Source of the DNA: an uncultured Prevotella sp.
GTDB lineage: Bacteria; Bacteroidota; Bacteroidia; Bacteroidales; Bacteroidaceae
Length of the DNA stretch: 64,000 bases
Reading direction: 5' to 3'
Assembly: GCA_963547405.1 (NCBI GenBank)
Contig: CAUURC010000005.1
Span: 3,655-67,654, forward strand
Shown here in pieces: positions 1 to 64,000 of the stretch. Made by a program: the position numbers and the translations under genes. Position 1 is the stretch's first letter. Every line of letters begins with the position of its first letter. The notes beneath the pieces were generated by a model. It saw only the letters and a program-made list of their open reading frames with translations, made no database searches and was not told the origin of the DNA.

Positions 1-1484
1 CGATGGCGTTGGCCCTGATTGATGTTGATTTTCTCGGTGTAGAGGGTATCGTTTCCTACCCGGTCGTTGATGAGTGCGAACTGGTGGGTGGAGTCGTTGG
101 CCATGTAGATTTCGTAATGGTCGGCATCTATCGAACGAGAGGCGTGCCAGGCCAACGTCATATTGCCGTCGACGTCGATAACCGAGCGCAGGCGCGTTGG
201 AGGAAGCGGTGGTATGAGGTCGGCAATAATCATCTGCATGGGGATGGAATGGCTCACATTGCCATTCTTATCGTAGCAGGCAATGGTTACAAGGCCTGTT
301 CGGAGTCCCTGTATATCGATCGTCACCACGCTGTCGCGGGGACTCAGCACCTTCTCGGTGAGTGGTCGCCATTGGTCGCCCAGCAGTTTTTTGTTGAAAT
401 AGCAAGGCAGGAAACCGGCAAAGTCGGGTTCGATGTTGTCTTTCTTCCATCGCAGGATGGCCTGTTTGGGCAGATTGGTCTTCTTCTCACGTAAAATCTC
501 TATCTCATACAGACGGGCCGCTTCCGGGGGGACGAGGTCGGGAAGCGTCACGCTGTGCTCCTCGGAGGGCAGCGTGCGTTCGCCGAAAGCGTCGTAACCG
601 TAGACACGATAGACGTATTTCCCCGGCTGCAGGCCACGATGGACGTAGACAGAACTTGTATCGGGAGCATTCTCGTCGCCACGCTCCATCGACATATAGG
701 GCTTCCGGTTGGCCTTATGCCACTGCCGGCTGTCGGCCATGCGCCATTCGATGTCGTAGAAACTCCAGTCCAGGGCGGGCCACGACAGCATAATATCGTG
801 CGGACCGAGGATGGAATCGGTGAGCTGAGCGCCGAAAGCAGGGCGTGGGGTCGCCTTCACAACGACATCGAGAACGCCCACGCGACGGTGATAGATCACA
901 GAATCGGGTACGAGCGGCACGATGGCATAGTCGTATGAGCGCCCGGGTTCCACTTTCCTGTCGGTATAGGCCAGACCCATGGCTTCGGCCAGGTCGATGC
1001 GTTGTTCGGCCACCACCATGGCATAGCTATAGATGTTCTGCTGCTGGTCGGCTACTTCCATAATCGACCCCATGTTTTGTTTGCGGCTTTTGGTACGATC
1101 CAGCGTCAGATCTTTGGCGCCCCACACCGTTTCGGCAGCAGCCGCGGCAAGAGAATCGTTGACGCCGAAGCGCTTCTTAAACTCGTCAAGGCTGATGGGG
1201 TGGCACTCGGCAATCGTGTCGAGCGTGGCGCCTTCCTCCTTATCGAACGATACGCGCAGAATGCGATAGCCGTAGGGCTGCGTCAGTTTCCAAGCCACGT
1301 AGTCGTCGGGAGCCCAACGCAGCGTGACACTGTTGGCCGTCGCACGGACTACTGCCTTAAGTTCGTGTACTACGGGCTTGGCTGCAGCCTGAGTTTGGCT
1401 GCTGTCAGTCCTCGCTTTTTGTGCATGCGCTGTCAAAGCCGTCAAGGCAATGAGCAGGGCTGTGATATATCTTCTTGTTCTCAT
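1..1484 (-). CDS. secreted FN3-like repeat protein; 3' end truncated by the window edge; absent from the supplied ORF track
   Basis: The minus frame is open from the ATG at 1484-1482 down to position 3. I checked that the codon-aligned + frame contains no TTA, CTA or TCA triplet. The N-terminus MRTRRYITALLIALTALTAHAQ is a signal peptide. Recurrent strands VTLRWAP, IMLSWPALD, AILRWKKD and MTLAWHAS are typical of FN3-type sandwiches. The + ORFs 3..494, 555..938 and 1002..1511 are its antisense shadow. It starts 23 bp downstream of the giant gene. Confidence 0.65.
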   Translation of the reverse strand, partial: MRTRRYITALLIALTALTAHAQKARTDSSQTQAAAKPVVHELKAVVRATANSVTLRWAPDDYVAWKLTQPYGYRILRVSFDKEEGATLDTIAECHPISLDEFKKRFGVNDSLAAAAAETVWGAKDLTLDRTKSRKQNMGSIMEVADQQQNIYSYAMVVAEQRIDLAEAMGLAYTDRKVEPGRSYDYAIVPLVPDSVIYHRRVGVLDVVVKATPRPAFGAQLTDSILGPHDIMLSWPALDWSFYDIEWRMADSRQWHKANRKPYMSMERGDENAPDTSSVYVHRGLQPGKYVYRVYGYDAFGERTLPSEEHSVTLPDLVPPEAARLYEIEILREKKTNLPKQAILRWKKDNIEPDFAGFLPCYFNKKLLGDQWRPLTEKVLSPRDSVVTIDIQGLRTGLVTIACYDKNGNVSHSIPMQMIIADLIPPLPPTRLRSVIDVDGNMTLAWHASRSIDADHYEIYMANDSTHQFALINDRVGNDTLYTEKININQGQRH

Positions 1485-1507
1485 AGTCGGAGTTTTAACA
1501 AGTTATG

Positions 1508-4500
1508 TTAGTAGAAAATCGGCTTTCTGCGCCAGTTCCGCAAGATGTAAGTATTTGCGCTGCGGGTCGCCGGACGCACATCAAATTCATTGGTTTTTAA
1601 ATTGTATCCGGAAACTTTGAATAGATTGAAGTCGTAAGATACAATAGACCGTGAAATATCCTTATCTATGTTGTTTACAACCCATTGACGTTCTGGGTAT
1701 CCGCCACGACGTCTATCCGCCATAGGTCTACGTGTATCATCGGCAACATTGATTCCATAGATATATACCATCTGTATATACGGAATGGCAACGTCGCTTG
1801 GGATATAATGGTAACGATTATAATTGCGGGGGGTGAAGTAATTCATCCAAAGAGCTTGATCCTTATCATTCAACAGATTAAAATTGATATTTTGGGCATG
1901 AAGAAGCATCATGTTATATTTTTTATCCATCTTTTCTTGAGAGCTCAGCTCGGTGTCTCCTTCAATATCCTTTATCACAAGATCATAGTATTTGGGATCC
2001 ATTCCTCCGCAAAAGACACGGAAGTCATTCATTCTATTTCTGACCTTTCCACGATTCCCCTTACCTGCCTTACCCCAAGCATATTCTGATTCCAAATGCG
2101 TTGCATATTTACCCAGATATTGCAACATCTTATTACGCATAGCCCGTAAGGTAACCATCATGATGTTAGCCGTGGCATAATCAGCTTCATACTCAGCGGT
2201 AAGTTTCGTGAACCAAGAATGTTTTTCATCCGGTTCATAGGAGTTATAACGAACCTTGGGTATAATCTGGTTGCGCAACCTATGCCCAATCAATTGATCA
2301 GAATAGGGACTATCAAGATTATAGACACCATCGTATCTTGAAAGTTCTCGACGTGAACACGGCGGGAATTTGATGGAAAGGGCAGGTGTCGATAGAATGT
2401 CTTGCTTGCAAAGTAAACTCCAAGGCATGTGGCAGCTACTGACTGTTCCATAGTTGCCCCAATAGATCATACCAAAATAAGGATCCATTTGCCAAACACC
2501 ATTCATAATAGGATTATCATTATAGGCGAAGCTTTTACTATTACCCGTATAATTAATACTATGTATATTACAATAAGTTCCTTTTTCTCCACCTATGGCA
2601 TCATAGTATTCATAGCGAGTTCCCTTACCCTCTGTTGCGGCAAAGTTGTAGTAATCAGACGTTCGGAAGATTACCCCATAGAGGTAGGTGCTATATGTGT
2701 CTTCCTTCAAAGCGACATGGAACGTACGTATCAGTTTACTGATGGTATCGAGTCCTATCTTGCCGGAAAGTTCCTTGCGATAGTCATTCATATATTTACC
2801 CAAATCTAATTGTGAATCTGAGTTTTGGTTGTTAGACTTCTGGGAACCTCCTGAACCGGTATTCTGACGTTGTTGCTGAAAAGCAAAAGCCTTCATGGCT
2901 ACGTTAACCTTATCCAAGTATTCCTTTTGCTGGGCCTTGTTCACTTGATTGAAGATCAGACGATAGTATTTGTCCGGCTTGATAAACTTGGCAAAAGAAG
3001 CATTGTTTGCTAATTGCCAGATGATATACTCATGGCTTTCGCCTCTTTCTATTCTTTCCTCTACGGGGACATTCTTGCATATTGAGCCGGCATAGCTCAC
3101 CACCTTGACTGTATCTACGCTTGGCATTTCGGGAACATCGATGGGGTCGTCATCGTCCGAACTGCTACTGCTGCTGCCGTAACCATCTAAGGGACCAGGC
3201 TTAATTCCCTCAATAGGTTTAACTCTTACATTGTCAACATCTTTACCCATCTGTTTATCTAATCCTACATATTTCTGTGGTATCTTGGGCGCTATAGTAG
3301 CCAATTCTCCAACAACAGTCATACGGAGGGATTCCATCCGGTTTTCATCGGGTGGCGCGGGCAGGTAGTCCTTTTTACTTGTTTGAACCGCGGCTGTCTT
3401 CTTTTTCTTCTTTGCACGCGATGTCTTGCTCGGCGCAATAGAGTCGGGCTGAACAATAACCAGTTCTTTCAGCTGGCTATTGGTGTTGGCGGGATCGTCG
3501 GCCACAACAGAAACCGCTTCCATATTTTCATTGACTTCTTTTCCTATGTATTTCCAGCCAGCCTGCTTCACCTCATGAGTCGAGACGGAATGGCCGACAA
3601 TCATCTGCGCGTGACCTCTTGAGACTTGCTGTGTTGAATCTTTACCATTTGCCCAGACGAATTTCCCGGTCTTAGGATCTATATAACCATGTACTACCCT
3701 ACCATCTTTGGATGTTTGTGTGCTATCTTTTGTACCTTTTACATGGACAACTTTCCCTGTTACAGGATCCTTATAGGAAAAACCCTCTTCTATCCATCTT
3801 TTCCTACGGGCTTCCGCTTCCTCGTCTTCCACTGTTCTTTGGTTTTTCCTTTCCTCTTCCTTTTTTCTCTTTTCTTCTTCTCGTTGTCTTTTCTGTTCGG
3901 CTACATAGTCATCAATTTCTTTTTGCTTTTGTGCTTTAGCCGCATCCAGTCCGACGGCCTTACCATTCTTCATCGGATAGAAGGCTCCGTCGAATTTGCA
4001 ACCAATCGCTACCATTTTCTGATCAGGAATCTCCCATTTTCCGGTTGAACTATTGTAGATTTCCAAATCAACCTGCACCTCGTGTTTATCGTCCCATTTG
4101 TCCGCTCGTGATCCGCATAGCGACAGATAAGGCTTAGCGGCTTCCTCCAAGTAAGCATCTTTGCGGAGAGAGTTTCTCCATGCGCTTTTACTGCTTTCAG
4201 CCGGCCGTGCCAACTTAACGTCGCAGATGATATCTGTCGGCAGATCACCCGTTCGGAAATAAACAATCGACGTATCGCGCCAAGCACGATGCACATCTTT
4301 ATAATTAGAGAGCGAGTCGTTGAAGATAGGATCTACCTCATAACCATTAACTAATTCCTTGGCATAACCTGTCAGCGTTAGCTTATAGAACTTATTAGGT
4401 AGCAAACGACCAATTCCTGCCAATGAGAAAGACTCATGGTCGCTGGTCTTGCTGGAGAGCTGATACGTTTTTGAAGGCGATTTATCCTTTTTGTCTTCAA

Positions 4501-7500
4501 ACTGCTCAAGCTTCATAAACTTATCCGTATGGAAGATATAGACACGTTGTGCATTGAGTGCATGCTTCATGTGATCTTCGTTACGTTTTGCCCTTTTATA
4601 AGCTTCCTTCTCATCAACCAGACGCAACTGACTGCCGATGGTCATATTGGTTGTATAACGTGACTCGGTATAGACACTAATCTTGTTGTTGTCGTCCCAT
4701 CCTTCATTCTTGTCTTCTTTACCGGGTTGTACGTCCTCAAAAATCTTGATGTCATCAAGCGGATTGGCAAAAGTAGGCATGCAGACGTGACCTGCCTTGA
4801 TTTCAACCGATCCGTTGAATTTGATGAGTCCTCCAAGCAGTTTAGCCCTAGCTTTCACCTTGCCATAGCACCACGCCGGATTGGGAAGTCCGCCTTTGAG
4901 GACGGCTCCTACCGTTGCGTCGACAATGGGCAATTTGCCTTTGAATATCCAAAGATTCAGCATCAGTCCCAGCTCACCATGCGCGTATGCGTAAATCTGA
5001 CCATTGGCATAGAAGCCATTTTTACCGGCATTACGACCATCGCCACATTTGGCTGCCTGCAGTTTCTTGAGTGCCAGATCAAAGCCGGCTATCATATCGA
5101 TTTCGGCATAACATACCACAGCATTCAGTGCCAGTTCGCCACTGACACTGGCGCCTAACATCACGCCACCTTTGGCTTTACCCTGAAATTCCCTAAACAT
5201 AGTCTCGGTCTGGCTTCGGCCGGGCGCAGCTTTGCTACCAAGGAACTCTTCTACCTTACTAGGCAATGGCGGCAGTTCTCCGTTGTCCGGAAGTTCATTG
5301 CCTAAACACAGATAGGCATCGGCCTCTATCTTGCAACGCAAATAGATAGGGCTGCTCGACTTACCCACTTGGAAATCAATGAAAGTAAAGATACAACGTT
5401 CCGCCGCTTTAGGTTTACCTAAATAGAAATGCCACTTGGTCGGGAAATCACCCTTATGGCCATCAGGTTTCATCGTAATTTTAAGCTCAATCGGAATCTT
5501 TACACCTGCCTTGGCTTTCACTCCACCTTCGGTCTTGTGTCCAGAATCATCGTCGTTCTTGGCATCAAAGCCCGCCATGTCAGCCAGTTTGTCCTCGTCG
5601 CTTATTTTGTCATAATCTACACCTGTGAAATCTTTAAACTTCTCTGTCATGTCCGCACTCGCGTCAATGGTGATGTTGAGTGTCAGCGATTTCTCTTCTT
5701 CCGTATTCACATAGGCTAATCGTGCCTTGGCTTTGATAATCGCGTCTTCCGGTTTAGTGGCATAGAGCGCGTAGACATCACCTTGGATGATGAAGTTTGA
5801 GAGTTTGTTACGCTCCTTATCATAAAGAACGATAAGCTCCATGGGGGCTGATACGAGATTGTCGGTGCCCATCGTGCTAATGGTCAGTCCTAACTTACCG
5901 CCATAACAGCCATACTTCGGATTCTTGCTAATATCGCTATTGATAAAGAAGCCGCCACTGATTCCATTGATCTGGACAGGAGGAATCTGTATGCCTGTCT
6001 TCATACTAACCGAAACATCAAATGCCGCATAAGAGTATGTGCCCTCATCGTCGCTTGATTTGGTGCGCACAGCTTCGCCCCAAGCTCCATCTACGGACAG
6101 CTTGAACAGGCCATTCATGTCGATGCTCAGGCCGCCGCTATAGCCATAACTCTTCTTCTCCTTGCCATTCACCGTCAGGGTGGTTTCTTTCATCTCGAAC
6201 GAGCCTGTAACATTGACGCCGCCGAAGCCCGACTTGATAATGGCTTTAGCAAACTGGCAGTGATCCCAGTCGAAGTCCAGATTATCAAGATCAACCTTTC
6301 CCCACAGCACGATACCCGCACCGGCCACAAGCTTGTCGTCCATGAAGCCGATACTGCCTTCGAGATTGAGACCTACAAACTTGCCATTATTGCGTATGCC
6401 TATGTCATCGAGCGTGAAAGTGAAAGAGCCTAATTTCTTTGTAGGTGAAGCCAGTTTCCACTGTCCTAAGCTGAAGAAGAAATCACCATTAGGTGACGCA
6501 TACTCATAAACAGAGTTCCCTTCAAGCTCATTTCTCGCATTCTCGATTTCTTTTTCTACATTGTCGTTCTTCTTCTCGCTGTTATTCTCGGCAGCTTTTA
6601 CCTTGTTACTTTCATTCTTACGAGCCTGCTCAACGAGTGACCGCTCTTTATCCGGTGTTCCGAAGTTGGCCAGTCGGAAGCCTGAGAACGCAACTTCAGG
6701 AACTTTCAAACCAATGAAGGTCTTGTCCTTGGTACCGTTAATCGATATTTTTCCACCCATGCACAATTCCACACGGGTTTTATTGTTTTCAGACTCTACG
6801 AAGAAGTAGGTCTGTTCCTTTTCCAGTGACATCGTAGCAAGGAAGGCGTCAAGATACAATTCCTTTTCCACCTGCTGCGTCTTAAACGTATATTTAAACG
6901 AACTGCCGTTGTCCTTCTGCGTTCTGGCAATCGCGCAGTCATAGCCTATCTTACCCCTCTCTTTTTTACCTTCCGTATTATTCTGTTTGAGTAGCGGTAC
7001 ACTAAACTGACCATTGAAGCCGGCTTTCTTGAAGTTATTCTGTAAGACATCGAAGTAGATTTCGTCTAACGATAACGACCAACCACCAACCTTACAAGTC
7101 CTCAAATCAACAATATTCTTAGCAGAGATGTTGAAGGTGATACCTGACTTGTCGAGATAAAGCCCCTTGACGCTTAGCGAAATGCGCTTGTCTTTATTCT
7201 TACCGCCTTTTCCACCCTTTTTATCGTCAGCTACTTCCACCACCGTCGGGAACTTCATCGTGAACTCGTCAAGATAGAATCCCTTCCAGACTTCTGCTGT
7301 TGCCCCCGTACTATTGAGTTTTTTAAGGTCATAGTCCTTTGGAAGCTTAAAGCCTGCCACATTGGATTTGGCCGAGTGGTCGAACGTTATACCCTTGCCC
7401 GTCGCAACGAAGGTATAGCCCGGGGCATCCTTCACCTGGAACGGATCGAGCGCTACCGTGGCTGTCCAGTCGTTCCAGCTGTACATGCGCGTGCGTACAT

Positions 7501-10027
7501 TTACTATATAAGGCGCATCAGATACAAAGTTACCGTTGCCGTCATCTTTGATCATGTCGGGGATGTTCATATCCATCTCCACGGCCAGACTGCTGATTGT
7601 ATCGGCATCCCACTGCAGATAACAACCGTCTTCGGCATTGGAAGGCTTCTTAGGAGCCTTGAAGGTGTAGTTGTATTGAGAATCAGGATCCTTGACCGTC
7701 ACGTCACTCAACAACGACAGACATCCCGCTTCAGCAAACAGTGCGTTGGGCCTGATGCACTGACGGGGCGCACCGAACACAAGCACGTCGGAAGAGGTGT
7801 AGTCGCTTTCAGGCATGACGAAGAAACCCATGACGTTCATCCAGGATGTATTGGCAGAGAACTCCGCTTTCATAATCTGAATGTCGAGCGGGGTCTTATT
7901 GATGTGCTTCGGCAACTTCAACGGCAACGTGAGCGGACCAAGTTCGGTATTGGCCATATTGTCAATCAACATACAGCCGTCCTGCAGCCACTTGTAGTAT
8001 TTAGCCAAGTCCTTATCCTTCTTCAGATAGTTTGTCAGATAACTACCATAAGTCTCGGTAGATCCCAAGAAGTCAAGCCCCCAGCTGTCGAACATGTCGT
8101 AAGGAATGAAGTTGCGGTCTACCTCGGCCGAAACAACCTTACCGTCGTATACCTGACGCTCCTTATTGATAAAGAGCGTATCGAACTTCACACTGATCTT
8201 AATCTTTGAATTCAGCGGCATCCAGGTCACGTATCCCGTTCCCTTGTAGCACTCCTTGCTTTTGCCTCCGATAGTTACGCTTATCTTCTCAATCTTCTCT
8301 ACCGTCAGGTCGAAGTCTCCCACCTTTACGGTCTTGCCCTTGAGGTTGTCATTAGAGAAGTCGCCCAACGTCTTGTCCTTGATGGCATCGGAAGCACCCG
8401 GATGACAATCGGGGAAGCGTTCGTCCAACGGTGCAAGGTAAGTAAGGTCGGCAAAGTTTCTCTCGTCTTTGCCAATCTCTATACCGTCCTTGCCGAACGG
8501 ATAGTTCACCGTGACACGCAGTCGGATCCGATCGGAGCTACCGACAGCCTTCTTCAGTTCATCCCACGGAATAGAATCGGTAAGTTCCGTAATGTCTTTC
8601 TTCACGTATAACGGCTTACTTGCCTTGAGTGAGTCTTCCGTCTGTCCCGTCTTCCACTTCCACACTTCAACCTTATAATTCAGGGTGAGCGTGTCGGATT
8701 CCGCAGCAAGGCCTTCAGACACGACAGATCGATTCCAAGCCACAGAGATAGGCTTGCCGGTCTGTAAGGTAAATGTATGAGCATCCTCACGATCGGGACG
8801 CGGATTGGTCAATACAGGCTGCGCAATATGATACTTGCATTTCAAAGTATCGGTAGAATCTTTCTGCGCCGTAGAGTCTGCTTCCTCCGCAGAGTCTGTT
8901 TGCTCCGAGTCTGTTTCCTCTGTTGTTGTTTCATTTTGGTCATAGTCGGAGCTTCCCTTTTGATTTGGAATTTCAAAAACAAGCAGTTCACTCTTTCCTT
9001 CATTCTGCAACAGTACGTAGTTGTTCTTTTCGCCCGTGTTTACCCCTATGGGTTCGGCCGTCACCTGACAAACGTACATGCCGGGAGAGCTGGCTATCCT
9101 CTTTATGATAGTCGTCGGCAGCATGCAATATGTACTGAGCAAGCCCGACCGTCGATAGACATCGGCCCCGTATTGTATGGCTTCATCGGCCGTCTGACCC
9201 AAGATGGCTTTCACGATACGCAACGAATAACGATACTGACGCTTTCCGGCACATGCCGTCATAGGCGGTAGCCATTCCAGTCTCGGTCCGAAAGGGTCGT
9301 ATTGGGTTTGCGGGAAAAATTCACCACGCCTTCTCCTATCAATATTGTTGGCGCCTTTTTTGGTCTTTTTTATACTTTCATAGGGCTTCTTCTTGTTAGG
9401 TACATGGATTTTCAAGAAATCATATTCTATAAGCGATGACGGCGCAAAGGATTGGATGAACCGTGGCGCTGAGCCCGAGTAGCAAACGTTGAACATACAA
9501 TGTCCCATGATGGGATCGCTGAGCACCTCAGGGTTACGACTGCCGGGATTATAACGATACGCCGTGATTTGTCCCGAGTAGGTGCCTTCGGGTAGCAGCG
9601 CGATGATGCCACGTGTGTAGTCCGTCAGCGTACCGCCGGTCATGCGAAGTTGGTTAACGCTGAGATGACGGAAAAGTTGCTTCTGCGCAACGATGTCCAA
9701 AACCAGTAACTTGTGAGGTAACAGAACGAGTGGCTGCTGAGGTAAAGCCTCGGGTGGCGTCGACAACGACAGTTTAGAATCCGGCGTCACCTGCTGAATC
9801 TCAAGACCCAGATAGACGTTGAGAACCTCATCGGTGACATTCTCTAAAGATATTTGGAAGTATTTGCCGGGATCGCCGATATAATTGAGCACGGCGGGAG
9901 GCATCGGGTCGTACTTAGGACTGACCATTATCTTCACCTGTCCCTGGCCCATAGCGTTGAACGTGAGGGCAACAAGAACGGTTAGGGTCGCGAGGACGCG
10001 CTTGAGGATGATATTCATTGCATTCAT
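1508..10027 (-). CDS. giant (2839 aa) secreted or envelope protein of unknown function
   Basis: A single uninterrupted 8.5-kb ORF. The N-terminal hydrophobic segment ILKRVLATLTVLVALTFNAMGQ looks like a signal peptide or anchor. Low-complexity linkers are present: acidic ETDSEQTDSAEEADSTAQKDSTD, charged EQKRQREEEKRKKEEERK, AKKKKKT and SSSSSSDDDD. The protein ends in ...KPIFY. I recognised no catalytic motif. Confidence 0.85.
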   Translation of the reverse strand: MNAMNIILKRVLATLTVLVALTFNAMGQGQVKIMVSPKYDPMPPAVLNYIGDPGKYFQISLENVTDEVLNVYLGLEIQQVTPDSKLSLSTPPEALPQQPLVLLPHKLLVLDIVAQKQLFRHLSVNQLRMTGGTLTDYTRGIIALLPEGTYSGQITAYRYNPGSRNPEVLSDPIMGHCMFNVCYSGSAPRFIQSFAPSSLIEYDFLKIHVPNKKKPYESIKKTKKGANNIDRRRRGEFFPQTQYDPFGPRLEWLPPMTACAGKRQYRYSLRIVKAILGQTADEAIQYGADVYRRSGLLSTYCMLPTTIIKRIASSPGMYVCQVTAEPIGVNTGEKNNYVLLQNEGKSELLVFEIPNQKGSSDYDQNETTTEETDSEQTDSAEEADSTAQKDSTDTLKCKYHIAQPVLTNPRPDREDAHTFTLQTGKPISVAWNRSVVSEGLAAESDTLTLNYKVEVWKWKTGQTEDSLKASKPLYVKKDITELTDSIPWDELKKAVGSSDRIRLRVTVNYPFGKDGIEIGKDERNFADLTYLAPLDERFPDCHPGASDAIKDKTLGDFSNDNLKGKTVKVGDFDLTVEKIEKISVTIGGKSKECYKGTGYVTWMPLNSKIKISVKFDTLFINKERQVYDGKVVSAEVDRNFIPYDMFDSWGLDFLGSTETYGSYLTNYLKKDKDLAKYYKWLQDGCMLIDNMANTELGPLTLPLKLPKHINKTPLDIQIMKAEFSANTSWMNVMGFFVMPESDYTSSDVLVFGAPRQCIRPNALFAEAGCLSLLSDVTVKDPDSQYNYTFKAPKKPSNAEDGCYLQWDADTISSLAVEMDMNIPDMIKDDGNGNFVSDAPYIVNVRTRMYSWNDWTATVALDPFQVKDAPGYTFVATGKGITFDHSAKSNVAGFKLPKDYDLKKLNSTGATAEVWKGFYLDEFTMKFPTVVEVADDKKGGKGGKNKDKRISLSVKGLYLDKSGITFNISAKNIVDLRTCKVGGWSLSLDEIYFDVLQNNFKKAGFNGQFSVPLLKQNNTEGKKERGKIGYDCAIARTQKDNGSSFKYTFKTQQVEKELYLDAFLATMSLEKEQTYFFVESENNKTRVELCMGGKISINGTKDKTFIGLKVPEVAFSGFRLANFGTPDKERSLVEQARKNESNKVKAAENNSEKKNDNVEKEIENARNELEGNSVYEYASPNGDFFFSLGQWKLASPTKKLGSFTFTLDDIGIRNNGKFVGLNLEGSIGFMDDKLVAGAGIVLWGKVDLDNLDFDWDHCQFAKAIIKSGFGGVNVTGSFEMKETTLTVNGKEKKSYGYSGGLSIDMNGLFKLSVDGAWGEAVRTKSSDDEGTYSYAAFDVSVSMKTGIQIPPVQINGISGGFFINSDISKNPKYGCYGGKLGLTISTMGTDNLVSAPMELIVLYDKERNKLSNFIIQGDVYALYATKPEDAIIKAKARLAYVNTEEEKSLTLNITIDASADMTEKFKDFTGVDYDKISDEDKLADMAGFDAKNDDDSGHKTEGGVKAKAGVKIPIELKITMKPDGHKGDFPTKWHFYLGKPKAAERCIFTFIDFQVGKSSSPIYLRCKIEADAYLCLGNELPDNGELPPLPSKVEEFLGSKAAPGRSQTETMFREFQGKAKGGVMLGASVSGELALNAVVCYAEIDMIAGFDLALKKLQAAKCGDGRNAGKNGFYANGQIYAYAHGELGLMLNLWIFKGKLPIVDATVGAVLKGGLPNPAWCYGKVKARAKLLGGLIKFNGSVEIKAGHVCMPTFANPLDDIKIFEDVQPGKEDKNEGWDDNNKISVYTESRYTTNMTIGSQLRLVDEKEAYKRAKRNEDHMKHALNAQRVYIFHTDKFMKLEQFEDKKDKSPSKTYQLSSKTSDHESFSLAGIGRLLPNKFYKLTLTGYAKELVNGYEVDPIFNDSLSNYKDVHRAWRDTSIVYFRTGDLPTDIICDVKLARPAESSKSAWRNSLRKDAYLEEAAKPYLSLCGSRADKWDDKHEVQVDLEIYNSSTGKWEIPDQKMVAIGCKFDGAFYPMKNGKAVGLDAAKAQKQKEIDDYVAEQKRQREEEKRKKEEERKNQRTVEDEEAEARRKRWIEEGFSYKDPVTGKVVHVKGTKDSTQTSKDGRVVHGYIDPKTGKFVWANGKDSTQQVSRGHAQMIVGHSVSTHEVKQAGWKYIGKEVNENMEAVSVVADDPANTNSQLKELVIVQPDSIAPSKTSRAKKKKKTAAVQTSKKDYLPAPPDENRMESLRMTVVGELATIAPKIPQKYVGLDKQMGKDVDNVRVKPIEGIKPGPLDGYGSSSSSSDDDDPIDVPEMPSVDTVKVVSYAGSICKNVPVEERIERGESHEYIIWQLANNASFAKFIKPDKYYRLIFNQVNKAQQKEYLDKVNVAMKAFAFQQQRQNTGSGGSQKSNNQNSDSQLDLGKYMNDYRKELSGKIGLDTISKLIRTFHVALKEDTYSTYLYGVIFRTSDYYNFAATEGKGTRYEYYDAIGGEKGTYCNIHSINYTGNSKSFAYNDNPIMNGVWQMDPYFGMIYWGNYGTVSSCHMPWSLLCKQDILSTPALSIKFPPCSRRELSRYDGVYNLDSPYSDQLIGHRLRNQIIPKVRYNSYEPDEKHSWFTKLTAEYEADYATANIMMVTLRAMRNKMLQYLGKYATHLESEYAWGKAGKGNRGKVRNRMNDFRVFCGGMDPKYYDLVIKDIEGDTELSSQEKMDKKYNMMLLHAQNINFNLLNDKDQALWMNYFTPRNYNRYHYIPSDVAIPYIQMVYIYGINVADDTRRPMADRRRGGYPERQWVVNNIDKDISRSIVSYDFNLFKVSGYNLKTNEFDVRPATRSANTYILRNWRRKPIFY

Positions 10028-10049
10028 AGTTATCGGTTCTTACGGCGTT

Positions 10050-11765
10050 TTACTTCTGTTTCTTGGAGGCTTTACGCTTGAGTTCCAGCAGCGTGAAGGT
10101 ATAGTTGTAGCTTAGGTTGCAGGTTAGGTCGTAGCTGGAGTACTTCATGACATCGACGATGTTCACGTCGTTGTAACGGCTATAGCCTGCGCTCAATGAG
10201 AATGAGTGGACTTTCTTCAGCGTGTAACCGGTATAGAGGTCAACGCCCATCGACCAGTTCTTGTTCTGGCCGGAGATGTGATTGCGGCAAACAGACAGCG
10301 TCAGCGAAGCCGTGAGGTTCTTATCGGCCAGAAAAGAACGGCCGGCTGTACCGGATATGACGTCTGAACTGTATTTACGCTCATAGCCTTCTGATGTCTG
10401 GTGGCTGTAGTTCAGCCCGAAATCGGTCTGGATGCGCTCCACGTTCACGCCATAGCCTGCGCCATAAGAGATCGTCTTCACGTCGCTCTGGCCCGTCGAA
10501 AAACGGTTCAAGTCCTTATTCTGTGTGTAACCACCCGTAACACTTACGGTGTGGCTGTTGCCACCGGCCTCGAAGGAGTAGCTCGGGGCAACGTGTAGGT
10601 TGTGCATGATGCGGTTCACGCGCGTCGTATCGTTCACCGGCATGGTGCCCGCACATTGCTGCTGAAGGTAGCCGCTGTAGCCGGCCGTGACATTCAGATT
10701 GCTCGACAGGTTCACAACAGCATTGGCCGAGTAAACATAGCCACGTGTTGTATAGAGTTGTTTGTTGTTGAGGTTGTCGTTCTGATAGGCGAAATTACCG
10801 GAGAACATGACCTTGCGCGTGGGCGAACCGCTCACCGAAATCCCCAAACTCTGATAGTTATTGCTGATATAACTCAGTCCAAGAGACATGTAGTCGGGCT
10901 GAACCAGCTTATAGGAAACGGAAGTAGAGAAGCGGCCCAGAGACAGGTTCAGGTTCACATCGCCCGCAAAGCGGTATAGCGAACTATAGCGGGCGTCGAA
11001 GATTTTTTCCCATTTGTCAATCTCTTTCGAATGGATACGTTCGGATTCGAGATCGGTTGAGAAGATCGACGCGGCCACATTGGCCGTCAGCGACATCCAC
11101 TTGGCCACGGAGGTGTGTCCGCGAAGCGCTACCGACAGATTCTCCTTGGCTTCAGTCGTGCGCCGCCATTCCGTAGCAAGAGAGCTAAGACGGTCGTAAC
11201 CTTTGAAGACATAGAGGTCGAGATAGTGGCGACTGGAACCATAACCAACTTTAAAGCCCCAGCCTAAACGGCTGTATTGGGGTTTGCGTGCGTTGGGATC
11301 CAGTGGATTATCATTGATGGCATGGCGCAGACGACCGTAGAACATGCCGAAGCGTAGCTGCTGAGCCTTGTATTCAAGTCCGGCTCCTTCGAAAGGGATA
11401 TTATAAATGTAAGGCGACATCGACATGACGTGCGTGCCTAAATGGAGCGTCCAGTTCTTATATGTAGGACTGATATTAAAGGAGAAGCGAGGATAGCTAA
11501 AGTTAATGTCGCTGTTGGAATAATAGAAAGAAAAAGGCATATTGAACCCATAGAAGCTAAGATTGAGGTTGGCATATACCGAATTGCTCAACGGAGAGGT
11601 CAGACCACTGCTCGCTGAATGGTAGGAATTTTGCGTACCTACGGCACCCGTCATAATCAGAGGGTCGCTCTTGGCTATCTGGGAGATATCCTGCGACCGT
11701 ACCGTGGCAGGAACCAGGCTGATGAAAACGGCTACAAGGCCGCTGTGGAATAGGGTTGCTTTCAT
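10050..11765 (-). CDS. predicted outer-membrane beta-barrel protein (571 aa)
   Basis: Signal peptide MKATLFHSGLVAVFISLVPATVRSQ. The sequence is rich in Y/S/N/G with alternating hydrophobic strands throughout (e.g. NLNLSFYGFNMPFSFYYS, LTASLTLSV, SFSLSAGYSRY). It ends 22 bp upstream of the giant gene. Confidence 0.75.
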   Translation of the reverse strand: MKATLFHSGLVAVFISLVPATVRSQDISQIAKSDPLIMTGAVGTQNSYHSASSGLTSPLSNSVYANLNLSFYGFNMPFSFYYSNSDINFSYPRFSFNISPTYKNWTLHLGTHVMSMSPYIYNIPFEGAGLEYKAQQLRFGMFYGRLRHAINDNPLDPNARKPQYSRLGWGFKVGYGSSRHYLDLYVFKGYDRLSSLATEWRRTTEAKENLSVALRGHTSVAKWMSLTANVAASIFSTDLESERIHSKEIDKWEKIFDARYSSLYRFAGDVNLNLSLGRFSTSVSYKLVQPDYMSLGLSYISNNYQSLGISVSGSPTRKVMFSGNFAYQNDNLNNKQLYTTRGYVYSANAVVNLSSNLNVTAGYSGYLQQQCAGTMPVNDTTRVNRIMHNLHVAPSYSFEAGGNSHTVSVTGGYTQNKDLNRFSTGQSDVKTISYGAGYGVNVERIQTDFGLNYSHQTSEGYERKYSSDVISGTAGRSFLADKNLTASLTLSVCRNHISGQNKNWSMGVDLYTGYTLKKVHSFSLSAGYSRYNDVNIVDVMKYSSYDLTCNLSYNYTFTLLELKRKASKKQK

Positions 11766-11808
11766 CGCTTCGAAGGGTTAGATTGACTAAAGGTGATTAA
11801 ACCGGATG

Positions 11809-11836
11809 ATGTCCCATGCCGGATTGCATGGGACAT
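11809..11836 (-). terminator. perfect 10-bp stem hairpin in the 89-bp gap between the adhesin and barrel genes; possible partial terminator or processing site
   Basis: atgtcccatg (11809-11818) pairs with catgggacat (11827-11836) around an 8-nt loop. On the minus strand it is followed by only a weak U-rich stretch. Confidence 0.3.
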
Positions 11837-11854
11837 TTCCATTAGAGAGAATGA

Positions 11855-14800
11855 TTATCTGACTACCTTCTGAGAGAGGGTGCGTCCATCTGTCGTCACG
11901 ACAGTTACGATATATACGCCCAAAGGCAGTCGCGTCAGATCTGTTTCATTGAAGAGTTGCGTGTTACCGTTGACACTGCTCACACGGAAGCTCTTTACCT
12001 GGAGTCCGTTGAAGCGGAGTCGTCCGGCGACCACCGTGATTTCGGAAGACTCAGCGGTTATCTGTCCGACAGAAGTGGTACCGCCGGCTTTCATCACGAC
12101 CGGTTTTGCCAGACTGCCGGCTATCTTATCAAACTTCATATCACCCGCGAGCAGGCGGTATTCACCCGTCACTTTATCGTAGAGTTTAAAGCTGATGGTT
12201 TCGCCGCCCTTGCCATGCACGGTAATGAAGTAGAGACCTTCCACCAAGCGACCTTCGCCGCGACACTCATCGCCTACAAAAGCACCCACGGTATAGTCGG
12301 AGGCACGTGTCAAATCGGGCACTTCGGCAATGATAGTCATGTTATCGGCAAAGGTCGCGCTGTTATATGTCCATATACTGGCTTCAGCCGGGCCGTTGCG
12401 CTTGGCGGGTGACACGGCAGCTGGTTGTGGAAGCATACTTTCTCCAAAGAAATACAGTTGATCCATACCCTGGCTCAAATCGGGATTATAGAACATATAC
12501 CCCTCGCCGGCCTTCAAGGTGGTAAGATCGCCTGTCCATCCGGAACCATTGTATTCGGCAAAACCGCTGTCCTTCGATACGATGCGTGAACCCGTTACAA
12601 TAATTCCGTCGAGCATGATGCTGCTTAGCGGTCGGTCATACTGGTAAGGATAGGCTATCCAGCTCCAAGGCTGTTTCACATAGATATGGCAGCCTTCGGT
12701 CGGGAGATAGTCGATGGTCGACGTCGCGGCCGCGACATTCACCGGAGACACGCCGTCCTTGAGGCGTACCTTATAGCACTTGTTCTTCTCCAGCCCGATC
12801 AGCGTTCCGAAGTAGCCATACTGCGCGTCGTTATAGAGCAGAGCATTGTCGGAGCGTATCTCAAGCAGCTTGTCACCATAGATTTGCTGCAGACGGGACT
12901 TGTCGACAGGAGCGGTGAAATAAGTGCGCCACTGCCATCCGGCAGCGTCATTAAGTTCCTGACCGATAATGATGGTGGCCTGACCCATTGACGTGCCGTT
13001 ATACTGTATGTCGATCGTACCCTTGCCCACCGAACGGGGCTTGATGGTCCATTTCAGACCCGTAGCGTCGGCCGCGGTAACCTCCGTAAACTTCCATTCG
13101 GCAGGGAAAGTGGTGTCGTTGTTGGTTATAACGACGTTCAACCTTGCAGGATCAAACGGGGCGGTAGCCGGAACAGGCGTCAGCTTCAATTCCTGCGCGG
13201 TGCGGTGGCCCATGATTATGTTGTCACAGGTAAAGCCCGTCAGGCTCTGCATGACGTTGACGGTAAACGTCTTCGTGAGTGTCCGTTCTGTATTATAAGG
13301 TATGGTGGAACCCGTATTCAACCGTGTCTCCTTATCAGTATATGTGACGGTAAGATGAGCCGTGCCTATACCATTGGCCAAAACATAATAATTTGCTGTT
13401 GGATTAACATTTACCTCTACGATATCGGGATCATCCGAAGTAAACTGATATTTGTCGGCTGCCGGTGCGGTCGGCGTAAAGGCGAAGTTACCTAAAACCG
13501 CAGTAGAAACATCCTGATAGCCGTTGCCATTCGGAAGCCAGTCGATATTGAGCGGATCCTTCGTAATGTTAAGGTTCGTAACGACAGGTTGCACATGAAC
13601 CTTGAACGAACAAGAAATGCCATTGTCGGTCGATGCCTGAACTACAGCCTCTCCCTCTTCTACGGCTTTGATTTGTCCGTTATTCTCTATTCGAAGCGAA
13701 GAACCTTGAGTTACCGTAAACTTCGGGCCACTATAGGCCGCGTCTTCAGGATCGGGATAGACATTAGCCTTCAGAAGATTAGTAATGTCATTACCTTTAT
13801 ATACATAGAGGTCTGATAAATGGGCCTTCAAGGCTTTCAGGCCCTGTACAATGTTGACGCCAAACGTCTCCTTGAGTGTCCTTTCTGTATTGTAAGGAAT
13901 CATGGAACCCGTATTCAAACGCGTCTCCTTGTCGGTGTAGGTGACGGTAAGATTGGCTCTGCCTGTACCGTTGGCAACAATATTATAATTTGTCGTAGGA
14001 CTAATGCCTACCACCTCTACGATATTGGGAGCATCCGAAGTGAGCTGATATTTGTCGGCAACCAATGCGGTCGGCGCAAAAGCGAAGTTTCCTAAAACCT
14101 CCGTAGAGATATTCTGATAGGCGTTGCCATTCGGATTCCAGTCAATATCGAGCGGATTCTTCGTAACGCTAAGGTTCGTAACGACAGGTTGCACATGAAC
14201 CTTGAACGAACAGGATACGTCGTTGTCGGCCGATGCCTGAACTACAGCCTCTCCCTCTTCTACGGCTTTGACTTGTCCGTTATTCTCTATCCGAAGCGAA
14301 GAGCCTTGAATAACCTTGAACTTCAAATTATTATAAACAAAATCTTCAGGATCGGGATAGACATTAGCCTTCAGTAGGTTGGTGATGTCATTACCTTTAT
14401 ATACATAGAGGTCTGACAAATGAGCCTTCAAGCCTTTCAGGCCCTGTACGATGTTGACGCCAAACGTCTCCTTGAGTGTCCTTTCTGTATTGTAAGGAAT
14501 CGTGGAACCCGTATTCAAACGCGTCTCCTTGTCGGTGTAGGTGACGGTAAGATTGGCTCTGCCTGTACCGTTGGCAACAATATTATAATTTGTCGTAGGA
14601 CTAATGCCTACCACCTCTACGATATTGGGAGCATCCGAAGTGAGCTGATATTTGTCGGCAACCAATGCGGTCGGCGCAAAAGCGAAGTTTCCTAAAACCT
14701 CCGTAGAGATATTCTGATAGGCGTTGCCATTCGGATTCCAGTCAATATCGAGCGGATTCTTCGTAACGCTAAGGCTCGTAACGACAGGTTGCACATGAAC

Positions 14801-16045
14801 CTTGAACGAACAATAAATACTGTCGCTGAAAGTAGAAGCCTCGATTACGGCATCTCCTTCTTCTACGGCTTTGACTTGTTCGTTGTTTACTATCTGAAGC
14901 GAAGAGCCTTGAATAACCCTGAATTTCAATTTATTATAGACCGATCCTGCAGGCTCGGGGTAGACATTGGCCTTCAGCAGATTGGTGATGTTATTACCTT
15001 TATATACATAGAGGTCTGACAAATGGGTCTTCAAGGCTGTTGCCCGTTGCTGAACCTTCACTTTCAGCGTGGCCGAGTAGTTGCCGTAAGTAGCCCTTAT
15101 CGTATAATTACCCACCTTTTTAGGTATCCACTCGCCGTTGACCGCCGAAAATACAAGGGCGGAAGGATCGCTGGGAGTCAGCTGAAGCGGCACGGTAACA
15201 CCCTCGGGAAGTATCTTAAAAGCATTGCGCACATAATAGGTCAGGGTAGAGACGTCGTTCAGATTGACAACAACGCCATTGCCATAGCCGGGAGCCAGCG
15301 TCAAACCCGTGACAGTTTGGCGCTCTACGATAACCCGTGCTTCAGCAAGTTGCTCCTTAAGCCAAAGCTGATAATATACCTTCATGATCGCGGAACCCTC
15401 ATTTTCCTTGATACCTTTCAACAGATGGTAGTCCGTAATAGTGAAATAATCACGATGATAGCCTTGAAAGCCTGCGTTGATAGGTTTGTTGGCATTGGCC
15501 GGCGTCAGCTTTACGTAGTTATTCAAATCGATTGTCTGCCCCACGTTCACGCGAATGGGATCGGGTGAAAGCTCAAACTTCTTCGGCTCTATGAATGTCA
15601 GATGATGACGATTACCGGCCGGCCCTCCGGGGGGTGTGAATCCGTTCTGGTATTTATAGGTAGTCGTTCCCACGACAATATACTCCATCGACTGCGTATA
15701 GTTACTATTATACGGCTCCACCATCAGTCTGAACTCCACCTTCTTACCGTTATCAGCCGCTGTTCCCTCGATACGAAGCGGAAAATAGCAGACTTCACCG
15801 GGTACGGAGGGGAAATACCCCCCCTCAGCTTTCACCTCACCACGGCATTCACCATTAATGAAAGCGCCCAACGTGTAACGCCAGATAAAGTTGCCATTCA
15901 TAACGGCATGACCCGAACCATCTACAAGATCGGCATAAACAACACACTGACCACTATACTGACCATACTGGTATGACCAACCGGCATACGCTCCTAAATG
16001 CGTCAGGAGCAGGAGCAAGGTTATGAGTGCAAATAATTTTTTCAT
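11855..16045 (-). CDS. Ig-like (Big_2-type) repeat surface adhesin with T9SS C-terminal sorting domain (1396 aa)
   Basis: Signal peptide MKKLFALITLLLLLTHLGAYA. Three to four roughly 200-aa repeats carry Big_2-like segments (KANVYPEP...VKAVEEG.AV..AS....SCSFKVHV). The C-terminus ...LPLGVYIVTVVTTDGRTLSQKVVR resembles a T9SS CTD. A related GAF.(N)GECRGEG module occurs near both the N- and C-termini. Confidence 0.85.
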   Translation of the reverse strand: MKKLFALITLLLLLTHLGAYAGWSYQYGQYSGQCVVYADLVDGSGHAVMNGNFIWRYTLGAFINGECRGEVKAEGGYFPSVPGEVCYFPLRIEGTAADNGKKVEFRLMVEPYNSNYTQSMEYIVVGTTTYKYQNGFTPPGGPAGNRHHLTFIEPKKFELSPDPIRVNVGQTIDLNNYVKLTPANANKPINAGFQGYHRDYFTITDYHLLKGIKENEGSAIMKVYYQLWLKEQLAEARVIVERQTVTGLTLAPGYGNGVVVNLNDVSTLTYYVRNAFKILPEGVTVPLQLTPSDPSALVFSAVNGEWIPKKVGNYTIRATYGNYSATLKVKVQQRATALKTHLSDLYVYKGNNITNLLKANVYPEPAGSVYNKLKFRVIQGSSLQIVNNEQVKAVEEGDAVIEASTFSDSIYCSFKVHVQPVVTSLSVTKNPLDIDWNPNGNAYQNISTEVLGNFAFAPTALVADKYQLTSDAPNIVEVVGISPTTNYNIVANGTGRANLTVTYTDKETRLNTGSTIPYNTERTLKETFGVNIVQGLKGLKAHLSDLYVYKGNDITNLLKANVYPDPEDFVYNNLKFKVIQGSSLRIENNGQVKAVEEGEAVVQASADNDVSCSFKVHVQPVVTNLSVTKNPLDIDWNPNGNAYQNISTEVLGNFAFAPTALVADKYQLTSDAPNIVEVVGISPTTNYNIVANGTGRANLTVTYTDKETRLNTGSMIPYNTERTLKETFGVNIVQGLKALKAHLSDLYVYKGNDITNLLKANVYPDPEDAAYSGPKFTVTQGSSLRIENNGQIKAVEEGEAVVQASTDNGISCSFKVHVQPVVTNLNITKDPLNIDWLPNGNGYQDVSTAVLGNFAFTPTAPAADKYQFTSDDPDIVEVNVNPTANYYVLANGIGTAHLTVTYTDKETRLNTGSTIPYNTERTLTKTFTVNVMQSLTGFTCDNIIMGHRTAQELKLTPVPATAPFDPARLNVVITNNDTTFPAEWKFTEVTAADATGLKWTIKPRSVGKGTIDIQYNGTSMGQATIIIGQELNDAAGWQWRTYFTAPVDKSRLQQIYGDKLLEIRSDNALLYNDAQYGYFGTLIGLEKNKCYKVRLKDGVSPVNVAAATSTIDYLPTEGCHIYVKQPWSWIAYPYQYDRPLSSIMLDGIIVTGSRIVSKDSGFAEYNGSGWTGDLTTLKAGEGYMFYNPDLSQGMDQLYFFGESMLPQPAAVSPAKRNGPAEASIWTYNSATFADNMTIIAEVPDLTRASDYTVGAFVGDECRGEGRLVEGLYFITVHGKGGETISFKLYDKVTGEYRLLAGDMKFDKIAGSLAKPVVMKAGGTTSVGQITAESSEITVVAGRLRFNGLQVKSFRVSSVNGNTQLFNETDLTRLPLGVYIVTVVTTDGRTLSQKVVR
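13241..15040 (-). repeat. 3 x 600-bp in-frame tandem repeat inside the adhesin gene
   Basis: Shadow ORFs recur with an exact 600-bp period (13589/14189/14789 and 13820/14420/15023). About 13845-14210 and about 14445-14810 are nearly identical; several 60-nt lines match exactly. The other half of each unit is more diverged. Confidence 0.9.
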
Positions 16046-16153
16046 GATGTTTACAATGGTTCGGCCATAAAACCGAATACTTTATTAAGTGAAACTTTTT
16101 GTTTTATACCTAAGGTTCGTTACGATCAACAAGGAGAAAGTATCTCCTATTTG

Positions 16154-16161
16154 CAAAATTA
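16154..16161 (-). promoter_or_regulatory. candidate Bacteroidota -7 promoter box (TAATTTTG on the minus strand) for the envelope operon
   Basis: The + strand reads caaaatta, which is TAnnTTTG on the minus strand. It lies about 110 nt upstream of the ATG at 16045. Confidence 0.3.
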
Positions 16162-16404
16162 AAATATAATGAAACAAAAGTTATGAACAATTTGGCCAAC
16201 TTTATGGAATATATTGCCAATCTTTCATTCGTTTATGGACTAAGAAAGAAATTATTATGGATAACTCTTTGATAATCAATAGCTATTTTGTCCAAACCAA
16301 GCACTTCGTATTAACCCTTCATTTATGCCTTTCAAACAAACGAAAAAGACATTTCTGCCCCCAAAACAAGATGTTTTACCTTGTAATATGTCCGTTTACC
16401 AAAA

Positions 16405-16490
16405 ATTACCACGGCGTGGTAATCTCTTTACCAGGCCGTGGTAACAACATTACCACACGGCTGGTAATCATATTACCACGTAGCGGTAAT
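16405..16490. promoter_or_regulatory. array of four phased palindromes, TTACC(A)-N5-7-(T)GGTAA; candidate operator array or REP-like hairpins
   Basis: The four sites are attaccacggcgtggtaat (16405-16423), ttaccaggccgtggtaa (16428-16444), attaccacacggctggtaat (16449-16468) and attaccacgtagcggtaat (16472-16490). Their centres are about 22 bp apart. Confidence 0.55.
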
Positions 16491-16524
16491 TCCGTCATCG
16501 CTTACTATTTAGTACTATAAAATG

Positions 16525-16554
16525 CAAACAGGCCGGATGATTCCGGCCTGTTTG
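16525..16554 (-). terminator. rho-independent-type terminator after the glycerophosphotransferase-like gene
   Basis: A perfect 13-bp stem, caaacaggccgga / tccggcctgtttg, with a 4-nt loop, sits 20 bp past the stop at 16574. On the minus strand it is followed by cattttat. Confidence 0.6.
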
Positions 16555-16573
16555 ACTTTGCTAAAATGATGTT

Positions 16574-17647
16574 TTAATCTGTTTTTATTCTGCCAAAAGT
16601 CTTGATACTGGTGTATTTTCGCCAAAGATTGAGACGTCGGCAAGGAGGAACTCCATGGCGATGGATATAGTCGCGAGCCCCTTCGAGCATACGATGGGCC
16701 ACTTGTCCATCCAGATGAGGGTCGTAGTTGCTGACAATCCATTGACGACGGCGACGCAAATCGGCATCGGTAAAGACGCTGTCGTAGGCCATCGTGAGGT
16801 CTTCGGGTTGACGAATGTCCTTCCAATAGATGTCGCGAGCAATGGTATTGAGCGTCACGACGGGTTTGTCGAGCAGCAACATTTCGTACACAGTAGACGA
16901 AGTGTCGCTAATCATCATGTCGGCCATGAGCGTATATTTCGACAAACTGAAGTCTTCTACAAAGGTAATGGCATCGTATTCGCGGGCCAGCCGGCGATAT
17001 TCGTCTACCCATTCGGGGCGCGTCAGTGGATGGAGTTTGATGAAAAGATGTACGCTCCGCTCTTCAGTCAGCCGTATGAGTGCCTGCTTGATGTGTGGCA
17101 ACGAAGTCAGTTTGGGCGAAAAGGTCGGTGCGTAGAGGGCTATTTTCTCTTTACCGGTGGTCTGTAACAACTGCCGACGCTCATCATCGTGGTCATGGCG
17201 ATGGGCGAATATCCAGTCCTGACGTGGCCAACCGGTTTCCAACACCTCAAAATCCTTATACTTACGGGCCAGCTTTTCAAAATGACTGGTGAAATAAGGG
17301 CCTTGCGTAAAATATGTATCGAAGTAACGGCGGATAATCCAATGGTCTTTCTTTTCGGCCGCATAACCATGAAACACCTGAATTTTGACGCCCGGAAGAT
17401 AGTAGGGCACAATGTTTCCGGGCACAAAAATGGCCTCGGGACTGAAGTCGTAGACCTCCTGCATCAGTCCTGTCCAGCACACATCAGCCTGCAACGGGAA
17501 GTCGGGTATCTTCTTTTGATGCACATACCACAGCACTTCATTGCCCCCTTCGCGGTCTGCTTCGTCTTGAATAGGCTTTAGGATATCGATGGCATATTTG
17601 TTTTCACAGAACAGAACGATTCGCATAAAATCTTGATTGTTTTGCAC
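16574..17647 (-). CDS. CDP-glycerol glycerophosphotransferase family (TagB/TagF-like) protein
   Basis: The 357-aa product has the overall TagF-like C-terminal pattern (...LYAPTF...KLHP...[18 protein letters not shown]...). The start may instead be the internal MRIVLF at 17626. Confidence 0.7.
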
Positions 17648-17722
17648 AAAGGTATGGTTTTCTCATGGCTTATCAAAAGATTTACACTATCTTTGTGGGA
17701 TAAATCTTTGTGTTCAGTTATC

Positions 17723-18805
17723 ATGACATTAGATAAGATGTTGAATTTTACGGTCGGTCCCGTTATGTCGAGCGACGCGGTGAGAGCTATGGGAAGCGAA
17801 CAGGTACCTTACTTCCGCACAGCAGAGTTTTCGGAAACCATGTTGGAGAACGAACGACTGATGCTTCAATTCACGAAAGCGCCACAGGGGTCGCGCACCG
17901 TATTCATCACCGGCTCGGGCACAGCTTCGATGGAAGCTGTCGTGATGAATCTTTTTTCTGCCCGCGACAAGGTTATCGTTATCAACGGCGGCAGTTTCGG
18001 CCACCGCTTCGTACAACTTTTAGAAATTCACCAAATCCCTTTCACCGAGATTAAGTTGGAGATGGGCCGCCAATTACGGGCCGAACAGCTGGCTCCCTAT
18101 GAGCAACAAGGCTACACGGGCTTTCTTGTCAACTTAGACGAGACGTCTACGGGCGTGCTCTACGACATCCAAATGATTAGTGATTTCTGTCGTCGCAACA
18201 GTCTGTTTCTGGCTGTCGATTCCATCAGTTCTTTCTTGGCAGATCCTTTTGACATGGCCGCGTTAGGCGTGGATGTCATGATTACCGGATCGCAGAAGGC
18301 TCTGGCGTGCCCTCCGGGCATATCGGCTATCGTATTGGCACCACGTGCCATCGAACGAGCCAATGCCAGTGAGTGCCGCACGATGTATCTGAATCTGCGT
18401 GATGCCTTGAAAAACGGTGAGCGCGGACAGACGCCTTTCACCCCTGCCGTGGGCACGTTGCGCCAGATTAATGTGCGACTGAAAGAGATTGCGCAAGCCG
18501 GTGGAGTGGAGAAAGAGAATGAACGAGCCGCCCGGTTGGCAGCCGATTTCCGACAGAAAATCAAGAATCTGCCCTTAGAAATTGTTTCCGAGAGTCTTTC
18601 TAATGCCGTGACACCCTTGCATCCGCTCCATGGTTCGGCCTACGATATCTTCCTAAAACTAAAAGATGAGTATGGTATTTGGATTTGTCCGAACGGCGGC
18701 GACATGGCCGAAAAGGTATTCCGCGTGGGACATCTTGGCGCGCTGACGCCCGAAGACAACACAACTTTGGTTGAAGCTCTCAAGGCTGTGCTTTGCAAAG
18801 TGTGA
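17723..18805 (+). CDS. class V PLP-dependent aminotransferase (serine-pyruvate / AEP-transaminase-like)
   Basis: The GSQKAL PLP-lysine motif and the MLNFTVGPV... N-terminus are typical of class V enzymes. The track start at 17633 overlaps the divergent gene, so an in-frame ATG at 17723 or 17738 is more plausible. Confidence 0.8.
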
Positions 18806-18923
18806 GCGTGTTAGGATGTTAGCATGAATCGTTTGTTTAGATGATGTGATAAACGAAGAAATCATTCATCCCAATCCCCTAACAACTAACAACTTCATAT
18901 CCGACAACCCCATAACCTGAAAT

Positions 18924-20270
18924 ATGATTAAAGTCATTACTTATGGCACCTACGACCTGCTTCACTACGGGCATATCCGGTTGCTCAAGCGTGCAAAAGC
19001 CTTGGGCGACTATCTCATCGTAGGCGTTACGGCCGACACTTTCGACCGCGAACGGGGAAAAATCAACGTGCAGCAGACGCTGATGGAACGTGTGGAGGCC
19101 CTCAGAGCCACCGGACTGGCCGACGAAATCATCATTGAGGAATACGAAGGACAGAAAATTGATGATATACGGCGCTACGACGTCGACATCTTCACGGTAG
19201 GTTCAGACTGGAAAGGCAAGTTCGACTACCTCGAAGAGTATTGTCAAGTGGTGTATCTGGAGCGCACTGAAGGTGTTTCGAGCACAGAAATTCGTGCGGA
19301 GAAGCGAGCCTTGCGCCTCGGTTTGGTAGGCGAATCGCCCATTCTGAGCAAGATAGAGCATGAGAGCGGTTTCGTAAACGGCATGGAAATCAGTGGTGTC
19401 TACACCATCAACGACTGCTGCCTGCCCGACAAACTCAAACAACTATCCAAGTCGACACAATCCTTTGACGCGCTCTTGGAGAAGAGCGATGCCCTTTATA
19501 TCATTTCCGAACCACGGTTGCACTACGACCAAATCAAACAGGCGTTGCTCCAAGGCAAGCATATTCTGTGCGAATCGCCCATCGCCATGCGCGTTGAGCA
19601 GTGGCAGGAGCTGACAGACATCGCCTCCCGACAGGGTCTGGTTCTCATGGATAGCATCAAGACAGCCTACTCTTTAGCCTACTACCGACTGCGACTGTTG
19701 GCCAAGAGCGGTATCATCGGCGACATTTATTCGGTAGATGCTACCTGTACCAGTCTGTTTAATTTCGATGCCTATAAACAGAGCGACAAACAATTGCCCG
19801 AGTGGAACAGCATTTGCGCTTGGGGACCGACAGCTCTGTTGCCCATCTATCAGCTTTTAGGCACCGACTATTGTTCCAAGACCATCACCACCCATTTGGT
19901 CGATGACAAGTCCGACTTCGACCTTTTCACCAAGATTTCGTTCATCTATCCACATGCCGTGGCCTCTATGAAAGTGGGACGCGGTGTCAAGAGCGAGGGC
20001 GAATTGGTCATATCGGGTACCAAGGGCTACATCTACGTGCCCGCTCCATGGTGGAAGACCGACTATTTCGAGGTGCGCTACGAAGATCCGGCCAACAATA
20101 AGCGCTATTTCTATCAGCTCGATGGCGAGGGATTGCGCTTTGAGTTCGTCTCTTTCTTGCGTTCCATCCAGACTGGGCGACCCGTCAACTATGTATCGTC
20201 TGCCGTGTCGGAAGCGATAGCCGCTACGATAGCCGATTTCGATAAACGCATTGACACTATCCTTATATAA
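18924..20270 (+). CDS. fusion protein: N-terminal glycerol-3-phosphate-type cytidylyltransferase (TagD-like) plus C-terminal Gfo/Idh/MocA-type oxidoreductase
   Basis: The N-terminus KVITYGTYDLLHYGHIRLLKRAKALGDYLIVGV carries the HxGH nucleotidyltransferase motif. About 310 aa of oxidoreductase-like sequence follow it. Confidence 0.75.
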   Translation: MIKVITYGTYDLLHYGHIRLLKRAKALGDYLIVGVTADTFDRERGKINVQQTLMERVEALRATGLADEIIIEEYEGQKIDDIRRYDVDIFTVGSDWKGKFDYLEEYCQVVYLERTEGVSSTEIRAEKRALRLGLVGESPILSKIEHESGFVNGMEISGVYTINDCCLPDKLKQLSKSTQSFDALLEKSDALYIISEPRLHYDQIKQALLQGKHILCESPIAMRVEQWQELTDIASRQGLVLMDSIKTAYSLAYYRLRLLAKSGIIGDIYSVDATCTSLFNFDAYKQSDKQLPEWNSICAWGPTALLPIYQLLGTDYCSKTITTHLVDDKSDFDLFTKISFIYPHAVASMKVGRGVKSEGELVISGTKGYIYVPAPWWKTDYFEVRYEDPANNKRYFYQLDGEGLRFEFVSFLRSIQTGRPVNYVSSAVSEAIAATIADFDKRIDTILI

Positions 20271-20366
20271 TACAAGGACAACGTATGTTATGATATTATT
20301 TGCGACAACTAATTATTTCATGTTTTTTATAATCACATTAACCATATTATCACTCTGTAATTAATT

Positions 20367-22922
20367 ATGATGAGAAAGATTTTATTGGTACTGGCACTGG
20401 CGGGTGTTCTTTATCCACAGGCTGGTATGTCGAAAAAAAAAAGTAAGAAAAACACCGCAGTAACCTTACCTACACCTAAGGTAGATGACTGGAGTAAGAC
20501 CGTGAAAGGGTCTAAAGAGTACAAAGGTATGTTTACCGCATACTTGAACAAGGAAGGCAAACTCTATTTCGAACTTGCCGACTCAGTCTACAATAGGGAT
20601 TATATCCTGAGCAACCGCATAGCGCGCACCAGCAACACGCATGACTACGTGGCCGGACAGATGATCAGCCGACCGTTGCTCGTGCGCTTTGCCACTGACA
20701 GCACAAAAGTATATATGTATAAGGTACAGGACATGGCTGTTGTCAGTCCGACCGATCCCATCGCAGCATCATTCAAATCCAACTTCTCTGACCCCGTATT
20801 GAAGGCCTTCAAGATTGTGGCACGGAAACAGGGACGCGTACTCATCGACATGACAGCACTCTTCGGCAGCAACGACAAGTTGCTCACGCCTATCAAGACC
20901 GACAATCCGCTCGAAGCAATGCTCGGCGGCAGCAAGGCCCTCAAAGGTAGTTTCAACGCCGATGCCTCAGGGATTGCCGAAGTGAAAGCCTTCCCCTACA
21001 ATATAGAAATCAAGTCTAATCTCAGCTACGACCTGACGGCCGGCAACCAACCTTACACCGTACAGGTACACCGCTCGCTCTTCGTGGCACCCGAAACACC
21101 TATGCGAGCCCGCATCCACGACAATCGGGTGGGCTATTTCATGACTGACAAAAAGCTCTATTCATCCTCGGCCGACCGCGTAGAGTCGCAATCCATCATC
21201 CATCGCTGGCGACTGGAGCCCAAGGAGGGTGATTGGGAGAAGTACTACGCAGGTCAGTTGGTAGAACCGAAGAAGCCTATCGTCTTCTATGTAGACTCCG
21301 CCTTCCCCGCCAAATGGCGCGAAACGGTGAAGCAGGGTGTGATGGACTGGAACAAAGCCTTTGAAGCCGCCGGTTTCAAGAATGCCATTATCGCTCGCGA
21401 CTATCCCAAGAACGATCCCAACTTCGACCCCGACGACATGCGTTACAGCTGCATTAAGTATGCCGTTACGGAAACAGCTAACGCCATGGGCCCCAGTCAT
21501 GTAGACCCACGGACAGGCGAAATCCTTACGGCCGACGTCATTTGGTATCATAATGTCGTATCGTTGCTCCACGACTGGCGCTTCGCGCAGACGGGTGCCG
21601 TGGATTATCGCACCCACAAGAAGGTGTTCGACGACGATCTCATGCGTGAGTCGATGCGCTATGTGACCAGCCACGAGGTGGGTCATACGCTCGGATTGAT
21701 GCACAATATGGGTGCCAGCTACTCCTTTCCGGTAGACTCGCTGCGCAGTCCATCGTTCACCCAGAAGTATGGTACTACACCCAGTATCATGGACTATGCC
21801 CGCAATAACTTCGTGGCACAGCCCGGTGATCTCGAACGTGGTGTAAAAATGACACCACCCATCCTCGGTGTAGAAGACATCAACGCTATCAAGTGGGGTT
21901 ACAAGCTCATCAAAAACACACGCACATCAGAAGATGAAGTGCCCACACTGAACCAATGGATTGCCGAGAAGGCCCATGATCCCATGTACACGTTTGGCGC
22001 TCAACAGGTGTTCGGCACCGTGGACGTGAGCGCTCAGACCGAAGATTTGGGCAACGACCACGTGAAAGCGGGCAACTATGCCATCAGCAACCTGAAGATT
22101 ATCATGCGTAATCTGGAAAAATGGACAGCCGAACGTGACGAGAACTACGACAATATGAAAAACACCTATAAGAGTATCGTATCACAATATGGTCGTCATC
22201 TGGGCCATGTGCTGCCCTATCTGGGTGGTGTCATCTATCACGAAGTGCGGCAGGGTGATGGTCGCTTGACCAAAACCTTCATCAACCGTCAGGCACAACG
22301 CCGTGCCATGCAATGGATTGTAGCCCAAGGTCGCACCTATCGCAGCTGGCTCTGCCCACAGAAGTTGCTATTGAAGTTCGATCGTCCCGATGAAATCCGA
22401 ACTGATTTCACCAATGCAATCGTTGTATCTATCTACGGCAGCACCACATTGCAGCGCGTGGACGAAGGCCATAAGTTCAACCCCGCCCAAAACTATAGCC
22501 TCGAGCAGTATACGGACGACGCCTTCCGCGAGCTTTTCGGCATCACGCAGCGCGGTGCTTCTCTCACTGAAGCCGACATGCAACTGCAACGCACAGCCAT
22601 CGACTTCTTCGTGAAGGGCAGTGGCCTCAAGGCTGAATCAAACACTAAGAAGCTGCTGGGCGTAAATGACAATGCCACTTTCAATCTGCAACAACAACTC
22701 AACGCGCCCGAATTGCCTTGCGAATACAGCGACCCGAATACATCCTTCGTTCGCATCAACTATGGATTGCCCACTCTGAAGGAAGAAATCTACAAGCCCC
22801 TCATGCTACATCAGCTCAAGCGTGTGCAGGCTCTTTATCGACAGAAGCGTGCCTCTGGCAACCAAGCCACACGAAACTTCTACAACTATCAGTTGTTGAT
22901 GATTGACAAATTATTTAAATAA
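20367..22922 (+). CDS. secreted zinc-dependent metalloprotease (851 aa)
   Basis: Signal peptide MMRKILLVLALAGVLYPQAG. The zincin motif is SHEVGHTLGLMHN (HExxH). The size and layout resemble the large Bacteroidota Met-zincin family. Confidence 0.8.
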   Translation: MMRKILLVLALAGVLYPQAGMSKKKSKKNTAVTLPTPKVDDWSKTVKGSKEYKGMFTAYLNKEGKLYFELADSVYNRDYILSNRIARTSNTHDYVAGQMISRPLLVRFATDSTKVYMYKVQDMAVVSPTDPIAASFKSNFSDPVLKAFKIVARKQGRVLIDMTALFGSNDKLLTPIKTDNPLEAMLGGSKALKGSFNADASGIAEVKAFPYNIEIKSNLSYDLTAGNQPYTVQVHRSLFVAPETPMRARIHDNRVGYFMTDKKLYSSSADRVESQSIIHRWRLEPKEGDWEKYYAGQLVEPKKPIVFYVDSAFPAKWRETVKQGVMDWNKAFEAAGFKNAIIARDYPKNDPNFDPDDMRYSCIKYAVTETANAMGPSHVDPRTGEILTADVIWYHNVVSLLHDWRFAQTGAVDYRTHKKVFDDDLMRESMRYVTSHEVGHTLGLMHNMGASYSFPVDSLRSPSFTQKYGTTPSIMDYARNNFVAQPGDLERGVKMTPPILGVEDINAIKWGYKLIKNTRTSEDEVPTLNQWIAEKAHDPMYTFGAQQVFGTVDVSAQTEDLGNDHVKAGNYAISNLKIIMRNLEKWTAERDENYDNMKNTYKSIVSQYGRHLGHVLPYLGGVIYHEVRQGDGRLTKTFINRQAQRRAMQWIVAQGRTYRSWLCPQKLLLKFDRPDEIRTDFTNAIVVSIYGSTTLQRVDEGHKFNPAQNYSLEQYTDDAFRELFGITQRGASLTEADMQLQRTAIDFFVKGSGLKAESNTKKLLGVNDNATFNLQQQLNAPELPCEYSDPNTSFVRINYGLPTLKEEIYKPLMLHQLKRVQALYRQKRASGNQATRNFYNYQLLMIDKLFK

Positions 22923-22927
22923 GACGT

Positions 22928-22965
22928 CTTTCCACGTTCCGTTTGGGACGTGGAAGGCTTTTTTT
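22928..22965 (+). terminator. rho-independent terminator after the metalloprotease gene
   Basis: ttccacgt (22930-22937) pairs with acgtggaa (22948-22955), followed by T7 at 22959-22965. Confidence 0.6.
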
Positions 22966-23001
22966 GAGAGATTTTTATTTATAACTTGTAATTTATATCT
23001 T

Positions 23002-26000
23002 ATGAAGAAAGTAAAGTTATTTCTACTCTGCTTGCTTCTGGCAATGGTTTCCTCAGCCTACGCCCAGAAGCAAACCGTGAAAGGCCATGTGGTCGATGAC
23101 AAGGGCGAACCTGTAATTGGAGCCGTTGTTAAGACGGCCGACGGCAAGGTGGCAGGTGTCACCGACGCCGACGGAAACTTCTCCGTATCACTCCAAAAGG
23201 GCAAAGGCACCATCATCGTGTCGGCTATCGGACTAAAAGAAACCCACTATACAGTCGTGCCCGGTCATGCCGTGACCGTGAAGATGGGCATGGACGAGAA
23301 AATGCTTGACGAACTTGTGGTCGTCGGTTATGGTACCCAGAAGAAATCGTCGCTCACCAGTAGTATCGAAGTCATCAAAGGTGACGACCTGACCAAGCTG
23401 CCTACAACCAACATCGACCAAGCGCTGGCCGGTCAGGTGGCTGGTCTGTCGGTCATGACGCATACCGGCGACCCCGGTTCACCACGCGAATCCGTGCTCA
23501 ATATCCGTGCTGTGACCGGTGCGACTGCCTCCCCGCTACTCGTTATTGATGGCGTTCCTCGCTTTTCCGACAACACTTCTGAGGGCGAACAGCGCCTCTC
23601 CGACCTCAACCCCGATGACATTGAGTCGATCTCTGTGCTGAAAGACGCGGCCGCTGCAGCCGTTTATGGTGTACGTGCGGCCAACGGCGTTATCCTCATT
23701 ACGACCAAACGAAGCAAGAGCGAAGGCCGTGTGCGCATCAACTATCGTGGTCAGTACAACGTGACCGAGGCGACTCAACTGCCCAAATTCCTTAACAGTT
23801 ACGAGTATGCCAAGCTCTACAACAGAGCCGTAGAGGGCGAAAGTCGCTACGAACCTTTTACCAATGAAGAATTAGAAATGCTCCGCACACAGAGCAATCC
23901 CGACCAACTTGCCAACTCTAACATGCTCGACTATCTGAAGAAGCATGGTTCAAGCACGATGCATAATCTGAGCCTGTCGGGCGGAAACAAGTTCGTGCGC
24001 TACTATATCTCGGGAGCCTACAGCAACAATACCGGTCTTTACAGTGGAACTGGCACACGCCGACTTAATTACAGCACCAAACTCGATGCTACGTTGGCTC
24101 AAGGACTCACCCTTAGCCTCGACTTTACGGGCGTACGTTCGCACAACAAGAATACTAATTACTCCACGATTGAGCAGGCCTACATGTATGATCCTACCCA
24201 GCCGCTCATGCTCAGCAACGGCGAACTGGCCAGTGTGAACGGCAGCAATCCGCTCATCAGCGTCTACGGGCGTGGCGGTTACGTACAGAACACGGTCAAC
24301 ATGCACACGCTTTCCACCCGACTCACCTGGCAACTCCCATGGATTAAAGGCCTTTCGGCATACGCCAAGTTCACGTCGGACAATAACAACTCATATCAGG
24401 ACCACTTCAAGAAACCTGTGGCTCTATATAAATATGATAAGAAGACACAGCAAATCATGGTAGAAAAGAACTCCATCTACCCCAATGCCAAGATTACGAT
24501 GTTCAACCAAGACCAGTTCATGGATAATAACCTTTATGAACTGGGACTTAACTATGACCAAACTTTCGGACACCATCACGTAACGGGGTTGCTCGTGGGC
24601 AACTATCAGGAATATCGGCATCGCACACTCTACGCTACCAACAACAATCTGCCGGGCATTTATCCCGAAATATTCGGCAATGCCACACAGGCTGACGCGC
24701 ATGGCAACAAGAACAAGATACAACGCCAGTCGTTCGTAGGACGCGCCACTTACGGTTTTGCCAACCGTTACTTTGCAGAGTTCAACTTCCGCGTAGATGG
24801 TAGTGTCAAGTTCCACCCTGATCATCGCTGGGCTTTCTTCCCATCATTCTCCGCTTCATGGATTATGACCAACGAACCATTCTTTAAGAATTGGAAGCAA
24901 AACGTGGTGAGCAATGTCAAAATGCGTGCTTCAACGGGTCTGTTGGGACGTGACGGCGGTATCAGTGATTACAGCTACCTACTCACCTATATCTATTCGC
25001 CGAGCAACGGCTACAATATCGGCGGCGTCCACCTGCCTTCAGTACAGGCCAGTGGTAGCTATCCCAATCCGGAACTGGAATGGGAAAAGAGCCGTGACTA
25101 TAACCTCGGACTGGACTTAGGATTCTGGGACAATCGTTTCGGCGTAACCTTAGAATACTACTGGCGTTATCGCACTAACCTCATCACAGCGGCACCCGGA
25201 TATCTCTATCCTTCTTCCACGGGCGTAGCCACCGTGCCCAACATGAACTATGGTAAGATCAAAGCATGGGGCTACGATTTGACCGTTACCCATCGCAACA
25301 CCGTCGGACGAGACTTCCGCTACAATGCAGATTTCACGTTATCAATGGGTCGCGACAAGGTAATCGACTACGGAGACGAGACTAACGCACTGGAAAACCT
25401 GCGCCGCAAAGGCCTCTCAACGGGTGACATCTTCCTCTATGAGGCGGACGGGCTCTTCCAAACACAGGAAGAAATCGACAACTACAAACTCGACCAGAAT
25501 GGATCGTGGCAAGGCAAAAACTATGGTATCAAGCCGGGTGACATCAAATATAAAGACCAGAACAACGATAACGTGCTCGACGAGAAAGACCTTATCCACA
25601 TGAAGGCATCGGCTTATCCCGACTTCAATTATGGTCTGAAGCTGGGTGTTGAGTGGAAGGGAATCTTCCTTAACACGATGTTCCAAGGCGTGGCTGGCTA
25701 CAAACAGTATATCAGCGATAGCTACTCGTTGGAGAATGGTACGCTCCAACGCTTCCAGGACTATCACCTGACAGACACATGGACGCCCGAAAACCCCAAT
25801 GCCGCCTATCCGCGCATCAAGATTACGCCATCGAGTGACAACAACCGTATGAAGTCAACTTTCTGGCTGCGCGACAATAGTTTCATGCGTTGGCGCTACA
25901 TTAATATCGGCTACCGGTTGCCGAAGTCTTTAATTAAGCACTTGCCCATCAGCACGGTACAGCTTTCGTTCACGGCCAGTAACCTCCACACATGGAGTAA

Positions 26001-26082
26001 GCTCAAACACATGGATCCAGAGTCACACATGGGCTACCCCATTCAGCGCTCATACGGCTTCAACGTGAACATCGGTTTTTAG
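23002..26082 (+). CDS. SusC/RagA-family TonB-dependent outer-membrane receptor
   Basis: MKKVKLFLLCLLLAMVSSAYAQ signal peptide at the internal ATG 23002. A carboxypeptidase-regulatory-like N-domain (VKGHVVDDKGEPVIGAVV) and a plug region (VVVGYGTQKKSSLTSS) are present. The C-terminus ends YGFNVNIGF. Confidence 0.9.
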   Translation: MKKVKLFLLCLLLAMVSSAYAQKQTVKGHVVDDKGEPVIGAVVKTADGKVAGVTDADGNFSVSLQKGKGTIIVSAIGLKETHYTVVPGHAVTVKMGMDEKMLDELVVVGYGTQKKSSLTSSIEVIKGDDLTKLPTTNIDQALAGQVAGLSVMTHTGDPGSPRESVLNIRAVTGATASPLLVIDGVPRFSDNTSEGEQRLSDLNPDDIESISVLKDAAAAAVYGVRAANGVILITTKRSKSEGRVRINYRGQYNVTEATQLPKFLNSYEYAKLYNRAVEGESRYEPFTNEELEMLRTQSNPDQLANSNMLDYLKKHGSSTMHNLSLSGGNKFVRYYISGAYSNNTGLYSGTGTRRLNYSTKLDATLAQGLTLSLDFTGVRSHNKNTNYSTIEQAYMYDPTQPLMLSNGELASVNGSNPLISVYGRGGYVQNTVNMHTLSTRLTWQLPWIKGLSAYAKFTSDNNNSYQDHFKKPVALYKYDKKTQQIMVEKNSIYPNAKITMFNQDQFMDNNLYELGLNYDQTFGHHHVTGLLVGNYQEYRHRTLYATNNNLPGIYPEIFGNATQADAHGNKNKIQRQSFVGRATYGFANRYFAEFNFRVDGSVKFHPDHRWAFFPSFSASWIMTNEPFFKNWKQNVVSNVKMRASTGLLGRDGGISDYSYLLTYIYSPSNGYNIGGVHLPSVQASGSYPNPELEWEKSRDYNLGLDLGFWDNRFGVTLEYYWRYRTNLITAAPGYLYPSSTGVATVPNMNYGKIKAWGYDLTVTHRNTVGRDFRYNADFTLSMGRDKVIDYGDETNALENLRRKGLSTGDIFLYEADGLFQTQEEIDNYKLDQNGSWQGKNYGIKPGDIKYKDQNNDNVLDEKDLIHMKASAYPDFNYGLKLGVEWKGIFLNTMFQGVAGYKQYISDSYSLENGTLQRFQDYHLTDTWTPENPNAAYPRIKITPSSDNNRMKSTFWLRDNSFMRWRYINIGYRLPKSLIKHLPISTVQLSFTASNLHTWSKLKHMDPESHMGYPIQRSYGFNVNIGF

Positions 26083-26109
26083 TCGTTCCACCTTCAAAAC
26101 ATTTCAATT

Positions 26110-27882
26110 ATGAATAAAACTTTTTTCCACAGATATATCACGGCTGGTTGCATGGCACTGGCCGCCATGCTGACGCTGAGCAGTTGCAACGCGCTCTTCG
26201 ACGAAGCGCCCGAAGACAAGCTCACCGACGAGAGCATTTGGACAACCGAAAACCTACTCGATGAATATACCATGGCATGGTACAGCAATATGAATAATGG
26301 TTGGAAATCAATGATGTCTACTTCATCGTTCTTCGGTATGAAGTATATGTCATACATTACGCCCGCTTTCTATGCAGATCAGTCTACCTACGGCATGGCT
26401 AACTGGGTAAACTCGGGTGTGGGCGAAGAGATCGCGTCAAAAGAAAGCACCGTCATCCTTTACGGAAGCAGCCGCTGGAAAGCTTATTATTTGCAGATTC
26501 AGAGCATCAACCGTTTGTTGGAGAATGCCGACAAAATGCCCACTACCTACAAGCAGCGCATTCTGGGCGAAGCTCACTTCTTCCGTGGCTACTACTATTA
26601 CTTGCTGATGCAGCGCTTTGGTGGCGTGCTACTCATCGACCACACATACGATCCGCTGCATAGCGACGAGCGATTCCCACGTGCCAGCTACACCCAAATG
26701 GCCGAATTCATCGCTCATGAGGCAGATTTAGCGGCAGAAGCGTTGCCTGTGAAGCATGACAACCGTAATCTAGGACGCGTCACCAAGGGCGCAGCGCTTA
26801 TGCTCAAGGCTAAGACTTACTTCTGGGTAGGCAGCCCGCAGTTCCAAAATAAGGAAAAAGAATACTATGGTTTCACCGATGATCAAAACCGCGCCTACAT
26901 GCTGAAAGCCATTGAGGCCTACAAGGCTGTCGACGCACTCAACCAGTATAAGCTCATGCCGGTGAGCGGTAGCAAACAAGCAGACATCGCACAAAGCTAC
27001 CACGACTTGTTCTTGCAGCACAACAATGCGGAAAGCATTTTGGAATACCAGCACGGCGAATCGAAACTGACCAGCGAAGGAGCCCATTCACTTGACCAAA
27101 TAGCCATGCCACCCGTACTCACGGGTACGCAATGTGCCTATTGTCCCACACAGAACCATGTAGAAGAATACGGCATGCGCGACGGAAAGGCTTTCGATCC
27201 GCAGAATCCTTACGCCAACCGCGACTATCGTTTCTATGCCAACGTGCTCTATGATGGCACCGTTTTCCGCGACAGCGTCATGGAACTACACTACATCATC
27301 GACAAGAAAGGTAAGGAAGTGGCCCAAAGCGGACTCACCAAATACGGCACGGGACGTAGCAACGGCTTCAGCCGCACAGGCTACTACATGCGCAAGTTCC
27401 TCGATCCCAAGACAACCTTCCCCTACAAGGACAACGAGGGAAGCAAGCAAAACTACCCCATTTGGCGCTATGCCGAGTTACTACTCGACTACGCCGAAGC
27501 CGCGTTCCGTACAGGCGACACCAAAACGGCTTTAGAAAAGGTGAACCAGGTACGCCAACGCGTTCACATGCATCCGCTCAGCGATATCACGCTTGAGCAG
27601 ATTCAGAACGAGCGCCGTGTGGAAATGGCCTTTGAAGAGACCATTTACTGGGATAAACTTCGCTTGGGAACAGCCGTGAAAGACCTCAATGGCTCAACCA
27701 ATCCGCTGCGCCTCATGAAGATTGTCTACCATACAGACGGCACCAAGACCTACACCGTAGAAGAACTGAAGAACCAGAAAGCCGAGCGTGCCTTCCGCGA
27801 TTATCAGTACTACGGAGCCATTCCCTGGAACGAAGTACGCTTCCAAGGCATAGATCAAAATGCAGGTTGGGTGGAGAAATAA
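26110..27882 (+). CDS. SusD/RagB-family nutrient-binding lipoprotein
   Basis: Lipobox LTLSSC. It lies immediately downstream of SusC. The TPR-like SusD hallmark ...IWRYAELLLDYAEA...ERRVEMAFEE..YWDKLR is present. Confidence 0.9.
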   Translation: MNKTFFHRYITAGCMALAAMLTLSSCNALFDEAPEDKLTDESIWTTENLLDEYTMAWYSNMNNGWKSMMSTSSFFGMKYMSYITPAFYADQSTYGMANWVNSGVGEEIASKESTVILYGSSRWKAYYLQIQSINRLLENADKMPTTYKQRILGEAHFFRGYYYYLLMQRFGGVLLIDHTYDPLHSDERFPRASYTQMAEFIAHEADLAAEALPVKHDNRNLGRVTKGAALMLKAKTYFWVGSPQFQNKEKEYYGFTDDQNRAYMLKAIEAYKAVDALNQYKLMPVSGSKQADIAQSYHDLFLQHNNAESILEYQHGESKLTSEGAHSLDQIAMPPVLTGTQCAYCPTQNHVEEYGMRDGKAFDPQNPYANRDYRFYANVLYDGTVFRDSVMELHYIIDKKGKEVAQSGLTKYGTGRSNGFSRTGYYMRKFLDPKTTFPYKDNEGSKQNYPIWRYAELLLDYAEAAFRTGDTKTALEKVNQVRQRVHMHPLSDITLEQIQNERRVEMAFEETIYWDKLRLGTAVKDLNGSTNPLRLMKIVYHTDGTKTYTVEELKNQKAERAFRDYQYYGAIPWNEVRFQGIDQNAGWVEK

Positions 27883-27926
27883 GAAGATTATTCCACTATT
27901 CTGTCACCTAAGATCAAGAGCAAACC

Positions 27927-27986
27927 ATGATTACCCAATGTCTTTTCTTCCACTGTTTCGTTGGAGAAAATCTTTTGGGTAATCAT
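27927..27986 (+). terminator. long imperfect hairpin downstream of susD-like gene
   Basis: atgattacccaa (27927-27938) pairs with ttgggtaatcat (27975-27986), with partial inner pairing. It is followed by taaaaatc, so there is no strong T-run. Confidence 0.35.
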
Positions 27987-28065
27987 TAAAAATCCGTAAA
28001 AATCAACTGTTTATCAAAGACGCGGTCGAATAAATAGTGTTTTTATAACTAACTTTGTAGCGTTT

Positions 28066-28122
28066 TGTGAGTAAAGGTACTTATTTAGCAACCATTTACT
28101 CACAAATTCTTTAAATGGTTGC
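28066..28122 (+). promoter_or_regulatory. two mutually exclusive hairpins in the pnp upstream region
   Basis: Hairpin A is tgtgagtaaa (28066-28075) with tttactcaca (28095-28104). Hairpin B is gcaaccattta (28088-28098) with taaatggttgc (28112-22). The two share 28095-28098. Confidence 0.35.
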
Positions 28123-28209
28123 GTGACAACAACGATTGAAAAGGATGTATATTTCAATGATATATATTTATTAGATGTTAGTCAAAACAATAAAGTTTTA
28201 ATTTTTTAG

Positions 28210-30420
28210 ATGAACGTTATTACAAAAACAGTTCAATTGCCTGATGGCAGAACCATCACAATTGAGACCGGAAAAGTTGCAAAACAGGCTGATGGCTCGG
28301 CGGTTCTCCGCATGGGCAACACAGTGCTCCTCGCAACTGTTTGTGCAGCAAAGGAAGCAGTTCCGGGTACAGATTTCATGCCTTTGCAAGTAGATTATCG
28401 TGAGCAGTACAGCGCCGCAGGTCGTTTTCCCGGTGGCTTTACAAAGCGCGAAGGCAAAGCCAACGACGATGAAGTTCTTACTTCACGCCTTGTGGACCGC
28501 GCGTTGCGTCCACTTTTCCCATCAGATTACCATTGCGAAGTTTATGTACAGGTGATGTTGCTCTCTGCCGACGGCGTAGATCAGCCCGACGCATTGGCCG
28601 GATTTGCTGCATCTGCAGCTATGGCTTGCTCCGACATCCCCTTTGATTATACGATTTCAGAGGTGCGTGTAGCACGCATCAATGGCGAATATGTCATCAA
28701 CCCAACCTTCCAACAGATGGGCGAGGCCGACATGGACTTGATTATCGCTGCCACCAAAGACAACATCATGATGGTGGAAGGTGAGATGAAAGAAGTGTCA
28801 GAACTTGATCTGATCGGCGCGCTTAAGGCTGCTCACGAGGCTATCAAGCCCATGTGCGCGTTGCAAGATGAGCTTGCCAAAGAGTTAGGTACCGACAAGA
28901 AGCGTGAATATGATGACGAGGTGAACGATGAAGAGTTGCGTCAACAGATTAAGAACGAGCTTTATCAACCCGCTTACGACATCAATCATCAGGCTTTGGA
29001 GAAGCACGCACGCCACGAAGCTTTCGACAAATTGCTGGCTGACTTCATAGAAAAGTATGACGCAGCACACACCGATCTGTCGGATGATGAGCGCGACGAG
29101 AAGCATGCTCTGGCCGCTCGCTACTACGAAGATGTGATGCGCGACGTGATGCGCCGCTGCATCCTCGACGAAGGTTTGCGTCTTGACGGCCGTGCCACCG
29201 ACGAAATCCGCCCCATTTGGAGCGAGGTATCTCCGCTGCCTATGCCACATGGAAGCGCCCTTTTCCAGCGTGGTGAGACGCTGTCGCTCTCTACCTGTAC
29301 GCTCGGAACCAAGCTCGACGAGAAGCTCGTGGACGATGTATTGTACAAGAACTATCAGCGTTTCCTCCTCCACTACAACTTCCCACCGTTCTCTACGGGT
29401 GAAGCTAAGGCTCAACGCGGCGTAGGTCGTCGTGAAATCGGCCACGGTCATCTGGCATGGCGCGGTCTGAAGGGTCAGATTCCGGAGGAATTCCCCTATA
29501 CTATCCGTCTGGTGAGCCAGATTCTGGAGTCTAACGGTTCGTCGTCTATGGCCACTGTATGTGCCGGAACACTCGCGCTGATGGATGCCGGCGTACCAAT
29601 GAAGAAGCCGGTGAGCGGTATTGCCATGGGCTTGATCAAGAATCCGGGCGAAGACAAGTTCGCTATCCTGAGCGATATCCTCGGCGATGAGGACCACTTG
29701 GGTGACATGGACTTCAAGACAACGGGTACACGCGATGGTCTGACCGCCACACAGATGGACATTAAGTGCGACGGTCTGAGCTTCGAAATTCTCGAAAAGG
29801 CGCTCATGCAGGCCAAGGCCGGTCGTGAACACATCCTCGATAAGATGATGGAGACCATCTCTGAGCCACGCGCCGAACTGAAACCGCAGGTTCCACGCAT
29901 AGAAGCCTTCGATATTCCGAAAGAGTTTATCGGCGCGGTAATTGGCCCCGGTGGCAAGATTATCCAGCAAATGCAGGAAGATACAGGTGCTACCATCACG
30001 ATTGACGAGGCCGACGGCGTAGGAAAGGTACAGGTTTCTGCACCTAACAGAGACAGCATCAACGCAGCAATAGCCAAGATTAGAGCCATCGTAGCCATTC
30101 CCGAAGTAGGCGAAGTCTATGAGGGTACCGTTCGTTCGGTGATGCCTTACGGTTGCTTCGTTGAGATTTTGCCGGGTCGCGATGGTCTTCTCCATATCTC
30201 AGAGATAGATTGGAAGCGTCTCGAAACGGTAGAAGACGCCGGAATTAAGGAAGGTGACAAGTTGCGCGTGAAGCTTTTGGAAATCGATCCCAAGACCGGT
30301 AAGTACAAACTCTCTCACCGTGCGCTCCTGCCGAAGCCCGAAGGCTACGTAGAACGCGAACGTCGTCCACGTCCGGAACGTGGTGAGCGTCGCCCACGGC
30401 GTGAAAGCGAGTCTCGCTAA
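28210..30420 (+). CDS. pnp: polynucleotide phosphorylase / polyribonucleotide nucleotidyltransferase
   Basis: 736 aa with two RNase PH-like cores, a KH domain ([16 protein letters not shown]) and an S1 domain ([20 protein letters not shown]). The N-terminus is the conserved ...[22 protein letters not shown]. Confidence 0.97.
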
Positions 30421-30459
30421 AACCAATTAAAGCAACATCAGAATAGCTTAAAAATAGTA

Positions 30460-30497
30460 ATCCCGACGGTTCTTCAGTGAATCGTCGGGATTTTTTT
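30460..30497 (+). terminator. rho-independent terminator of pnp
   Basis: atcccgacg (30460-30468) pairs with cgtcgggat (30483-30491), followed by a T-run to 30497. Confidence 0.75.
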
Positions 30498-30582
30498 ATT
30501 GACCGATTAGGAACATTTTCTAGTCTGATTAGGGCAAACCAGTCAGATAAGTTTGCCCCAATCCAAACCCATCAGAACATTC

Positions 30583-31899
30583 TCAATTCTTAAATCGGGC
30601 TTCTTCGGGGTCATAGCTGTCGAGCTTCTTCTCGAAATAAGCCTTAAAATCGCTCCAGCGATAGTAGGGCGCGATGTCGGTAGCGATGGGTAGCGTCGCC
30701 TCGTTCTCATTGCGCAGCACCTTAAAAATGATGTCGCTCATATCGCCGGGGTTGGCTCCAGACTTGCGATAGAAGATGAACTGAATGTTGCAGGCCATGG
30801 GGAAGATATTATAATCGCACCATTTTTCCTGATCTATCTTTTCAAGATCATTGATCGACTTGCCCATTCCGTCGAGGTCGAGCAGGCAGGTCAGCGGCAT
30901 AACCATCGTGTCATGACCATAGCGCAGCGTTGCTCCGGGGTGGTCAAGGCGCAAGCAGCTGTCGGCCGTCTCAATGATATTGCGCAACAGGTTGCGCTGG
31001 CTGAAGGGCTGAATGCCGCCACTGAGCGGACTGCCACCATAGTTGATATACCACCACGCGTTGTTAGTCTTCCAATAGTTATAGATTTCGGTGTCGTTGA
31101 AGATGGGCCACAACGAAATCTGATGACGCAGTTCGGTGCTCTGGATGTTGCTCGCGTTCTTTATCAACTTGCTGAACAACTTACCGCTATCTACATTGTT
31201 CTTCCAGTATTCCTTATCGTTGAAAAGCAGATTCATCACACGTTCGGGCTTAACATACTTGGCTTTGAACGGCACAAATACTTTCTTGATTTCGTCACTT
31301 TTCCTCCTTGCCTGCAGTTTTTTGTCCTCTAAGTTCATGTAATACATATCGTGATGGCTGGCATCGTGTGTAATCCGCAGCTCCGGATTGACCAACAGCA
31401 ATTGGTGCAAGGCATTTTCCATAGAGAGGATGCAGCGGATTACCACCGTACTCTTGGCGTCGATGTTCGTCGGACCGGCGAAAACTTCCGGGAAGTTACG
31501 AATCATGCGCAGCGCGATTCCTTTGTGCTGCTCGGCTCCACGCTGTGTCAGTTCGCCATAACGGTCGCGCGCCGCGTCGTCCAACAACTGCATTTTGCGC
31601 AACACATCCTTACCCGTGGCCGTCAGTTTGCCGGCTTTGTCGGCCTCTTTCAATATGGCTACCGGTTCGGTATAGTCTTTCGGATCGATGAGCCATCGCG
31701 AACCGTGGCGTCCATAGTGGCTTATATAATAAGGTATATAGCCTTCGGGCGTCGGCGTAAGCTGACCGGTAGGGCCGGGATAGGCCCAATAGGCGTCGGC
31801 CGCCATGTCGCGGTTGTTCTTAAAGTCCACTCTTGGATTTTGGGCAAACAGCGTTGCCGCACAGGCTAAAGCCAGGGAAAATACTAAAAACTTTTTCAT
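30583..31899 (-). CDS. secreted histidine acid phosphatase family protein
   Basis: Signal peptide MKKFLVFSLALACAATLFAQ. The RHGxR active-site motif appears in YISHYGRHGSRW, and the downstream HD in RYGHDTMV. Confidence 0.8.
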   Translation of the reverse strand: MKKFLVFSLALACAATLFAQNPRVDFKNNRDMAADAYWAYPGPTGQLTPTPEGYIPYYISHYGRHGSRWLIDPKDYTEPVAILKEADKAGKLTATGKDVLRKMQLLDDAARDRYGELTQRGAEQHKGIALRMIRNFPEVFAGPTNIDAKSTVVIRCILSMENALHQLLLVNPELRITHDASHHDMYYMNLEDKKLQARRKSDEIKKVFVPFKAKYVKPERVMNLLFNDKEYWKNNVDSGKLFSKLIKNASNIQSTELRHQISLWPIFNDTEIYNYWKTNNAWWYINYGGSPLSGGIQPFSQRNLLRNIIETADSCLRLDHPGATLRYGHDTMVMPLTCLLDLDGMGKSINDLEKIDQEKWCDYNIFPMACNIQFIFYRKSGANPGDMSDIIFKVLRNENEATLPIATDIAPYYRWSDFKAYFEKKLDSYDPEEARFKN

Positions 31900-31993
31900 T
31901 GTTATTAAGTGATTGGTGATTTATCGGTTTTGGCGAATGCGCTTCACAGGCCTCACAAGCCCATGACGCTTTCATGCACAGGTCGAAAACAAC

Positions 31994-33655
31994 CTAATAT
32001 TTAAAGGAACTGCCACCCAGAAACTCGCGCAACAGACTGGTAGGTGGCAAATCTCTGTAGGACAACGGCGTGAAATAATGCAGAAACTTGAGTAGCCGAT
32101 AAGCCTCGCTATGTTCCTCGCAATTCTCCGGAACCTGCTGCAACAGCGGCTCGGCCTGCGTCTTGATAACCGCCAACTCGTAGAGCATGGCCGAGTTGAA
32201 CATCACATCGGCATTCTCCTGATAAGGAAAGATCCATTTGTTCTCGCCCGCTCTGACGCTGGGCCAGCGGCGAATGGTCTCCCGAGCGTCCACACCACGA
32301 TACTTATAGTCGCGGATGATGCGCCGCAGAAGGCGGTTGTCGGTAGTAGGGATGTAGTTGTGGTCGTCGAGGAGGATGGTGGTGAGGGCCGAAGCATACA
32401 CCCTGAACTTCTGCGATTCGGCTATCTGTGCCGTCAGTTTGGGATTGAGGGCATGGATTCCCTCCACGATGAGCACGTTATTATCGGCCATGCGGAGTCG
32501 CTTATCGCCCTTTTCGCTCCGCCCCGTCTGAAAGTTATACCGTGGTAGTAGCACTTCCTCGCCACGAAAGAGGGCCTGAAACTGCTGATTGATGAGTTCC
32601 AGATTCAGCGCGTATATGTTTTCGTAGTCATAATCGCCGTTTTCGCCCTTCGGCGTCTGCTCCCGGTCGACGAAATAATCATCGAGCGATATTTGCAACG
32701 GCTTGATACCATTGGCCAACAGCTGCACGGAGAGCCGCTTGCACGTCGTTGTCTTGCCCGAAGAGGACGGCCCCGCCAGCAGCACGAGCTTCACTTCGGG
32801 TCTTGAAGCAATCTGATCGGCGATGGAAGCAATCTTCTTCTCCTGCAAGGCCTCGCTCACGTTGATGATATCGGTGGCATGTCCGGCGGCCACCGCTTCG
32901 TTGAAGTCGCCCACCGTACGCAGTCCGAGGATGCGCTGCCACGCGTGGTGCTCCTTAAAAATGTCGAACATCTTGTCCTGCCGCGTCATTTCGGGCAGCA
33001 CACCGGGGTCGGTCGCCGAGGGGATACGTAGCAACAAGCCGTCGTAATAAGGTTCCAGACCGAAGAGATAGAGCTGCGATGTATTGGTGAGCAGCGCACC
33101 GTAGAAGTAGTCTACGTAGTCGTCAATCTGGTAATAGGTCGTGTAGAGCGACCCCGAGTTGCTGAGCAATTTCACCTTCGCTTCGTCGCCCTTCTCCCGA
33201 AAAACGGCCAGCGCCTTCTCCGTGAGCACCTCGTAGCGACGAACAGGCATGCGGGCGTCGATGATCTGCTGCATGCGCTGCCGAATACGATCTACATCGG
33301 CCGTAGTAACAGCGTGATCGAGTTTCAAATCTACGTAGTAGCCATTCGACACGGGAATATCAATCACGACCTTGGCGTTGCGATACAGGTCGTGAACGGC
33401 CTTACAAAGCACGAAGAACAGCGTGCGGGTATAATTGCGCGAGGCCGAGGCCGACCGCATATCAAGAAACTCCACGGTCTTACTTCGGTACACGCGATAG
33501 TGCATACCCTCCACTTTGTTGTTGACCTTGGCACAGATTGGGCCGTAAGGCATATTTAGATTAAATTCCCGGAAAGCGTCAGAAAGTGAACTGCCAATAG
33601 CTATGTTTTGAGTTTTTTTGTTATTTTTGCAACAGATTTGTATTACTTGTTTCAT
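31994..33655 (-). CDS. uridine-kinase-like nucleoside kinase with N-terminal TGS/ThrRS-like extension
   Basis: P-loop LLAGPSSSGKTTTCKRL. The 553-aa architecture is typical of the Bacteroidota nucleoside kinase family. Confidence 0.7.
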   Translation of the reverse strand: MKQVIQICCKNNKKTQNIAIGSSLSDAFREFNLNMPYGPICAKVNNKVEGMHYRVYRSKTVEFLDMRSASASRNYTRTLFFVLCKAVHDLYRNAKVVIDIPVSNGYYVDLKLDHAVTTADVDRIRQRMQQIIDARMPVRRYEVLTEKALAVFREKGDEAKVKLLSNSGSLYTTYYQIDDYVDYFYGALLTNTSQLYLFGLEPYYDGLLLRIPSATDPGVLPEMTRQDKMFDIFKEHHAWQRILGLRTVGDFNEAVAAGHATDIINVSEALQEKKIASIADQIASRPEVKLVLLAGPSSSGKTTTCKRLSVQLLANGIKPLQISLDDYFVDREQTPKGENGDYDYENIYALNLELINQQFQALFRGEEVLLPRYNFQTGRSEKGDKRLRMADNNVLIVEGIHALNPKLTAQIAESQKFRVYASALTTILLDDHNYIPTTDNRLLRRIIRDYKYRGVDARETIRRWPSVRAGENKWIFPYQENADVMFNSAMLYELAVIKTQAEPLLQQVPENCEEHSEAYRLLKFLHYFTPLSYRDLPPTSLLREFLGGSSFKY

Positions 33656-33744
33656 TCGTATTGACCGTTTTAAAGCTCATAAGGTTAGACGAATGTAAAG
33701 TTAGTAATAATTATCGACTTGCTGATTACTAATTAGATAAAAAT

Positions 33745-35454
33745 ATGTCGATTTGGATTTTTTTTAAACTTATTGGTGCACTGGCTCTCTTGATGTTTGG
33801 TATGAAGTCAATGAGTGACAGTCTCCAGAAGATGGCGGGGCCGCAGTTGCGACACATTTTGGGCGCCATGACCACCAACCGATTCACCGGTATTCTCACA
33901 GGAACCTTTATTACAGCAGCCGTTCAGTCGTCAACAGCCACGACCGTGATGACCGTTAGCTTTGTCAACGCGGGACTATTGACGCTCGTTCAGGCCATTT
34001 CGGTCATCATGGGTGCCAATATCGGAACCACGCTTACAGCTTGGATCATGAGTGCCGGCTTCTCTTTCAACATTACCGATTTCGTATGGCCGGCCTTTTT
34101 CATCGGTATTATTCTCATCTACTCCAAGAAACGAAAACTCATAGGCGACTTTCTCTTCGGCATTTCATTCATGTTCTTAGGCTTGGGCACGTTGCGACAG
34201 GCCGGAATCGACATGGACTTGGCCCACAATCAGCCTGTGCTCGACTTCTTCGCTTCGTTCGACCCCAATAGTTTCGTCACTACGATCGTATTCCTGCTCA
34301 TCGGTAGCGTGCTCACGATGTGTGTACAGAGTTCGGCTGCCATCATGGCTATCACGATGATTCTGTGCTCTACCGGCGTGCTGCCTATCTATCAGGGCAT
34401 CGCATTGGTGATGGGCGAAAACATCGGTACGACCGTCACGTCCAATCTGGCCGCGCTGACAGCCAACGCGCAGGCCCGTCGGGCAGCTTTGGCTCACATG
34501 TTCTTCAACGTATTCGGCGTGTTGTGGGTGCTCATCATCTTCAAACCCTTCATCAATATGGTGTGCGGATGGGTCGGCTACGACGTTGATATGGCCAAAA
34601 GTGAGCCCGGTTTCTTAGCCAACGCGGCCAAACTGAGCTTCGTACTGGCAGCTTTCCACACGTCGTTCAACTTGGCCAACACCTGCATCTTAGCGGGATT
34701 CATCCGTTGGATTGAGCGATTCGTGTGCTGGGCCATCAAGCCCAAGGCCAACAAAGACGAGGAAGACTTCCGTCTGCGCTTCATTCAGGCCGGCATTATG
34801 AAGACTCCCGAGCTCTCCGTTCTCGAAGCACAAAAGGAAATCAGCTGCTTTGGCGAACGCATCCAGCGTATGTTTGGCATGGTAATGGAACTGCTGGAGA
34901 CGAAGGACAACGAAACTTTCGTAAAGCTCTTTACCCGTATCGAGAAGTATGAAAGCATCAGCGACAACATGGAAATAGAGATTGCCAAGTACTTGGATCA
35001 AGTGAGCAACGCCCATTTGAGCGACGAAACGAAGGGCAAAATCAGAGCCATGCTGCGCGAAATCAGCGAGATAGAAAGTATCGGCGACAGCTGTTACAAC
35101 CTCGCACGCACCATCAACCGCCGCCATTCGGGCAAGGAAGACTTCACGGCAGAGCAGTATGACCACATCCATCAGATGTTCGGACTGACCAACGACGCGC
35201 TGACGCACATGAACATCATGTTCGTGAAGAGCCGCGAAGCCATCGATGCCAACGCGTCGTTCAATATTGAGAACGAAATTAACAACTATCGCAACCAGCT
35301 GAAGACCCAAAACATCAGCGACGTAAACGAACATCGCTACACCTATGCCATCGGTACGATGTATATGGACATCATCGGCGAGTGCGAAAAGCTGGGCGAC
35401 TATGTAGTCAACGTGGTGGAAGCCCGCATGGGCACACGCCAACACGCTGCCTAA
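33745..35454 (+). CDS. Na/Pi cotransporter family protein with C-terminal PhoU-like domain
   Basis: Duplicated motifs QSSTATTVMTVSFVNAG and QSSAAIMAITMIL, followed by a helical PhoU-like C-terminal half. Confidence 0.85.
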   Translation: MSIWIFFKLIGALALLMFGMKSMSDSLQKMAGPQLRHILGAMTTNRFTGILTGTFITAAVQSSTATTVMTVSFVNAGLLTLVQAISVIMGANIGTTLTAWIMSAGFSFNITDFVWPAFFIGIILIYSKKRKLIGDFLFGISFMFLGLGTLRQAGIDMDLAHNQPVLDFFASFDPNSFVTTIVFLLIGSVLTMCVQSSAAIMAITMILCSTGVLPIYQGIALVMGENIGTTVTSNLAALTANAQARRAALAHMFFNVFGVLWVLIIFKPFINMVCGWVGYDVDMAKSEPGFLANAAKLSFVLAAFHTSFNLANTCILAGFIRWIERFVCWAIKPKANKDEEDFRLRFIQAGIMKTPELSVLEAQKEISCFGERIQRMFGMVMELLETKDNETFVKLFTRIEKYESISDNMEIEIAKYLDQVSNAHLSDETKGKIRAMLREISEIESIGDSCYNLARTINRRHSGKEDFTAEQYDHIHQMFGLTNDALTHMNIMFVKSREAIDANASFNIENEINNYRNQLKTQNISDVNEHRYTYAIGTMYMDIIGECEKLGDYVVNVVEARMGTRQHAA

Positions 35455-35521
35455 ACGGCCGTCAGCGAAATAAAAGACCGATTGTTTTGCGTTTCCGTTT
35501 CTTTACCGTAACTTTAGCCGC

Positions 35522-36187
35522 ATGAAGCTGCGGATACATTTCAGTCATCGGGAAGAGTTATGGAACGCGTGGAGTCACGCCTCCGGAATCCTCATCGGCG
35601 CAGTGGTAGGAGCCATATTCCTTTATATGTGCTTCACCCACGGCAACGGTTGGGCTACCGCAGGCGTGATTCTTTATTTATTCGGCATGCTCATGTCGTA
35701 CATCGCCTCGACGGCCTACCATGCTCTTTCGGCCTGGAGCAAGTGGAAAGAGCGGCTGCGACGGTGGGATCACGCCGCCATCTACTGGCATATTGCCGGC
35801 AGCTATTCGCCCATCACGCTCATCGTGCTGCGCGATCAGGGGTATTGGGGCTGGAGTCTGTTCGTCTTTATTTGGCTTTGCGCCTTGGTCGGAACGGTCA
35901 TAAGCTTTGTCCATCTCAAAGATCACAGCAATTTAGAAACATGTTGTTTCGTGGGCATGGGACTGAGCGTGCTCGTCGCTTTCAAACCTTTGGTCGACTC
36001 GCTTGCCACGGCCGACCTCATCTGGATTATAGCCGAAGGCGTCTGTTACATCACCGGCGCCGTGTTCTACAGCCTCAACAGGCGCAGATACATGCACACC
36101 GTATTCCATTTCTTCGTCCTTGCGGGCAGCATTTGCCATATCATCGCCGTGTGGAGGATATTGATGGATCAGTTGTTTTCAAATTAA
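35522..36187 (+). CDS. hemolysin III / PAQR family membrane protein
   Basis: Seven hydrophobic segments. Conserved His motifs are WNAWSHASG, STAYHAL and HTVFHFFVLAGSICH. Confidence 0.85.
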   Translation: MKLRIHFSHREELWNAWSHASGILIGAVVGAIFLYMCFTHGNGWATAGVILYLFGMLMSYIASTAYHALSAWSKWKERLRRWDHAAIYWHIAGSYSPITLIVLRDQGYWGWSLFVFIWLCALVGTVISFVHLKDHSNLETCCFVGMGLSVLVAFKPLVDSLATADLIWIIAEGVCYITGAVFYSLNRRRYMHTVFHFFVLAGSICHIIAVWRILMDQLFSN

Positions 36188-36328
36188 TCGTTGGCAAACA
36201 GCAAGGCTATGATCCGCAATAACGTATAAGATAATCGTATTCTCTTTGCTCTGAACGGTTGTATCGTTCGGATTATGGTAGTGCAAACCACGACAATAAT
36301 TATAATATCAAAGGATTAAGCATCATGC

Positions 36329-36505
36329 TCAATCCTTTGATTGTCTTTCTTCCAACTTCTTTCCTAACCATATTCCCAATGGAATGAATATTAGTATTCC
36401 ACTCAAGAAGCTAATCATTGTTTCTTTTAAATCTCGAAAACCCAAAAGAAAGGGAATTAAGGTTATTAGTATCGCTAATAACAATATTATAATATAGCGC
36501 TTCAT
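36329..36505 (-). CDS. possible small two-TM membrane protein (58 aa, below the ORF-track cutoff)
   Basis: My own translation is MKRYIIILLLAILITLIPFLLGFRDLKETMISFLSGILIFIPLGIWLGKKLEERQSKD. It has two hydrophobic helices. There is no other support. Confidence 0.25.
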   Translation of the reverse strand: MKRYIIILLLAILITLIPFLLGFRDLKETMISFLSGILIFIPLGIWLGKKLEERQSKD

Positions 36506-36966
36506 TTGCGATCTGATTTTTATACGATAGGTAAATTTTGCTGTAAATTTATATCAAATTCTGTGTTTTCCAAATATTTCTTTTAAAAGATGCAAGAATA
36601 CTACGAAAATTAGATTTACTTAAGAAATGAAAGCTCGTCAACTCTCTTTTTCATGTTAGATGATCAAATCTTAACGGTCATTTGTGAGTGAATAAAATTT
36701 GATAAATTATTCTTTTATTGAGTGTATGAAGGCAACAGAACGAGATTCAAGGGAGTAGATTATGCGCAAAGAGATGGGGGCAGGGCGGTGATTCATCACG
36801 TTCCGTTTCGGCCTTTTTCCGTTTTCACGCCACATGCCACGCAATAGAAATGTAATGTTTCTATCATAAAAACGGCCTCTAAAAATTCTTCAACCAGAGA
36901 GAAAAACAGAGATAAAACTGCGTTTTCTACGCTAACGGCAAACCATTTTTATCGTATTCCGATGTC

Positions 36967-37067
36967 AAAGCATAGCTTTTGCACGGCCAAAGCAGCCCTT
37001 TTAGGAGGTGAAAGCATAGCTTTTGGCATGTAAAAGGGCTGCTTTCATCGGGCAAAAGCTATGCTTT
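36967..37067. repeat. long imperfect inverted repeat built from AAAGC-ATA-GCTTT-type units (structured intergenic element, copy 1)
   Basis: Left arm 36967-37003 and right arm 37031-37067 pair as a 16-bp stem, a 6-nt bubble and a 15-bp stem. A third aaagcatagctttt unit sits in the loop. Confidence 0.7.
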
Positions 37068-37259
37068 TAGCCCGTTTTTTCAGTGTTTTTGCCCCCTTTT
37101 TGTGACGCCCGGGCATCGTGTTTCTTCACAAACAGCTGATTATCAGCTGCTTGCCTACTTTTCGTCAACTATCAAAATGCTTGGCTTATTTGCGAAAACT
37201 TTTTTCCTGACGCAAAATAAAAGAGCGGTTTGTACGATTTTTTCACAACGAATTTAACT

Positions 37260-37432
37260 AAAAAACGCGCGCAAAAGACTACTTTATGCTCTAACCACCC
37301 GCCTGCCCGCCCGTTCACCGACATGATGATTACCGACATAGCTTTTTATCTATCGCTTGATAAATTTTATCTGTTGTGTCCTTTTCCGATAAGCCCTACC
37401 TTTGCATCAGAAAAAGAAACATTATTTATAAT
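37260..37432 (+). repeat. left copy of a 173-bp direct repeat (duplicated dps promoter region)
   Basis: It aligns with 44718-44890 with 9 mismatches, and the 3' part of about 95 bp is identical. It contains a TAccTTTG -7 box at 37397-37404. Confidence 0.9.
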
Positions 37433-37563
37433 TTATTTCTTTGTTTGTAATCTATCTTTCACTATATTTGTCAGCAGAAACAACTTTTACCTTAAATAAT
37501 CAGACACAGAGAAGGCGTTGTTTTTTAGTAAAAAATAATCTAATCAATTTATATTTTTAGCTT

Positions 37564-37998
37564 ATGAAAAAATATTGTTTATCCTTTTATCTATTATTAT
37601 TACCATTCATTTCTGTTGCACAGAATCAGATTGGGTACGGTTACGATTCGGGCGGCAACCGAGTAAAACGTAAGATAATCATGACTTCTCCCAAAGGGAT
37701 GGCAAAACCGGAGGCATTTCATTCGCAAAATCAAATATACGTAGAAGCACTCCGTGAACATACAGTATCAATCTATCCCAACCCAACCGAAGGAGATTTG
37801 AAGGTTCGTATCCTGAGTTTGACAGACTCGGATAAATGTGTATGGTGGATATATACTAATCAAGGAAAACAGATCTTGACGGGTAAGGTTGTCAATGGAT
37901 GTGTAGATATAAATATCAACAATCAGCCTTCTGGTATCTATCTTTTGAAAATAACCATTAATAATCAGTCTACAACATGGAAAATCATCAAGAAATAA
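37564..37998 (+). CDS. small secreted protein: signal peptide, a single YD/RHS-type repeat and a T9SS C-terminal sorting domain
   Basis: Signal peptide MKKYCLSFYLLLLPFISVAQ. GYGYDSGGNRVKR matches the YDxxGN(R) RHS repeat. The CTD motifs are SIYPNPTEGDLKV, SGIYLLKI and WKIIKK. Its stop lies 5 nt before the Rhs ATG. Confidence 0.75.
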   Translation: MKKYCLSFYLLLLPFISVAQNQIGYGYDSGGNRVKRKIIMTSPKGMAKPEAFHSQNQIYVEALREHTVSIYPNPTEGDLKVRILSLTDSDKCVWWIYTNQGKQILTGKVVNGCVDININNQPSGIYLLKITINNQSTTWKIIKK

Positions 37999-38003
37999 AA
38001 CGT

Positions 38004-46581: not shown

Positions 46582-47240
46582 AGATGGAAAACAAAAACGA
46601 TGAAAGCCTTGAATTGAAGGAAATACAGACCCAACTGAGTCTCTTGAAATCGAAACTCGACCGCGAGGAGATTGTCAACGACCACTTGTTGCGGGAGTCA
46701 ATGAAGTCGAAAATGGCCTGGGTGAAGAAGTTTATCTTCTTAGAAAGTTTCATCTTGGTGCCCTTGGCGGCCGTCTTCTTCCTCTATCTTAACTTCCACC
46801 ACCACTTCTTTCACTTCTCTTGGCTGTCCTATAGTGTCTTACTTCTCCTGTGCGTCGTCGATGTCACGCTGGATTACCGTATCAACGTGAAAGCTCTCAA
46901 CGATGAGGATTTTGACCGCGACAACCTTATTAGCACTATTCAGAAGCTCGTGCGCATGAAACGGGTGCGCAAACAGAAGGAAATATGGATGACGGTGCTG
47001 ATCGTAGCCTGCGTTTTTTGGATGCTCGTAGAGAGTTATCTGCATGCTTCTCCCGACATGAGAGCACACATCTCCTTCGCCAGTCTGAGCATAGGTATGC
47101 TCGTCGGAGCCATTATCGGTGGCTTTATAGTCTTCTTCACTATCCGCAGTCTACAGAAGACCAATGACCGGATGATAGAACAAATCAACGAAATCACGCA
47201 AAATACGAATAAAAAAGCAAGTAAAAACATACAATCATAA
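46578..47240 (+). CDS. membrane protein; candidate anti-sigma partner
   Basis: Its start overlaps the sigma stop (ATGA). It has an N-terminal coiled segment and three to four hydrophobic helices. Confidence 0.5.
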   Translation: MKMENKNDESLELKEIQTQLSLLKSKLDREEIVNDHLLRESMKSKMAWVKKFIFLESFILVPLAAVFFLYLNFHHHFFHFSWLSYSVLLLLCVVDVTLDYRINVKALNDEDFDRDNLISTIQKLVRMKRVRKQKEIWMTVLIVACVFWMLVESYLHASPDMRAHISFASLSIGMLVGAIIGGFIVFFTIRSLQKTNDRMIEQINEITQNTNKKASKNIQS

Positions 47241-47245
47241 TAACG

Positions 47246-48148
47246 ATGAAAAAGAAAATCATGACTTCATTGCTTCTGATGTGCGCGTTCGCGTTGGGAG
47301 CCAACGCCCAGCTACTGTATAAAATATCAGGCAAAGGGCTAACGAAACCCTCGTACATCTTTGGCACTCACCATCTGGCCGGCGGCACGTTTGTCGACAA
47401 GATAGCCGGTATTAAGGACGCGGTGGCCCAGACCGAACAGGTATATGGCGAAGTTTCGTTCGACGACATGATGAATCCCGACTCGTTGAAGCAGATGCAA
47501 AACGCCATGATGCTGCCCGAAGGACAATCGCTCAAGACGATTCTGACGCCCGAACAATATAAGAAATTCGACGATTTTCTCGTCAAAACCATGGGCGTGG
47601 GCATGAGTAATCCACAGATTGAAGCACAGTTCGGACGCATGACTCCGGCAACGCTCGCGACGCAACTCACCGTGCTCATGTATCTGATGCGGCATCCAGG
47701 CGAGTTCGATCCCAACAACCAGCTCGACCACTATTTCCAGAAGCAAGCCAAGGAGAGCCACAAGCCTGTGGGTGGTTTCGAAACACTTGCCTTTCAGAGT
47801 CATCTGTTGTTCAACAGCAAGCCGATAAAACGCCAGATAGAAGAGCTCATGTGCCTCATCGACCACGAAGCCTACTACCTTGAAATGGTAGAATCCATGA
47901 GCAAGGCCTACAATAATCAGGACATCAAGGCGCTGAAATCGGCCATGGACACGAAGCTCGGCGACCGGTGCGACGCCACGCCCGAGGAAGAAGACGCCCT
48001 CCTCGCCCATCGTAATGCCAACTGGCTCCGCCTCATGCCTGCCATTATGCAGGCCCGCCCCACGCTTTTCGTAGTTGGCGCCGGCCATCTGCCGGGCGAC
48101 AAGGGCGTGCTTGAAGGACTGAGAAAGATGGGGTATCAAGTAGAATAA
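47246..48148 (+). CDS. TraB/GumN family protein
   Basis: Signal peptide. SYIFGTHHL near the N-terminus and LFVVGAGHLPGDKGVLEGL near the C-terminus are GumN/TraB hallmarks. It starts 5 bp after the preceding gene. Confidence 0.75.
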   Translation: MKKKIMTSLLLMCAFALGANAQLLYKISGKGLTKPSYIFGTHHLAGGTFVDKIAGIKDAVAQTEQVYGEVSFDDMMNPDSLKQMQNAMMLPEGQSLKTILTPEQYKKFDDFLVKTMGVGMSNPQIEAQFGRMTPATLATQLTVLMYLMRHPGEFDPNNQLDHYFQKQAKESHKPVGGFETLAFQSHLLFNSKPIKRQIEELMCLIDHEAYYLEMVESMSKAYNNQDIKALKSAMDTKLGDRCDATPEEEDALLAHRNANWLRLMPAIMQARPTLFVVGAGHLPGDKGVLEGLRKMGYQVE

Positions 48149-48164
48149 TACCGCCACTCGAAGG

Positions 48165-48192
48165 GACGCCGTGCTATGAGACGGCGTCTTTT
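48165..48192 (+). terminator. terminator after the GumN-like gene
   Basis: gacgccgt (48165-48172) pairs with acggcgtc (48181-48188), followed by tttt. Confidence 0.5.
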
Positions 48193-48318
48193 CGTTTAAT
48201 AAAGTATAATTATCAAATATCGCACATTAAATTTGTACATTCTTGTTGCATATTTATGTATCTTTGCGACTTTATTATAAAGGTTATCTAAAATAAAAAT
48301 TAACATCAATATTTTGAA

Positions 48319-51147
48319 ATGAAACTCAGAAACTTATTCGTCGCTGCGTTGCTCTTCTGCGCCGGCATGGCACAGGCACAACAGGAAGCAACGATTCCGG
48401 TGGATCCGGACGTGAGAATCGGTAAGCTCAGCAATGGTCTGACCTATTACATCCGACACAACAACTGGCCCGAACATCGTGCGAACTTCTACATCGCACA
48501 GAAAGTGGGATCTATTCAGGAGGAAGAAAACCAGCGCGGACTGGCCCACTTCCTTGAACACATGGCCTTTAACGGCTCTGACAACTTCAAGGGCAACAGC
48601 CTCATAGAGTGGTGTCGGTCGAAAGGTATTGAGTTTGGCGCCGACCTCAACGCCTACACCAGCATCGACCAGACGGTATATAATATAGACAATGTGCCCA
48701 CTAAGTCGCAATCGACGCTCGACTCTTGCTTGCTGATTCTGCGCGACTGGTCTACGGGATTGACCCTCGACCCTGCCGAAATCGACAAGGAGCGTGGCGT
48801 TATCCACTCGGAATGGCGCGATCGCACCAGTGCGGCCAACCGTATGTTTGAGCGCAACCTGCCTGCTCTCTACCCCGGCAGCAAGTACGGACTGCGTTTC
48901 CCCATCGGACTGATGAGCGTTGTAGACAACTTTAAGCCAAAAGAACTGCGCGATTATTATGAAAAATGGTATCACCCCGACCATCAGGGTATCATCATCG
49001 TGGGCGATGTAGACGTAGACCACATGGAAGCGATGGTCAAGAAACTCTTTGGCGACATCAAGAATCCTGTCAACGAAGCTCCGATCATCGAAGAACAAGT
49101 GCCCGACAATGCCGAGCCTATCGTCATTATCGACAAAGATAAGGAGTATCAGCAGTCGGACGTTGACTTGATGATGAAGCACGACGCGTTCCCCGACTCG
49201 CTTAAGAACAACATTAATTACTTGGTATATAACTTCGTGCGTGGCGCGGCCATCAGCATGCTCAACAATCGTTTCGTAGAAGCGGCGCAGAAGCCCGGTT
49301 GTCCTTTCTTGAGTGCTTCGGCCAGTGATGGCGACTATATCTTCGCCAAGACCAAAGGCGCTTTCACGCTCAGCACTTCGCCTAAAGACATCACGCAATG
49401 TGCCAACGCCCTCAAGGCAGCCTTCGTTGAAGTGCTTCGTGCGGTTAAGTTTGGCTTCACCGCTACGGAATACGACCGCTACAAGGTTAACTTTGAAAGT
49501 TCGTTTGAAAAGTTCTATAGCAACAAAGACAAGCGCACCAACACCTCGTTCTTCAATTCGTACAAGAGTCATTTCCTCAACAACGACCCCATTCCTTCGA
49601 TTGACTACCAGTATCAGATGATGAAACAACTCGTCAAGATGATTCCGCTGGAGGCCATTAACCAATTCCTGCCCGAGGTTGTGCATGAGACCGATAGCAA
49701 TATGGTTATCGTCAACTTCAATACAGAGAAAGAGGGCAACGTATATCCCACCAAGGAACAGCTGACGAATGCCGTCAACGAGGCCCGTAAAACTGAAATC
49801 ACCGCCTACACGGACAACGTGAAGAGCGAACCGCTCATCAAGAAATTGCCTAAGGCCGGCACAATCAAAAAGGAAACAAAGAACACCAAATTCGGCTATA
49901 CCAAACTGACATTGAGCAACGGCGTAAGCGTTATTCTGAAGAAAACCGACTTTAAGAAAGACCAAGTGACGCTATCGGGTCAGGGTGGCAAGGGCAACAG
50001 CACCTACGGATTGTCTGATTACGTGAACACCAAGCTCTTCAACGATGTCGTTGAAAGCAGCGGACTGGGCGCATTCTCTTCTACCGAACTGCCCAAAGCA
50101 CTGGCCGGAAAGATTGCGGGAGCTTCTCTCTCCATGGGCGAACGCATGATGACAATCAACGGTAGCTCCACTCCGAAGGACGTAGAGACCATGTTGCAAC
50201 TCATCTATCTCTACTTCACCGACATCCGCAAGGACGAAAGCGCTTACAACACGCTCATGCAACAGATGGAAGTTGCGCTGAAAAATCGCAACCTCTCGTG
50301 GGAAACAGCTTTCGGCGACTCTGTCAACAACGCGCTCTACGACCATAGCCCCTACGCTCGTCCGATATTGGTAGACGACTTGAAGAGCGTCAACTACGAC
50401 CGAATCCTGCAAATGGCTAAGGAACGCACGGCTAATGCTGCCGGTTGGGACTTTGAAATACTGGGCAATTTCGACGAAGCAACTATCCGTCCGCTCATCT
50501 GTCGCTACCTCGGCGCACTGCCCGCAAAGGGCAAAGGCGAGAAGGGCGTGCGTCGTCTGAACCTCACCGACAAGAACGTAGACAACACTTTCTACCGCAA
50601 GATGGAAACTCCGAAGGCCAATGCCTACATCTTCTGGATGAGTCATAAGATTCCTTACACACTCGAAAAGAGCATTCAGATGGACATGGCCGGCCAAGTT
50701 CTGTCGATGGTATACCTCAATAAGATTCGTGAAGAAGCCGGTGCGGCCTACTCTTGTGGCGCGCAAGGCGCTCTGGCTGTCAGCACCGATGGTGTGAACA
50801 CGACCCAGATGGTAGGTTTCTGCCCGATGAAGCCCGAGAAGAAAGACCTCGCCTTGAGCATCATGAACTCGGCTGTGAAGGAACTGGCTGAAAGTTGCGA
50901 TGCCGAAATGCTTGAGAAGGTAAAGACGCTGATGCTCAAGCAGGCCGACGATCGTGCGAAAACCAATGGCTATTGGGGCAACATCATCTATGCTTACGAG
51001 CACACCGGACACGACAACCACACCGACTACAAGCGACTGGTAGAAGCACAGACACCTGCGAATATCTCGGCTATGGTTAAGCAACTCCTCTCTGTAGCCA
51101 ACAAGGTTTCGGTTGTTATCCTTCCCGAAAACATCGACAAGAAGTAA
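48319..51147 (+). CDS. M16 (insulinase/pitrilysin) family zinc peptidase, two-half 942-aa form
   Basis: Signal peptide. The inverted zincin motif is HFLEHMAFNGS (HxxEH). Confidence 0.88.
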   Translation: MKLRNLFVAALLFCAGMAQAQQEATIPVDPDVRIGKLSNGLTYYIRHNNWPEHRANFYIAQKVGSIQEEENQRGLAHFLEHMAFNGSDNFKGNSLIEWCRSKGIEFGADLNAYTSIDQTVYNIDNVPTKSQSTLDSCLLILRDWSTGLTLDPAEIDKERGVIHSEWRDRTSAANRMFERNLPALYPGSKYGLRFPIGLMSVVDNFKPKELRDYYEKWYHPDHQGIIIVGDVDVDHMEAMVKKLFGDIKNPVNEAPIIEEQVPDNAEPIVIIDKDKEYQQSDVDLMMKHDAFPDSLKNNINYLVYNFVRGAAISMLNNRFVEAAQKPGCPFLSASASDGDYIFAKTKGAFTLSTSPKDITQCANALKAAFVEVLRAVKFGFTATEYDRYKVNFESSFEKFYSNKDKRTNTSFFNSYKSHFLNNDPIPSIDYQYQMMKQLVKMIPLEAINQFLPEVVHETDSNMVIVNFNTEKEGNVYPTKEQLTNAVNEARKTEITAYTDNVKSEPLIKKLPKAGTIKKETKNTKFGYTKLTLSNGVSVILKKTDFKKDQVTLSGQGGKGNSTYGLSDYVNTKLFNDVVESSGLGAFSSTELPKALAGKIAGASLSMGERMMTINGSSTPKDVETMLQLIYLYFTDIRKDESAYNTLMQQMEVALKNRNLSWETAFGDSVNNALYDHSPYARPILVDDLKSVNYDRILQMAKERTANAAGWDFEILGNFDEATIRPLICRYLGALPAKGKGEKGVRRLNLTDKNVDNTFYRKMETPKANAYIFWMSHKIPYTLEKSIQMDMAGQVLSMVYLNKIREEAGAAYSCGAQGALAVSTDGVNTTQMVGFCPMKPEKKDLALSIMNSAVKELAESCDAEMLEKVKTLMLKQADDRAKTNGYWGNIIYAYEHTGHDNHTDYKRLVEAQTPANISAMVKQLLSVANKVSVVILPENIDKK

Positions 51148-51177
51148 CAATCCACCGACCATACCGTCATTACATAC

Positions 51178-51215
51178 AAAAGCATTGCTTCGCTCAAACA
51201 CGAAGCAATGCTTTT
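51178..51215. terminator. bidirectional terminator between convergent genes
   Basis: aaaagcattgcttcg and cgaagcaatgctttt form an 11-bp GC-containing core stem, flanked by an A-run and a T-run. Confidence 0.7.
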
Positions 51216-51295
51216 TTCTTTCCCAAATATTCAAATCATCATCGCGAAACGAAATGAGGGGGAGTATTTCGGAATGATAGTTTATCAAAGGGAGG

Positions 51296-52504
51296 CTACT
51301 TATTCGGCTTAATTCTTTTCAGATTTAGCATTTTATAAACAGCTGACGACAAGACTGGCTCTTGGTAGAAAGGCAGGCTTGCCAATGATTCATAAGCACT
51401 CTTATAGTCGCCGCAACGAACTTGTGACACGGCCAAATACATCAAAGAGCATTGGCAAGGGTACAATTGAAAGGCTTTCTCTCCCAACTCTGCAATATCA
51501 GTCAGTTCTGCTTTTGACGGTTTATAAGCTGCTGAGAAAAAATCACCAATAATATAAGTATAGAACATTTCCATATAAATATAAGGTAAGCGACTCTCAT
51601 TCGCCTTGCCAATAGCAAGAGATTGCTTCAAGGCTGAACCATAGCGATGGGCAAAGATATCCTTTTCCATGGCCCTAAGGTCAGCAAAGAGTTGTTTATC
51701 GGGAAAGTTTATATGATCAATACATCTTAGGACTTCAGCCTGTTGCTGTTTATCTCCTCGGCCTGCCATTGGTACCCGTACCAAATTCATATAGAGTTTT
51801 TTCCAATATTCATAGCCAAAGAGACGTGTATATTCATCATTATTGCCTACGAAAGTACGCCATACGGCATCATCTACCACCTTTTGGGGGAAAAGAATCA
51901 CCATTTTCCCCACCTCCCTCGTTCGCGGTTCGTTTGTCCCTAAATTTTCCAAATAACGATTCATATAGCTACGAACGGAGTCCACATGTATCTTTGGCAT
52001 GACATCCAATATAAACTCTTCTATAAAACGAGGAGAACGTTCACCTTCATTCCAACGCCGTTGCAGAGCTTGATAGCACACACCTATCGTATTCCGAAGT
52101 GCTTTCTCTGATTGCTTCAAGAAATCTTCGGCAGGAAGGAAACCACTTTCAACATCCAAAAGATTACCCTCGGCATCCAACCAATAGAATGTTGGAAAGG
52201 CACTCGGTGTATATTCAGCAAACAGACCAAAATCTTTCTGCCGTTCCGCATCAACATGTACAGAAACAAATTTGCTATTCATATAACTTCCCACCTCAGC
52301 TTTACTAAAAACGTCACGATCCATCTTTTTACAAGGACCACACCAAGAGGTATATACATCTACAAAAATTGCTTTTTTCTCAGCTTGTGCCTGCTGTTTC
52401 AATTCAGACCAACTCACATTGCGAAAAGTCACTCCCTGAGCCTGTAAGCTTAATACATTCCCAAGGAGAAGTGCCCAAAGGGTGCAGATATGAAGTTTCA
52501 TCAT
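51296..52504 (-). CDS. secreted thioredoxin-fold protein with C-terminal helical domain
   Basis: Signal peptide MMKLHICTLWALLLGNVLSLQAQ. The thioredoxin active site is WCGPCKKM. Confidence 0.72.
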   Translation of the reverse strand: MMKLHICTLWALLLGNVLSLQAQGVTFRNVSWSELKQQAQAEKKAIFVDVYTSWCGPCKKMDRDVFSKAEVGSYMNSKFVSVHVDAERQKDFGLFAEYTPSAFPTFYWLDAEGNLLDVESGFLPAEDFLKQSEKALRNTIGVCYQALQRRWNEGERSPRFIEEFILDVMPKIHVDSVRSYMNRYLENLGTNEPRTREVGKMVILFPQKVVDDAVWRTFVGNNDEYTRLFGYEYWKKLYMNLVRVPMAGRGDKQQQAEVLRCIDHINFPDKQLFADLRAMEKDIFAHRYGSALKQSLAIGKANESRLPYIYMEMFYTYIIGDFFSAAYKPSKAELTDIAELGEKAFQLYPCQCSLMYLAVSQVRCGDYKSAYESLASLPFYQEPVLSSAVYKMLNLKRIKPNK

Positions 52505-52509
52505 TTTGT

Positions 52510-54024
52510 CTAATATTTACGCTCAAAGTCAACAATACGGTCAGCCAAACCATCATGACGACCAGTAAGTTGCAGATGCAGTCCACCATCGGTACCCACC
52601 TCTAATGCTGCAAAACCGGCAGGAAGTGTCGATCGGGATTTATCTCGATAAGCTATGAGAAGCGTATTGCTTTTATAGTCAAATTCGATATGATTGATAT
52701 CCTCGTTCCCACCCAAGTTATAGACCTGCATACCAGTCTTATTTTCCGCATTATAGAGATAGATGGCACTGCCACAGGCATAGAACATATATCCCGGAAA
52801 GCGTGCTGAACATGCAAAAGAAGAAGCTTCTGTAATCTTTTCGGCTGTCAGAGGGTCATCGCCAAGATCTGAAAAATACGTGCCGGGATTAGCACCTTCC
52901 ACCCAAAATCCAATACCACACTTCAATAAATGTCGTCTACCTCCTGCTTCCTCAAAGACTCCCATAAACTGGTTGGCACCGGTTTCACTACGCACGGAGA
53001 TGTTAGCATAGAGGCATTTCATACCAACTTTATCTGGATTGAAGAATCCTCCAGATACGTAGGTCATCCCTGATGTCTTGGTTGCAGTAGTCAGGAATGC
53101 CGTTGTAATGGAGTTGATAGTATAGAAACACATGTTCTCATTATCATAGACCACGGCCCGGGCAGGTAATTGTTCGTCATCATTAAAGTTCGCATTGTCA
53201 GCAATACGGTACGTTTTACCAGGTACAAACATGTTCGGCTTCACCGTAGGCGAATTCGTATTGGTGGCTCGGTCGTAGAGTTTGCCGTCGTTTACCAAGT
53301 AATGGCGCATACTGGCCTTGTAATAAGCTTCAGGCATGACCTTCTCAGGAGAACTCATGAAGAATCCGCTATAGGTTCGACTTTGTTTCATAGAAGTGGC
53401 ATCGAGGAAACAACCTCCACCTTCATCCTGGCAGAGCACCATCACCTCATTGAGATATTCCTTATCGAATTTATTAAAATAGACACGCTTGGGATTCGTT
53501 CCTATCGTTTCACCACTATTCACCTTGCCGTAGACATCCGAAATAACCTCTTTCTGACCATCAGGCATAAAGTCAAGGATAGCCTTGCCCCCATTGTCAC
53601 AAAGAATCAGCAGTCCCTTTGTGAACGCATTGACCACATTCACCTTGAACTCCTTCTCATAATAAACGAGCGTCAGTTTGTCCACCACCTTGAATTTCAA
53701 TGTATGCTCTCCCGGTGCAAGAGCAACTTTGATATCCAGATTTTTCTCACGCGAGAGCGTGTCGGCATGAAACATCGTATTGTTGTCGTAAGCTATCCAG
53801 AAATAACTGAACTGTGCATCGTTGTTTTTTGAGGTTGCCAGTGTGGGATGAATACTCAGCAATTTATCAATATGCACATCGTTGTATTTGTCTTGAATGC
53901 CACTGATTACAACTTCATTCAGTGGCGTAGGGTTATCATTGGTTTCATCATGCACACACGATGTTAGCCCCAGAACCGTTATAAGTAATAAAAATAACTG
54001 TTTCATATTGTTTGTTCCTTTCAT
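52510..54024 (-). CDS. PKD-like family lipoprotein (SusCD-locus accessory)
   Basis: Lipobox LGLTSC; the likely start is the internal MKQLF at 54006. An N-terminal Ig/PKD-like domain is followed by a beta-propeller-like remainder. The position after a DUF4843-like gene matches a recurrent Bacteroidota gene order. Confidence 0.55.
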   Translation of the reverse strand: MKGTNNMKQLFLLLITVLGLTSCVHDETNDNPTPLNEVVISGIQDKYNDVHIDKLLSIHPTLATSKNNDAQFSYFWIAYDNNTMFHADTLSREKNLDIKVALAPGEHTLKFKVVDKLTLVYYEKEFKVNVVNAFTKGLLILCDNGGKAILDFMPDGQKEVISDVYGKVNSGETIGTNPKRVYFNKFDKEYLNEVMVLCQDEGGGCFLDATSMKQSRTYSGFFMSSPEKVMPEAYYKASMRHYLVNDGKLYDRATNTNSPTVKPNMFVPGKTYRIADNANFNDDEQLPARAVVYDNENMCFYTINSITTAFLTTATKTSGMTYVSGGFFNPDKVGMKCLYANISVRSETGANQFMGVFEEAGGRRHLLKCGIGFWVEGANPGTYFSDLGDDPLTAEKITEASSFACSARFPGYMFYACGSAIYLYNAENKTGMQVYNLGGNEDINHIEFDYKSNTLLIAYRDKSRSTLPAGFAALEVGTDGGLHLQLTGRHDGLADRIVDFERKY

Positions 54025-54030
54025 TTATCA

Positions 54031-54735
54031 TTAAAGTGGAGACCAGTCGGCCGTTATCCATTGCTTGGTTTCCTCATCCCAAATCGGAGTCTTAAGTAAG
54101 TAGTTGTATACTAACCTTCCATACGACATATACGTCTGAATCATGGCTCCTTGTAACTTCGGCTCGAAATCAAATCCTTGAATCTGAATACAAAGACGAT
54201 GTTTGGCCTTCGAATAAGTACCATAATATATGGAAAGAATCCTCCAATAGCTGGGTTGAACGAGTTGATTGGTAATAACGACACGGGCCGTCAGCCTGTC
54301 ACTGTAGCCCAGATCAAAGTCCGCGTTGGGCACCAGTTGCAACACGAGTGACACACTACCATTATTCAACTCCTTATTATATACCTTGATTGGAATTTCG
54401 GCGACCACTTCGCCTGCAGGCACCTTTACTTCGGTTTCGGGTAGACTATAATGCACGCCGGCTTTGGCTGTCGAGGTAGAAGCTTCTTTAAAAGCTATAA
54501 CCCGATCTTTATTAATCGCTTCACCAATAATTTTAAGAGGAACATTCACTGTAGCAGTATCCTTGATAACGGCAGCAAAGGAATAAGGGATACTGTCGGC
54601 CTCGGTAACACTGCTGAAATAGACACAAGGCTTGTTCTCGTAGCGCATCCGTTCATTTTCCGTACAGCCCATCATAAAAGCCGCACAGAGTCCCGTGACC
54701 ATTATATAAATATATTTGTATTTCATAGGAATCAT
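54031..54735 (-). CDS. DUF4843-like lipoprotein (Calx-beta-like)
   Basis: Lipobox FMMGC. The segment VNVPLKIIGEAINKDRVIAF...GVHYSLPETEVKVPAGEVVAEIPIKV is Calx-beta-like. It overlaps the susD stop by 4 nt. Confidence 0.55.
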   Translation of the reverse strand: MIPMKYKYIYIMVTGLCAAFMMGCTENERMRYENKPCVYFSSVTEADSIPYSFAAVIKDTATVNVPLKIIGEAINKDRVIAFKEASTSTAKAGVHYSLPETEVKVPAGEVVAEIPIKVYNKELNNGSVSLVLQLVPNADFDLGYSDRLTARVVITNQLVQPSYWRILSIYYGTYSKAKHRLCIQIQGFDFEPKLQGAMIQTYMSYGRLVYNYLLKTPIWDEETKQWITADWSPL

Positions 54736-56147
54736 TTTTTAAAATAGGTATTCGTGACGGGCAATGGCAACACATACACCTTTTCAGGCGTGGTCACTGC
54801 CGTTTGATTAATCGGTGTTACGGTATTTCTCAGTCGTTTGTACGCGTAGAACAATTGTCCTTCACCTATAAACTCTTTGGCATACTCCGCAAGAATTTTA
54901 TTCTGCAGGTTGTCGGCAGTAATTTCTTGATCGGGTAAGCCTCGATGATACTGTAATGTATTGAAAAGCTTGGCCGCTTCAGTAATTTCGGGAGCCGTTT
55001 CTGCAGCTATGAGATACATTTCTGATACTTTCAAAAGAGGAATACGTTTCGATGAGTTATACTTTGAAAGGATATGATAAGAGCCGGTTGTCTCTATCCA
55101 CCATAAACGGCGATAATCCATATCAAGCGTTGCAGGAAAGACTTTCTCCATTTGCTTCTGTGTAGTAGCTAAATAACTGCTACTGGTATTAGCCGCATAG
55201 AAATAGTGTTTCACTACATTGTCATACAGTTCCTTGCTTTCGAGTGCAAAGATATTTTCCTGTACGAAACCGTTCTTGTCCGAACTGGCAACATCAGAGC
55301 TCGTTATCAGCGGAAACAGATTGCTGTCAATGACTTCCTTTGCCAGTCGGAAAGCCTGTTCACGGTCGTCTCCTTGATGGCGATAGAGATAAACACGTGC
55401 CAAAAGTGCCGTTACGGCATAATAGTTCATGCGATATTCGCGACCTTTCCACACTCCTGTGAGACCCTTCAGATTGTACCGGGCATGATCAGGGCCGTAA
55501 GGATCCACGTCTTTCAGTAACTCCCGAGCCGCTTTCAAGTCTTCGACAATGCGACTAAGTACAGCTTCTACTGTCAGTTGCGCAAAAGTTGTATTCGTAA
55601 ACTTATCGACATACGGAATAGCGGCTTTCTGCAAACCGCCATTCATAGATGGTGCAAAGGCAAAAAGACGCAACAAATCGAAATGAAGAAACGCACGCAG
55701 GCCCTGTGCCTCGCCTTTAATGAGTTCATACTCATGGACGGGGAAGACACTCTTCTTTCCATCAATCTGTTCCAACAAACTATTCGTATTAGCCACCACA
55801 TTATAAAGTTTTTTCCAGATGGCATCCTTACGGTCTTCCTCCTTTTGGTTAGTATAATTGTAGTTGTTAGCATATTCAAATACATTGAGCGAAGCACTTG
55901 CTGTCGAATAGTATTGTCCCAACACATCCATATAGGTCATGGTAAGCTGTGCGCCATACAGACTTTCGCTTTTCATTGCGCCATAGCATCCCATCAGCGC
56001 ATCTCGGAATCCTTGCTCGTTGCTCAATAGGTCTTCGGATTTGAGTTCCGACTTGGCCGAAATATCAAACCAGTTTTCACAAGCGGTGAGACTGCATATC
56101 AAAATCAGTCCCATACCTATTATAAATAACTTCTTTTTCATATTCAC
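54732..56147 (-). CDS. SusD/RagB-family lipoprotein
   Basis: Lipobox SLTAC. It lies directly downstream of SusC. SusD-like helices are present (ARVYLYR, MYLIAAE, GEGQLFYAYKRL). Confidence 0.85.
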   Translation of the reverse strand: MNMKKKLFIIGMGLILICSLTACENWFDISAKSELKSEDLLSNEQGFRDALMGCYGAMKSESLYGAQLTMTYMDVLGQYYSTASASLNVFEYANNYNYTNQKEEDRKDAIWKKLYNVVANTNSLLEQIDGKKSVFPVHEYELIKGEAQGLRAFLHFDLLRLFAFAPSMNGGLQKAAIPYVDKFTNTTFAQLTVEAVLSRIVEDLKAARELLKDVDPYGPDHARYNLKGLTGVWKGREYRMNYYAVTALLARVYLYRHQGDDREQAFRLAKEVIDSNLFPLITSSDVASSDKNGFVQENIFALESKELYDNVVKHYFYAANTSSSYLATTQKQMEKVFPATLDMDYRRLWWIETTGSYHILSKYNSSKRIPLLKVSEMYLIAAETAPEITEAAKLFNTLQYHRGLPDQEITADNLQNKILAEYAKEFIGEGQLFYAYKRLRNTVTPINQTAVTTPEKVYVLPLPVTNTYFKK

Positions 56148-56155
56148 AAATAGGT

Positions 56156-59100
56156 TTAGAAGGTTAATTGAACGGCCAGCGAATAATGATGGGCATAAGG
56201 ATAGGCCGTACCCAACTCGCGCCGGATGGTTGACGTGCGGAGTACGTCGTTAGCCGTAAGAATAATTTTCAGATACTCGGCACCAAACGAACGGATAGCC
56301 TCGCGACCAAAAGAATATGCTAAACTCAATGAGTTGGCAGAGAGTAAATTATCCTTCTCTACAAATCTCGAAGTAGGTTTAGTCGTAGAGAGGTCGTCAA
56401 TCCGTTTGTAGAGAGCTGCCTTACCCGGCGTGCTCCAACGGTCGTAGAGAGCCCGACAGTCTACATTCAGATAAGGATTTACATTCTCCACCTTGTCCAC
56501 TAAAGTCTGGTTGTAGGCATAACCGCCAAAGCGATAGAAAAAGTTAGCATTCAGTTCCCATCCTTTATAGTAAGCATTCAGGCCAAAAGTGCCACTCATA
56601 GTCGGATCAGTCGATTTATAAGGAACATAGTCTTTCTCGCTCCAAGTGCTGGTATAGCTGCCATCTCGCTTGATAAAGACTTCGTTACCTGTAGCCGGGT
56701 CGATACCTGCTGATCGTACAACCCATATCGAATTAATAGAAGCTCTTTCTTGGTAGCGCACGTATGGTCGTGAACCGGCTTCCTTGTCAGCCAAATCGTT
56801 ATAAGAACTAAGGCCCGAGGATATTTTCTTCAATTTATTGGTATAGTGCTGTCCGTTGACAAACAGATTGACCGAAGTGTACTTATCTCGATACACGACG
56901 GCCTTAACATTGAAGTCAAAACCTTTGTTCTGTGTCTCGCCAAGGTTGTCTTTGTAAACATCAAAGCCTATGTATGATGGCATATTGACATCGACCAGCA
57001 GATCTTTGGAGTTTTCTATAAAGTAGTTGAAGTAACCGCTCAGTCGGTTGTTAAGGAGTGAAAAGTCAACGCCCAGATTGTTTTTCTGCGTACGCTGCCA
57101 CTTCAAATTGCGGTTGCCGAAAGCTTTAATGACTGCGCCCACGTAATCTTGATAAGCCAACGAACTGTCATAATTGTACATCATCATAGCCTGATAGGGG
57201 TAGAAGTTCTGGCTTCCTGTAAATCCGGTGCTCAAGCGAAAACGTAACTGATTAATCATGCGACTGCCCTTCAGCCATTTTTCATGATGCACGTTCCATC
57301 CCATTCCCGAACTCCAGAAGGTTCCCCAGCGGTTGTTGCTGCCGAAAACAGACGAACCGTCACTACGAAGTGAAGCGTCGATGAAATAACGGTCGGCATA
57401 ACTAAGGTTAGCATTGCCGAAGAATCCCATCAATCGACTCGTAGTCGCATAGCCTCTCACATGGTCACCTTCCTTGAATCTGACGCCGAGCGAAGGGTGA
57501 TTGAGCGACTGATTGGCAAATCCATAGACTGTATAAGCATTGTAGTCGGATTTCGATTCCTGTATGTTCCAACCGGCATTAAGGTTGAGCGTATAGTTTC
57601 CGGCCTGCTTGAAATAAGACAAAACTACGTTAGCGTCATAGGAAGTCTGCAACGTATGGCCCTTGGTGTAGCTTCCCTTGTCTTCCGTTTTACCAATAAA
57701 GTCGGTATGGTCTGCCGGTTTGAAATTGTCATAGCCGCGATTGACGCGTTCCAAAGAGAAGTTTCCTTTCAGACGCAGTCCTTGGATAATATTCCATTCC
57801 ACACTGAAATTATCTACAAAGTCATCATAAGTAGTCTGATCTATCGTATTGAGCATGGTGTTGTACATAGGATTGGCCACCTGCGAACTGCCCCTTGCGG
57901 GAGTGTAATTATCGAAAAGCACCTGCTTTAATTTGCCACTCGCGTCGTAAGGATAATAATACGGATTCAGATAGGTATAGGTACTGAAGGGACCGTAAGG
58001 CGAATTGTTAGACGTAATCTTGCCATACGACAACTCATTGCGGAACCGCAGGTTGCGATAATTGTACAGCAGGTTCAGACTTGTGCCCAGTCGACTACGA
58101 TCAGATCCCTTCATCACGCCGGCGTTCATCAAATAGTTTAGGTTCAATCCATAACGGAAGCTGTCATTACCGCCCTCCAACTGCATGGTATGTTTCTGAC
58201 TGATTCCCACCGATTTGAGCGGTTTAGCCAACCAATCGGTATCATAACCTTGAGCCACCAGCTTTAGTCTTTCATTGTAACTCTTCAGATATTCTTCCTG
58301 CACATACACGGCATCACTGCCCTTGTAGAGTCCCGCCATATCTTCGTACTGCAATTTTTCACGGGCGTTGAGCAAGTGATAATCCGATAAGTCGGCAACT
58401 TCCATATCCACGCTGCCGTAATAATTCAATCTGAGTTTACCGGCCTGAGGCGACTTTGTCTCAATAACGACCACGCCATTGGCCGCTCTCGAGCCGTAGA
58501 TTGCCGTAGCCGAAGCATCTTTCAAGATCGAAATACGTGCTATTTTGTTAGGATCCAGGTCATACACCTTTTCCACACTGACCTCGAAACCATCGAGGAT
58601 GAAGGTAGGCAAGTTGGCATTCCCCTTATACTCCGCGTTCAGATTGGTTACCGAACTGTTGGGCAACGAGTTCATGCCACGCACCTGTACGTTGGGCATC
58701 GTGTTGGGATCTGAGCCCATGGCGATATTTTCGGTCAGTCGGAACGACGGGTCCAGCGACGCGATGGTCGATAGAACATTCCGGTCGGATACGGCGGCCA
58801 GTTCCGTTCCGCTATAGTTTGTGGCCACGCCCGTATAGGTTTGCTTGTTTTGAGTATAGTAACCCGTCACGACCACGTCGCTCAACTGCTTCACGTCAGC
58901 CACCATATTGATTTTCATATTCGGCTCTATGGTCAAATTCTGAGTTTGCATGCCAACATACGAAACTTCCAATCGGCGAGGCGTATCACCCGTATAGTCA
59001 AAGGCAAACTCGCCATCAGTGTTGGTCGTGGTCAGTATTTTGGTTCCCACAACCCGTATCTGTGCGCCGATAACAGGCTCTCCGGTGTCGTCATAGACTA

Positions 59101-59458
59101 CTCCTTTGACCCGTCGGTTGTGTCCCATCTGTGTCTGTTGGCTAAAAGTAATGATATTGCCACTCACTCTGTAGGAACACTTAATGAGCCGCGCAAGCTG
59201 TTCTATCACTTCGCTGACCGCTTTCTGACGAGCGGCAATGGTCACGCTGGGCCATGTTCGGGCCAGTTCATCACTATAAAAGAAGTTCACTCCCGACTGC
59301 TGCTTGATTTCCTGCAAGACAGTGGGCACCGCGGCAGACTTGAAGTCAATGGTAATCTTTGTGTCAACCGGTTCTCGGGCAGACATGCCGGCACTGACCA
59401 TCAGGCACAGTAGCAACAGCAAGAGTCTGCTCATTGTTTTCACTTGGCTTTCTCTCAT
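56156..59458 (-). CDS. SusC-family TonB-dependent receptor with N-terminal STN signalling domain (trans-envelope signalling type)
   Basis: 1100 aa. The STN-like segment is ITIDFKSAAVPTVLQEIKQQSGVNFFYSDEL, followed by a carboxypeptidase-regulatory-like domain, a plug and a barrel. The protein ends LAVQLTF. Confidence 0.9.
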   Translation of the reverse strand: MRESQVKTMSRLLLLLLCLMVSAGMSAREPVDTKITIDFKSAAVPTVLQEIKQQSGVNFFYSDELARTWPSVTIAARQKAVSEVIEQLARLIKCSYRVSGNIITFSQQTQMGHNRRVKGVVYDDTGEPVIGAQIRVVGTKILTTTNTDGEFAFDYTGDTPRRLEVSYVGMQTQNLTIEPNMKINMVADVKQLSDVVVTGYYTQNKQTYTGVATNYSGTELAAVSDRNVLSTIASLDPSFRLTENIAMGSDPNTMPNVQVRGMNSLPNSSVTNLNAEYKGNANLPTFILDGFEVSVEKVYDLDPNKIARISILKDASATAIYGSRAANGVVVIETKSPQAGKLRLNYYGSVDMEVADLSDYHLLNAREKLQYEDMAGLYKGSDAVYVQEEYLKSYNERLKLVAQGYDTDWLAKPLKSVGISQKHTMQLEGGNDSFRYGLNLNYLMNAGVMKGSDRSRLGTSLNLLYNYRNLRFRNELSYGKITSNNSPYGPFSTYTYLNPYYYPYDASGKLKQVLFDNYTPARGSSQVANPMYNTMLNTIDQTTYDDFVDNFSVEWNIIQGLRLKGNFSLERVNRGYDNFKPADHTDFIGKTEDKGSYTKGHTLQTSYDANVVLSYFKQAGNYTLNLNAGWNIQESKSDYNAYTVYGFANQSLNHPSLGVRFKEGDHVRGYATTSRLMGFFGNANLSYADRYFIDASLRSDGSSVFGSNNRWGTFWSSGMGWNVHHEKWLKGSRMINQLRFRLSTGFTGSQNFYPYQAMMMYNYDSSLAYQDYVGAVIKAFGNRNLKWQRTQKNNLGVDFSLLNNRLSGYFNYFIENSKDLLVDVNMPSYIGFDVYKDNLGETQNKGFDFNVKAVVYRDKYTSVNLFVNGQHYTNKLKKISSGLSSYNDLADKEAGSRPYVRYQERASINSIWVVRSAGIDPATGNEVFIKRDGSYTSTWSEKDYVPYKSTDPTMSGTFGLNAYYKGWELNANFFYRFGGYAYNQTLVDKVENVNPYLNVDCRALYDRWSTPGKAALYKRIDDLSTTKPTSRFVEKDNLLSANSLSLAYSFGREAIRSFGAEYLKIILTANDVLRTSTIRRELGTAYPYAHHYSLAVQLTF

Positions 59459-59475
59459 ATAAAAATATTATTAGG

Positions 59476-60603
59476 TTAATAAACGACCAATTGGTCTTTC
59501 TCTATCGCTATTTCCAAATCGGTGGCCGTGCGAATAGCGTCCATCGTTGCCTCAATACCATCGTAACGATCGAAGGTTCCGCTGAAGGTTTTCTGTTCAG
59601 ACTGCTCCGAATGGAAGACAATTTGTTTGTTGTACCATTTGCCAACTACCATCATGATGCGCCGCAAGGGCCAACCGCGAAACGCCAACCTGCCGGTATT
59701 CCAGGCAACGTATGGTGCCGTGTCTACCTGTCGCAACGCAACGCCCCCCTCAACGATGTCTGCTTTCTGTCCGGGTTGCATGAGTTGTTCCTTGCCACCC
59801 GACGGAATGACGCCTACACGCCCACTGACCAGCACCACGCTGGTGCCCGATACGTCACGAGTGTTCACGTCAAACTCGGTGCCATAGTCGCAAACGCGGC
59901 CGTGGGGAGTATGAACGATGAAGCGACGGCTCCTGTCATGTGCCACAAGAAAGTAGCCTTCGCCCTCCAGACATACATTTCTGTCGCCACGCCCAAATGC
60001 TTCCGGATAAATCAAACTTGAGTTATCGGCCAAATGAACCATGGTTCCATCGGGCAGTGTTACCCAAAACTCCTTGTCTATATAAGTCCTCACGCGTTTG
60101 GATTCCAGCATTTCTCGTACTATCGCCTCGTTCTCGCTGACTCCGAAAGTCTTCATCTCTTGCGCGTTGAGCGGTGCCGAAGGCAAGAGAGCCTCATTCT
60201 CTGTTAACAATCTCTCGTGACGGGTGGCCGAACGAATGCCCTGTACTACCTCGGCCGACAACTGAGGTGGTGTGACACGGGTGTAATCCTTATACCACCA
60301 CAGCCCCAATCCCACCACAACGGCTGCCGCAACAACGGCTCGACGGAACGACAAACGAAATACATGACGGCGAGACGGGCGCAGCATGGTGTCGTCGGCA
60401 AGGGCCTTTACCCGCCGCAAAGCCTGCTCCACATCCATCTGCGCTATATCTTCAACAGAATGACCACGAGCCGTTAAATTAGCAACAATATGATCATAGA
60501 CGGCCTGATGTCCGGGACTACGAAGCCAGATGTCAAGTTGCCGTTGCTCATCGGGAAGCAACGTTGCGTAAATTGATTTTATAATAAGATATTGAATGTC
60601 CAT
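59476..60603 (-). CDS. FecR-family anti-sigma factor
   Basis: A single TM segment (AVVAAAVVVGLGLWW) and a FecR-like periplasmic domain. It sits between the ECF sigma and the STN-SusC genes. Confidence 0.85.
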   Translation of the reverse strand: MDIQYLIIKSIYATLLPDEQRQLDIWLRSPGHQAVYDHIVANLTARGHSVEDIAQMDVEQALRRVKALADDTMLRPSRRHVFRLSFRRAVVAAAVVVGLGLWWYKDYTRVTPPQLSAEVVQGIRSATRHERLLTENEALLPSAPLNAQEMKTFGVSENEAIVREMLESKRVRTYIDKEFWVTLPDGTMVHLADNSSLIYPEAFGRGDRNVCLEGEGYFLVAHDRSRRFIVHTPHGRVCDYGTEFDVNTRDVSGTSVVLVSGRVGVIPSGGKEQLMQPGQKADIVEGGVALRQVDTAPYVAWNTGRLAFRGWPLRRIMMVVGKWYNKQIVFHSEQSEQKTFSGTFDRYDGIEATMDAIRTATDLEIAIEKDQLVVY

Positions 60604-60664
60604 GTGTTACTCTTTTTTATGAATACGTAGAAAAAGTAACAAATGGTTAGAAAAAAGCTTTTTT

Positions 60665-61174
60665 TTACAATAAAAGCAACGAAAGCAAATCTTTACTTAT
60701 TTTTCCACGCAGACTTACAATGCCATGGCGCAGATGGCTATGCACGGTTTCCTTCGAAATACGCTGCCGTTGAGCAATATCTTCATAAGTCATGCCCATA
60801 AGTTTCAGCCGCAATACTTCAGCGGTTTTCTTCGGAAGCCGGTTGATAGCTGCGTAAAGGCACTCATAAAGCTCCATTTCGAAGATGTTTTCCTCTTCTG
60901 ATTCCGAAGCCATTCTCGCAGCTTCACTCTGATATTTCTGTTCCACACGCCGCCGGCGCAACTCATCCAGCATGCGATTGCGAACCATTACAAAGAGATA
61001 ATTCTTCAAATCTCTTTCACCACCCATCGTGCCATACTGCTTCCACAGCCTGACAAAAACATCCTGAACCACATTCTCGCTCACATGACGGTCGCGCAAC
61101 GTGCGGTCGGCATACAGCACCATAGGCACATAGTATTTATGGAACAAATCGTCGAAAGTCATCTCTTTATGCAA
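60665..61174 (-). CDS. ECF-type RNA polymerase sigma-70 factor
   Basis: Region 2 is VQDVFVRLWKQ. The region 4 HTH is MTYEDIAQRQRISKETVHSHLRHGIVSLR. Confidence 0.88.
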   Translation of the reverse strand: MHKEMTFDDLFHKYYVPMVLYADRTLRDRHVSENVVQDVFVRLWKQYGTMGGERDLKNYLFVMVRNRMLDELRRRRVEQKYQSEAARMASESEEENIFEMELYECLYAAINRLPKKTAEVLRLKLMGMTYEDIAQRQRISKETVHSHLRHGIVSLRGKISKDLLSLLLL

Positions 61175-61384
61175 AACATGGTAAACAAATTTACGATAAT
61201 TTTATAAATACAGACCAAAATCTGTAAAAAAAACGATGATGCACCCTTCCTCGTATCCAAATCCATCAACTCTTACTCTATTTTTTTGTAAAGAAAACAG
61301 TAAGAAAAACGACCATTCTCGACAGCACCATCTAGCGTTGAAAAAGTCCTTATTGAACATTGGAAAAGCCATTTTGAAGCTCTT

Positions 61385-61620
61385 TTGTTGTAAAAGTAGT
61401 CCTTTTACGTGCTAAAAGCATAACTTTTACAACGCCAAAGGGCTGCTATTGCCAAGTAAAAGGGCCACTATTACAAGCCAAAAACACGACAACAACGGCC
61501 TTTTCGCCACCTTATTTGACCTTACAAAAACATAACTCATTGATAATCAGTCAAAAACAAAATCGCACAAGAATGCGTTATTTCAGACGAAAGTTTTTTA
61601 ATTTCAGAATAACGCAACCA
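61385..61620. repeat. structured intergenic element, copy 2 (related to 36960-37235)
   Basis: It contains TAAAAG...CTTTTA mini-hairpins (61391-61407, 61413-61429). The segment aaagcataacttttacaacgccaaagggctgc parallels aaagcatagcttttgcacggccaaagcagcc in copy 1. It also has a tgataatca palindrome and the inverted repeat gcgttatt (61575-82) / aataacgc (61608-15) around gaaagtttttt. Confidence 0.55.
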
Positions 61621-61793
61621 TTTTGAGCCTTTTGTCCTAAAAATTCAGAAGAGATATAAGCCGTTTTGCAAATTGCGGGCCATGAGTTGAAAGGGACGAA
61701 CTCATTACGTTCGGAATGTGAAAAAGCGATAAATCGTTGGCAATTCAGGCAAATAGTCGTAACTTTGCGGCGATTTAATGGATTATTAATAAC

Positions 61794-61846
61794 GCTTGTG
61801 GAAGAATTTGGCTGCTTGCAACCACATAAAAAAATGCTAAAACTGC
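61794..61846 (+). promoter_or_regulatory. candidate SAM-II-like pseudoknot riboswitch in the metK leader
   Basis: A GTGG...CCAC stem encloses a loop containing UUUGGC, which can pair with the downstream GCUAAA (aaaaaaaugcuaaaa). It lies about 65 nt upstream of the metK ATG. Confidence 0.4.
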
Positions 61847-61909
61847 AAAATCCCTCTCAGATTTTACGGTTACTTGGTGTTATTCCACGCTTTTAAAAGT
61901 AATGGAAAA

Positions 61910-63166
61910 ATGAGCTATTTATTTTCTTCAGAGTCAGTGTCCGAGGGACATCCTGACAAAGTTTCCGACCAGATTTCGGACGCGCTTCTCGACCAGTTTT
62001 TAGCTTACGATGAGCAGGCACACTGCGCCATCGAAACGTTTTGTACCACGGGACAGGTGGTTATCATGGGCGAAGTGCGCTCGTCGGAGTATATCGACCT
62101 ACAGAACATCGCCCGAAAGACCATCCAACGCATCGGCTACACGAAGGCCGAATACCAGTTTGACGGCGATTCGTGCGGCATTCTGACGGCTATTCACGAG
62201 CAGAGCGACGACATCAACCGCGGCGTCAACCGCCAGAACGAAGACGAACAAGGTGCCGGCGACCAAGGCATGATGTTCGGTTATGCCTGCAACGAAACGG
62301 AAAACTACATGCCCGTGTCGCTCGATCTGTCGCATCTCATCATGAAAGTGTTGGCCGATATCCGCCGTGAAGGCAAGGTAATGACCTATCTGCGCCCCGA
62401 CTCCAAGAGTCAGGTGACGATTGAATATAATGAAAACAATACGCCGCAGCGCATCGACACCATCGTCGTGAGCACGCAGCACGACCAGTTTATGGACGAC
62501 GACGAGGCCATGTTGGCCAAGATTCACGAGGACGTTGTCCATATTCTGATTCCACGCGTCAAGGCCGAGTGCGGCGAAAAAATATTGGCGCTGTTCAACG
62601 ACGACATTCATTATTTCGTCAATCCTACGGGTAAGTTCGTCATCGGCGGCCCCCACGGCGACACCGGACTGACCGGTCGCAAGATTATCGTCGACACCTA
62701 CGGCGGCAAGGGTGCCCACGGCGGCGGCGCATTCTCGGGCAAAGACCCATCGAAGGTAGACCGTTCGGCGGCCTACGCGGCTCGCTACATCGCCAAAAAC
62801 ATGGTGGCGGCGGGCGTTGCCGATGAAATGCTCGTACAGTTGGCCTACGCCATCGGCGTGGCACAGCCCGTAAGCGTTTACGTAAACACCTACGGACGCG
62901 GTAAAACCAACCTGACCGACAGCCAGATCGCCGAAAAAATCAAGCAACTCTTCGACCTCCGGCCCAAAGCCATCGAACGTTTGCTGAAGCTCCGTCAACC
63001 AATGTATTTGGAAACGGCAGCCTATGGCCACATGGGACGTAAGAACGAGGTGGTGAAAAAGACCTTCACCAGTCGTTACCACGAAACGAAGACCATCGAT
63101 GTAGAGCTTTTCACGTGGGAGAAACTCGATCAGACAGAAGCCATCAAAGCCACCTTCGGACTTTAA
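61910..63166 (+). CDS. metK: S-adenosylmethionine synthetase
   Basis: The start is taken at [24 protein letters not shown], the canonical MetK N-terminus. [12 protein letters not shown] and [19 protein letters not shown] are present. Confidence 0.97.
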
Positions 63167-63184
63167 TAATAGCGCATCCGTCTT

Positions 63185-64000
63185 ATGTTGCAGACCGATT
63201 CCATCGCTCAGGAACAAACCGCGGACGAGCTACAAAGCCTCGAGCCCACGGTTCATCGGCAGCTGACACCGGCCCAAGTGCTGAGTTGGCTGCCAAAGAA
63301 TGCCACACCCGCGCAGCAGGACTCGGCCATTCAGGCCAACTTCGAGCCGGGAGAAATCCACTGGAGTCAGTGTCCCGACACGCTTCATCTGCCCGGTTGG
63401 CCCGTGGGGAAGAGCTATCGCGACGTCAGTCTGCCCCAATATTATAAGGAGTCGTTCTTTTCGAAGGATTCCTTGTTTCACCCCGAACTCACAGGTGGGC
63501 GTCTCGGTGTGGCCGGCGACCCCGTTCCCTACACGCCGGCAAATGACAATTTCATCACCGGCGTACTTTTCGGAGTCCTCATCTTGATGCTCATCGCCCT
63601 GCGCCAGTTAGGCAATTTCATCAAGCGACAGGCCAAAGACTTCTTCTATATCCCCCGAAATGAATCGGTAACACAAAGCGAAACATCGGGTGAAATCCGC
63701 TTTCAGCTCTTCTTTTTACTACAAACAAGTCTGCTGTTAGCCATCATCTATTTCTTCAGCACTTTCGATGTAAGCGTCGATACCTTTGCCGTGGAGCAGT
63801 ATCAGGCCATCGGCATCTACGGCGGACTGTTTATTGCCTACTTCCTCGTGAAGTTCTTGGCCTACGTTTTCACCAACTGGGTATTCTTCGAGCAACACGC
63901 CAACATCCGATGGCTTCACGCCATGCTCTTCATCATTTCGATGCAAGGCATGCTCCTTTTCCCGATTGTGATGTTGCAAGTATATTTCAGTATGAGTATT
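63185..64000 (+). CDS. multi-pass membrane protein (possibly DUF4271-like), 3' end truncated by the window edge; absent from the ORF track
   Basis: I read this frame from the ATG at 63185 to 64000 (272 codons) without a stop. A soluble N-terminal region is followed by hydrophobic helices (FITGVLFGVLILMLIAL, LFFLLQTSLLLAIIYFF, GIYGGLFIAYFLVKFLAYVF). Confidence 0.55.
   Translation, partial: MLQTDSIAQEQTADELQSLEPTVHRQLTPAQVLSWLPKNATPAQQDSAIQANFEPGEIHWSQCPDTLHLPGWPVGKSYRDVSLPQYYKESFFSKDSLFHPELTGGRLGVAGDPVPYTPANDNFITGVLFGVLILMLIALRQLGNFIKRQAKDFFYIPRNESVTQSETSGEIRFQLFFLLQTSLLLAIIYFFSTFDVSVDTFAVEQYQAIGIYGGLFIAYFLVKFLAYVFTNWVFFEQHANIRWLHAMLFIISMQGMLLFPIVMLQVYFSMSI

Follow-up and report, generated by a model that had tools for sequence, protein, structure and literature searches.

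The barrel gene B, the giant gene C and the FN3-repeat gene D form the ancient core of an envelope gene cassette at the left end of the window (the whole 64-kb stretch of DNA analysed here), and the adhesin gene A, an accessory, was seen only in Bacteroidales loci. Judging from sequence comparisons, the products of B, C and D each appear to lie outside any described family, since B, the core of C and full-length D are all unclaimed by the curated families of Pfam, NCBIfam and the PDB. The reading we prefer, with a probability of about 0.4, is that B anchors or exports C in an outer-membrane complex, independently of the T9SS. A fuller proposal is more tentative: B-C-D would be an undescribed Bacteroidota outer-membrane machine, in which the barrel exports or anchors a Sec-dependent C of 250-550 kDa without the T9SS, the FN3 rod is a third subunit and accessories join through the X domain. 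A lipid-bridge role (TamB-like) and CDI-like toxin delivery both seem less likely than a B-C anchor or export complex. An interaction of B with C, the topology of C and a docking role for X are what we infer from the evidence below.

Gene order, boundaries and conservation

The first-pass annotation had described four co-directional genes with gaps of 89, 22 and 23 bp (A-B, B-C and C-D, respectively), and the ORF list and translations confirm this layout (Table 1). The cassette itself is larger than the four genes then proposed. Near-identical contigs show full-length D and then a lipoprotein gene, E, past the window edge; E lies 3' of D in every relative, a second lipoprotein gene, F, is present in most, and the cassette comprises five to six genes, A-B-C-D-E(-F), plus an adjacent regulator. 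All four products encoded in the window (4/4) carry an N-terminal signal peptide, with Gln as the predicted +1 residue in B, C and D. The tight spacing suggests that the cassette genes are co-transcribed.

Table 1. Coordinates of the cassette genes and their features in the window
Feature	Nucleotides	Strand	Residues or length	Remarks
Gene A	11855-16045	minus	1396 aa	ORF list and translation
Gene B	10050-11765	minus	571 aa	ORF list and translation
Gene C	1508-10027	minus	2839 aa	ORF list and translation
Gene D	1-1484	minus	first 494 aa	runs off left window edge; ORF list and translation
A, X domain	15668-15982	minus	aa 22-126	after signal peptide
A, three tandem repeats	13233-15038	minus	~200 aa (~600 bp) each	
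A, second X domain	12083-12382	minus	aa 1222-1321	
A, type A C-terminal sorting domain	11858-12082	minus	aa ~1322-1396	
C, conserved part	4028-10027	minus	aa 1-2000	core component
C, signal peptide	9947-10027	minus	aa 1-27	
C, long amphipathic strands	4790-7183	minus	aa 949-1746	~35 strands
C, DUF6603-like stretch	5924-6295	minus	aa 1245-1368	sub-threshold
C, C-terminal tail and stop codon	1508-4027	minus	aa 2001-2839	fast-evolving
Upstream control region of gene A	16046-16524	minus	479 bp	
Intrinsic terminator of upstream glycerophosphotransferase-like gene	16525-16554	minus		13-bp stem, 8 G-C pairs, T-rich tail
RNA hairpin in A-B gap	11809-11836	minus		11-bp perfect stem, no U-tract

The 5' boundary of the transcription unit is marked by the intrinsic terminator of the upstream gene (16574-17647), which is glycerophosphotransferase-like by Pfam and unrelated to the cassette. 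Between this terminator and gene A lie four imperfect palindromes (TTACCAC-N-GTGGTAA; 16405-16480); the exact form is found once within the window, with 0 expected, and was not found in the 86 related loci compared. The published Bacteroides promoter consensus is TAnnTTTG, and a TAATTTTG motif at 16154-16161, which looks like the Bacteroides -7 box, is by this likeness a candidate promoter. The hairpin in the A-B gap has a predicted folding energy of -22.6 kcal/mol (z = -5.05 versus shuffles). It may reduce read-through or make the A transcript more stable and, being a stable structure 3' of gene A, it may partly uncouple A from B-D.

Order and strand, A-B-C-D-E(-F), are identical in every uncut locus among about 80 species-level genomes (about 23 kb was examined per relative), which indicates that the clustering is beyond chance. 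Median intergenic gaps in these genomes are 15-92 bp, and D, 730-820 aa in length, always lies 3' of C at a median distance of 20 bp. A relative is carried by 158 genomes; carriers are mainly rumen, gut and oral Bacteroidales, some hold two cassettes, and cultured representatives are Segatella baroniae DSM 16972, Prevotella sp. 885 and Hallella bergensis. B, C and D are again adjacent in a distant locus (L087) from an environmental metagenome, taxonomically unassigned, where the neighbours are different, gene D matches the cassette D at E = 2e-116 and no A-like gene was detected. It is this recurrence that identifies B-C-D as the core. The proposal that the locus might encode an undescribed surface apparatus would have been refuted by a clean placement of barrel and giant in well-characterised families or by genes that are not conserved neighbours. 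Neither outcome was obtained, and both the strict synteny and the distant B-C-D locus strengthen the proposal.

A TPR/AraC-type regulator adjoins the cassette in 46 loci; the adjacent regulators also include hybrid two-component proteins, one regulator has a faint TPR_SusR signature, and L087 has a histidine kinase and a LuxR-type regulator alongside. Proteins combining TPR with an AraC-type HTH, and hybrid two-component regulators, are typical of Bacteroidota nutrient loci. Together with the rumen, gut and oral habitats, and with surface lipoproteins and Ig/FN3 modules that are frequent in such loci, they would suit a complex capturing host or dietary polymers, a non-Sus analogue of polysaccharide-utilisation or cellulosome-like systems with B as uptake channel and A, C, E and F as binders. 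However, the cassette contains no SusC/TonB-dependent transporter, SusD or carbohydrate-active enzyme, B has neither plug nor TonB box and gives no match to transporter families, and B-C-D also occur in the environmental locus among different neighbours. We regard polymer capture as distinctly unlikely.

The barrel B and the giant protein C

The AlphaFold2 model of B (pLDDT 77.7) is all-beta, with 26 strands and no plug, POTRA or other periplasmic domain; B, a core component, thus models as a plug-less 26-strand outer-membrane beta-barrel. Its best Foldseek match is MtrB (TM 0.49), and FimD/PapC and LptD are also matched, the whole set spanning TM 0.28-0.49 at about 10% identity. B has at least 781 homologues, all unnamed. 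B itself gave no significant Pfam or NCBIfam match, and a profile search of the PDB was also empty. Across the family, Omp85, ShlB and POTRA models matched none of 44 homologues, and the generic OMP_b-brl model touched only 2 members. Several identities for B were considered and rejected: LptD, MtrB and fimbrial ushers, whose likeness is at the level of the fold, with no Pfam or PDB sequence match, and, for LptD and ushers, with the jellyroll, the usher plug and the N- and C-terminal domains missing from the model; PorP/SprF, the PorP_SprF family model being silent in B and 43 homologues; and TpsB, as B has 26 rather than 16 strands, no periplasmic domain and no Omp85/ShlB/POTRA match.

At 50% identity the C family falls into 1758 clusters, none of them named; it has invariant cysteines, and the proteins found in cassettes are 2,400-5,000 aa long (250-550 kDa). 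C gave no significant Pfam or NCBIfam match, and profile searches of the PDB were empty; as the first-pass annotation had held, the barrel and the giant fall outside characterised families. The N-termini of C proteins carry a signal peptide that, by inspection rather than by a predictor, appears cleavable, with a small-x-small motif followed by Gln (NAMG/QGQ, VMA/QEV and TYA/QQP; the slash marks the predicted cleavage site). The DUF6603-like stretch scores 18.9 bits, under the Pfam gathering threshold of 27, and sub-threshold matches fall in the same region of C in 4 of 10 homologues and in one distant member. C and DUF6603, a family itself of no known function, may thus be remotely related.

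The core of C (aa 561-1760) was modelled by AlphaFold2 at low quality (pLDDT 56, pTM 0.35) as long amphipathic meander strands of 12-21 aa with short turns, interrupted by disordered charged loops; one face of the strands is strongly hydrophobic (mean Kyte-Doolittle 1.5, up to 3.4) and the opposite face charged. Charged linkers had earlier been taken to argue against an integral barrel in C. They are not decisive; the core has about 35 long amphipathic strands. Foldseek matches to the core model reach only TM 0.12-0.17 and include LptD and the ApoB100 beta-belt; neither TamB nor VPS13 is among the best 50 matches listed. Known identities were rejected for C as well: SprA/Sov, with no SprA-model match at E <= 0.1 in the window C or 10 homologues; TamB/AsmA, with no DUF490/TamB/AsmA match at E <= 0.1 in 14 family members, in line with the earlier view that C has no obvious TamB tail, and with the cleavable signal peptide (by inspection) in place of an uncleaved inner-membrane anchor; and TpsA, with no TPS or haemagglutination-activity domain in C or 9 homologues. 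For B and C together, the silence of the TamB/AsmA, SprA, PorP/SprF, Omp85/TpsB, LptD, MtrB and usher models bears out the initial failure to place these proteins.

Strands of this kind raise the possibility that C carries lipid or other hydrophobic cargo as a bridge-like transporter (AsmA/TamB/YhdP-like or Lpt-like), with a groove across the periplasm, docked by B and supported by D. B would then relate to C, by analogy, as TamA/TamL to TamB or as the LptD barrel to the Lpt bridge. The one hydrophobic and one charged face of the core, the presence of LptD and the ApoB100 beta-belt among its weak structural matches and the 26 strands that B shares with LptD are all consistent with this, and so is the size of the smallest distant C proteins, roughly that of the core, which points to a function residing in the core itself. 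However, no TamB, AsmA, DUF3971 or LptD model matched the 14 members at E <= 0.1, the signal peptide with Gln at +1 is not an inner-membrane anchor, and no cassette gene encodes an inner-membrane protein. A length of 2,400-5,000 aa and LRR/Ig tails are unlike any AsmA-like protein, and Bacteroidota already possess a separate TamL-TamB module, as described in PMC12045153. On balance, a lipid bridge is rather unlikely.

Conservation of C falls after about aa 2000: the window C and the Segatella baroniae-type protein are 70% identical in the core and 33% in the tail. No recognised domain, and in particular no recognisable adhesin domain, was found in the window tail. Among the 16 tails scanned, LRR (6/16), DUF285 and Ig/ASH/filamin modules were present in relatives. 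Some tails have the ribosomal L7/L12 C-terminal domain at their end, in 1-5 tandem copies, and one C homologue has LamG-type domains. The LRR, Ig and DUF285 modules point to surface display. No T9SS sorting domain was found in a scan of 342 sequences of the giant family, some of them duplicates. C proteins of the distant subfamily are about 2,100-2,300 aa long, near the length of the conserved core, and probably have little or no variable tail; if so, tail display was not the ancestral function of B-C-D.

A conserved N-terminal part of about 2000 aa, a variable and modular C-terminus and a barrel gene directly upstream also bring to mind contact-dependent delivery (two-partner secretion/CDI-like), in which B would export C and the polymorphic C-terminus would be a payload acting on neighbours. 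The presence of two cassettes in some genomes would agree with this, as would the tails that finish in L7/L12 C-terminal domains, a domain that binds translational GTPases in the ribosome. However, B has 26 rather than 16 strands and no POTRA, ShlB or Omp85 signature, C lacks a TPS or haemagglutination-activity domain, and no toxin domain was found in the 16 tails. Moreover, the position 3' of C is taken by the conserved D (median 20 bp) and not by a small immunity-like gene, and the window and S. baroniae-type tails are homologous at 33% identity and not swapped cassettes. This makes toxin delivery very unlikely.

Accessory proteins and the proposed mechanism

D begins with a signal peptide, continues as a chain of FN3-like domains and is a core component. 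It is 730 aa long in a near-identical contig, its first 494 aa lie within the window, and its fn3 match at aa 227-311 (nt 552-806) scores 29.9 bits against a cut-off of 25.

In A, a conserved middle part separates the tandem repeats from the second X domain. A whole-length scan of A for a T9SS sorting domain gave only a weak match; its last 150 aa matched TIGR04183 at 23.6 bits (curated cut-off 23, E = 3.7e-5). TIGR04183 or PF18962, the type A sorting domain, is matched by 45 of 74 A orthologues (best 2.7e-9), and a sorting-domain profile matches 83/83 A proteins and 0 among the B, C, D, E or F proteins. On this evidence A reads as a genuine T9SS type A cargo and surface protein; no T9SS genes were seen among the window genes scanned. 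With A as such a cargo and B as a 26-strand barrel, the early comparison to an adhesin with a dedicated barrel, in an unusual composition, was reasonable. The X domain, about 100 aa, is present in two copies in nearly every A and in a single copy in every E; it was not found in the other cassette proteins. E and F have a lipobox followed by an acidic stretch and are probably surface lipoproteins, their exposure being predicted from these features.

Barrels of the size of B (LptD, MtrB, ushers) house or pass another polypeptide. Combined with an association of the C core with B, this would make B the dedicated anchor and/or export pore of C. We therefore propose for the anchor or export complex that: all cassette products would leave the cytoplasm through Sec; B would form a plug-less 26-strand barrel in the outer membrane, and the amphipathic beta core of C, about 2000 aa, would associate with B and with the outer membrane; the variable C-terminal region of C would be displayed at the cell surface with no T9SS sorting domain involved; D would be a rod of about seven FN3 domains, serving as structural partner or spacer; A, one of three Bacteroidales accessories together with E and F, would reach the surface through the T9SS; the X domain would dock A and E onto one shared partner, either C or a common ligand; and the adjacent TPR-AraC or hybrid two-component regulator would turn the cassette on. 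Overall, the products would make up a regulated, modular complex that serves contact or surface binding. Against the anchor or export complex stand the poor model of the C core and the window tail, which has no recognisable adhesin domain. To our knowledge, plug-less barrels of 26 strands do not serve any known pathway in the export of proteins as large as 250-550 kDa, nor is any energy source for the export of C evident.

Prevotella, Segatella and their Bacteroidales relatives are the dominant members of rumen, gut and oral communities, and their envelope biology has been inferred mostly from a few model species, none of which is among the 80 carriers listed. The C-family giants are among the largest proteins of these bacteria. 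If B and C are an export or anchor pair, they would represent a new route for very large Bacteroidota surface proteins, beside the T9SS, and would explain how LRR/Ig giants without a sorting domain arrive at the surface; should C prove to be a lipid bridge, periplasm-to-outer-membrane traffic would have a second solution, unrelated to the first. On either reading, the cassette touches adhesion, colonisation, phage and immune recognition and outer-membrane homeostasis as testable targets.

Comparison with known envelope systems

The sprCDBF-type T9SS loci (SprB with PorP/SprF) are likewise Bacteroidota-specific and place a T9SS cargo adhesin beside a barrel and large accessories. The sorting domain of A, however, is of type A and not type B, C has no sorting domain, B is much larger than PorP/SprF and does not match that family, and B-C-D recur where an A-like gene is undetected. 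LapA-type adhesins (type I secretion) are similar in concept, a conserved N-terminal module being held in or under an outer-membrane channel, but here there is no ABC transporter, membrane-fusion protein, TolC-like component or RTX repeats, and C is Sec-exported.

TAM and AsmA-like bridges (TamA/TamL with TamB; YhdP) also pair a large amphipathic beta-rich protein with an outer-membrane barrel; C differs in having adhesin-type tails and neither a DUF490/AsmA signature nor an inner-membrane anchor, and B is not Omp85-like. LptD-LptE and MtrB-MtrA share with B the predicted strand number of 26 and the lack of a plug of its own, and lipoproteins and secreted partners are encoded beside the barrel. 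Both are only about 10% identical to B and neither family model matches it; B has no N-terminal beta-jellyroll, unlike LptD, the cassette has no multihaem partners, unlike Mtr, and the partner would here be 2,400-5,000 aa long.

In two-partner secretion/CDI (type Vb), as here, a barrel gene adjoins the gene of a giant Sec-exported protein (TpsA/CdiA; here C) that is conserved N-terminally and variable C-terminally, and under our preferred hypothesis the barrel is likewise the dedicated partner of the giant. B differs in its 26 strands without POTRA/Omp85, C lacks a TPS domain, no immunity gene is present, and the cassette adds three to four conserved envelope genes (D, E, F and A).

Gene order and transcription signals

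The first-pass annotation had proposed a tightly packed four-gene envelope operon, recalling adhesin-plus-barrel modules and built around an orphan giant protein. The ORF list and the translations confirmed the four co-directional genes, called A (adhesin), B (predicted barrel), C (giant) and D (FN3 protein) here, with gaps of 89, 22 and 23 bp between A and B, B and C, and C and D, respectively. These genes are real, but the unit is larger, with a regulator in addition to its five or six genes: D is followed in relatives by the lipoprotein gene E and, in most, by the lipoprotein gene F. The lineage to which the window belongs has the arrangement A-B-C-D-E, in which D is 730 aa long and E (229 aa) is located just past the window edge. 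Each of the products of A to D starts with a signal peptide, and a Gln residue directly follows the predicted cleavage site in B, C and D, as is usual in exported Bacteroidota proteins.

A strong terminator ends an unrelated gene upstream of the cassette, and a 479-bp control region separates it from gene A. Upstream of A, a ~19-bp palindrome (TTACCAC-N3-5-GTGGTAA) is repeated with a 22-bp period, in four imperfect copies. The exact palindrome occurs once in the window, with 0 occurrences expected, and is absent from the 86 related loci examined; the copies may constitute a lineage-specific operator array. No canonical terminator is present in any of the three gaps. A perfect 11-bp hairpin without a U-tract (−22.6 kcal/mol, z = −5) is located 19 nt past the A stop codon, and it may adjust the amount of A transcript relative to that of B-C-D.

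Positions of features in the window and in related loci from other genomes (L-numbers; L087 is a distant environmental metagenome locus), with L7/L12 C-terminal domain (CTD) copies in C-family proteins (P-numbers)
Source	Feature	Position	Strand	Remark
Window	Gene A	11855-16045	minus	1396 aa; ORF list and translation
Window	Gene B	10050-11765	minus	571 aa; ORF list and translation
Window	Gene C	1508-10027	minus	2839 aa; ORF list and translation
Window	Gene D	1-1484	minus	at least 494 aa, continues past window edge; ORF list and translation
Window	Upstream terminator	16554-16525
Window	Palindrome copies	16405-16480
Window	Hairpin after A	11809-11836	minus
Window	SpvB/FG-GAP/RHS protein	37977-44147	plus	2056 aa
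Window	Small ORFs	44147-47240
Window	First SusC/SusD-like locus	20367-27882	plus
Window	Second SusC/SusD-like locus	54732-60603	minus	pair at 54732-59458
Window	FecR-type anti-sigma gene	59476-60603
Window	PKD-like gene	52510-54024
Window	Thioredoxin-like gene	51296-52504
L002	Second 571-aa ORF	2520-4235	plus	Segatella baroniae-type
L007	Second 571-aa ORF	824-2539	plus	Segatella baroniae-type
L005	DUF1573 protein	5366-5809
L006	DUF1573 protein	26430-26813
L028	DUF1573 protein	21998-22444		protein also in 17 further loci
L087	Genes upstream of B-C-D	4347-7110; 7196-8275	plus
L023	L7/L12 CTD	C protein aa 4282-4665		5 copies
L027, L067	L7/L12 CTD			4 copies each
L035, L039	L7/L12 CTD			3 copies each
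L016, L018, L022, L082	L7/L12 CTD			1 copy each
P0164, P0228, P0140, P0179, P0226	L7/L12 CTD			present

Elsewhere in the window, a protein with SpvB, FG-GAP and RHS repeats looks like a polymorphic toxin, and the several small ORFs downstream of it could be immunity or orphan modules. There are also two SusC/SusD-like pairs, the first preceded by a DUF4953 Met-zincin gene, the second having a FecR-type anti-sigma gene upstream and PKD-like and thioredoxin-like genes downstream. Both are nutrient loci of an ordinary Bacteroidota kind and have nothing to do with the cassette.

Conservation of the cassette

Contigs with C homologues carry the same neighbour genes, and pairwise comparison confirms their orthology. 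When one genome per species was scanned, relatives were found in 158 genomes. The neighbourhood proved to be conserved: all 80 best loci, as far as their contigs extend, have A-B-C-D-E(-F) in this order and on a single strand, and median intergenic gaps across related loci are 15-92 bp. Among cultured carriers, Segatella baroniae DSM 16972 is the closest (72% identity), and Prevotella sp. 885 and Hallella bergensis are also cultured; other carriers are mostly metagenome-assembled Bacteroidales of the rumen, gut or mouth. Six genomes have the whole cassette twice, in divergent versions (L051/L053, L049/L056, L034/L058, L045/L063, L021/L066 and L074/L086), C often being short (about 2,400-2,700 aa) in one copy and long (about 3,100-4,600 aa) in the other.

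A regulator, either a TPR protein with an AraC-type HTH or a hybrid two-component protein, adjoins the cassette in 46 loci; it has no tblastn match within the window, and none directly adjoins the cassette in the window's lineage. As these regulators resemble those of polysaccharide-utilisation loci, the cassette might encode a nutrient-capture complex, a reading that we consider improbable because the cassette includes neither a SusC/D pair nor an enzyme. In 20 loci, a gene for a small (~150-aa) DUF1573/HYDIN-type Ig protein lies beside the cassette, either upstream or downstream of it. Two loci of the Segatella baroniae type have, upstream of A, another ORF of 571 aa, which matches no family and is not a B homologue.

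The distant locus L087 likewise has B, C (2189 aa) and D side by side, and A, E and F were undetected. This arrangement identifies B-C-D, and not the adhesin, as the ancient core. Upstream of B-C-D in this locus are a sensor histidine kinase with a LuxR-type response regulator and a lipoprotein with collagen-like GPxG repeats.

The barrel B and the giant C

An AlphaFold2 model of B, made from an alignment of 44 sequences, has 26 beta-strands (pLDDT 77.7) and lacks both a plug and any soluble domain, POTRA included. In a Foldseek search of the PDB, MtrB ranked first (TM 0.49), followed by the FimD/PapC usher barrels and LptD, all at ~10% identity; this likeness is generic among large barrels and is not family membership. 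No match to B was found among Pfam, NCBIfam or PDB sequence models, and its homologues, at least 781, are every one labelled hypothetical. Contact-dependent delivery of the CDI kind is very improbable, given the absence of POTRA and TPS domains, of a toxin and of an immunity gene.

C is conserved from residue 28 to about residue 2000, with many invariant positions among its Cys, Gly, Pro and aromatic residues. Its sole recurring family match is a sub-threshold one to DUF6603 (aa 1245-1368), a family on which a literature search gave nothing. The AlphaFold2 model of aa 561-1760, although of low confidence (pLDDT 56), consistently shows long antiparallel strands, ~35 in number and joined by short turns, arranged in three blocks with charged disordered loops between them. 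Foldseek scores for this model (TM 0.12-0.17) are too low for a fold assignment. B as a barrel and C as a giant both stand, as first described, outside characterised families. A duplicated B-like barrel as the C core was rejected (profile-profile probability 0.2%). PDB sequence and profile searches returned nothing for B, C, F or the X domain described below, and only generic FN3 matches for D, a chain of FN3-like domains.

An exhaustive search with a profile of aa 1165-1760 returned 1758 C-family representatives (50% identity), of which 638 have E <= 1e-30. None has a name, and one comes from the flavobacterial genus Brumimicrobium. A word-indexed search gave 10 matches with full-length C and none with aa 1165-1790, missing even a 92%-identical relative, and is uninformative on rarity.

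The C strands are strongly amphipathic, and this meander and the core-sized distant C proteins support another reading, in which C would be a groove that carries lipids or hydrophobic cargo of another kind, as TamB or Lpt does. We regard this as unlikely since the C signal peptide looks cleavable, the cassette has no inner-membrane partner, AsmA/TamB signatures are absent, and Bacteroidota own a separate TamL-TamB module (PMC12045153).

The last ~840 aa of C are poorly conserved. When the window is compared with the S. baroniae type, the tail is 33% identical versus 70% for the core, and the tail is, on these values, evolving much faster. Longer C proteins carry tail modules, among them LRR (6 of 16 tails), DUF285 and Ig/ASH/filamin, and one homologue has LamG-type domains. 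One to five tandem copies of the ribosomal L7/L12 CTD were found in 14 of 251 giants (C-family proteins), mostly at the extreme C-terminus, at 36-48% identity to the E. coli L12 CTD. We know of no precedent for this GTPase-binding ribosomal domain in a Sec-exported giant protein. Such tail modules are typical of surface-exposed binding proteins. If the tail lies outside the cell, C, having no T9SS sorting domain, would need another route, for which B is the obvious candidate. Distant-subfamily C proteins, being only about core length, probably lack such tails, in which case surface display is less likely to have been the ancestral role.

A proposed outer-membrane complex and its relation to known systems

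The last 150 aa of A reach the curated cut-off of the T9SS type A sorting domain, and 45 of 74 A orthologues match this domain too, in agreement with the original assignment; A is thus a predicted type A cargo. Three tandem repeats of ~200 aa lie within it. A also contains two copies of a ~100-aa domain, X, one after the signal peptide and the other before the sorting domain. X has no match in Pfam or the PDB and is found only in A and at the end of E. A lipobox with acidic residues after it is present in both E (225-265 aa) and F (about 800 aa). Two other candidates were rejected: a hidden sorting domain in C, D, E or F, as a profile built from A sorting domains matched A proteins alone (83 of 83); and a chaperone-usher pair formed by E (225 aa) and F (800 aa), as both are lipoproteins without PapD or usher matches.

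We tentatively favor (probability about 0.4) an outer-membrane complex in which: B would anchor and/or export C; D would be a structural partner; and A and E would dock through their X domains.

Searches of the literature on the cassette, DUF6603 and giant Bacteroidota proteins gave nothing relevant and no description of the cassette. Using family libraries dated 2025-2026, we compared the cassette with SprA, TamB/AsmA, TpsA/TpsB, PorP/SprF, LptD/MtrB/usher and CDI systems, and only A, as T9SS type A cargo, could be placed in a known system. On these two grounds, we rate the cassette as outside every described kind of system, with an inferred mechanism; the analysis supports the initial interpretation of a possibly undescribed envelope apparatus.
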